Assembly (NCBI RefSeq): GCF_035594765.1 | Contig: NW_026943823.1 | Coordinates: 11,222,001 to 11,286,000 of the forward strand | DNA from: Anolis carolinensis | Taxonomy: Eukaryota | Reading direction: 5' to 3' | Length of the DNA stretch: 64,000 nt | Shown: in pieces, positions 1-64,000 of the stretch | How positions within the stretch are numbered: position 1 is the stretch's first letter | Layout: every line of letters starts with the position of its first letter | The notes under the pieces: generated by a model | Databases searched by the model: none | The model's input: only the letters and a program-made list of their open reading frames with translations | What the model was told of the DNA's origin: nothing | Position numbers and translations under genes: made by a program

Positions 1-14144: not shown

Positions 14145-14752
14145 TTAAATCTGTTAAAATTATAAAGTGATTTTAAAATACATTAATAAAAGTTTTAAGG
14201 TGTGTCTGAAATGGTTGCTTAGAATATCGGGTGTTTTAAACATTTTAGGAAAAGTAAAATTGGCCACTCTTTCTGATTAGAAGACAATTCATGGAAAGTA
14301 AAATTATAGTTATTTATGGGGTTCAGTTTTCACTTATTCTTATCCCTTGAACAGGATAAAGGTAGGAAAGAGCAAGGCAGGGTAGAATTCAAGTGCAGCA
14401 TTTTCTCTGTCTTACTCATTACAGAGGATATGCGGAATGATGAAAAGATGGAAAGAAAAAAAGATCTATTTACATAAAACGTAATCCACAAACCAAAGTT
14501 AGTCAAGTTAACTTGTGTGTTTCTTTTAAAAGCTGTTCATCGTAAGTGTGTTGTTGGTAAGTCCACATATTTCCTCTTCTGTAAAGATTTGACCTTCTGC
14601 TCTTGAGCTTTTCTGAGTGTCTTTCTGAGCCGAAAGGCCAGAGACAATTCTTTCTGTACCTTAATAAAAGTTGTCTGACTTTTGGGACTGTTTTGTTTCA
14701 CCAGGTGGCTGTGGTGAGAGAAACCATTAATGAATGAACCGTCATTTCAGCT

Positions 14753-14848
14753 ATGATGGCAGACCAGCCACCTCCATTAGAAGCCACACCTATTTTGAAT
14801 GAAGTGCCACTTCTACCTCATATGGTCAATGGGGACACTACGCAACAG
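14753..14848 (+). CDS. FNDC3-like coding exon 1 ([10 protein letters not shown]...NGDTTQQ)
   Basis: Acceptor ccag at 14704, ATG 14753, GC donor CAG|GCAAGT; resembles the FNDC3B N-terminus. Confidence 0.85.
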
Positions 14849-17800
14849 GCAAGTGGACCTGCCTTATAGAAAAATCAATCAAGGTTTTCAATATTAACTG
14901 TAGTTTATCTGATTTCTTCATTCAATCTCCCAGAATCATGACTATTGGTAATAAAGAGAAATCGAAGATTGTTAACTGTGAGTAGCAGAAACATATGGTT
15001 TGGCATGATTTCTACATTTTTCTAAGAATTGATGTTTTAGGAGAAATACCTGGTCTTCACAAACGCAGTAAGAGAAGTATTATAGGCCACATTATACTCA
15101 GTGTATCCACATATTTAGAGTGGTATTTTGACATGTAGTCTAAACATATTAAAGTCTTTGTTCAAGGAGCTGAAAGTAATCTCTCAAGCTTTTGCTACCA
15201 GGCACAGAATGGTACCTCACGACTAGTTTCTAATTTAGATTCTTTGCATAAATTCAACTCCTGAAGGTTTCTACTCTGTGATATTCTAAAAGTAGATTTT
15301 GCTGACGGATCATTTTGATCTTGCTTGCTCTTTGTTTTTGAGGCAGTTGGTACACTAATGTTTTATGGTGGCTGGATAGAAATTAAAAGCTGCTTCAGAT
15401 ATTTTCACTTAAAATTTGTATTCCCTCTGGCTTGATTATGCTGTTACACAATGGAGGGGCAATGCATTTGCACATTTTATATTTGGTTTAATCAGATTCA
15501 GTAAGGCCATTCATAATTGTAGGTAATAAATGGAAGATATTTAGTGGAGATTATTTTTGTAGCCTGGCACTGAGGCTGTAATCTGAGAAAACTAATTTAA
15601 GTAGGCCCCTGTGGTAAAACCTTGAGTGATGGATTTCCTAGCCATATCACAAATTGCATTTGAAATTTTGCTGAGTTGTTGAAAATTGGAGTTTTGTTGG
15701 TTGGAATGGACAGCTGGAATTAGAGAGATACAGATCCAGTGTTTTGGTTGTACTTGTGACATAATGCAGTTTATTTGCACTCCAGGATCTTCTCTGGTTC
15801 CTTCATAGTTTGCAAGTTCTGCTCTTTCTGATCTCTTAACTATGTTCTCCATTTGGAGAAATGTTGAGCATCTTGAACTATTTGTATATCTACACCATCT
15901 ATTACAAATTTATGTAATTAATCTGTGGTCATTATTTGTACCTTAATATTCAACTGCAAACCTGTCTTTGGATTCCCTCCCTTTATTTTATTCAGTAATC
16001 ATTCCAATAATCACTACTATTTTCTGTTAGTAGTATGGTCTCTATTACTTGTGCTTTAATACAAAAGAGTATGCAGTATTGATTAGTCTTTAAGAAATGC
16101 TGGAGTAGGCATGTCTTTACTGTAATGTGGTTGTACCAAGATGGCCCATCATTTTCGTTTTTTGAAGTCACTTGCTCACAGGTATAAACACCAAAGGGAT
16201 TTCTGATATATTTCTCTGAGCTGTAAAATAGATACTCTGTTTTTCTATAAAAATGCATTGTTTGCACATTTTTAAATCACTGTAGAATGTAGTTTGCTTA
16301 ACAGTTCTGGAAAATGATGAAATCTTGGCCTTTTCATCAGCGACCTCTGTTCAGTGAGATGTTTCTAAAATGTTGAGAAAACTGGTTAATCACATAATTT
16401 TTGTGAAATGGAGAACCTTTCTAAATGAATGAAGTTGAATAACTTCCTAATGAAATTCTCTTGCAAAAGAAACAGCTGGTGGTCACAAAACAAATACCAG
16501 TGAAGTTTGCCCAGATTTTTTTCCCTGGGAAATTTATTTAGTGAGTTTTCTGGTAAAGGTTATTTTGAAATCCCACTTTGTAGAAATGATTTAGCAAACA
16601 TTATTTGGTTACCTCTAGGAAGGTATGTTTACTTTATATGTTAAGCTGCTGCCAAGTAAAGCATTCATTTGGCTGAGCTTCCTCTTAATGTCATTTTATA
16701 TATGATAAATGCCACACAATCTAATAAAACCTCTTTAACATTCTAAACTATATGTCATACGAAGTAAAACAGTAAACATTTCAAAACAGTTTATACACTA
16801 GATTGATATATAACAGCAATGTATAAACAGAATAAGGAAATATGATCCTGATTAAGAAAGGTCAACCTAAAACATGTATTGGTACAGTAGAGTCTCACTT
16901 ATCCAACATAAGCGGGCCGACAGAACGTTGGATAAGCGAATATGTTGGATAATATCCAACAGGGCATGTAAGATATACCTGTTTCGACGGGCTTTTGAGT
17001 TCTGTTGTTGATGTTTCAAAAGGTGCTTTTAGCATATAAGTTTGGAAAATAAATAAATAAATAAATAATAAGGAGGGATTAAGGAAAAGCCTATTACACA
17101 TCAAATTAGGTTATGATTTTACAAATTAAGCACCAAAACATCATGTTATACAACAAATTGGACAGAAAAAGTAGTTCAATACGCAGTAATGCTATGTAGT
17201 AATTACTGTATTTACAAATTTAGCACCAAAATACCACGATGTATTGAAAACATTGACTACAAAAATGCGTTGGATAATCCAGAATGTTGGATAAGCGAGT
17301 GTTGGATAAGTGAGATTCTACGGTATTTAAAAGAAAGGTGCCACTTCTGGAGTGGACTGTCTTTGTGATGTTGATTTGGTTGTGGAGCCTTTTTTTATTA
17401 TACAGTTATTATACATTATACAGTAGGACCCAGAGAGATCATTTCATTCAAAACCATGAATAATCAAATCCGCCAAAGTCAAACCCGCAACTATGAAGGA
17501 CCGACTGTATTACAGACATTATAGAAGCGGGGAATAAGAATATTTGAAGCAGAAGCAGATCTCAAATTAGGCCCTTGGTTTCTTTGGAGCTAAATGCAGT
17601 TCTTCCAGTCTTTGGTTGAATGTAGTATTGTAACTTTGCAAGCCCTGAAGTACAGCTGGGAAATGTTTGGCTGGTTCACAGATTCAGAAATGGGTGAGAA
17701 TCTGGACAAATGAGGTAGACATATTTTTGTTTTTTTAGTTCTTGTAGAAATGAGGTTTTTTTTTTTAGTAAGAGGCAAACGGTTTGTCTGTGGCTTTCTG

Positions 17801-20800
17801 GCCATCTCTGACCTTTCTGTCCATATTATCTGATCAGCCCATGCGTCATCCTGGCCCTCTTCGGTGAACAACTTGCTGGTCATAGTTCCTTTGATGGAAT
17901 GCTTTTTAGATCCTTTTGTTTAAAGCAGCTTTGTGAGGTTTTAGAGGGATTAAGCTCAAAATGGGAAGACAAGCTGGCAAAAATTATTAATTGCGTATTC
18001 TATAATAAGCCACTTATTTTGACTTTTTGCTCTGTAGGATAGTACAAAGCATTCCTTATAAATTGGCTGAGAGCAAAAACATAAAAACCAAAGTGCACTG
18101 TGTGCTGAAAATACCATTGGCATATAATGGCAATAAAATATTTGGGTCTGAGAGCCAGGACTTGGATTAGAAGTATTAGCTAGTATTTGAGAGGCTGAAG
18201 GCTATGCACATTTGTGTGAAGGAAGACAGCCGAAGCTGGATTTTTGAAAGGGTAAGAGCTGAGGACATCAACCTTACTGTACAATCATTCCAGCTAGTGG
18301 GTTTTGTTTTGTCTATATTGACTACAGCAGCTCTGAGAGATAGACTGCAAGGACTGGATTTGCGACCTTTTGCATGGGCACCATGACACTTGGTGCTAAG
18401 ATAGGCCCTCTCGGTCTTGGAATTAGGCAATAACCTTGTGGCAATAAGTAATTGTCTGTTTCCAGTGTTTGCACAGTACAGCACAGTGCTATTAGGAAAT
18501 AGCAAGATTAGGGTATGATTCAAAGTGTCATTCTTGCCTTGAGGCAACAGCAGTTTTGAGAAACTGGATGCAAACTACTTGTCTGTGGGCATAGTGTGAG
18601 TATATCTGCAAAGAAAATGCATTGTTTACAAACCATTGAATACAAAAAAAGTCAGTATCCATTTTCTGCTCTGAATACTTCCCATCAGATCTTGTTTATT
18701 TGGGATGAAGTTTCATGGAAACTGATGGAACCTGCTTCCATATAATAAATGTGTTAAGGTGTGCTCATTATGCATCCTGTCTCTTATTGTATATATATGG
18801 TATCCATTACAGTCAGTGTTTCAAATTTTAGCTTGTTTATATCTTTCATAAAATAAACCCAGACACATTGTCACATTTTATTAGCAAACACAAGCCGATG
18901 TTGCATATCAGATGATGATGTCTATTAGAGGGCAACATTTCTGCAGCAACTGTTCTTAGATGGAGAACTCTTCTACCTGTTGTTCATCTCTCGGTGGGAT
19001 ATAGTTAATGCTTCTATAAGATGTTGTGTTATAGAAATGCTAAAGTACCAAAGTGGAATATCATTTTAAAATCTGCCCCAGGAAGCATAAAATGACATAC
19101 ATTCTCTTATTACAGCCCAAGGAAGTTGCCTAAATTCACCTACTGAACTTGCAAAGTTGCAAAAGTTACATCAGTGGCAGATTGTTTAACACTGTTGCAT
19201 TTTTCCCAAGCAGCAATGCCTGATCCAAATTCCAATGCAGCATCATGTAGAGCCTATGCAAATAATAGTAAATAATATGTATTGTTATCAGGGCATGAAG
19301 AACGATCCCCATGTCATATATCCAAACCCTTTGAAGAATAGCATGACAGTAGAACTGGACTAAAACAGCATTTTGATCATAAGTTCAGCAGTGAAAATTG
19401 AATTTGAAACATTGTTTTCTATGTAAACAATTTTAAATCACTTAATGGGGCAAAGTAATATAAAATGGGATACTCATGGCTATAACACATCTGGGTAACT
19501 CCATGTGATCAGGCAGGGAAGATGTTCCAAAACCTTAAAAAATTTTTGTTATGTAACAACAAATGCCAAAGTAGGCAGGTAAGTATATTCTTCTGTAATT
19601 TTATGGACTAATTATAAATCTTCACACTTACTGAGTAGTATATAAACTCAGTATACAACATCTGAACTCAACATTTTTGTTTTGCACAATTTATTTTGGA
19701 AAATAATGTGTTCAAATAAACACATTTATTCATTTATTCATTTCAAATAAAGTTGACATTTAGATTTTTTTCCTCCTGGTTTTCTTTTAGGTTATCCTTG
19801 TGCAAGTAAACCCAGGAGAGACTTTCACAATTAGAACTGAAGATGGACACATTCAGTGTATCCAAGGTAATATTATAATCATAAATGTTTGTGTGAGACA
19901 TGTATTTAAAATAGGCATTCCCAAACTCCAGCTCTCCAGTTGTTTGGGCCTCTAACTCCCAGAAGCGCTAGCCAGCTTCTTCAGTGATCAGGAATTCTGG
20001 AAGTTGAAGACCCAAACAGCTGGAAGACCGCAGTTTGAGGATGCCTGGTTGAAAAGATCCGCTGTTGTCAGTGTTAGCTTTCTGTAGTTGTTCAATGTAC
20101 CCTAAAGCAGGCCATCTTGTGGAATCCTGCCTGGGCTCTGAAATCCTTGGAGGGCCTTCTTTGGTGACACGAGACAGGGCCTTTTCTGTGGCTTCTCCTG
20201 GGATCTGGAACTTCCTCCTTGCTGCTGTTCCATCAGAAGATGGAGATTTCTTTAAACATTATTAAATGTGTGCGGCATTGTTTTAAAAACTTTTAAAAAT
20301 TAATTTCTGTTACAGGTTTCCAACTGCTTCAGTATTGTTAAAAGTTTGATTCCATTCCAATGTTGACTTTCAAATAGTTTTTCACTTATTGTAGTTTGTG
20401 AGATGCCTTGACTCCAAATTTGGAGGGGAAAGGTAGAGTTTACATCATGATGATGATTCATGGTTATCCCCTAGTCCGTATTTCTACATCTGTAGGGCTA
20501 CGCTGCATAATTGTAAAAGTACACAGCAATACATAAACTTGCAGAGGTGCACTTAGAGAGCAATGTCTGCCTCAAAACATCTGTACAGAGAAACCAAGCA
20601 GTATGCTAGTAGGGAAAGCAGATGGCCTGTGGAACCCAAAGTCATGTTGTCAGTCTGATCTAGTAGAAATCTTTCTCATTTCCAGTGTGTGGAACAGTCA
20701 GGTTTTGAACATGAGCAATATGCGTCAAGGAAATGTTATTGGTCGTAGTTCTGTGCAGTCAAAAAACATCTCTGTCAGTTTCTGGCACATTAGTAAAGCT

Positions 20801-23800
20801 TGGGGGGGGGGGGGGAGGCAAGCAGTGAGCAGTAAGATTCCCAGCCTCAATTGCAGGTGAAGTAAATACAAGTGCTTAAAGAAACCTGACATTCAACAGT
20901 TTCTTTCTTCTCATTTTAGATTTACTCTGGTTGATTTCCTTGCAGACAGCAGTCAGTGCTGCCTTGTTTTTTGAATTCATTGCTGTTCATTCCGTAGAAA
21001 GCATACAGTGCGTGGTGGAGCATATTTTGTCCTCAGGTTTTCACAGTACAGAAGACCTATTTTGTCACATTCTCTGGAGTTTCCTCCCTTTCCTAATAAA
21101 TATCCAAAGAATTATCTAATAGTTACCTCAAAGTATTGTACAACATGAAAGCTGAAAAGGAGCCGTGAGCGTCATTTCCTCATGCCTGGGCTTGCTGAGC
21201 TACATCCAAATATTAAGCTATCCAGAACCTGGCAGAGAAAGAAATGCCTTGGGGTTCTTTCTCTGTCACTTCTTATTATCTGTTGTAGTAGTGGGAAGAA
21301 GCATACATTCACTACCAGTGAAGTGAGACATAGTGCGTGTTGTCAGGAGAATTGGGTTTAAGACTGAGGAAATGTTTGATTTTGGCCAGCATAGGAATAC
21401 AAACTGCTCTCTTCTTTGGAGAATATTCTGGGGTGCTTTAAAATATTTCATATTAAAGTGTCTACGTGTCTTTTTGAAGACACTTGATTTAGAGGCCCCT
21501 TTGTCTTGGGCCGTCTTCAGACATTGTGTCAGGCTCTGACTTTGTATTATCAAGGTGAGTCACCCCAGTTGTACACACTGCCCAGTAGTCCTCCTGAATG
21601 ATGTTTACTGATTACTATTTCTGAGTCTTTGTTTACAGCCAGTCCCAGAGTATACTGTTCTTTTTAAATGGCCTTAAGTCTTAAATTGTGGTTGCTTGTA
21701 AACCAGCAAACTCTCACTTTTGACTCCACCAGCCAAACTTTTTCACAATCACAGCTGTCTGGATTGACATTTTCCAGTGACAATGTCAGTCTGCTTTAAA
21801 TCAGGGGCAGGCAAAGTTCACCCCAGCTCATTTTGTGGTCATCAGCCCCTCCAAACTCTGTTGACTTTTCATTCTATCTTCCTTCAAAAACTAACAAATG
21901 GTCTCTTTTGGAAATCATCAGGAACAAAGTCCCTTTTTAAATAGGTTGCAGGGTCCTGGGATGTAACACCACAAACCAATATCAAAGTGTTTGTTTTACT
22001 AAACTGGAACTAGGCTTCCAGTCAATTCTGGTTTGTGTTGTTTTCAAGCATCCAGAAGAAGATGTTAGGGAAGAACGTTAGCACCTCAGATCTGCTGCAA
22101 TTTTGCTCCACAATTTATTCTGTTATTCCATAAAACCTTTTGTTTATTGTTGTTGTGTCTGCAAGTCCACTAGCCATTCTTGGTGTATTATTTTTAATAA
22201 TGTGGTTTTGGAGACTCCTGTACAATAATTTTAAGCTCTTGGATAGATTGGAACATTGCTTAAAAGCTTGTACATAAAAATAATGTGTGTATGCATACAC
22301 ATGGTTGCCATTATGTTATCAGATTGTCAAATGAACTGTGACTGCACCCTCTTTTGTCTAATGTGCAAATATGAATGCTCTGTTGCTTGGTTTCAGGTCC
22401 TGCACATGTTCCGATGATGTCACCAAATGGTTCTGTGCCTCCAATATTTGTGCCTCCTGGCTATGTATCTCAGGTAACTTCTTATGATCTTTTGAATGCT
22501 TTTGCAAGAGAGAAATATTTCTCATGAACAGAAAATGCTCTACTTTACATTGCTGTTCAATAGCTTGAAACAGTAAATGAGACAAAGCAATATTTCATGT
22601 CTTTCATTAGTCATGTTCAGTCTTGCTTTTACTATGGATCTAGCACAGACATAAAATTTCCCAATCCCCCTTATTGTTGTTAGGAAATAAAGAGCATCCA
22701 GCTGCAGAATTGTTAATGTACTACTTTTATCATTTTATCATTAGCTGGGATGATAGCAGGGATTGTGCATTGCATTTCAGTTGCGTAAATTTACATTCAT
22801 GCAGTTAAGTAGCAATTGGACGACACCATCTTCTGAATATACAAAAGCTGTGTTACTTGTGGATGTGATGTTTCACGATCCCATTGGCACTTAATAGTTA
22901 TGTACAATCCAATAATGCTCAACTGAGAATTTGTGGAACTCTGTTTACGCAACTGTGAACCGAATACAGACATTATGGTCTGGCTAATAAGGCACAATCC
23001 TGTGTGTGAAATATAAGCAGGATATTTGCTGATGCTTCACTTAATGCAGCCTTTACTTACTTGTTTGTTTGTTTTGTCAGAGAAGGCTCATGTTCACATA
23101 GGAATAAGTTCTGCCATTAGTTACTCAGAGGTTCTTTTGCCTTTGGTACAGCTTGTTGGCTGTGGTGGACTAATTGCTTCAAGATTCCACTTCAAACCTT
23201 AGGCTCAGTCTTGGAGACATCTGCAGATGGCTCCTAAACACTGAAGTTATGACGTCCGTTCCAATTGGTTCCAATGACTCAGAAGCACTTGGTCTGAGCA
23301 TTGAAGCCTTCCAGGAGGAGGCCTCTCGACTCATGGAACTGAGTCAGCCAGCACCTGGAGCCTTGCTTGTCATCCCATTTTGCATCTGAAAAGGAATCTT
23401 TGCGAACAGCCTGAAATTCCAAACTCTTATCCTTGCTTTTTCTGTGATGCATTAGTAATGCAGTTGAAGAGACAACACCACAGTCTTTAAACATCATTGC
23501 AATAAAATTGAATGCAAATGGTTTTGAGTCCTGTATTGGGAGGAAGGTGTGAAAATAAAGAGTTTTGGTTAATGTGTTGTCGAAGGCTTTCATGGCCTGA
23601 ATCACTGGCTTGCTGTGAGTTTTCTGGACTGTATGGCCATGTTCCAGAAGCAATACAGCCCAGAAAACTCACAGCAACCCAGTGTTGGTTAGGGTAGGGT
23701 CCTTTTTCTTTGTTAGATCTGCTTGCTAGAAGAGAGATGATTAACCATATTGCCAGCTGAGATGAAAAATATTAACTGTGTAGAAATATACTATATATAT

Positions 23801-26800
23801 TCGAGTGTAAGCCGACCCGAATATAAGCTGAGGCACCTAATTTTATCACAAAAAACTGGGAAAACTTATTGACTCAAGTATAAGACGAGGGTGGGAAATG
23901 CAGCAGCTATAGGTAAATTTCAAAAATAAAAATAGATACCAATAAAATTACATTAATTGAGGCATCAGTAGGTTAAATGTTTTTGAATATTTACATAAAA
24001 CCGTAATTTAAGTTAATAGTAAAACTTTAGAATCATAGAATCATAGCGTTGGAAGAGACCTTGTGGTCCATCCAGTCCAACCCCCTGCCAAGAAGCAGGA
24101 AAATCACATTCAAAGCATTTAATAAGATAAGACTGTCCAACTCTGATTACCCATATACTCGAGTATAAGACGACCCAAATATAAACCAGACAGAACTTTC
24201 ATTCGAGTATAAGCCAAAGGACTGGAAAACTCAGCTTGTATTCAAGTATATACGGTGGTTAGATGCATGTTTTAAAATGTGCCTTCCACTATACATCCCA
24301 TAAATGTAAAGACTCACATAGGCTAAATCTGGGAGGACGAAGGCAAGATGAGTCACAGATCAAGAAATTGGGTCTTGAGAATTTGGTTTTGTATAATTCA
24401 AATATATCAGCAAATTGATCTTTTTTTTCAGGTGGTGGAAGAAAATGGAGTTCGGAAGGTGATCGTTATGCCACATTCGACTGAATTCCATCCCTCCATG
24501 CACCCACCTCCTCCACACGTGCCCCATTATATGCACCCTCATCCTGCTTTGCTTCCCCATCCACCTCATCCCGTCTATCCTCCGGTTCCGGGGACAGGAG
24601 AAATACCGCCACAGTTCATTCATCAGCACCCACCGCCGCCCTCGCCACATCTGTACCAAGAACAAGGTAAGGCGTTTGCTGGTGAGAGGGAATGCAAGGT
24701 TGTGCTCAGCCTAGAAGGAGGACTGAGGCTAGCTGATGAATTGGCTGCTCACCAAGGTATGATGGCCTTCCATAATATCGTACATTTACAGCTTGGCCCT
24801 ATTTGGGGATCTTAGTCACATTTTAGAAAGGAAGGGAAAGGGCACTAACTTCTCCCATTAAGCAGTCATCTTATGAGGAGGGATTTTTTTCCTATGAGGG
24901 AGTAAACATAGGTTATTGGTATCACTGCTCACCCAAGTGTTAAAAAAGAACAGGCTTTGCTTTCTAGCCTGCTGCTGACATTTTTTTACGAATTGGAAGG
25001 AGATACAGGTGGGAAATTTAAACCTAAGTTTGCAGTACTTCTTTCCTCTCTCAGTATGTCCTTTGTGGGATGTTTTATGTAAAGATCTTCTTGGAATTAA
25101 CCCACTTCTCTCGTTTTCATTTTCCCCTATTGAAGATACAAAATAATTTGAAAAAACTGGTGGTTTGCCAGAAGAACTCTATTCAGTTTCTGTGTTACAT
25201 TTCTAATCAATCTAAACCTTGACAAATTGTAAATTTGTTGTGTGTGTGTGTGTGTTAAAGATTATAAATGCAATTTTAATTCCATGTAATTTGATCTCTC
25301 TCTCTTTCTTTTTTGTTGATGGTTCTTTAGAGTCGCGTTCCCATGGCAGAACGAATTTTGTTCAGCGGGATGAAAGGACTCTCAAAATGCAGGAGCATTT
25401 GAAGAAAAGGCTAAAAGACCGGCAAGCGAGTGGACATACAAATAATAAAGTGAACAGTCCTCCTTCCTCACCTCATAAAGTTACCCATTCCTCCAGCACC
25501 AATGTCCAGAATGGATTAGGAAAGGGACAACAAGGAGCAGGAGGGCAAATCAAGCAGAAGCAAGTAGGAAAAGCCAGGGGAAGCCCCGTCCCATCAGGCG
25601 ATTCAGGAATGGGAGGTATGTGGAAATCATTTTGAAAATTGATAAAATACAAACTTTCACTTCAGTGCTGTCTTTCTTGCAAACTCTGTTGACTTTTTGT
25701 CAAATTTTGCAAAACAGGCATTTTAGAAAGTGAGACTTTACAGGTAGATTAAACTACTGCTGGTCAAGAGCAAAGGAGCAAATTCAGCACTTAAGCCCAG
25801 TTGCCAAAATTGTATATGTGATTTGGTTTGACCAGTCATAGAGTGAAGAAATGCATTAGGAAACTATATTATATGTCAGTGTAGATGGGACCTAAGTCTT
25901 GTGTAACTAGAAAAGCTAACGGAATGATCTGAAAATATGAACATGCAAATTATACATGGGTTTACCTTTGGGATGTTTAAATGTCATTGTTGTAAGTTCA
26001 GCCTTAATTTTCAAAAGCTGAAACTGTCTTACAGGCAGATCAACAGCAGCCCTTTGTGGAAATGTTTTGCTTATTGTTTGCTAGGTAGCAAATTTCAAGT
26101 ACTGTAATGAATATTTCTCAAAGTCTTTCTCAGGGTGTAAGCAAAGCAAAACAGTCTTAGCTATGTCTCCAAAATAATCTAGTAGGTAGAAAGCTTACTG
26201 TTGGCATGTCAGTGCATTAGAATGATCAAATTGCATCAGCAAAAGAGAAATTGCACCAAGCAAAGCGAAAGGAAGTCTGGGCAGTTAGGTTCCTTCTGCT
26301 CAGTTTGCATACTTAGCAAATTCAGTGGTCAAAATAAACCAAAGCAATGAACTTTGCACAGGATGTACTCTTGTTTTTCTAATGCAATCTTCATAGTTCA
26401 GGTCACAGTTAGATAAGAAATGTTTTGATGGGGATTTTTGTTCATCTTGTCCTTCCATTCAACATAGGTTGTTGGTTGTTTTTTTTCTTTTGCAGAATCT
26501 GACACAGAATCTAGAAAATCTGAAGAGCTTTTAAGTTTCAGTAAGCCTACTGTAAGTGCATTATTTCCATACTTTCTAAGAATTTTCTTGCCCCACTCAG
26601 TAGTGTTTACAGTGCTCAGCTAAAATATAAAGGGTTTTTATATTTTCAGCAGAATTATCTGAGGGCAAGGAGAAATTTTGTAGCTGTAATGCCTCTGCAG
26701 AAAATGCCTCTCTGTAACTTGGTAATACAGATCTTATCAAGGTAGTGTAAGAATTGTGTTTTCAGATCCTTGACCTTGCAGAGAGATGTTAAGAAATAAA

Positions 26801-29800
26801 TCGTTATTTATAAAGCCGCTTTTCTCCCACAATGGAGACCCAAAGCGGCTTCCAACATGTTAAAAACACAATACAAAATTAAACATCAGTCAAATGTATG
26901 ACTATAAAACATTAAACCAGTTGTACATATTTTTGAACCATGTGTAGCTTCCATCCCTGAACATAAGATATCAATTCAGGATTTGCAATACTTGAAATGC
27001 TTGATTATGTCCATTATGAGGTTTGACTCAAAGCCTATTTAGCTTAAATTCTTGTGAGCTATGAATCCATATTAAAGTGGGAGGGGAGGGGAGTCAGAAT
27101 TTTTCTTGGGTTTTCTCTTTTTAGTCAGTGGGCTTCATAGAAAAAAGGCTTTTAAGCTTGGATGCAACCAATAACTGGAGGGAAATGAAGTGCAAAACAA
27201 AATATGACATTTCAGGTTTGTTCACATTGGTTGTGTTAACCTTAGACTTATAAATTACAAGATGCCCATGATTATCTATAAAGGTTGTAAAATAAAAGGT
27301 TGCCAGAGAAGGAAGGTATGTTATACCCACACAACTTCAACATGCCATACAACAAAGTTATTCCAAGTGAAAGGGTCAGGTTTATTTATTTAATATTTAT
27401 TTATTTAATACATTTATATCTCTCCCTTCTCACCTCGAAGGGGACTCAGAGCGGCTTACAAATTAAATTTACATACATTATATGATTAGCATAGCACAAT
27501 ACTGGCAATAAATTACTATATTGTACTATATAAATATATTGTAATATTATTAGTAATATTACATTTAATATATAATATATAATTAATATTATTATATTGT
27601 ATTATTAGTATTATATTGTATTACAAAATAATATTAATATTATATGCATATACAATATATTATAATATTATATATTATTGTAAATTATATACAATAATTT
27701 TAGAGAGACAAATGGTGGAGACCTCAATAGCTTTAATGGAAGAGCACAGCACAGCACATGATAAGCTCATTTCCTCTGAGCAGTCAGCCCTCAACTGTCT
27801 GCTGAAACAGATATTGATCAGCCTACAAAAAGATAATAAGGAGGATAACTGTTTACTCTCTCTAGGAAGGGAATTCAAGAGTTTGGGGGCAGGCACCAAA
27901 TAAGCCTTCTTCCATGCTCTTACCAGACGTAACTTTGAGGGTTTGGGATATAGAGAAGGCTTTCCAATAAGATCTCAACATATGAATGGGCTCATAGAGG
28001 GAGATAATGGATGAGGTTGCCTGGTATGACAAATTTGCTAGGCATTTTTGAGGAGCAAGTGGCTTGTAACTGCTGGGAACTTGCTACGGTTGTTTCAGAG
28101 TCTGAGAAAATGTCCTGGCTGGTCAGTTTCCTGTAATTAGTTCCAGTTGTTAGACCTTGACACGGCCAGTGTGCTTGAATGAGTCTTTCGTGCCACACTA
28201 TCCACATTACCACTGGAAATCTAGGTAATTAATTAGGTGGGTCCAGCTGATGGGAGATACCTTTCTCTGTGCTGGGGTAGTGTCTTGTTTTCAGGTTAGA
28301 TCTGTGCAGTGAAATGCCCTTCAGTGCCCTGACTGATTATACATTTCGGTGGAAAGGAGTGTTACCCTAGTTGGTCTTCCTAGATACCCCAGTATCTATT
28401 TGCTGGACCAGCGTCATGGAATGAGAGTAGAAGGCACTATGTTGTGGTGGTCGACCTTATATTTACAGTTCCAGCGAGTAATATGTGAGGAATCCTGTTC
28501 AGTCCTATGGCCATTACTGTCAAGTCCTACAGGGTTTATTCTTTTCTTAAATACCATTCAGTCTATATGAAGCTGCTGGAGAGAGATCATTACGGTTTGT
28601 AAGTTGTAAGGGTGTTGATGTCAGGCAGCTCTTTCTCCTTTATTGAGGCAGCTGAAGCCGAGCAGGTGATGTAAGGCCTCGATGCTGAAATCAACTGGAT
28701 GAAGGACAATGCATGGAGGCTGAATCCGGACAAAACAAAACAAATCATGGTTCTTGGATCTGGGACTAGAGTAAGCACTTAGACCTGGATGGGGTTGCAC
28801 TCCCTATGAAGGTCGAAGTGCGTAGCTTGTGAATACTCCGGGGTCTGTTTCTCTCATTGGAAGCCCAAGTAGACTCTATGGCTTTAAAAGGGCTTGGTGC
28901 CAGCTCTGACTAGCTGTGACTTTTCCTGGATAGGAATTATTTATCTGCAGTAGCCCAAGCATCAGTAACATCTTGATTTGATTAGTGCAGTGTGCTCTAC
29001 GTGGGGCTCCCTTTGAGCAGAACTCAGAGGCTACAGCTGGTACAAAATGTAGCAGCCACATTTTCGCGTAGGCAGTGCATAACATCCATCTTAAAGGAGC
29101 TACAATGGCTACGAGTCTTCTTCCAATCTAAACCTGAAGTGCTAGACATGACATAGTAAGTCCTTAATAGACCAGTCCAATAATTGGGGTCTGCTGAAAG
29201 GGCTCTCTTCGGTGTCCCATTCGTGAGAGTGATGCATCTTCATGGGGACTTGGGAGGAGGTATTTGCTGTTGTTGCACTGCCTTTTGTAGAAGGCCTTCC
29301 TCTTGGAGGCCCAATTGGTACCAGTGTTGGTTTCCTTTGGGTGACAATATAAGCAAGGTGTCTGCACGAAACAGAACAGGCTTCCTTCATTTTTAACATT
29401 TGCACAAAAGTAAAAAATTCAGCAGGCACACAAAGCTATGCCTGCTGAAATTCCATTCCTGTTAGAACTATGATGAAGATGCGAGAGAATCTCATGATGA
29501 ATATTATCCCATGCTGAAGGGGAGATTAATATTTTAAATTAATAAAATAAAAACTTATATGCTTTGGGTCCTGGTATCTCTCTCTTGATTATCTTGTCTG
29601 CCTCTAAGATTAGATAAGGATGCTTGTAATAAGCCTTTCTGCATGTTAGTTAAAGCCAAACAAGAGTTGGAGCTCTGCAATGCAACAAAATGTAGCACTT
29701 GCATATAAATGTGTATTAGTGGAGGGAGGTAGGAAACACATGTCTTGTATATTTTGGGAAGTGACTGTTTTTCTCCTGAACCCCAGGTGTCTGAAATTCA

Positions 29801-32800
29801 AGCCAGGTCAGTCCTCATATCTTGGAGCCCCCCAGTTGTATCCCAAAATGAAGAAACTCAGACCCTCTCTCCTACAACTTTCACATTTGAAGTGGCAGTC
29901 TCGAACAGTGGAAAAAATGGGAAGTTTAAATCAGTTTACATGTAAGTCTTATTTCTTAACTACACAGCTGACGAGTATTGTATCCATGAGGATTATTCTC
30001 CCCTTACATTTACACAGAAAGCTATTTTCATAGTCAGTCTGTGGAATGTTTCCGGTGTTGGGTTTCTAGGGCCAAATTTTGAAGAGTCGACTTGCCAGCA
30101 GACGCTGGCCATCCCAATATATAGATATAGGCCAGCACCACGTCACTAACTTTGTCTGTTTGGGGTAAAATTTGTGGCAGGTAGATGGGCTTTGTTTGTA
30201 CTTGAGGAAGATTTCATTGAAAATAAATATTCCATTGCTGTGTAGTAAAAGTCCCTTCTGTTTGCAGAGGTGAAGAGACAACTTTTACAATTCCCGATCT
30301 CAGACCAGCAACTGATTATCATGTCAGGTAAGCTTGGAGAGCAAACACCACTTGGAATTGCAACAGGGTGATGCAGTAAATCTTGATCTCTGTTCTTTTG
30401 CTATATAATATCAAGTGCTACTTCATGGGCCTGCATTCTATTTATGATTATTTACTGTATTTATATACTTCTTTTCTCACCTAGGGGGATTATTATATTT
30501 ACAGCATAATAATGTCAAAATTCAATACCTAACATACATATAAAACCAAATCATAAAATCTAAACAAGAAATATATAACTATGCATTGAAATCAATAACA
30601 CCATTAAACATAAGATTTAAACAACATTTAGACATGAAGACATAGAATTAAAAACAACTAACATAACATTAAAATCACATGATCCAAAATTGTAGACTGG
30701 GGCCATTCCAATTGTCAATTGCATATATTACATATTTATTTCTTGTACTGCATTAGAATGCACTACAACATTCTAGCCCCGTTGTATAATTGCTAGTCTC
30801 ACAGTACAAATGAGGGCAAAGTTAGGGCAAGAATATATGGGTATGATAGTCAGCCCTCAATATTTGTGGGTTATGGGTCACATGGAGGTCCTCGACTGTA
30901 ACTGTGAACAACTTCTAGTGTAATCTGACCATATGGATGCACTGGAGGATGTAGAAATGCCTAGAAAGAATGTATTACTCAAATCTACAAAAGTTAAACC
31001 TTTCAAGTTTAGAAGGCTTATTGTATTCTTCCAGCCAGCTTCAGTGGGGTCTTCCCTCCCCAAGTGTGACAATCCCTTACACTTGGAAGATAACACAAGG
31101 GAAGAAACTAAATCCATGTGAATATACCTATAAAATAGGCAGTCCACAGTCCTCGTGGACAACAAATTAAACATGAGCCAACAATGTGATGCGGCAGCTA
31201 AAAAAGCCAACGGGATTCTGGCCTGCATCAATAGGGGTATAGCGTCTAAATCCAGGGAAGTCACGCTCCCCCTCTATTCTGCCTTGGTCAGGCCACACCT
31301 GGAATACTGTGTCCAATTTTGGGCACCGCAGTTGAAGGGAGATGTTGACAAGCTGGAAAGCGTCCAGAGGAGGGCGACTAAAATGATTAAGGGTCTGGAG
31401 AACAAGCCCTATGAGGAGCGGCTTAAAGAGCTGGGCATGTTTAGCCTGCAGAAGAGAAGGCTGAGAGGAGACATGATGTGGGCCATGTGAGGGGAAGTCA
31501 TAGGGAGGAGGAAGCAAGCTTGTTTTCTGCTGCCCTGCAGACTAGGACACGGAACAATGGCTTCAAACTACAGGAAAGGAGATTCCACCTGAACATCAGG
31601 AAGAACTTCCTCACTGTTCGACAGTGGAACTCTCTCCCCCGGGCTGTGGTGGAGGCTCCTTCTTTGGAGGCTTTTAAGCAGAGGCTAGATGGCCATATGT
31701 CGGGGGTGTTTTGAATGCGATTTCCTGCTTCTTAGCGGGGGGTTGGACTGGATGGCCCATGAGGTCTCTTCCAACTCTACTATTCTATGATTCTATGATT
31801 ATTCACTGTCTTGACTGAACACTGGAATGTAGTGGCGAATGAGAGGCAGGTAGAGACTAAACTGAAATGTGGAGATATAGGCTACATTTAGTCTGTGACT
31901 CCATACAATTATGACTAACCCTGGTCTACATTTTCATATCTCAATTTCATTGTATATTTGGAATAGTTCTTCAATTTTTTTATCATGCAGAGTTTCAGCC
32001 TCAAGCAGTTCCACAAAGGAAACGGTTTCAGAGCTGACAAGTTTTACTACAGAAAGTTGTGAACCAGACCCTCCAGCTGCACCTAAAGTAGTCAACAAAA
32101 CCAAAAACAGCCTGAATCTACAGTGGAAGGTAACTCCTATACAAAATGGCTTTTAACATCTATGTTTCTGTTATGGCAAGGAAATGGCAAGGAAAAAGAG
32201 CTTGAATAGCAAGGGGAAAAAATAAACCTCTTATTTTCTTTTTCTTTTTAGTCCTCCAATGATAATGGCTCCAAAGTGACTAACTACCTTTTAGAATGGG
32301 ATGAGGTCAGTTCTTCTGTTTTTTTTGTGGAGAAAATATATTTAAATTGTCCGGTTGAACTGAATGTATGTGTTGTTGATTAATCTATTTACGACTTTTT
32401 TCCCTGATGACCAAAATTTCTTAGAAGGGGAAAATCATGAATTTTCTATGTAGAGGGATTTTTAGGGAGGAGATTTTTATGACCTAAGTCTCCCACCTCT
32501 AGTCCTACAGCTGCTTTATCCCAGGTTGACTATGTCAACAGTGCACAGTGGTTAACAACCTATAGGTCCTCAGATGTTTTGGCCTTCAACTCCTAGAAAT
32601 CCTAACAGCTGGTAAACTGGCTGGGATTTCTGGGAGTTGTAGGCCAAAACACCTGAGGACCCACAGGTTGAGAACCACTGTTTTAGTGGAAGATTGTGCT
32701 TTTGGTGTCCATTGGGGTTTGGTTCCTGGACTCATAGATGCCAAAATCCATGGATGCTCAAGACTCATTATATACAATTGCATAGTGAGATGGTGTCCTT

Positions 32801-35800
32801 TATATAAAATGCCAAAATCAAGGTTTACATTTGGGATTTACGGTAGGTTGATAACACTTTGTAACAAAATTGGTAAAATGTTCTGTTCCTGGTTTGAAAG
32901 TGTTATTTCCTGTTTTATTGTGCAGTACTTACTTTGAACGTAGTTGTTATACTCCAGAAACTTAGTTTTTGTGGCTGAATTAGTTGAGACCCTATGAGAT
33001 AGCCACTGAAAAAACATAGCAAAATGTGCTGCAGGATGCCTCTCCCATAAAAACAAAGTTTTTGCAGTTTAATAAACATTTGCTATGTTTTTATGATAGA
33101 ACCAATTTTGAAATGATATTTATAACCCAGGAACAACAATCGTGTTACATAGTGTTTTTCTCAAGCTGGTGGTATTTTTGATGGATTCAAACAGCTGACT
33201 GTTTCTCGGATCTACTTATTTCAAAAGGGGAAGAACAGCGCATTCAAGGAATGCTACTATGGCCATCAGAAGCAACACAAAATAACCAAGCTGACCCCTT
33301 CTACAAAATATTCATTCAGGCTGGCAGCCAAAAATGACATTGGAATGAGGTAAAAATGGTTAATATGGTGATTGTTTATTCAGATTTCTGTGATTCTACC
33401 TAGTAGTGAACCTTTTGCCTTTTCTCCTACTTGTAGCGCATTCAGTGAGACGTTGGTGTGTTACACAGTAGGAATTGTTCCTCCGCCACCTTCGGCTCCT
33501 CAGCTGTCTGAATCTGGGGTGACCTGGTTATCTCTTAAATGGAGCCCTCCAACCGGTTTGTCTTCAGATGACTCTCTGACGTACACTTTAGAAATGGAAG
33601 AGGAGGGTTCGGTAAGTTTTTCTGATATTTATAACTTAGGAAACTTGAGTTGAGGATAGGAAAAAAGAGCTTGAAAGTAGCAGCTGCTCTCTGATGCAGA
33701 TTTGAGCGTTGCCTGGTGAATAATTATGTGTTGTGTTATTCAAACGCCCCAGTGGAGAGTGGGAAGGAAATTCTCTCTGATTCTTCCAGGAACCATTTCA
33801 TATCAAGTTGTTGTTGTTGCTGAACATTCAGAAGTGGAAGTGAAACGAAGGGTAGTAAACAGCTAGAACTGGAGTGAACAGAAATACTGTCATAAACTTG
33901 GAAACTTCTTCATAGTCAAAACAATGTATCATCTGACCCAATAGTATCTGTTGTGAGCATGGGAGATTTCAATGCATTGCATCAGAAACCACCGCTTCTT
34001 TTTTTTAAACACACACAGAGAGGGAAAATGCTTTGTTTTGCTAAAGTAAGGGCTTTGTTTTAAATAATTAATTAAAACTTGGATGAGGGGCTCTGCGGGT
34101 CACAAAAATGGGCAGAGCCTCATGGGACGTTGCCAAGCTCGGTATATTCTCTGTCCATTAAATAGCAATTTCTGAGGAATTTGTAGTATTCTAGTAGACA
34201 TGGTTTGCGGCACAATGCAAGCTTGTTGTGTCATGTTATTAAAATTATTTTTCTCTTTTTTTGTACAGGATTATGGTTTCCAAGCAGGGTACAATGGAGA
34301 TGAACTTTCTTGCACTTTAAAAGACTTGAGAAGGAGTACTTCTTATAAATTTAGGGTATGTGCCCAAGTCAAACACTACTTGTGCAGTTGCTAGTAAACA
34401 CCAAGCTCTCCGCTGAAAAAGATGCATTTCATAACTAGACTCCTGCAAAATGAACTGAATAACTGTCAACCTGCAGTATAGTGGGGAAAGTTGAAATAGA
34501 AGCACAACAGTGGCATTCTCCAAAATTTCAGGGTTTTGACATGCAAAGTGTTTTCTCCTGTCTGCTACTCTGAGTCTCTAGCTTGGAATAGATTTTATTT
34601 TGAGTTGCTTGAAAACAGGGAGACTTCTGGATTTTTCTCAAGTTATCTTCTGAGCATTTCTGTTCCCTGCAAATCCCACATTGCATCCCATTCTGCACTA
34701 TGTTCTTACCCCACCATCTGACTGTTTTCACCATTCAAAACCCTTTTCAAACACAGGCATTGTCTCCTTTTTTGAAGGAAGCACCTTTTCTTGCAGTATG
34801 GGGAAGCAATCCTCAAATTGGTTATTGCTCCTTGTATTTATTTAATAACATTCATCCTTTCTATCCATGTGTGCTATTTGTAAACCATCTGAGTCCCTAT
34901 GGGAGATGGTGGTGGGGTATAAAGAAAGTTTATTATTATTATTACTTTAAATGGGAGAGCCCCCCCCTCCAATTCATCTTGAGTTTGTGGTTCTTAACCA
35001 TGGGGTTCATGAACTTAATTTTCAAAAAGTAACTTACGGTATTATCTTAATTTTCTCTGACCTTTAATAGTAAGCCTAACATTTCCTTCCCTTACAAATT
35101 TATGCAATAATTTACAGTAGTATTCACTGCATATCACATTATTTGTTGTTGCATATCATGAAGAATCCCTTACAGTCATCCATACTTTGAAATTACGGTA
35201 GTTGCTAGACCCAATGCTGCTATAGATCCTGCTATACACAAACTATTGTGCTATGTAGTTGACTGTCTGGCAACACAGAATAGGTAACAAACAGAAAGCT
35301 ACCTTTTGAGAAGGAGTCTATGATTTTCACCTGACTGACAAGACAGGTCAAAAAAGCTTAAGACCCCTGATCTGAGCCCTTTACTTCAAGCACTAGGGGC
35401 CCCAACAGGAGAGCGCTCTTGCCCTTACATCCCAGACTCTATGATCACTTTGGAAAATAGGGAGCTGAAGGAGCGGAACTCTTTATTTCATTCTGCAGTT
35501 TCCTTATCTCTCTTAATATTTAAATTGGCACACAGGCTTTAAGCTGATGTTTGCTCTCTCCATCACGTTGCAGCTATTTGCGCATAACACTGAAGGAAAA
35601 AGCGGGCCTAGTGAGATCATTGAATACAGCACAAGTCCAGACAAACCCGGAGCTCCAAGTAAACCGGCTGTAAAGGGAAAGATCCATTCGCATAACGTGA
35701 AAGTGACCTGGGGTAAGCAGACTTCTGTTTGATGCCATGTGGTTCCTTTTTGCTGCCCCTTTTTGCATTAAGCCAAAAACACAAAAGGCATTGGCTTCAG

Positions 35801-37110
35801 TTCAGCACTTTGCATTTGCCATTGGAGCATATAATTAACTCTGCAGAAGTAATGAGCAAGAAGCTCATTAGTCTGGACTGATGGGTTTTGCCTGGATGGC
35901 TGCCTGCTTAGCATACGCATAGACATGTGTGGTGTATGGGACGTGGCTCGGAATCCCTCCTGCCTTTCATCTTAATTGGTACAAACTTGGTCCTGCAGAT
36001 ATTTTAGTTCTTCTGAGATATACAGCCATTTTGACATTTGATGCAGAGATGTATGCAGGGCAGCTTTATGTAATGACCTAGCAAAAGGGTTTAGCATCAG
36101 ATAACAGTGAATCTTTTCCGAGTGGAGCTCTTTATTTTGATACCACTGTCCTAAAATTGCCAATTGAGGTCTAAACTGTTCACATTTGTTATAATCTACT
36201 CAGGACCGCACTGTGTTTGCCTTAAAGCCTTGAGTTTCATCCTGCTCTCAATGTGGTCTCTATTTTATTTTATAGACCCACCAAAGGATAATGGCGGAGC
36301 AGAGATCTCTACGTATATCCTAGAAATGTCAGAGGCCGCGGCTGGTAAGCATAGACTAGTAAACCTGTACCCCATTAATTTTAAATGTCTGATTTAAGCA
36401 TGACTCTGTCTGGATCCAACCAAATATCTGTAGAAAAAAAAGTTTTTAACAATCCCTTGTTGGTTTTTTTATTGTAGATTAATGTTATAGTGCTACTACT
36501 TCTCTTCCCCCTTTTACATTTCTCACTTTGGTATGATCCCGCCGTCAACTCTATTCACTTTAACAGAAGATGAAGTAATAGTTTTGGGTTTTTGTTTATC
36601 ACACTTTTCCATCCATATGGCTGAGTCCAAGTATTTTTATAACAAATCAAATGTTAATTTTATTTTTAATCAATATTATTAGTAATTCATAACAACTACA
36701 TGCTTAAGACCAGCAAGAATAAACTGTGGGCAATGGGGTGGTCATGCGCTCAGCCTTGGGCCATGATGGGGTATGTTTCTAGGTCCAGTATTTTCAGTGG
36801 TGAGAAACGGGAGACACCATGTGAGCAGTTCAGCCAGATTCAAGTCTCCACAATGTTCCAAGTTGTAAAAATGTTCCATTTGCAAAACAAATGTCGTCTC
36901 TTTTTCCTATCTTGTAAATGTACTTTCTTTTTCTCCTAGGCAGTAAATGGGAAGTGGCTTACAGTGGCCCCATGAGAGAACATGTATGTGCTCATCTCAA
37001 GCCTGGTACTTCCTACAGACTAAGAGTTTCCTGCGTTGGCAGAGGGGGCCAGAGTCAGGTGAGCCATGGGGTCCCTTGGAAATAGTTCTCTGTGTGACCC
37101 ATAATAATAA

Positions 37111-37141
<31 letters not shown>

Positions 37142-40100
37142 AATAACTTTATTTTTATACCCCGCCCCATCTCCCCGAAGGGACTTGGGGCGGCTTACAT
37201 GGGGCCAGGCCCGATAAAACAAACAAATAACAGTAACAAAGCAATAAAACAATTATCCCAGTAAAAACATCAACATCAATAAAAACAATCATTAAAATCA
37301 ACAAGCAGGATACAGTGTTAAAAACAGGAGACTCATTCGTAGATCCCAGGCGAAATGCAGAGTGTTACGAAATGAGAAAGGAAATCTCAAGTTGAATGGA
37401 CAATAAAGTGCTGTATAAAATGGCAAGACAACAACAATGGGGACTATTATGGAATGGACAGATAGATCAATCCAGCAACAACTAAACATCGAAGGCCTTT
37501 TGGAACAGCCAGGTTTTTAAGCTCTTCCGGAAGGAGAGGAGGGTAGGGGCCTGCCTGATCTCTCTAGGAAGAGAGTTCCAAAGCCGGGGGGCCACAACGG
37601 AGAAGGCCCTCTCTCTCGTCCCCACCAACCACGACTGTGAGGGTGGTGGGAGCGAGAGAAGGGCCTCCCCCGACGAGCGAAGAGAATGTGTGGGTTCATA
37701 GAGGGAGATGCGGTCTCTAAGGTAGGTGGGTCCCAAACCGTTTAGGGCTTTGTAGGTGATAACCTGCACCTTGAATTGGGCCCAGAAAGTAAATGGCAGC
37801 CAGTGGAGCTCCTTAAACAGAGGCGTTGAACGCGCCCTGTAATTCGCTCCGGTTAGAAGCCTGGCTGCCGAACGCTGTACTAGTTGTAATTTCCGAGCCG
37901 TCTTCAAAGGCAGCCCCACGTAGAGCGCATTGCAATAGTCCAGTCTAGAGGTAACTAAGGCATGGACCACCCTGGTCAGATCAGACTTCTCGAGGTACGG
38001 TCGCAGCTGGCGCACAAGTTTTAGTTGTGCAAAGGCCCTCCCGGCCACGGCCGACACCTGAGCCTCAAGCGTCAGCCCCGAATCCAGGAGGACCCCCAGA
38101 CTGCGGACCTGCGGCTTCAGGGGGAGTGCGACCCCGTCAAGCACAGGTTGCCACCCAATACCTCGATCAGACGTACGACTGACCTGGAGGACCTCTGTCT
38201 TGTCGGGATTAAGTCTCAGTTTGTTCACCCTCATCCAGGCCAACACAGCGGCCAGACACTGGTCCAGAATCCGAGGGGCTTCCTTGGATTTAGGTGGAAA
38301 AGAGTAGTAGAGTTGGGTGTCATCCGCGTAGAGATGGCACCGTACTCCAAAACTCCGGATGACCTCTCCCAGCGGTTTCATGTAGATGTTAAAAAGCATG
38401 GGGGATAAAATAGAACCTTGCGGGACCCCACAGGTCAATGGCCAGGGGTCCGAGCAGGTGTCCCCCAGCTTCACCAACTGGGAACGACCCTCCAGAAAGG
38501 ACTGGAGCCACTGCAGTGCAGTACCCCCAAGACCCATCCCAGAGAGCCGCCCCAGAAGGATACCATGGTCGATGGTATCGAAAGCCGCTGAGATGTCCAA
38601 GAGAACCAGCAGGGTCACACTCCCCCTGTCCAGCTCCCTGTGGAGGTCATCCACCAAGACGACCAAAGCTGTCTCGGTACTGAACCCAGGCCTGAAGCCA
38701 GACTGTGATTGGTCCAGAAAATCCGTATCTTCCAAGAATCCCTGGAGCTGAGAGGCAACCACCCATATTTTCCATGGCAATTCCTAGAAAGCTGCAGAGA
38801 GTAGTATTGGCTACATAATTCATTATCCCCAGCAGCTCGGCTCTTTTTTTAAGGTCAGAAACAAGCAAACAGGAATGTTGCCATGATTTGATAATCCAGA
38901 ATATGAGCTGCAAAGATAGTGATGGAACTGAGTACACGCAAGGTTCTCAATAAAACTTCCTATCCAGACATACCAGATTCCACCAAGGTTGTTCCATGAT
39001 GTACTTTCCAACCATGTCCTGAGTCCGCACAGTTGAATACTTCAAAGTTTATGTGGGTTAAGGCTTTGAGTATAATTGCAAGCTGCTGGGTATATAGGAC
39101 TTCTCTATATTTCGGTGATCTCTTTTGAGCAGATGCAGAATAAATCATACCTGCCCTGCAGACTAGGACACGGAACAATGGCTTCAAAATACAGGAAAGG
39201 AGATTCCACCTGAACATCAGGAAGAACTTCCTCACTGTGAGAGCTGTTCGACAGTGGAACTCTCTCCCCGGGGCTGTGGTGGAGGCTCCTTCCTTGGAGG
39301 CTTTTAAGCAGAGGCTGGATGGCCATCTGTCGGGGGTGCTTTGAATGCGATTTCCTGCTTCTTAGCAGGGGGTTGGACTAGATGGCCCATGTGGTCTCTT
39401 CCAACTCTACTATTCTATGATTCTATGATTAAAGAAATATTGACAATTAAGTTTAATATGTTGACTTTACTCAGGTTATCTTCTTCTTCATGCAGAGCTT
39501 GTTTTATTTCATTTCAGGATGGGCATGGTCTTAGTATGGAGTTAAACCAGGCTGTTAGGAATTGTGGGAGTTGAACTCCAAAACACTTGGAGGGGTGAAC
39601 TTTGTCCATTCCTGGGTTAAACATAGCCTTTCTGAAAAAAGGCCATCCCATTGAAAGCACTTGTGAAATGGATGCAGGTTTCCACACCTGGAAGCTAATG
39701 CGGATGTTTTTTTTCTAGGCATCTGATGTCCTCATGGTTCAGACAGCAGCTGTTCCCCCAGGACCATGCCATTCTCCTTGCCTGGCGAGCAAAGCCAGAC
39801 CTAAGGATATCTCTCTTCAGTGGGGTAAGGTCTAAAATCTAGGTGTATGTGTGTGTGTGCAATGTTTTGTGTGAAAATGCGCCTTATATGGGCCTTGCCG
39901 CCCCGTATTTTCCAGATCCGCCTTCTACGGACGGGGGCTCAGAGGTTACGGAGTACGTTGTGGAAACCGCAAACTCTGACCAGGATGAGCGCAAACAGGT
40001 CTACCATGGCCAGGCGCTTGAATGCACAGTGACCGGTCTCCTTCCTGGGAGGACATACTGCTTCTGGATTCGAGCAGCCAACAAAGTTGGGGTATCTGGT

Positions 40101-43100
40101 TGAGTTTTTGTTTGAACATAATTGTTTAAAAGATATTTACTAAAATATGTTGAGCATGATACTTAGATTGTTGCCATTTTATAGATCCTCATTATGTATA
40201 AGCAAATATTCCAAAATCCAAAAAAACAAGATGTTCAGATAAGGGATACCGAACCTATAGATGACTTCAGAATTGACTTGTGTTTCTATCCTTTCCTGAT
40301 CCTTACAGCTTGGTCCTTACTCGGAAAAGGCAGAAATCTGCACTGCTCCTGGCCCTCCAGATCCGTGCTGTGTCCCCCTTCTCACCAGTAAGACAGCTAC
40401 GTGTGTGGTGGCCTCATGGGAGGTATGTTTTTTTCCCTTTTTCAGTCTCTTCGGTAATAAATAGAAAAATTATTCTCTTATTTTAATGATGAAAAGCATT
40501 GCATGTACTTTTACACCACAAAGAATGCCTGTGCTTTAAATGTGTCGCATTCGCTGTTAAATGCAGTGTTTTGTTGACTAGCCAATTTTCTTCTACCAGC
40601 AAGCTGTGCATTGATTTCACTGTATTTGGACATTATAAACACTCTTGTTTGAATTTCTCCCAGTTCCCTCACAATTCACCAGTATTTTAAAGATTTGTGT
40701 CTTACTTTTCCACCATTGATCACATTTGAGATTGACAAGCTGATTACTACCTTTTTCTGTAGGAACATTGTGGCTGCTGAGCAAATCACAGTTCTGGAAG
40801 CAAACTTTTCATGGTTGTTTGGTTCTTTTGTTTTCCCTTTTTCTGCAAGATCCCGGCCTGCAATGGTGCAGAAGTCACCGAATACAGGCTGGAGTGGGGG
40901 CAAGTGGAAGGATCAATGCACATAATATACTCTGGTCCTCTTCTGAGTTACGAGGTGAAAGGACTGACCCCTGCGACCACATATTATTGTAGAGTACAGG
41001 TATGTAAATCAGGATATTTTGATGGCACCTCCCCTTTGTTTCTTTCATTCTGTGAAAAGATCATAAAACTAGGTTCTCTCAATTTCACAGCTTGTTTTAT
41101 GGGAAGGAAATTAAAATGTTTTGAGGTTCCTTGACCCCAGATTGATTTATGATTTGTTGATTAGACTTTAGTTTTTTATCTCATAATGCAGGTAATTTCT
41201 CATATTTCAGCCTTGGGCCCAATGAGATGTTTCCACTGCTTCAAATATAATGCTGCTGAATTATTTACCAGAACGGCTCTTTGCTGTGCTTTACAATTAC
41301 AGGAAAGAGCCTGAATTTTAACATTTGTTTGTTTGAATAAATCATAGACTAGACTAACCAGAGTTTCCTTGTGTGTCGGTGGGAAAGAACTTGTTCTGTT
41401 TATAGCTACGCAAAACAAGGAGACAGCACTTCATTTGGAAGTTTCCTTCCACTGTGCCTTTGGTGTAAACTGGGTTTAAGCATTACATGTGGAAATGAAT
41501 AGCTATGAAGATGTTTTTCATCCATTTTAAGGGTTTTAACTGTTTATTTTTTAATATTAATATTTACTATTTCAGTGTTCATATATTTTTAGGTTTTAAA
41601 TAGTATTGTATTGAGTCCTTTTTAAAGAGAAAAAGTCGGGTAAAATAACAACAATAAACAAGCCACTGCTCTCTAGCTGAATAAATATTTGAAAAGTCAC
41701 ATGTCATCAAAATTAACACAGCCGCTTGGATTTTAAATGGAGTTTACCCCAAGACATATTTTAATGTGTGTATTTTATTGTGCTATTTGTGTTCAGTTTT
41801 ATGAAATGTGGGTAAATAGTCTTAAGAATTTTTAACTCTAACATTAGAATTTTTACAGTTAGAACATGAGACATGGGAGAGTTATTTTTTCTTCCTTTTT
41901 TAAAACTTCTGGATGAGTCATATTCAGTGTTTACCTTGTTTCAGAAAAGACTCAGATAAGTCACTCAAACATAAGAAGCACATTCCTCTGTAGCTGGGAA
42001 ACCACTACTCTTTTGTACTATGTCAAGTGGCATGTATTCCCAGCTTCAGGTGTAGGAGTTTGAGACAATCACTATCGTCTACTTGTTCCTCCTCTGCCCT
42101 TCAGGCGGTAAATGTAGCCGGTGCCGGATTGTTTGGGGAAATAGGGATGATCATGACCCCGGCTTCGGTACCAGCTGCGGTGCCTGTGCTGCACTTGCTG
42201 GAAGAAGACCAGACAGAGGGGTCACTTCCTCTCTCAACGTGCCTTGCTCTTCACTGGGAGGAGCCCTGTTGCCACGGGGCAGAGGTCATGGGCTACAACA
42301 TCGAATACGGAGAGAAACAGGTCTTAACCATCAACCGAGTTACAAGCCATGTTTTGGAGAACCTGCAACCCGACACTTTATACAGGTGACTATCCCCCTC
42401 TGAAGATACAGCATAGCCCTCTATTTCAGGCATGGGCAAACTTTGGCCGTCCAGGTGTTTTGGACCTCAGCTCCCATAATTTCTAACAGACAGTAGGAAT
42501 TGTGATGCCATAGGGCAGCACTGTGATTTTCCTGCTGGTGTTTTTTTAAAATCTGTTTTCATAACTGTGTAGATGTCCATGAAAGCTTATGCTAGAAATG
42601 CCCTCTTCCCAGTCAGTCTCAAGAGTTCCTTCTTGGAAGGCTTTTTGTTTTACCACACCATACCACAGCTGCACCTTTGAATACACTTGCAAGGAATTGG
42701 TATGTAATAATAATGAAAAAGAACATCCCCAGATAACTTTGTCCATGGCAACTTTTCCTCTTAGAATCCGGATCCAGGCCTTCAACAGTCTCGGAGCGGG
42801 TCCCTTCAGCCCTTCCATTAAAGCAAAAACGAAGCCTTTGCCGCCAGAACCCCCACACCTGGAATGTGTTGTCTTCAGTTACCAGAGCCTTAAGCTGAAA
42901 TGGGGAGAAGGGCCCAGCAGAGCTTTGATCGCCAACCCCACGCACTTCAACCTGCAGATGGAAGACCGATTTGGCAGGTGAGTTCTCTCTGGGAATATAG
43001 CCGGCTTGTGTCCTGGTTGACAATCAAGAGGGGCTTTGCGATTCTTTTCTTCGTCATTTTTCTGAAGGTGAAACACAGCGATGCCGATTAGGCCGCTGGT

Positions 43101-46100
43101 AGCAGTTAATCATCTGAAAGATTATTTATAGTTGATATGTATATGCTTTTATAGTTTTATAATATTGTGTTTTACTGTTCTTGTTATTGTTTGAATCTGG
43201 CATTAAATTATTGCCATAGTTTGTAAGCCGCCCTGAGTGCCCCTCCGGGGGTGAGAAGGGTGGGGTATAAGTGCGGTGAATCTATATCTATATATCTATA
43301 TCGATAATAAAAGTGAAAACCCGTATGTATGTATGTATGTGGCATGGGTGTCTGTTCACACAGACAGCCTCCAGCCTCCACAAACAGGCTATAGTTCTCA
43401 GGGCTGAGGAGCCAGCAAGTCACTCTTTTCCACTGACATTGCGGTTATAGTGAGCGCCATGAACATGTATCCCAAACCCTGCCAATGTCCACCCCAAACA
43501 CTATGGCCCACTACCCAAGGAATGCTTTCATTTGGGGACCATTTCATCTTAGATCGTGCATTGTCCTCCACCACAGGCAGGCATCCCAGGTGTGAAATTT
43601 GCATGATCCCGCCTACTGCCCTTCCCTTTCCAATCTTTCTGCATAACCAACACAGCAGAACTGAGCAGCAACTAAACTTACTGGAGGTGTTTGGGGGATT
43701 GCTGTTGTACTTTACCCTGCATCAAGTCAGAGCATTGTGACTCCTACTGGGGAATTCATAGGAGTTGTAGTTCACCTACACCCAGAAGGCTATGAACCCA
43801 AACAATGATGAGTCTGGACCAAACTTGCACTGCATCCCCAATATGCCCAGATTTTCATACTGGTTGGTTTGGAGGGGAATTGGCCTGGACATTTGGGAGT
43901 AGTAGATACTGGGATTTATAGTTCACCTGCAATCGAACCCCACCGATGATGGACCAGGATCAAACTTGGCACAAAGAGCCCCCATAACCAATACAACATA
44001 TTGGAAAAGATGCATTCTTGTAAGTGAAGAAGGAGGCATCCAACCCCACCATAAGGGAGATCATTTCTCCCCTGTCCTCTCATTCTCTAGTTCTTTGCTA
44101 TGTAAAGAATTGAATGAGAAGCTTTTGGAAGCTTTAAGTTCTGTTTCCTGGCCTGGGTGGCAATGGGTCTAATCCACTCAAGATCTCTTTTTCTTTGCAA
44201 TTAAAAATTAAGTGCCCCATGTTTCATTTTACAATAAAATTTGAAGGTCATGGTATGCATTTCAGGAGTTGCAGACTTGATTATGTGTGCCTCAGCGTAA
44301 ATCCAGCCTTATTCCAACTTCTCCCCTCCCCACTAGATTCATTACGGTCTACAGCGGACCTTGTCACACATACAAAGTGCAGCGACTTAGTGAATCCACA
44401 ATATACTACTTTAAGATCCAGGCGTGTAACGATGCCGGCGAAGGGGATTTCTCTGAAGTTTACGCGTTCACTACAACCAAATCTCCACCACCGGCGCTGA
44501 AAGGTGAGGGCATGTCTCACATGTTTGTTTGTTTGTTTCTGTTGGAATATTTCATCGGCTGTCATCAGAAGATAATGTTGCTCATGAAAAAATACTTTTG
44601 TTTAAATTGTTGGTAAGAAATACAGTGCTGGAGGAGGACGCATGGGACTTGTTTGTATAAAGGTGGATTATCTTTACGAAATACCTTTTAGGGATGAGGT
44701 TAAAAAGTCTTCAGCCACTTCTTGCTTAGCTGCACTTGGAAAATACTTGAGCTGCTACATAAAGCATCCTCTGCTTAAACCATTCCAATTAGGATTTTGA
44801 TATCCAGAAGAGTTTCTGAATGAGTTTACACATTTTCTTCCATTTAAAATGCCTTCTGTTTGAAATTTAAGGGTGGTTGCATAGAATATGTTTTTGGCAA
44901 AAATACAGGATCCCTACAGAATAGATTTAGAGAAAAAATACCAAAATAGCCTTAGGATCCGCAGACTTTAAAGGCTAAAGAGCCAGAAATATTTGAAAAT
45001 AATTGGAGTCCAGAAAGGATACAGCTTTTCCAGAGGAGTGTAAGAGTGCTAAAAACTCCCTTGTTCCCATCAGATGTGAGTTTGAAACCAAGAGGGGAAA
45101 CCTGTGTATATGTGCAGGTCTCAAATGGAACAGTGCTTGGTTGTTGTGAATCTTCCAGGCTGTATGGCCATGTTCCAGAAGCATTCTTTCCTGACATTTC
45201 ACCTGCATGTATGTCAGGCATCCTCAGAGGTTGTGTGGTCTGTTGGAAACTAGGCAAGTGGGGTTATATATCTGTGGAATGAATATCCAGGGTGGGAGAA
45301 AGAACTTGTCTGTTTGAGGCAGGTGTGAATGTTTCAATTGGCCAGCTTGATTAGCATTGAATCGTCTTTTAGCTTCAAGGTCTGGCTGTTTACTAGATGC
45401 AGGTGAAACGTCAGGAAGGAATGCTTCTGGAACATGGCCATACAGCCCAGAAAACTCACAGCAACCCAGTGATTCTGGCCATGAAAGCCTTTGACGATAC
45501 ATGGAACAGTGCTTTCAAGAGAACAATCCTCTTTGAATTGAATGTAGGAACAAACATGGAGCCACAAATGTCAATATATTCAGTGGCTTACCCAAGGGAG
45601 GATTTTGTTTTTTAATAATGCATGCAAACTTTTTGATGTCTCCAAATTTCATACACCTATTCTGGAAGGATTGGAATCCTGTTTTTCTGAATCATGGTTT
45701 GGACTTGAGGTCCATATGAGATCAAGGCCAAATCAATTTGAATAAGTGAACTAGGCTCTGACTCAAATTGGGGAATCGTACCCAGCTAGACTATTTTTAA
45801 AAAAATGCAAGTTGCATAGTGACCATTGTTGGAATGCGAGGTGATGGCTCTATAGGACTTTTTGTCTTGCAAATTTTAAAAAGACGAATGTTGAAAATGA
45901 ATTGCTGGATCACAAATTGCTTTTTTCTTTTCTAGCGCCCAAAGTACATCAGCTGGGAGATAATGCCTGTGAAGTCACATGGGAGCCTTTACAGCCAATG
46001 AAAGGCGATGCCATCGTTTACATTTTACAACTTGCCAGTGGGAGGGAAGTTGATCAGGTAGTTAATAAGGGATATTTTGTTGTCTTGAAAAGTATTGTTG

Positions 46101-47488
46101 TTTCTCAAGTTTTTAAATATATAGCTGCAAAATGGACCACGTGTTGACTCTGCTGTAAATCATCACCTGAATCTTTTTTTGACAAAAGAACACCAGACAG
46201 ATTTATCTGTAGTCTTCATGCATTCAGAAGACACTGAAGATCCACAGCATTGTTCCTGGAGATGAGAAGTTGATGTTCTTGAGTACATAACCCATTTGTA
46301 TAATATTGGCATTTAATCATTTGGAGAAATAATATTTTTTTCAGAACCTGTAATTACAGTCCTACACGTTGTTCACATGCTTCTCCCGTTAATAAAGGGA
46401 GATCCCAATTTGTGATGAAAGTAATAATTTCATAGGAAATGTGAAGCTTAAAACAATGGCACTAGTTCTCATGCATGATTCGTGATTTTTTTCTGTATTA
46501 GAAGATGTTCAGCTTCAAAGTTATTTCCGTTTCCATGATTCCATAGCATAGAGCCATGCCGGTTCAAGCAGGGACAGTGTAGAGACAGCCATATGGATTT
46601 TTTAAATACATATGGATTTTTTAAAAAGATCCAAAGGGAATATCTTATGTGATTACGATTAAACAATGCCATGGAGCCCCCTTAATTATGTGCCAATATG
46701 ACTCCTTATCTTTGCGGCTCTACAGTCAACTTCTCCATAGAGCCTTGCCAATGTGCCTATGTGTCTCCTTGCGTATGGGCCTCTATGGTCAACTCACCCA
46801 TAGAGAATCCTTGCTAACTTACCTATGGGCTCCTATGGTCACCTGGGAACCGGGTGAGCTCCTGCTGTTAGCCCCAGCTTCTGCCAACCTAGCAGTTCGA
46901 AAACATGCAAATGTGATTAGATCAATAGGTAATGGGAAGGTAACGGCACTCCATGCAGTCATGCCAGCCACATGACTTTATAGGCGTCTATGGACAACAC
47001 CGGCTTTTCGGCTTAGAAATGGAGATGAGCACCAACCCCCAGAGTTGGACACAACTAGACTTAATATCAGGGGGAAAAGCTTTACCTATGTTACCATGTA
47101 CCCAATTAAAGTGTTTTCCAATAGCACCTTCCATTTTGAAATGCACATGTGCTTCTTGTTTCCTTCTCAGGTATACAAGGGACCAGAGACTTCGTTCCGC
47201 TTCTCCAACCTGCAGACAAACTGTGAATACCGGTTCAGGGTGTGTGCTGGACGCCAGTATCAGGACTCCGCTGGGCCACAAGAACTGCTAGGGCCGTACA
47301 GCCCGAGCACTGCGTTTTCATCTCAGAAGCAGGAGCTCGTGTCGCCGTGCACAGACGCGGGGTCCGACCTGCCGAAAAGCCGGAGGAAGCCGCTGAGCGA
47401 TGAACAGTTTGCCTTCTTGCTCCTCCTCATCTTCGCCACCGTTGCTATCCTGTTCGCCGTCATCATCCAGTACTTTGTGATCAAGTAA
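14753..47488 (+). CDS. FNDC3-family protein (fibronectin type III domain-containing 3; FNDC3A-like, probably the FNDC3C1-type paralogue), complete 25-exon CDS, 1196 aa
   Basis: join(14753-14848,19791-19866,22397-22473,24432-24666,25331-25615,26496-26551,29787-29941,30268-30327,31991-32129,32252-32305,33228-33349,33437-33611,34269-34355,35574-35712,36276-36344,36940-37058,39719-39824,39916-40091,40309-40422,40850-40999,42105-42385,42765-42977,44337-44503,45936-46057,47171-47488) = 3591 nt with consistent phases. Family motifs: [23 protein letters not shown], Pro/His-rich region, tandem FN3 repeats, C-terminal [33 protein letters not shown]. Confidence 0.93.
16885..17323. mobile_element. Tc1/mariner-Tigger-like MITE, second copy with internal insertion
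   Basis: Same TIRs, TA TSD. Confidence 0.85.
19791..19866 (+). CDS. FNDC3-like coding exon 2 ([25 protein letters not shown])
   Basis: tttcttttag acceptor, gtaa donor, conserved FNDC3 motif. Confidence 0.93.
19912..20047. mobile_element. Degenerate hAT MITE
   Basis: taggcattcccaaact...agtttgaggatgcctg inverted ends. Confidence 0.6.
22397..22473 (+). CDS. FNDC3-like coding exon 3 ([26 protein letters not shown])
   Basis: AG/GT boundaries, conserved motif. Confidence 0.93.
23572..23684. mobile_element. Penelope-like remnant
   Basis: Same terminal sequence as 4127, short inverted arms. Confidence 0.7.
23791..24255. mobile_element. Same Tc2/pogo-type MITE family
   Basis: Degenerate TIRs, shared internal sequence. 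Confidence 0.75.
24028..24117 (-). mobile_element. CR1 3' tip nested in a MITE
   Basis: agaatcatagaatcatag...ttggaagagacc. Confidence 0.75.
24432..24666 (+). CDS. FNDC3-like coding exon 4 (Pro/His-rich)
   Basis: [10 protein letters not shown]...HLYQEQ, AG/GT. Confidence 0.92.
25331..25615 (+). CDS. FNDC3-like coding exon 5
   Basis: [20 protein letters not shown], phase 1-1. Confidence 0.9.
26496..26551 (+). CDS. FNDC3-like coding exon 6
   Basis: tgcag acceptor, gtaagt donor, [18 protein letters not shown], phase fits. Confidence 0.85.
27380..27995 (-). mobile_element. L2-type 3' end with inserted AT-rich low-complexity tract
   Basis: [13 protein letters not shown] remnant; stem-loop gggactcagagcggcttaca. 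Confidence 0.5.
28330..29310 (+). mobile_element. Degenerate L2 LINE RT fragment
   Basis: [14 protein letters not shown] and other eroded RT/C-terminal motifs. Confidence 0.65.
29787..29941 (+). CDS. FNDC3-like coding exon 7 (first FN3)
   Basis: [16 protein letters not shown]...GKFKSVY. Confidence 0.92.
30268..30327 (+). CDS. FNDC3-like coding exon 8
   Basis: [20 protein letters not shown]. Confidence 0.92.
31149..31799 (+). mobile_element. CR1 LINE 3' fragment
   Basis: [15 protein letters not shown]...[15 protein letters not shown]; (ATTCTATG)n 3' octamer. Confidence 0.92.
31991..32129 (+). CDS. FNDC3-like coding exon 9
   Basis: [11 protein letters not shown]...KNSLNLQWK. Confidence 0.92.
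32252..32305 (+). CDS. FNDC3-like coding exon 10
   Basis: [18 protein letters not shown]. Confidence 0.92.
32546..32680. mobile_element. hAT MITE
   Basis: Same family as 12798-12936. Confidence 0.75.
33228..33349 (+). CDS. FNDC3-like coding exon 11
   Basis: [12 protein letters not shown]...[11 protein letters not shown]. Confidence 0.9.
33437..33611 (+). CDS. FNDC3-like coding exon 12
   Basis: [12 protein letters not shown]...[10 protein letters not shown]. Confidence 0.92.
34269..34355 (+). CDS. FNDC3-like coding exon 13
   Basis: [29 protein letters not shown]. Confidence 0.92.
35574..35712 (+). CDS. FNDC3-like coding exon 14
   Basis: [12 protein letters not shown]...[13 protein letters not shown]. 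Confidence 0.92.
36276..36344 (+). CDS. FNDC3-like coding exon 15
   Basis: [18 protein letters not shown]. Confidence 0.92.
36940..37058 (+). CDS. FNDC3-like coding exon 16
   Basis: KWEVAYSGP...[21 protein letters not shown]. Confidence 0.92.
37104..38760 (-). mobile_element. 5'-truncated L2-clade LINE with uninterrupted RT/C-terminal ORF
   Basis: [52 protein letters not shown]; 3' stem-loop and (TAT)n tail; apparent TSD ACCCATA at 37097-37103 and 38761-38767. Confidence 0.92.
39151..39430 (+). mobile_element. CR1 LINE 3' fragment
   Basis: Nearly identical to the 3' part of 31149-31799, ATTCTATG repeats. Confidence 0.9.
39719..39824 (+). CDS. FNDC3-like coding exon 17
   Basis: [14 protein letters not shown]...ISLQW. 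Confidence 0.9.
39916..40091 (+). CDS. FNDC3-like coding exon 18
   Basis: [14 protein letters not shown]...[18 protein letters not shown]. Confidence 0.9.
40309..40422 (+). CDS. FNDC3-like coding exon 19
   Basis: [18 protein letters not shown]...ASWE. Confidence 0.9.
40850..40999 (+). CDS. FNDC3-like coding exon 20
   Basis: [13 protein letters not shown]...[10 protein letters not shown]. Confidence 0.92.
42105..42385 (+). CDS. FNDC3-like coding exon 21
   Basis: AVNVAGAG...[12 protein letters not shown]...LQPDTLY. Confidence 0.92.
42765..42977 (+). CDS. FNDC3-like coding exon 22
   Basis: [15 protein letters not shown]...LKLKWGEG. Confidence 0.92.
43281..44000 (+). mobile_element. Helitron-like element related to 60608-61210
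   Basis: TCTATA...taaaagt...gtatgtatgt start, internal ggaccaaactt repeats; 3' end not resolved. Confidence 0.5.
44337..44503 (+). CDS. FNDC3-like coding exon 23
   Basis: [17 protein letters not shown]...[10 protein letters not shown]. Confidence 0.92.
45134..45500. mobile_element. Penelope-like remnant, inverted arms
   Basis: Homologous to 4127-4326. Confidence 0.75.
45936..46057 (+). CDS. FNDC3-like coding exon 24
   Basis: [21 protein letters not shown]. Confidence 0.92.
46845..47087 (+). mobile_element. Sauria SINE, 5' truncated
   Basis: Shares body and tail with 13826-14144. Confidence 0.8.
47171..47488 (+). CDS. FNDC3-like last coding exon (end of FN3, TM tail anchor, stop)
   Basis: [11 protein letters not shown]...IIQYFVIK*. 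Confidence 0.93.
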   Translation, partial: VYKGPETSFRFSNLQTNCEYRFRVCAGRQYQDSAGPQELLGPYSPSTAFSSQKQELVSPCTDAGSDLPKSRRKPLSDEQFAFLLLLIFATVAILFAVIIQYFVIK

Positions 47489-50093
47489 GCGAGCGGCTTT
47501 TGAGATTTGCCTTCATTACTCAGCTTATGATTATGATTATTATTTTTTCATATGGAAATTTATGCCTTGGGTATTTATGTAAATTCCAATTAAAAATGCT
47601 CGCTGGGAATGATTGTATAAGACACACATTTCCATTTTTGCTGCTGATGAACAGCAAGGCTGGGTGGGCTGGCCTCCCTCGCTCTCCTCCAAAAAGCCTC
47701 CCACCTGGGGAGAACGGAAGAGACGCAAACCCCTATTCTAGCATTGTTGTGCATTCTCTAATCAGGGTTAGCTGTTGAAAACAGCAAAAAAACAAACAAA
47801 ACAAACAGCTGCCTTAACACGCACTTGTGATTCTCAGAGAGCTCGACTTTTAATACTCTGTTTTCAAGAAAAGGGGTAAGGCATGGCCAGCCGCTTCGGT
47901 CTAAGCCTTGGCTTGTGACGAGATGCAGCAGCAGAGATGCTTAAGCGTAGAACAGTACTGTATTACAGGACATTTGCTAAAGCATACCACACCTGATATT
48001 ATACTGTAGACAAAAAAACCCAAGAATTGAAACCAAAATGTTAATCAACTTTTGACTTAATGCTACTCTTTCTATTTTAAATGTTGGTTTCCCACTCCTT
48101 TTTAATCATTGGGACTCCAATTGTTGAACGGTCAACTTTGAGATACAAAGGTAATCAGCAGACGGTGCTGACATCCTTTTAGAGAAATTATTGGAAGCCC
48201 AGTCTGTCCCTACGAGAGAGAGAGAGGGGTCTGCCTTGATGGCCCTTCTTCTATGCTGTCCATTTCTGAACAAAGTGCTTTCCATCGTCAGTAAGCAAGT
48301 GTTGGCCCGACCCAGAGTCCGCTCTCAGTGCCTGAGAGACCAGTTACTCGCCCTGTGCTTCTGACTTAAAAAGAAAAAAAAACTGCAGCCGCTTTTTCTT
48401 TTTTCTTTTCAGAAGAAAAGCACAGAAAGTTTTTTTTTTGTTTGTCTTTAACGAAAACAAAAAAAGTGCATTTATGATAAATGTTTCACTATTTGGCTCA
48501 AACTGAGCAAAAAAATGTTTTTGTACTATTCTTAACGTAAAATTTAAGAAAAATAATAATAACAATAACAAAACAAATAAAAATGCAAGCTGTGGTTAGC
48601 TTTTGGATTCTCCCCGCATGGCCCAGCCCCCCTCCCTTTATTTTTTGGGATACCCTTCTAACACAATCCAACTGATCAAGTCACATGAGGAAATGAATTT
48701 TTCTGCTCGAGTTTGAAAGGAATTGCTGCCCCTCCTGCAGTGATTCTGTGTTCCCGTCGTTTTTGTGGTTCAAGTCCTCTCTCCCCCTTGTTTTGTGGAT
48801 AAATAACTCAGTAACAGGTCTGGCTTTTGGGTGGAATAGTGTTCCCCTCCCTTCTCTCCTTTGTTTCTGGGGGGTAAATATCATGCACTACATAGGACTG
48901 TTCTGTATCAAGCCCCTGTAGCAGGTACCTGTGAAGTAGAAGTGACTCAATGTTGTCTTTACATGGCGCTCGTTTGGAAGCTGGAGAACGACCCGTTTTT
49001 GTTTCAGAGGAAGACAATGCTCACCTTCAAACGGCCACAGATATTTTTGTTACCTTTTTTGCACAGAGGTAGGGACTGAACAAAATGAGCTCCCCTTTTA
49101 CGACACATCGGGCGCTTGCTCTTGTGAGACAGTGAGAGTGACGTGTACGACTCACTTTAGCTTGAGACATGCCTCTCTTTCAGACCATAGAACATCATCA
49201 AGGTGTTTCTCAGCCAGCTGTTAGTTCATTATAAGCTTATGGTTTGTGGCATTGTGTTTGCATTTCACACCGTGGGGGGGGGGCACATATACACACACAC
49301 ATACACGCAGACGATGGTATCATATCACTTACTATCTTTAAAAAAAATAAAGTAGATTTATGGTGCAATCTGAAATTAACATTTTTTTCTCAAACAAATG
49401 TACTCTCCTTTTTTGTGATCTATTTATTTTGATTTTTAAAAAAAAGCAAATTCTGGAAAATGTATGTTTGAATGTACTGTTCTACTTGTAGCAGAACTTT
49501 TAAGTTAATCATTTATTGTAATGGATTCCTTTCTTCAGTGTTGGAAAGAGTTTTATACAAACGTTAGTGTCGGTAGTTTGCAGGGACGTTTACAACCTGT
49601 TCTCCTTCATTTCTTTTCATACTTCACTTTTTTATATAAAACAGTAGACTGTCTTCAGCCGATTTTCTGTTGCCAAAGCGTATGTGTTTCTTTTTGTTGT
49701 TGCTGTTGTTAAAACTCTGACAGAAACGATTGGGGGGGAAACAGTCTCATCGAATTGGCAATAGTACGTCAGATGCATTTTTTAAATTAGGTTTTTCTGA
49801 ATGAATACTAACCAAAATTATGACTTCCTAGAAAGTTTTAAAAAAGTTTAATTTGTATTTGTAATTGCCACAAACTGTTTATATTTCCAGAAAGTTTACT
49901 GGAAAGCATAGTGTAGAATTTTATATTTACAACTATACATTCCAGATTGATGTACTCTAGTGGCATTAATGTATTAGATTCTCCTTTTTTCTCTTGTATT
50001 GTAATTTTTGCTGTATTTCATACTTATGTTAAACCTGCCAGACATCGTATTACTAAATTGTAACTATAAATAGATAATATATTTAATATGGCC

Positions 50094-50099
50094 AATAAA
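50094..50099 (+). terminator. Probable polyadenylation signal of the FNDC3-like gene (about 2.6 kb 3' UTR)
   Basis: AATAAA at the end of a repeat-free AU-rich region, with a downstream (TG)n GU-rich element at about 50138-50162. Confidence 0.6.
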
Positions 50100-50137
50100 A
50101 ATACAAAATTGTTCACATCAGGCTTGTAGAATTACTC

Positions 50138-50162
50138 TGTGTGTGTGTGTGTGTGTGTGTGT
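50138..50162. repeat. (TG)n microsatellite
   Basis: Direct reading. Confidence 0.9.
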
Positions 50163-50982
50163 CATGACTCCTTGGAAGCCGTGCCATGAAGGTCAATATG
50201 AGACAAGGACTGTTGTATATATAGGAGGCCCATTTGGAAGGGACCATCAAATGCAAATGGGAGAAAACAATAGAAATCTATGGCTCAGGGTTTGAAAAGA
50301 CTTTTCCTTGAAACAGACTTTCTGCTGGAAGCCTTGATAACCCTGGGCATCAGCATGATCTTTGCTCATTACTCAATGAGCACTGATCATAGACTGCAGG
50401 GGCACAACCTGTTTTGGAAAGGGCTAAACTCTCCTGAAATGCTGTATTTACTCAGGTCTAAGGCACCATCAAAACAAAAAAGTATTTGATGCTGAATGTG
50501 ATGCGTAGCGGCACAAAGTGCACTCTTTGTCATTTGTCCATTACAGTTGCTGCCTGCTTAGAATGTCTTCTTTAAAAATAAAAGTGTTAGAACACCAAAG
50601 TGTCCAACAAGGTCTTGAGTCTTCTCTGCCAAAGAATGTAGATGCCTCATCAAACTACAAATCCCAGAATTGTATAACATTGAGCCATGTCCATGAAATT
50701 AGAGATGATGTCCCTCAAAGAGGAGCTCCAGGTGCACCTCCAGAAGCTGCTGCTTCTTCATGGTCCCCGTGAAATGCACACATATGGCTGTGTGAATTTC
50801 ACGGATGACCACTCGAAGAAGCACCGTTACAGGCAAGCAACTTGACCTGGGCTCAGCACTAAGATTACCATACGATGCAAATCTAATACACACTCATTTT
50901 GTGGAGGTCATTTAGCCAAAAAAAGATGAGCATTAGGTTCTAGTAAATAGGTTATAACTTGGTAATGACCATCAATCCCAAC

Positions 50983-51290
50983 GTAAAATCCTAGAGTTGG
51001 AAAAGATCTCAAGGGCCATCCATCCAAACCCATTCATCCATGAAGGAAAAGCACAATCCAAGCCCTCCCAAACAACAGCCACCCAGCCTTGGTTTAAAGA
51101 TCTTCAGAGAAGGGAAGCTCACTAAACTCCAAGGCAGCATACTCCACTGTCAAACAGCTCTAAGCATCAGGAAGTCCTTTCTAATGTTTAGGTGGAACTT
51201 CTTTTCCTGGATCTGAATCCATTGCTTTATGTCGTTGTCTCTACATAAGCAGAAATCAAGCCTGCTCTGTCTTCAATATAGCCTTTCAAA
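50983..51290 (-). mobile_element. Older CR1 3' fragment
   Basis: ctagagttggaa...ttcctaatgtttaggtggaa CR1-like 3' sequence. Confidence 0.6.
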
Positions 51291-51948
51291 TATTTAAATA
51301 TAGCTCTTATATTTAAATATAGCTCTTATATGGATCTAATTTACTTATGTTTTAATTTTTATAATGTATTTTAATGATGTATTTTTATAGTTTTAATTGA
51401 TTATATGTACTGTTTTTGTTTTATTATTATGTTCTTGGCATTAAATGTTACCAACTGTGTAAGCCGCCCTGAGTCCCCCCGGGTGAGAAGGGCGGGGTAT
51501 AAATTCTGGAAATAATAATAATAAATATTTTCTCCAACTAAACATAAAGCTACTCAGAACCATGTATCAGAACTGACTAATTGAATCCATTAAATGTGTC
51601 TTTCCAGTTGGGACTAATCTTGTAAAATAGGGAGTCTTTACTCAGTTTCTGAAATCTGGCAAAACTGTTACCTTCAGGACATGCTGGACACTTGCAAGCT
51701 GCAGGCTATTGGGACGGAAAGCGCTGAAGTTACAGGCATTAGAAGATGGAGACATTGAAAAAAACAAAATCACGTTACTCTCTAACAAATAAAAAACAAA
51801 ACTTTAAAAAGGCAAACAAATGTTACAATTCATAAAGTAAGAAGTTATCATCCCGCCTTTGCTGCAGTTGGCCACTTGAAACTCAAATTTGAAGGCTGGT
51901 GAAAGAGGGAGATCGTACAGATATTTGGGAGCTGTTTCCAACACTGTT

Positions 51949-52259
51949 TTATACGAAAGAACTTCTTTCCATACCTTCAACAGAAGCCTTGTCGCTCCTG
52001 CATGAGGCCCTCGACTGCCAGGCTTGCTTCTGATTGAGGAACGTACACACAGCCTTCCTGTATTTCTGGGACATGACGTTATAAAGGATGGGGTTTACGG
52101 ACGCGCCGAGATAAAACAGCAGCATCGAGACAAGGTTGAAGTACTGGCTGATCTCGAAGTACTGGCTGATCTCGTAGAGGCCCACACTTCCTTGGGCAAA
52201 AAGGATCCGTCCGACATGTAAGGGGAGCCAACACAGAATGAAAGCCAAGACGACCACGG
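51949..52259 (-). CDS. GPCR coding exon 2 (TM6-7, C-tail)
   Basis: Acceptor ctctttctag|CC, VVVLAFILCWLP...NPILYNVMSQKYR...SSFV*. Confidence 0.92.
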
Positions 52260-53970
52260 CTAGAAAGAGGCATAAAATACCTTTCAATAGTTCCTTCCTT
52301 TTCATGTTTTTTTTTTTTTGTTGGTGGTGGCACTACTGATATTAAGCTATGTCTTACAATTGAAGAAATACATTAGGTAGATGGATAGACAGGCAGACAG
52401 ACACCTTTCATGTTACACCACTGTAGCACAGTGACTCCCAATTTAATTGTCATGGTAACATCCTGTAGAATCCTAGGGTTTGTAGTTCTGGGTTGCTGTG
52501 AGTTTTCCGGGCTGTATGGTCATGTTCCAGAAGCATTCTCTCCTGATGTTTCATCCACATCTAAGGCAGGCATCTTCAGAGGTTGTGAGGTATACTGGGA
52601 GAAAGACAGGAGTTCTTTCTCCCACCCTGGACATTATTCAGATATATAAACCTCCCTTGCCTAATTTCCAATATACCTCACAACCTCTGAGGATGCCTGC
52701 CATAGATGTGGGCAAAACATCAGGAGAGAATGCTTCTGGAACATGACCATACAGCCCAGAAAACTCACAGTGATTCCAGTCATGAAGGCCTTCAACAACA
52801 TGTTTGTAATTCTATGAGGAACAAAAGCTCTTTGCTAAACTGAGAATTCATCCCCTAAATTGCAAATCAAAGGATTCCTTAGGATGAAACCACAGCCGCT
52901 GGATTCTTCACATTTGAAGATTCAATTAGATTCAGTATAACCCAAGTTTTATATAAACATAGTTGGTGGGAAAGAGAAAATCTAATGTAGCGACAACCTA
53001 GGCAACCTCCTCAAAGTACCATCAGTAGCACCATAAACATCAGTAAATTGTTTCAGCATTCAGTACTCAACGAATGTACATTCAGTACTTGTGGAGGCTT
53101 TGGCAGGTATGTTCCAGTGCAGAATGTATCTGACATAATATCATTAAGATTGAGGTAAAATAAAGGTATTTTAACCAAACAAACAAATTTGCTCAAGGAT
53201 GGATGTTGCTTACCTAGCATCTTGATGGTTTGCTGGTGATACCTCTCTCTGGCGGGAGCATGCTGGCCCTCCAGGTTGTGTGCCGTCCTCCAGAGCTTTC
53301 TGCAGATCATCCCATAAAGGAGAACCAAGCAAAACACAGGTAGGAAAAAATAAAGGGTGGAAAGCCATGTCATGGTCTCTAGGAGCCCCGAGCGAGCCGC
53401 TTCCTTTATGTATTTGCATTCGCTCGTTTCTTCCGGAAGGCTCCCGTTGCGATGCTCTACGCCGAAGAGAAAGAGCACCGGGAGAGCCGTCACGAGCGAG
53501 CAAAGCCATAGTAGCAGGATTATGCCTTTGACGCGGCTTTTCGTAATGGTCGCTTTGGCTTTCAAGGGGAAACAGATTGCAAAGTATCTCTCGACGCTCA
53601 AAGTGGTGATGTGGAGAATGCTGGAGTACGTGCAGGTCTCGCTGAGGTAGAAAATAAACTTGCAGAGGAAATCACCAAAGACATACGGCTTGTACTTCCA
53701 GATCCTGTACAAGTCGGACGGCAAGCCGAGCAAAATCAGGCTATCGGACAGAGCCATGCTGGATAAGTACATGTTCACTGTCGTCCTCATCCCTTTATAC
53801 CGCTTAAAAATTAGAATAATGGTCACATTTCCAGCTACGCCCAAGAAAAACATGATGATGCAAATGATGGTCACAGGAATCAAGACAGGAATCTCAAACA
53901 AGGAAAAGGAAAGTTCTTCGTAATAGTCCGTATCGTTTCCAAAAGAGGTGTTCAATGAAAAGGAATCCAT
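51949..53970 (-). CDS. Ghrelin/motilin receptor family class A GPCR (GHSR/MLNR-like paralogue), 2 coding exons, 355 aa
   Basis: join complement(53970-53214,52259-51949). 7 TM segments; N-glycosylation sequons NTS/NDT; YLSSMALSD, SETCTY, SVERYFAICFPL, CWLPLHVGR, NPILY. Phase-1 intron after QTIKML, the position used in GHSR/MLNR. Good Kozak gaaATGg with an in-frame stop upstream. Confidence 0.92.
52138..52173. repeat. Perfect 18-nt tandem duplication in GPCR exon 2
   Basis: gaagtactggctgatctc x2, encoding EISQYF-EISQYF. Confidence 0.95.
52488..52800. mobile_element. Penelope-like remnant, inverted arms, inside the GPCR intron
   Basis: Homologous to 4127-4326. Confidence 0.78.
53214..53970 (-). 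CDS. GPCR coding exon 1 (N-terminus to ICL3, TM1-5)
   Basis: ATG 53970, donor CTAG|GTAAGC at 53214/53213. Confidence 0.92.
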
Positions 53971-54392
53971 TTCTGGCCAAGGCTGGTTTCTTCTTACCAA
54001 GGTATGGATCCCATTTTGGAAAAGATTGACACTTTGACATGAAGTTTCCAAATGCCACTAGAAGTCTCCACTGACAGGTGCCGTTTCCTTGAGCTGTTTC
54101 CCTTGCAAGACTGGGGCCTACTAATATAATTACATTTCCTAAAGAACATGACGCTTTAGTCTTGTGATATTGGCTTCTTGGAGTCACAAATATGGCAAAA
54201 GGAAGGAATCTGCATACCTATTGGAAGGAAGAGAAAAATAGAATTTACACAGCCAGCATTTAAGTGGGTAAAAAGTCTACCAAATTCAGTTAATAGTGTT
54301 AGAATTGGAGTACAAACAAGCTTAGATGTTAAAGCAAATGCTAATTATTAAAAGTCATAAATTAATAGGCAATACACTGAGAAACTTCTTAC

Positions 54393-54645
54393 CTCCTTGC
54401 AGATGGTTTGCCCGATCCTTCCATTAATTCAGAATTGCAGTTTCGTCTTCCTACTCGGAATGGTTACATTTTCATCCTATTTAGCCTCAATATAATTTTA
54501 AATAGAAAACGATCAGCCAAGGCGTTTGTACCTTTGCTAGTCAGAGAAAGCAGCCAGGCATACAAACCTAGTCAAATGCCACATCTCCCATGAAATGTGT
54601 TGGGAGTGTTTGATTTTTTTTTGAGTGCTCCGGCCCCTTTCCCCA
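54393..54645 (-). other. Candidate non-coding first exon of the GPCR (intron 54392-54218)
   Basis: Donor gag|gtaaga at 54393; acceptor tttttctcttccttccaatag| at 54218; 5' end estimated from the TATA position. Confidence 0.45.
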
Positions 54646-54670
54646 GCTAAGCATGACAAATGCGGCAGCG

Positions 54671-54698
54671 TTTTATAGCCATCTATCAACATCATTGG
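54671..54698 (-). promoter_or_regulatory. Candidate core promoter of the GPCR (CCAAT box 54698-54694, TATA box TATAAAA 54677-54671)
   Basis: Minus strand reads ggCCAATg...ggcTATAAAAcg, about 280 nt upstream of a strong donor GAG|GTAAGA at 54393. Confidence 0.5.
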
Positions 54699-55338
54699 CC
54701 ACTTAAGCAGGCCTCATTGAACAGCTGGCTCGGCCTCCCCGTCTTTTTCTCCTCCATCTATCAAGCCAAAGTGGAGACTGTCCCTCATTACCTGGGAGGT
54801 CCGAGTTGTGGCTTGATACCGCAAATCTAATTAGAAGGGCTGGATCGATCCCATTTTCCCAGTGTGTCTTAGCAACCGAGGGGAGGACAACACATTTTTG
54901 CTGACTCCCATTTGCCCAAGTCAAGGTGGATTCATACCCAAAGCCAGTTGAGCTACTTTGGCACACTGGGCAGAATATTACACAGGCAAAAAGAAGGCAA
55001 CATTAAAAAAACAATTTGCTGTTATACCACTCTGTTGTCCAAAGGAACAGCCTTACTCTGCCTAATTGTAGGACTGGCCCTGCTTAACCAATGAGTTGTT
55101 CGCACGAAAAGGGATTATTTTCCCCTCCTGCCTTGGGCTTATTTGAAGCAGATGGAAGGATTTTGGTTGAGTGTGTATTTTTGTATAGTCACAAATCCAT
55201 ATGACCATCAATTCAGTCAGTGGGAGACTGTGCTTTTTCCTTCTGTGATCATTAGGCTTAGCTAAACACATTACAACACCAAAAAGTATAGGCCACTGGG
55301 AGCTAAAAGATCAATATGAGAGTTTCCTTCCATAACCT

Positions 55339-55575
55339 TTCATGGAGGACACTCATACCTGTTTTCCCAAAAATAAAACAGGGTCTTATATTATTTTTTG
55401 CTCCAAAAGATGCATCAGGGCTTGTCTTCAGGGGCAGTCTTGTTTGTCCAAAGTGACTTTTTAAATTAAGGGCTTGTTTTTGAAATAGGGCTTACATTTC
55501 AAGCATTCTCAGAAATGCTGAAAAATCATTATAAGTCTTATTTTCGTGGTAGGTCTTATTTTGGGCGAAACAGGG
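55339..55575. mobile_element. Tc2-type MITE
   Basis: Inverted ends cctgttttcccaaaaataa / ttattttgggcgaaacaggg. Confidence 0.6.
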
Positions 55576-55679
55576 TACTCTGGAAGGCAGTAGGCAAACC
55601 AAGGCCACCATTCCCAAACTGGAAAGTGAGGCTTTCATTTAAGAGTCTGAGAGTCATTCGGAACAAACAATGGCACATA

Positions 55680-56382
55680 TGGGTTGCTGTGAGTGTTCCG
55701 GGCTGTATGGCCATAATCCAGAAGCATTATCTTCTTCTTCTTTATTTATTTAAAACATTTATATTCCACCCTTCTCACCCCAAAGGGGACTCAGGGCTGA
55801 GCGCAACATATATAAGGCAAACATTCAATGCCAGAACATTAAATACGATATAAATACATAAACATTAAAATCTCCACTTAAAATCAATTGTTTAAAATCA
55901 TCTCAGGTCAGCCATACCTAAAATCATCTCCTGATGTTTTGCCCACATTTATGGCAGGCATCCTCAGAGATTGTGAGGTCTGTTGGAAACTGTTGAACAT
56001 CTGGAGAAACTGTTCCAAGACACATGGAAAAACAGTAGATGTCCAGGAAAGCACATCTACCGTGCTACCTAAGCTTCCTTCTATGCTGCAGAGACACAGA
56101 TGCTATCCCACAATTTCCCACACCCAAAATGACTTTCAAAAAACCACAGGCTCACCGTATTTATGACTACCTGGAATGCAACCTCTTATGAGCCCACCCT
56201 GGACATTATTCCAGATATATAAACCTCACTTGTACAGTTTCCAGCAGACCTCACAACTTCTGAGGATGCTTGCCATAGAGGTGGGTGAAATGTTAGGAGA
56301 GAATGCTTCTGGAACATGGCCATACAGCCTGGAAAACTCACAGCAACCCAGTGATTCTGGCCATGAAAGCCTTCGACAACAC
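55680..56382. mobile_element. Penelope-like remnant, inverted arms, interrupted by an L2-type 3' end
   Basis: Arms at about 55680-55990 and 56190-56382. Confidence 0.7.
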
Positions 56383-56960
56383 AATGACACATATTCTGCA
56401 ATGTCAGATGTAGCTACTGATGTGGGAACCTCATCCTTGTAGCTGCTTCTGCCTATGCCACACATCCTCTTCCTAAACCAGATAGCAACCCAACCCAATG
56501 GCGTTTTGGAGTCATATTCAGCCATTAACAACTGTAAATTCGAAAACTGGATTATAAGCATGGAAAAACTATGGTCTAATATGGTCCAATACTACATAAT
56601 AGACGCAGACAGAACACAGACTGAACAAAAAAGTTGGTGCTGAGTCAACTGAGAGAGAAAAAGGCACCGAATCAACAAATAGTAGGAGAATAACAGCCCG
56701 TAGTTGCAAAGTAGTCATGGAAGCAATGACAAAAATGTGGACCATGCATTAAATATTATATGAGATCTGGGTATAATTTAGAAGAGGCAAAAGAGCTGTC
56801 ATCGAAAAACATGGGACACTTGTATATCTGTATCATTTTACACATTTTATGCCTTTCTCTCTCTCTCCAAATCGCAGCATGGACCTTGCCAATGAATGGT
56901 CCTCCAAGGCAAGATGTCCCAGCTCCTTGACCATCCTGCCAGGTACAAAAAGGCTATTTA

Positions 56961-57786
56961 CCGTATATACTCGAGTATAAGCCGACCCAAATATAAGCCG
57001 AGGCACCTAATTTTACCACAAAAAAATGGGAAAACATTGACTCCAGGCCGAGGGTGGTAAATTTCAGAAATGAAAATAATTTTACATTAATTATTACAAT
57101 AAAATTACATTAATTAAGGCATCAGTAGGTTAAATGTTTTTGAATATTTACATAAAGCTCAAATTTAAGATAAGACTGCCCAACTCCGATTAAAGCATTA
57201 TTCTCATCTTCTTCAATGTAAGTGTGCTTATGTATCCTTTTAATAATAATAGAGTAAAATAATACATGTAATAATAATAATGATAAATACAGGAAAATAA
57301 TACATGTAATATTAGAGTTGAATAATAAATGTAATAATAATAAGATCAGGGTGAAATAATAAATGTATTAATAATAATGCCAAAAGATCTCAGCCGGCAT
57401 TTGGAAACAATAGACATTGACAAAATCACAATCTGCCAACTGCAAAAGGCCACCCTACTGGGATCTGCATGCATCATCCGAAAATACATCACACAGTCCT
57501 AGACACTTGGGAAGTGTTCGACTTGTGATTTTGTGATACGAAATCCAGCATATCTATCCTGTTTGCTGTGACATAATAAAATAATCATAATAATAAAAAT
57601 AGAGTAAAATAAATATAATAGTAGCAACAATAATGGAGAAAAATAATAAATGTACCATATATTCTCGAGTATAAGCTGACCCAAATATAAGCCAACCAGG
57701 ACCCTCACCCGAGTATAAGCCGAGGGGGGCTTTTTCAGTCTTAAAAAAAGGGCTGAAAAACTAGGCTTATACTCGAGTATATACGG
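56961..57786. mobile_element. Tc2/pogo-type non-autonomous DNA transposon
   Basis: TIRs CCGTATATACTCGAGTATAAGCC, TA at the left flank. Confidence 0.85.
57378..57573 (+). mobile_element. Dong/R4-clade LINE 3' fragment
   Basis: 57380-57502 encodes PKDLSRHLETIDIDKITICQLQKATLLGSACIIRKYITQS*, a typical R4/Dong C-terminus, flanked by TAA repeats. Confidence 0.7.
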
Positions 57787-57936
57787 CAGTGCAAACCCGA
57801 GACATCCTTTTTTTCCTATCTCCAGCTATATAGACTTGATGGAAAGGTACCCTCTACTGATGGAAGTTTTCCGTAGACATTGAGAACCACAAACCGTGAC
57901 CAAAAGAACCAGTGAAAGCATGCAATTTCCCACCGT

Positions 57937-57942
57937 TTTATT
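57937..57942 (-). terminator. PolyA signal of the STARD10-like gene
   Basis: AATAAA on minus, about 75 nt after the stop codon. Confidence 0.6.
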
Positions 57943-58015
57943 GTAAAAACAACTAGGCAAGGCACAGCGGCAGACTAGCGGAAGGCTCCCAAGCAGAGAG
58001 GGAGCTGAAGCGGGG

Positions 58016-58237
58016 TCAGTTCTCGGGGCCGCTGGTGTCCCCCTTCTCCTCCTTGGCTTCCAATAATCCGCTCTCGTCTATGTTCTCCAGAGAGGAGGCG
58101 TGTTGGAGAGACAGGTCGGAGAGGGCCATGGTGGGGAGCTGGTTCTGCTCGGGGTGCAGCCACGGCTTTGTGCTGGCCTTGCGCTCCTGCTTCCAGGAGG
58201 GGTATTTCAAGCACGCCTTGTGCATCTTCTTCATCAT
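58016..58237 (-). CDS. STARD10-like last exon
   Basis: MMKKMHKACLKYPSWKQ...KPWLHPEQ...SLENIDES...PEN*. Confidence 0.9.
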   Translation of the reverse strand: MMKKMHKACLKYPSWKQERKASTKPWLHPEQNQLPTMALSDLSLQHASSLENIDESGLLEAKEEKGDTSGPEN

Positions 58238-61200
58238 CTGCCACGAGGAGGGGAAAGGAGAGGGTTAAAAGTGGGCGTTCTCTGTGCTAAAGGCTCAAAG
58301 ATTGCAGAACCCAAGACCACTGCAGTCTATTTCACTGCCTGAAGCAAAGGCTGAGACAACACTTCCCCCAATTCTATGTAAAAAGACCAAATTCTTTCTT
58401 CCAATACTTGGTGATGGGTAAGCATAAGCATCTTCTAGCAGGCTTTAAGGCAGAAGACCAGACAGGAGACAGTGGCGCAAGGAGTTAAACCCTTGTGCCG
58501 GCAGGACTGCTGACATGAAGGTTGTCGGTTCAAATCCGGGAGAGAATGGATGAGCTCCCACTGTCAGCTCCAGCTCCATGTGGGGACATGAGAGAAGCCT
58601 CCCAGAATGATGGTAAAACATCAAACATCTGGTCATCCCCTGGGCAACATCCTTGCAGATGGCCAATTTTTTCACACCAGAAGTGACTTGCAGTTTCTCA
58701 AATCACTCCTGACATGAAAAAAAGGAGACACAAGGCATCAACCTGTCATGACTTCTCCTTGTACCACATCAAGTTTCAAGTTTATTTGGTGCTTAGGCCA
58801 TATGTCTTTCACATGCAAGGCAAACAAACAAATACATGAAAACCAGATTATTAAATACAATATAAAACACACCATTAAAACCCTTTATAAATCATTAAAA
58901 TGACCATTTGGGAGGAACATTTCAAGTGTAATCTGGAAACACTGAAATGATAATTGCCCCAAGATCTTGGGAAGGGAGGCAAAGACTCCTTTCTCACTCT
59001 GGCAACTCTGCTGATCATAAACAACAAAGTTCCTTGGGAAAAATAGACCCTTCATTGAATGACAATTAGGACTGTCATTCAAATCTTCCTGCTGCATCAA
59101 TATCATGAGCTGGAGGATCTGTAAAATGGGGGGAGGTTACACTAGGATATGCCTAGTGTACTGGTTGGTAGTGGCAAATTCAAGGTTTTCTTTTGGCGCG
59201 ATGGGTTCAATCCTGTGCCGGCTGAACTGCTGACCTAAAGGTTGGGTTGCTGACCTGAAGGTTGCCAGTTTGAATATGCGAGGAGTGAGCTGCCATCTGT
59301 CAGCTCTAGCTTGCGGGGACATAAGAGAAGCCTCCCAGCAGGATGGCAACACATCCGGGAAATGTCTCTGTAGATGGCCAATTCTCTCACACCAGAAGCT
59401 ACTTGCAGTATGTTTTCAAGTAGCTTCTGACACGATTAAAAAAGTGAGCTGGAGGATCTCTGAAATAGTGGGAGACCACAGTAGGACATGCCTAGTGTAC
59501 TGGTTGCTAGTGGCAAATTCAAGGTTTTGTTTTGGATTTTGCCCCAAATATTTCCTGGCCTCCGTTGGTTGAATCTGTGGATGCAAAACCCATGGCTATG
59601 GAAGGTTAACTATACTGGGAAAACCAAAAGCTTAAGCAACCTCAAGTCTCAGCCTTAAGTCAGCAAAGACTCAATGAAATTTGCATGATAAGACAATATG
59701 TCCCGAGTGCACGCCATGTTTTATGAGTGATGCCTGTCCATATCTCTGGCCAAGGGGATTCATGTCTTGGATTGTATAGCATGGAATAATCCTGATACAA
59801 ATGGCCTCTGCCTCTTGACCAACCCATCCCACTCGAATGAAGGCTGCAGCGAGTCAACTAATGCTGTTCCCAGGCTCAGCTGAGACCTCCTTACCTTTGG
59901 TGCCAGGTACTGGGAAGCTTTATTCACAACCCACTTGGGCAGCGACCCTAGTTCATGGAAGAAACAGGAGGGAAAAACAAAAAAAGCGAAGTGGACATTT
60001 GTACTTTTTTCTGTTTGAAGGCCTAGCCCAGGCATGGGCAAACTTTGGCCCTCCGGGTGTTTTGGACTTCAACTCCCACAATTCCTAACAGCCGATAGGC
60101 TGTTAGGGATTGTGGGAGTTGAAGTCCAAAACACCTGGAGGGCCGAAGTTTGCCCATGCCTGGGCTAGCCAGTCCAAATGGCAACTCCTTAGCAACTGAG
60201 TAGCAGAAACACAAGTAATGGTCTTCTCTGTTATGGGTTTTTTTTTTCAAATGCTGGGAATAATTTCTAAGTTTGCAACATGGGAAAGTTGCCTCCTACC
60301 AAATTAAACCATGTATCCGTCTGCATGCCCAGTTTTGGATACAGTGGGTTTCCAGGGTCCTAAGTAGTTGCAGTGGTGGATCCTTCCCATCTTCTGCAAC
60401 CTGAGCAAGAGGGTCTCTCAGATTCAACAGGGCCGGCACATTACTTTCTGAGACTTAAATAATGCATGTTACTACCTCAGTGTGTAACAAGAGGGAACAA
60501 CAGCAAAGGCCCAGTCCCATTAACAAGCAAACATAAATAATTGCACCAAGAAAGCAATATATATAAGTCGGAACAGGTACATTTCCAAGTATAACTTCTG
60601 TCAAATATCTATTTATAGAATAAAAGTCATTGTCTGTTTGTATGCATGCATGTGGGTGGCAATGTATTTTTGTGTCTGATTCCCACTTCCAGAGACCACT
60701 GCGACTCCCACCAATGATGGACCTGGACCAAACCTAGGACAGAGACTCCACCCATGACCCACTTTATGTCCTGGTGAGGTTTAAGGGAGGATGGATCTTG
60801 GATGATGGGATTTGCAGTACCTTCCCCATATTCAGAGACTACTGCTAACCCTATCAGCCATGGATCTGGACCAAATTTGGGATACAGAACCCCCCCCCCC
60901 CCAATGACCCACTTTATATCCTGGTGAGTTTTAAGGGAGGATGGATCCTGGATGATGGGATTTGCAGTACCTTCTCCCACACCCAGAGACTACTACTAAC
61001 CCCATCAACCATAGATATGGACCAAACTTGGGACACAGATTCCCCCATGACTATTGTAAATAAAGGGTGTGGGGAGAAATGACAGAGGATGATGGGACTC
61101 GAGTCCACCCATATCCGTATGCATTTTCTAATGAGTCCATTCATAACAGTCAAAAACAAACAATGACTTTTTGTAATGTTTATCCCTTGATCAACGGGTA

Positions 61201-64000: not shown

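What the first reader, a model, noticed from the sequence alone, without database searches (positions are those of the whole stretch)
14753..53970. Third FNDC3 + peptide-receptor paralogon
Known: in human, FNDC3A neighbours MLNR and FNDC3B neighbours GHSR, and rodents have a third gene, Fndc3c1. Seen: an FNDC3 gene with the family exon structure, an FNDC3B-like N-terminus (MVNGDTTQQ) and an FNDC3A-like C-terminus (IIQYFVIK), tail to tail with a GHSR/MLNR-like gene. The next neighbour is a STARD10-like gene rather than CDADC1 or TNFSF10. Inference: this is the third ohnologous block, which kept its receptor in reptiles. This independently supports the receptor being a distinct paralogue.
Basis: partly seen in the sequence, partly recalled or inferred. 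Interest (0 to 1): 0.7.

Follow-up and report, generated by a model that had tools for sequence, protein, structure and literature searches.

The report
Third ghrelin-family receptor beside FNDC3C
This lizard stretch holds an intact, spliced third ghrelin/motilin-family receptor gene tail to tail with FNDC3C, likely a block left from early vertebrate genome doubling; a matching receptor group is already catalogued, and its hormone (predicted to be ghrelin-like) is untested.

Summary
Observation confirmed. A 25-exon, 1196-aa FNDC3 gene lies tail to tail with an intact two-exon, 355-aa GHSR/MLNR-family receptor, followed by a STARD10-like gene; CYSLTR1 lies 35 kb upstream.

The FNDC3 protein falls in clade C (100/100) with Xenopus fndc3c, mammalian Fndc3c1, coelacanth and sharks, sister to FNDC3A. 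The receptor forms a third clade beside GHSR and MLNR, both of which this genome holds elsewhere. Contigs of two runs join its exons exactly.

Corrections: the receptor is not reptile-specific (birds, amphibians and basal ray-finned fish have it); PGK1 and TAF9 are not neighbours; the 'B-like' N-terminus is not chimeric. The genes are largely known: a clade with this taxon pattern was named MLNRB (PMC6504862).

Not found in my 10 literature searches: (1) this genome appears to lack FNDC3A, with MLNR moved away, so lizard records named 'FNDC3A' are FNDC3C; (2) 15 of 15 named lizard orthologues carry Leu at 6.51, the human GHSR variant F279L that lowers basal activity.

The ligand is untested; ghrelin is the best guess. 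Interest 0.38.

The parts
14753..47488 (+). FNDC3C coding region, 25 exons (14753-14848, 19791-19866, 22397-22473, 24432-24666, 25331-25615, 26496-26551, 29787-29941, 30268-30327, 31991-32129, 32252-32305, 33228-33349, 33437-33611, 34269-34355, 35574-35712, 36276-36344, 36940-37058, 39719-39824, 39916-40091, 40309-40422, 40850-40999, 42105-42385, 42765-42977, 44337-44503, 45936-46057, 47171-47488); 1196 aa, proline-rich N-terminus, nine FN3 domains, C-terminal membrane anchor
   Evidence: clade C
14849..19790 (+). First coding intron of FNDC3C, with a GC donor (GC-AG)
   Evidence: the join reproduces P0121; not checked with RNA
47489..50128 (+). FNDC3C 3' UTR; AATAAA at 50094
   Evidence: contigs of X4, X8 and X12 end at 50093-50128; signal found
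53214..53970 (-). Receptor exon 1 (TM1 to start of TM6), 757 nt
52260..53213 (-). Receptor intron, GT-AG, phase 1, donor at the same codon position as in GHSR and MLNR
   Evidence: (X4 record 21, X14 record 13)
51949..52259 (-). Receptor exon 2 (TM6, TM7, tail, stop)
52219..52221 (-). Leu266, position 6.51 (Phe279 of human GHSR)
52138..52173 (-). In-frame tandem duplication of 18 nt in extracellular loop 3
   Evidence: contigs of X4, X8, X12 and X14 span it without gaps
58016..62342 (-). STARD10-like paralogue, 3' exons (58016 to about 58240, and 62236-62342); 5' exons lie beyond the window

Best explanation
The window holds FNDC3C and an intact third GHSR/MLNR-family receptor, tail to tail and with CYSLTR1 upstream, likely one of the blocks made by the early vertebrate genome duplications and likely the sister of the CYSLTR2-FNDC3A-MLNR block. 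Shown: both gene models, three separate clades for each family, spliced contigs of the receptor, and same-contig linkage of the pair across tetrapods. Inferred (about 0.85): one ancestral FNDC3-receptor pair was doubled into the B/GHSR and A-C lines, then into A/MLNR and C/third receptor before sharks and bony vertebrates split. The two genes are likely neighbours by descent, not partners. FNDC3C is likely a tail-anchored ER scaffold like FNDC3A/B, which recruit TENT5 poly(A) polymerases (PMC13291444). The receptor is predicted to be a Gq/11-coupled peptide receptor. My bet for its ligand is acylated ghrelin (about 0.45), then motilin (0.25), then both or another peptide (0.3). In lizards Leu6.51 would lower its ligand-free activity.
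For: FNDC3 tree, 40 rows: clades A, B and C each 100/100, A+C 100/99. On 18 of those rows AU rejects C+B (p 4e-5), A+B (3e-5) and window+A (5e-7). Frog FNDC3A outscores the lizard protein against 6 of 6 human FNDC3A domain structures. Receptor tree, 59 rows: tetrapod clade 99/99, with bichir/sturgeon/gar/bowfin 94/85; GHSR 95/95; tetrapod MLNR 94/99. This genome and Xenopus tropicalis each hold all three receptors. The upstream GPCR scores 343 bits on CysLT1 against 188 on CysLT2. The pair shares a contig length in 19 of 20 species listed with lengths in both searches, and has consecutive locus tags on a 361-kb scaffold in Ascaphus (compared by hand). This genome's FNDC3B-GHSR pair has the same tail-to-tail layout. 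Pocket: D99, R102, E124, R283, L181, L210, M213, S217, F286, N305, F312 and Y313 (human GHSR numbers) are kept; 4.60 is I/V and S217 is S, as in GHSR, not F and T as in MLNR. Roles of E124, R283, R102, I178, L181 and F286 come from PMC8379176 passages. Only two precursor loci of the motilin/ghrelin family were found.
Against: The receptor tree does not resolve the sister of the third clade: with MLNR support 53; with GHSR not rejected, p-AU 0.37 (36 of 59 rows). The joint duplication with the A block therefore rests on FNDC3 and CYSLTR. Joining the ray-finned fish group to the tetrapod group is just under the starred threshold (94/85). Overall identity is higher to GHSR (53%) than to MLNR (47%). 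Two GHSR-invariant pocket residues differ: Q120 is never Q in 86 tetrapod orthologues, and F309 is M in 77 of the 78 that cover it. That weakens the ghrelin bet. Same-contig evidence is chromosome-scale for most species, and Pygoscelis did not match. PGK1 and TAF9 are not adjacent. No human, mouse or chicken FNDC3A/B full-length sequence was in the trees. The mature-peptide profile PF04644 found nothing, not even the two expected genes, so a third ligand gene is not excluded.
Confidence: 0.82

Rival explanations
1. The window is the relocated FNDC3A-MLNR (or FNDC3B-GHSR) locus of this lizard, as many database names ('FNDC3A', 'GHSR type 1-like') imply.
For: No other FNDC3A-like locus exists in the genome, so the window gene is the best hit of FNDC3A queries. 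Many squamate records of this gene are named FNDC3A.
Against: Window+A rejected (p-AU 5e-7). Frogs, birds and sturgeon each have members in both clade A and clade C. True GHSR (C3) and MLNR (C1) exist elsewhere in this genome.
Confidence: 0.02
2. The third block arose by a segmental duplication of the FNDC3A block in an early jawed vertebrate, not by whole-genome duplication.
For: My data date the A/C split only to before the shark split; one locus cannot tell the mechanism.
Against: CYSLTR1, a STARD10 paralogue (three loci in the genome), a teneurin and PGK lie on the same contig, and cyclostome FNDC3 genes fall on both sides of the B versus A/C split. That these contigs belong to one ancestral linkage group is recalled, not tested.
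Confidence: 0.1
3. The receptor is a second motilin receptor (the name MLNRB fits its function), or has its own unknown peptide.
For: FNDC3 and CYSLTR place the block as sister to the MLNR block. Q120 and F309 of GHSR are not kept, and 4 of 4 fish MLNR-like rows also have M at 7.39.
Against: Positions 4.60 and S217 are GHSR-type. Frogs keep the receptor although a motilin gene was not found in frogs (PMC8419268 passages). Only two precursor loci were found.
Confidence: 0.4

Closest known systems
MLNRB / MLNR3 (PMC6504862; main-text passage; supplement table rows)
   Same: Described as a novel MLNR subtype in coelacanth, amphibian and two reptiles, with a close gar/fish group. My tree shows the same two-part pattern. 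Very likely the same clade; their example accession was not available to compare.
   Different: No birds are listed there; one search finds many. The passages I saw give no flanking genes or pocket analysis.
GHSR2 / GHSR3 in the 'GHSR 1/2/3 MLNR' family table (PMC5207463, table passage)
   Same: Lists four paralogues in one family sharing the ligands ghrelin and motilin.
   Different: Which of the two names is this gene cannot be told. The primary study (recalled as Yun et al. 2015) was not held and may already map this block.
Xenopus fndc3c.L and mammalian Fndc3c1 (database names)
   Same: Same clade, 100/100.
   Different: The lizard protein is slow-evolving and full length; the placental copies sit on a long branch. 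No mammalian receptor orthologue was among the 120 listed hits.
Human GHSR (PDB 7W2Z) and MLNR (PDB 9JMC)
   Same: Best solved-structure matches of the anole orthologue P0001, 364 and 326 bits; E3.33-R6.55 pair and ERY/NPxxY motifs kept.
   Different: Separate clade; Q120 to F, F279 to L (lizards), F309 to M.

Membership tests
FNDC3 family | Nine FN3 domains after a proline-rich N-terminus | tested here: met
   9 Pfam fn3 stretches in P0121; sequence
FNDC3 family | Single C-terminal membrane anchor, no other hydrophobic segment | tested here: met
   hydropathy scan, one segment at 1166-1196
FNDC3 family | ER location and TENT5 binding | not testable with these tools
   shown for FNDC3A/B in PMC13291444 (passages)
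FNDC3C (Fndc3c1 orthologues) | Clade with mammalian Fndc3c1 and Xenopus fndc3c | tested here: met
   100/100
FNDC3C (Fndc3c1 orthologues) | CYSLTR1 as upstream neighbour | tested here: met
   the mammalian order is recalled, one search found no paper giving it
   PGK at C14:1.27 Mb, 10 Mb away; TAF9 family on C6 and two small contigs
FNDC3A orthologues | Clade with frog, bird and fish FNDC3A | tested here: not met
   p-AU 5e-7
FNDC3B orthologues | Clade with bowfin and quail FNDC3B | tested here: not met
   this genome's C3 gene holds that place; C+B rejected
GHSR/MLNR receptor family | Class A GPCR with the E3.33-R6.55 pair and one intron near the start of TM6 | tested here: met
GHSR orthologues | Clade with tetrapod and fish GHSR; FNDC3B neighbour | tested here: not met
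   this genome's GHSR is on C3 beside FNDC3B
MLNR orthologues | Clade with mammalian, bird and frog MLNR | tested here: not met
   this genome's MLNR is on C1
MLNRB/MLNR3 of PMC6504862 | Orthology to the coelacanth example ENSLACP00000009190 | not tested
   sequence not held; only the taxon pattern was compared
GHSR/MLNR receptor family | Activation by ghrelin or motilin through Gq/11 | not testable with these tools
   needs a cell assay
2R ohnologous block | Several linked families with matching duplication trees older than the shark split | tested here: inconclusive
   FNDC3 fits; receptor sister unresolved; CYSLTR and STARD10 by similarity only

The most novel reading that the evidence does not exclude
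This is an unstudied third arm of the ghrelin/motilin system, kept from bichirs to birds and lost separately in mammals, snakes, fowl and songbirds. Lizards retuned it by fixing the very change (Phe6.51Leu) that dampens the human ghrelin receptor, and they swapped ohnologues: the CYSLTR2-FNDC3A block broke up and FNDC3A was lost, leaving FNDC3C to do its job under the wrong name.
Probability: 0.35. Interest if true: 0.6.

Novelty: already known. Interest (0 to 1): 0.38.

Why it matters
One comparative study states that tetrapods have a single GHS-R (PMC4797157 abstract) and a motilin review's tree treats one MLN-R line (PMC8419268 passages). A third, spliced receptor in frogs, turtles, crocodiles, lizards and many birds could account for some ghrelin or motilin effects measured in those animals, and it can be tested in a simple cell assay. 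The flanking genes give a way to name it and to look for its remains in mammals. If FNDC3A is truly gone from lizards, records named 'FNDC3A' in squamates are misassigned, and lizards are a natural test of whether FNDC3C can stand in for FNDC3A.

Tried and rejected
Chimeric FNDC3 (B-like head, A-like tail): rejected. Identity to clade C (Xenopus fndc3c or coelacanth) is highest in 7 of 7 segments; only residues 1-100 are nearer B (76%) than A (68-69%). Receptor pseudogene: rejected (open frame, spliced contigs). The 18-nt duplication as an assembly error: rejected. TAF9B/PGK1 adjacency: not found. A third ligand gene: PF04643 gave two loci and PF04644 none, so this is a weak test. CDADC1 position: PF00383 gave three loci that I did not identify. 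The look-up of sequencing runs listed no holder on record as RNA, so no claim is made on tissue or level. Exon joints in the 5' half of FNDC3C were not checked with reads. Structure and complex prediction were not run: no mature ligand sequence was held and a fold would not decide orthology. A mammalian receptor pseudogene could not be searched (no mammalian genome offered). Rows dropped: receptor AU tests used 36 of 59 rows, FNDC3 AU tests 18 of 40; the two 'window only' receptor AU tests are nearly trivial, because they pull the gene away from its own orthologues. The primary 2R study of these receptors was not held; it and its supplements may already show this block. Literature searches. 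The scan's own index gave nothing nearby and one unrelated sea-squirt note.
Full report
1. Observation. Twenty-five exons at 14753-47488 (+) join into one open frame of 1196 aa; the first intron is GC-AG and the other 23 are GT-AG. The product differs from database protein P0121 (an Anolis carolinensis record) at 1 of 1196 residues. It has nine Pfam fn3 stretches and one C-terminal hydrophobic segment. On the minus strand, two exons (53970-53214, 52259-51949) give an intact 355-aa receptor. Its best solved-structure matches, run with the anole orthologue P0001, are human GHSR (364 bits) and MLNR (326). Beyond it lies a STARD10-like gene. Contigs of runs X4 and X14, 2 of the 4 laid and from two studies, join the receptor exons exactly; FNDC3 contigs of three runs end at 50093-50128, next to an AATAAA at 50094. 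The runs are only guessed to be RNA, and contigs give no level or tissue.

2. Which FNDC3 it is. In a 40-row tree (LG+G4) clades A, B and C each have 100/100 support. The window protein sits in C with Xenopus fndc3c.L, rodent and lemur Fndc3c1, platypus, marsupial, coelacanth, lungfish, sturgeon and sharks, and A+C has 100/99. On 18 of these rows AU tests reject window+A (p 5e-7), C+B (4e-5) and A+B (3e-5). Frog FNDC3A scores higher than the lizard protein against all 6 human FNDC3A domain structures, the opposite of what orthology would give. The protein is not a chimera: it is closest to clade C in 7 of 7 segments. Limits: no full-length mammalian or chicken FNDC3A/B was available, and clade B had five rows.

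3. Which receptor it is. This genome has GHSR on C3, tail to tail with FNDC3B, and MLNR on C1. In a 59-row tree the window receptor lies in a tetrapod clade (99/99) joined to a bichir/sturgeon/gar/bowfin group (94/85), apart from GHSR (95/95) and tetrapod MLNR (94/99). Its sister is unresolved: with MLNR support 53, with GHSR p-AU 0.37 (36 rows). Orthologues occur in lizards, turtles, crocodilians, many birds, frogs, salamanders and caecilians. None of the 120 listed hits (of 296) is named as a snake, mammal, galliform or passerine, although snakes appear in the FNDC3C and MLNR lists. That suggests losses, but a word-based search of cluster representatives cannot prove absence.

4. Neighbourhood. 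Order on C14: a PDZ/SH3 gene (MPP1-like, name recalled), CYSLTR1 (+, about 35 kb before the FNDC3C start; 343 bits on CysLT1 against 188 on CysLT2), FNDC3C (+), receptor (-), STARD10-like (-), teneurin (-). The cat order is RB1/LPAR6, RCBTB2, CYSLTR2, FNDC3A, MLNR, CDADC1, CAB39L (PMC10969784, table passage), so CYSLTR-FNDC3-receptor recurs. FNDC3B next to GHSR across vertebrates is in PMC4797157 (passages, abstract and section 14). The genome has three STARD10-like loci; the C3 one scores highest on human STARD10 (103 bits, against 93 for the window and 92 for C4).

5. An unexpected result: no FNDC3A here. Five searches (two window exons, frog FNDC3A, hawk FNDC3A, hawk last exon) found only the C14 and C3 FNDC3 loci (one search used a stricter first look, and only part of the candidates were scored). 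RB1, an intronic LPAR6-like gene and an RCC1/BTB gene lie at C1:158.7 Mb and are followed, with no N in 200 kb, by an LRR/FN3 gene and a fermitin, not by CYSLTR2 or FNDC3A. MLNR is 13 Mb away with no FNDC3 match in 160 kb around it. The CYSLTR1 search showed no hit near the CysLT2 score level (best other 140 bits; 141 of 289 candidates scored), and only one Mo25/CAB39 locus was found. I put loss of FNDC3A in this lineage at about 0.8. Many squamate records of the window's gene are named FNDC3A, which fits a wider loss but does not show it. One search found no paper on this.

6. How it likely works. The two genes are convergent, their transcripts appear to end about 1.3 kb apart, and the MLNR-FNDC3A pair has been broken in this genome, so linkage is likely inherited order rather than shared function (inference). 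FNDC3C is likely an ER tail-anchored scaffold, by analogy with FNDC3A/B (PMC13291444 passages). The receptor keeps the E124-R283 pair, R102 and the hydrophobic residues L181 and F286, with I/V at 178; these serve ghrelin binding in human GHSR (PMC8379176 passages). It lacks Q120 and has M for F309. With only two precursor loci found, a shared ligand is the simplest reading: ghrelin 0.45, motilin 0.25, both or another 0.3. Position 6.51 is Leu in the window and in 16 of 16 scorable top hits (15 named non-snake squamates, 1 unnamed), and in 0 of 59 scorable other hits (57 Phe, 2 Tyr; 15 of the 90 rows were not scorable). In human GHSR, F279L lowers basal activity and shifts ghrelin potency (PMC12012706 passages; PMC8379176). 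The effect in this receptor is a prediction; some MLNR rows also showed Leu in that alignment column (6 of 120), not checked for truncation.

7. What is known. PMC6504862 (passage and supplement rows) names MLNRB/MLNR3 in coelacanth, amphibian and two reptiles, with a close gar/fish group. PMC5207463 (table passage) lists GHSR, GHSR2, GHSR3 and MLNR as one family. Databases name the Xenopus gene fndc3c and the mammalian one Fndc3c1. PMC3713435 and PMC8419268 (passages) list one GHSR for the anole and one MLN-R line. My ten searches found no paper tying the receptor to FNDC3C or CYSLTR1, but the primary 2R study was not held and may do so.

8. Verdict. Both genes are known third paralogues in an ordinary ohnologous block, so the class is 'already known'. 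Added here are the linkage evidence, the wider taxon range, the apparent loss of FNDC3A and the lizard Leu6.51. Interest 0.38.

Noticed in passing
G000:C1:158.67-158.88 Mb (L084, L090-L109) and C1:172.06 Mb (L003, L037-L052): The RB1-LPAR6-RCBTB2 block is followed by an LRR/FN3 gene and a fermitin instead of CYSLTR2-FNDC3A; MLNR lies 13 Mb away beside an aftiphilin-like gene (name recalled). FNDC3A, CYSLTR2 and a second CAB39 gene were not found in the genome.
   Followed up: partly
window 52138-52173 (-): An 18-nt in-frame duplication in receptor loop 3; the Anolis sagrei orthologue P0001 has a differently placed duplication in the same loop, and the other lizards shown lack it.
   Followed up: partly
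window 14849 (+): GC donor in the first coding intron of FNDC3C.
   Followed up: partly
window 37482-38783 (-): Reverse-transcriptase frame (Pfam RVT_1) of a LINE-like element inside an FNDC3C intron.
   Followed up: partly
L016 (C14:11.317-11.323 Mb) and L047-L048 (C1:172.07-172.08 Mb): Retrovirus-like elements with gag, pol and env-like frames, one between the STARD10-like gene and the teneurin, one just past MLNR; seen in ORF scans only.
   Followed up: no
L028, L027, L026 (C14:11.165-11.185 Mb): Two long LTR-retrotransposon-like open frames (about 1600 aa each) upstream of CYSLTR1.
   Followed up: no
L115, L116, L117: The TAF9-family exon scores identically on C6 and on small contigs C23 and C25, possibly assembly duplicates.
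   Followed up: no
one search hit list: No named snake, mammal, galliform or passerine among the 120 listed receptor hits, hinting at repeated loss.
   Followed up: partly
P0073 and P0221: An unnamed receptor orthologue and an unnamed FNDC3C share a longest-contig length of 6323, possibly one contig covering both genes.
   Followed up: no

What the first reader, a model, noticed from the sequence alone, without database searches (positions are those of the whole stretch)
51949..53970. Intact orphan receptor: a candidate third ghrelin/motilin receptor lineage
Seen: a 355-aa 7TM protein with the single GHSR/MLNR-type intron after QTIKML. It mixes GHSR-like features (short ECL2 GVEHRNGSLPEETSEC, RSGLL, FFLPVFCL, SVERYFAICFPL) with MLNR-like ones (LGLPxDLYR, LHIT, VVVLAF, HVGRI, SQYFN). 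It diverges from both more than I expect for a reptile orthologue. Known: the GHSR peptide-pocket residues D2.60, E3.33 and R6.55 are retained here. Inference: a whole-genome-duplication ohnologue absent from the human repertoire, with an unknown ligand (ghrelin, motilin, LEAP2 or an unidentified peptide), hence a possibly undescribed gut/brain hormone system.
Basis: partly seen in the sequence, partly recalled or inferred. Interest (0 to 1): 0.85.

Follow-up and report, generated by a model that had tools for sequence, protein, structure and literature searches.

The report
Third ghrelin/motilin receptor, catalogued but untested
This anole gene is a real, spliced third member of the hunger/gut-hormone receptor family; lizards, turtles, crocodilians, many birds, amphibians and primitive fishes keep it and no mammalian copy was found, and although a 2019 genome survey almost certainly listed it, I found no test of which hormone switches it on.

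Summary
In detail: an intact two-exon, 355-aa class A GPCR (- strand, 53970-51949) with the family's phase-1 intron, spliced in two public runs and under purifying selection (dN/dS about 0.1). It is neither GHSR nor MLNR. It belongs to a third clade (98/88 support) spanning squamates, turtles, crocodilians, non-passerine birds, amphibians, sturgeon, bichir, gar and bowfin, and several species carry all three receptors. It sits tail-to-tail with a third FNDC3-family gene (TAF9-type gene upstream in swift and frog), paralleling FNDC3B-GHSR and FNDC3A-MLNR, which fits a whole-genome-duplication origin. The lineage is not undescribed: RefSeq labels it 'GHSR type 1-like', and Rinne 2019 named an 'MLNRB/MLNR3' clade in coelacanth, Xenopus and both reptiles surveyed (matched by taxon pattern, not by ID). 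I found no functional study. D2.60, E3.33 and R6.55 are family-wide and do not identify the ligand. The pocket keeps GHSR's open acyl cavity (small 4.60/5.40) but lacks Q3.29 and F7.39, and follows MLNR at 10 of 16 diagnostic sites and GHSR at none. Best reading: a Gq-coupled second receptor for acyl-ghrelin and/or motilin. A new hormone is about 20% likely.

The parts
53214..53970 (-). Exon 1 (ATG at 53970; N-terminus, TM1-TM5, ICL3; 252 codons + 1 nt)
   Evidence: dN/dS 0.075 vs Sceloporus
52260..53213 (-). Single 954-bp phase-1 GT-AG intron at the family-conserved position; holds a high-copy, partly palindromic repeat at about 52488-52770
   Evidence: removed in spliced contigs; repeat:
51949..52259 (-). 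Exon 2 (TM6, ECL3, TM7, helix 8, C-tail, stop TAA)
   Evidence: dN/dS 0.11 vs Sceloporus
52138..52174 (-). Perfect 18-bp tandem duplication adding 6 residues to ECL3/top of TM7 (349 -> 355 aa); present without gaps in reads of other samples
   Evidence: records 4 and 18
53971..54988 (-). Upstream non-coding blocks conserved with Sceloporus (78-79%): candidate 5' UTR/promoter; not detectably conserved beyond lizards
51351..51425 (-). Candidate polyadenylation hexamers about 520-590 nt after the stop; in an AT-rich repeated stretch, so uncertain
   Evidence: repeat depth
40300..50120 (+). Neighbour: 3' exons (stop at 47488, C-terminal membrane anchor) and long conserved 3' UTR of an FNDC3-family gene, convergent with the receptor; a paralogue distinct from the FNDC3A beside MLNR
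57825..62422 (-). Neighbour: exons of a START-domain gene upstream on the same strand (seen here only in lizards)

Best explanation
The gene is the anole member of a third jawed-vertebrate paralogue of the ghrelin/motilin receptor family. It was made by duplication of an ancestral FNDC3-receptor block (most likely the early vertebrate genome duplications), kept for more than 400 million years in several lineages, and apparently lost in mammals and others. It most likely works as a cell-surface peptide receptor: the N-terminal amine of acyl-ghrelin and/or motilin binds E3.33, shifts the E3.33-R6.55 salt bridge and the W6.48/H6.52/F7.42 cluster, and opens TM6 to Gq, giving IP3/Ca2+. Shown: intact gene, splicing, purifying selection, separate clade, conserved synteny, conserved activation and G-protein-contact residues. 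Inferred: origin by genome duplication (about 0.8), Gq coupling (about 0.8), and ligand among the two known peptides (about 0.65: both 0.25, ghrelin-preferring 0.22, motilin-preferring 0.18).
For: Clade support 98/88, separate from GHSR (100/99) and MLNR (100/99), amphioxus/NMUR/NTSR as outgroups; nesting with lizard GHSR rejected. All three paralogues in Bombina, Xenopus tropicalis and bichir. Mean identity within the clade 67%, to GHSR 50%, to MLNR 51%, GHSR-MLNR 51%. Receptor convergent with an FN3 gene in fence lizard, swift, turtle, spadefoot and bowfin, with a TFIID-31kDa gene upstream in swift and spadefoot. Swift MLNR lies between another FN3 gene and a dCMP-deaminase gene on another chromosome; GHSR lies beside a TNF-family gene and FNDC3B (PMC4797157). 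Window FN3 exons are 59-90% identical to the swift gene at the third locus but 47-71% to the one beside MLNR. D2.60, R2.63, E3.33, ERY, L34.51, K34.54, W6.48, H6.52, R6.55, F7.42 and NPxxY are invariant or nearly so in 58 orthologues; their roles are from PMC8568970 and PMC10017046. Cavity II is open-type: I/V4.60 and T/A5.40, against F4.60/L5.40, which shut ghrelin out of human MLNR. ECL1 has Y and K/R at the GHSR Y106/R107 ghrelin contacts. Coelacanth GHSR is activated by both ghrelin and motilin, so cross-use is a real state in this family (bioRxiv 10.1101/2023.06.03.543543). The model of the A. sagrei orthologue (pLDDT 86) matches GHSR, then MLNR structures best.
Against: No ligand or signalling data exist here. 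Q3.29, invariant in GHSR and needed for ghrelin potency, is V/I/F; F7.39 is M; F6.51 is L in this protein and 13 of 58 orthologues; the A204 position is variable. The clade has 8 invariant sites of its own. Some zebrafish and croaker GHSRs bind neither peptide, so orthology does not guarantee ligand use. The branching order of the three paralogues is unresolved (AU p 0.34 for third+MLNR, 0.07 for third+GHSR), lamprey genes group with GHSR, and no shark member was found, so the duplication is not dated directly. The runs are only guessed to be RNA, depth is low, and the tissue is unknown.
Confidence: 0.62

Rival explanations
1. It is the receptor of an undiscovered ghrelin/motilin-family peptide (a third ligand paralogue lost in mammals): a separate hormone system.
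For: Long independent retention under purifying selection; pocket differs from GHSR at 3.28, 3.29, 5.40 and 7.39 and from MLNR at 4.60 and 5.40; clade-specific invariant sites; kept in frogs, where no motilin has been found (PMC8419268).
Against: No third ligand gene is listed for the family and ghrelin is single-copy across vertebrates. Frogs also keep MLNR without a known motilin and do have ghrelin. The pocket core is intermediate between the two known receptors rather than novel.
Confidence: 0.2
2. It works largely without an agonist: constitutive Gq signalling tuned by an antagonist such as LEAP2, or modulation of GHSR/MLNR by heterodimerisation.
For: GHSR has high basal activity and binds LEAP2 (own knowledge; LEAP2 antagonism); fish GHSRs that bind LEAP2 but not ghrelin exist; several ghrelin contacts are changed.
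Against: The ECL2 alanine tied to GHSR basal activity (A204; role from own knowledge) varies in this clade, whereas the agonist-sensing residues 2.60, 2.63, 3.33, 6.55, 6.58 and 7.35 are held nearly invariant.
Confidence: 0.12
3. It is simply a diverged lizard GHSR or MLNR orthologue, or a decaying duplicate.
For: Databases name members 'GHSR', 'GHSR-like' or (gar) 'motilin receptor'; the ECL3 duplication is unusual; an anole MLNR was not seen in my searches.
Against: A. sagrei has a separate canonical GHSR; Pogona has both this receptor and an MLNR-clade protein; different flanking genes; AU rejection; dN/dS 0.075-0.25; spliced transcript.
Confidence: 0.03

Closest known systems
MLNRB / MLNR3 of Rinne et al. 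2019 (PMC6504862)
   Same: A non-human subtype near MLNR in coelacanth, Xenopus and the two reptiles surveyed (Anolis carolinensis, Pelodiscus), none in their five birds or in mammals. My clade holds X. tropicalis, Pelodiscus and Anolis and has no galliform, duck or passerine hit. Almost certainly the same clade.
   Different: The match is by taxon pattern; I could not fetch their Ensembl IDs and found no coelacanth member. They give one sentence with no synteny, expression or pocket analysis. Here the clade extends to crocodilians, many non-passerine birds, sturgeon, bichir, gar and bowfin, and is not shown to be an MLNR subtype (branching order unresolved).
GHSR (ghrelin receptor, GHS-R1a)
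   Same: Same intron, fold, ECL2 length (15 residues to C45.50) and GVEHxNG motif, ECL1 Y/K contacts, I/V4.60, E3.33-R6.55, linkage to an FNDC3 gene.
   Different: About 50% identity; separate clade and locus; lacks Q3.29, invariant F3.28, F7.39 and V5.40; matches GHSR at 0 of 16 GHSR/MLNR-diagnostic columns.
MLNR (motilin receptor, GPR38)
   Same: Same intron and fold; MLNR residue at 10 of 16 diagnostic columns (several also ancestral); M7.39; linkage to an FNDC3 gene.
   Different: About 50% identity; separate clade and locus (not FNDC3A-CDADC1, opposite orientation to the FNDC3 gene); lacks the bulky 4.60/5.40 pair that closes the acyl cavity.
Fish GHS-R1a-LR, GHS-R2a and GHS-Ra-LR2a/b ('GHSR2')
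   Same: Extra GHSR-like receptors without a human orthologue and with unclear ligands.
   Different: Teleost GHSR copies nest in GHSR. A very divergent teleost group, probably LR2, forms its own long-branched clade outside this one, and its reported neighbours are ECI1/TAC4.

Membership tests
Class A GPCR, ghrelin/motilin receptor family | 7tm_1 domain with ERY, CWxP, NPxxY and the TM3-ECL2 disulfide | tested here: met
Class A GPCR, ghrelin/motilin receptor family | Monophyly with GHSR and MLNR to the exclusion of amphioxus receptors, NMUR and NTSR | tested here: met
   100/98; GPR39 was not in the tree
Class A GPCR, ghrelin/motilin receptor family | Single phase-1 intron before TM6 | tested here: met
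Class A GPCR, ghrelin/motilin receptor family | E3.33-R6.55 salt-bridge pair and D2.60 | tested here: met
GHSR orthologue | Nests in the GHSR clade | tested here: not met
GHSR orthologue | Flanked by TNFSF10 and FNDC3B | tested here: not met
   vs 46, 61, 74
GHSR orthologue | Ghrelin-contact residues Q3.29, F3.28, F7.39, V5.40 | tested here: not met
   F107, I106, M298, T201
GHSR orthologue | Activated by acyl-ghrelin, antagonised by LEAP2 | not testable with these tools
   needs a cell assay
MLNR orthologue | Nests in the MLNR clade | tested here: not met
   a sister relation to the whole MLNR clade is not rejected
MLNR orthologue | Tandem between FNDC3A and CDADC1 | tested here: not met
MLNR orthologue | Activated by motilin | not testable with these tools
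   needs a cell assay
MLNRB/MLNR3 (Rinne 2019) | Present in Xenopus, Anolis and Pelodiscus; absent in the surveyed birds and mammals | tested here: met
MLNRB/MLNR3 (Rinne 2019) | Groups with the type sequence ENSLACP00000009190 (coelacanth) | not testable with these tools
   sequence not retrievable by ID; no coelacanth member among listed hits
2R ohnologue of GHSR and MLNR | Split predates the ray-fin/lobe-fin divergence | tested here: met
   sturgeon, bichir, gar and bowfin members; sharks already have separate GHSR and MLNR
2R ohnologue of GHSR and MLNR | Lies in a paralogous block on a different chromosome | tested here: met
   each receptor beside a different FNDC3 paralogue; different swift chromosomes; only one shared neighbour family tested
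2R ohnologue of GHSR and MLNR | Duplication timed to the early vertebrate genome duplications | tested here: inconclusive
   amphioxus is outside, lamprey placement uncertain, branching order unresolved

The most novel reading that the evidence does not exclude
The receptor answers to an undiscovered third ghrelin/motilin-type peptide retained in reptiles, many birds, amphibians and basal fishes: a whole feeding/gut-motility hormone axis that mammals lost.
Probability: 0.2. Interest if true: 0.75.

Novelty: already known. Interest (0 to 1): 0.42.

Why it matters
Ghrelin-field surveys state that tetrapods have one ghrelin receptor (PMC4797157; PMC11919490), yet many non-mammalian tetrapods carry this third receptor, often mislabelled 'GHSR' or 'motilin receptor'. 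Ghrelin or motilin effects measured in lizards, turtles, frogs or non-passerine birds may partly run through it, and automated orthologue sets may be contaminated by it. Its pocket is a natural intermediate (open acyl cavity on an MLNR-like scaffold), so one cheap cell assay would show how acyl-ghrelin and motilin selectivity arose. The existence of the lineage is not news; its ligand would be.

Tried and rejected
Diverged GHSR orthologue: rejected. MLNR orthologue: rejected by tree and synteny. Pseudogene, or assembly slip at the 18-bp repeat: rejected; the repeat is in frame and lies without gaps in contigs of other samples, including a spliced one. Longer N-terminus: the frame is open upstream (TTG at 54051) but has no ATG, and lizard and turtle orthologues mostly start at the same methionine. 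Teleost divergent GHSR-like group as orthologue: not supported, though its very long branch makes placement unsure. Paper searches for GHSR2/GHSR3, MLNRB and 'GHSR-like receptor' found no functional study. Yun et al. 2015, the source of the GHSR1/2/3 names, and a paper on ghrelin loss in snakes could not be fetched, and one mistaken DOI failed. No paper naming Fndc3c1 with its neighbours was found. FNDC3B exons were not within 10 kb of the GHSR loci fetched, so no three-way FNDC3 tree was built. The ESM Atlas look-up of a START exon was uninformative. The single-sequence fold was not collected. The scan's own notes held nothing on this gene. DNA for the X. tropicalis locus was withheld and not pursued.

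Full report
Observation. The minus strand carries a two-exon gene: exon 1 53970-53214, a 954-bp GT-AG phase-1 intron, and exon 2 52259-51949; together 1068 nt, or 355 residues plus stop. Both exons match 7tm_1. The best solved relatives are GHSR (E 1e-79) and MLNR (1e-68), far ahead of NTSR1 and NMUR. For full-length work I used the Anolis sagrei orthologue P0001 (94% and 89% identical to the two exons). No human contig was fetched or compared; horse GHSR served for residue numbering. The host is an Anolis lizard.

Expression and selection. No holder was on record as RNA. However, two contigs from different studies join 53214 directly to 52259, exactly removing the predicted intron: X8 record 26, and X13 record 4, the latter under another species label (table 8). 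This shows a spliced transcript at low depth. Tissue is unknown and no pure DNA control was laid. dN/dS is 0.075 and 0.11 against Sceloporus and 0.13 and 0.25 against swift. A perfect 18-bp duplication (52138-52174) lengthens ECL3 by six residues. It is present without gaps in other samples, and A. sagrei has a different, ten-residue duplication in the same loop.

Family and range. About 90 close relatives (58-94% identity) come from lizards, amphisbaenians, turtles, alligator, palaeognath and other non-passerine birds, all three amphibian orders, sturgeon, paddlefish, bichir, gar and bowfin. Most are named 'GHSR type 1-like'. With GHSR and MLNR sets and outgroups from amphioxus, NMUR and NTSR, the careful ML tree gives three clades: this one (98/88), MLNR (100/99) and gnathostome GHSR (100/99). 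Joining the lizard proteins to lizard GHSR is rejected (AU p 1e-54). A sister relation to MLNR (p 0.34) or to GHSR plus lampreys (p 0.07) is not rejected, so the branching order is open. All three clades are about 50% identical to one another. Bombina, X. tropicalis and bichir each have all three; A. sagrei and Podarcis have this gene and a separate GHSR; Pogona has this gene and a fast-evolving MLNR-clade protein. I could not search the window's own genome for GHSR and MLNR; Kaiya 2013 lists a 345-aa green anole GHS-R1a. No mammal, snake, passerine, falcon, galliform, teleost, shark or coelacanth protein appeared in this clade among the listed hits. That is absence from a protein search with partly listed clusters, not proven gene loss.

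Synteny. The receptor lies tail-to-tail with an FN3-repeat gene in this window, fence lizard, turtle, swift, spadefoot toad and bowfin, with a TFIID-31kDa (TAF9-type) gene upstream in swift and spadefoot. The neighbour is FNDC3-family (E 2e-22 to an FNDC3A domain). It is closer to the swift gene at the same locus than to the gene beside swift MLNR (90 vs 63, 88 vs 71, 76 vs 47 and 59 vs 50% over four exons). Swift MLNR sits on another chromosome between that FNDC3 gene and a dCMP-deaminase gene. GHSR is flanked by a TNF-family gene and FNDC3B (PMC4797157). So each receptor travels with its own FNDC3 paralogue, and the intron is identical in all nine loci. From my own knowledge, not tested here, TAF9B and Fndc3c1/FNDC3CP are neighbours on the mammalian X, which would make this the third block of the paralogon, with the receptor dropped in mammals. 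A genome-duplication origin is likely but not dated.

Mechanism. The activation machinery described for GHSR and MLNR (E3.33-R6.55 bridge, W6.48/H6.52/F7.42, ERY, NPxxY, ICL2 L34.51 and a basic 34.54) is essentially invariant across 58 orthologues. A model of P0001 is a confident 7TM bundle closest to GHSR, then MLNR. Gq coupling is therefore inferred. The discriminating positions are mixed. Like GHSR: I/V4.60 and a small T/A5.40 leave open the cavity that takes the octanoyl chain, which F4.60 and L5.40 close in human MLNR; ECL1 keeps Y and K/R; ECL2 has GHSR's length. Unlike GHSR: 3.29 is hydrophobic rather than Q, 7.39 is M as in many MLNRs, and at 16 columns strictly diagnostic between GHSR and MLNR the clade follows MLNR in 10 and GHSR in none, several of these being ancestral states. 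Coelacanth GHSR is activated equally by ghrelin and motilin. The simplest reading is a receptor that kept an ancestral-type pocket for one or both known peptides (about 0.65). One untested hint leans to ghrelin: frogs keep the gene though no motilin is known in Xenopus, while passerines and falcons, which lost ghrelin (PMC11919490), gave no hit; snakes are also reported to lack ghrelin (own recollection, not verified). Mammals and apparently chicken lack the receptor while keeping ghrelin, so the pattern is one-way at best.

Prior art. Rinne et al. 2019 report 'one novel subtype, MLNRB' in coelacanth, amphibian and two reptiles, called MLNR3 in their supplement; their reptiles are Anolis carolinensis and Pelodiscus. 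This matches my clade by taxa, though not checked by ID. Furlong and Seong 2017 tabulate GHSR1/2/3 plus MLNR. Ghrelin- and motilin-field reviews I read do not mention it and state one GHS-R in tetrapods. No ligand, expression or physiology study turned up in ten library searches; subscription papers are not covered.

Verdict. Real, intact, spliced and correctly recognised as a third lineage, but already annotated and almost certainly already named. It remains an orphan. New here are the wider range, the FNDC3/TAF9 synteny, splice evidence and a pocket analysis that makes the ligand question directly testable. Interest 0.42. A new hormone system has about 0.2 probability and would merit 0.75.

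Noticed in passing
window 52138-52174 and protein P0001 ECL3: Two anoles carry different tandem duplications in the same extracellular loop 3 (6 residues here, 10 in A. sagrei), while the other orthologues displayed have none.
   Followed up: partly
protein P0347 (Pogona): The one squamate MLNR-clade protein seen has a very long branch (1.45) and is labelled 'GHSR-like'; no squamate appeared in the top 120 MLNR hits. Lizard MLNR may be diverging fast along with lizard motilin.
   Followed up: partly
proteins P0348, P0349, P0350, P0352, P0362, P0551: A very divergent teleost GHSR-like clade (stem 1.79), probably GHS-Ra-LR2/'GHSR2', separate from the lineage studied; a possible fourth paralogue.
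   Followed up: partly
No third-clade hit from passerines, falcons or snakes, groups reported to have lost ghrelin; possible co-loss.
   Followed up: no
window 47489-50120 (+): The FNDC3-family neighbour has a 2.6-kb 3' UTR with blocks conserved from lizard to bowfin (about 48440-48525 and 50030-50115, the latter around an AATAAA at 50094).
   Followed up: partly
window 57825-62422 (-): A START-domain gene lies just upstream in anole and fence lizard but not within 10 kb in swift, turtle or spadefoot, where a TAF9-type gene or nothing is called; possible lizard rearrangement.
   Followed up: no
window 52488-52770: High-copy, partly palindromic short repeat in the intron, with related copies near 4176-4325, 45130-45470 and 55680-56350.
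   Followed up: no
window 37482-38780 (-): 432-codon ORF with a reverse transcriptase domain, probably a LINE fragment inside the FNDC3-family gene.
   Followed up: no
proteins P0091/P0552 (gar), P0022 (alligator), many bird entries: Members of this clade are misnamed 'motilin receptor' or plain 'GHSR' in public databases.
   Followed up: yes
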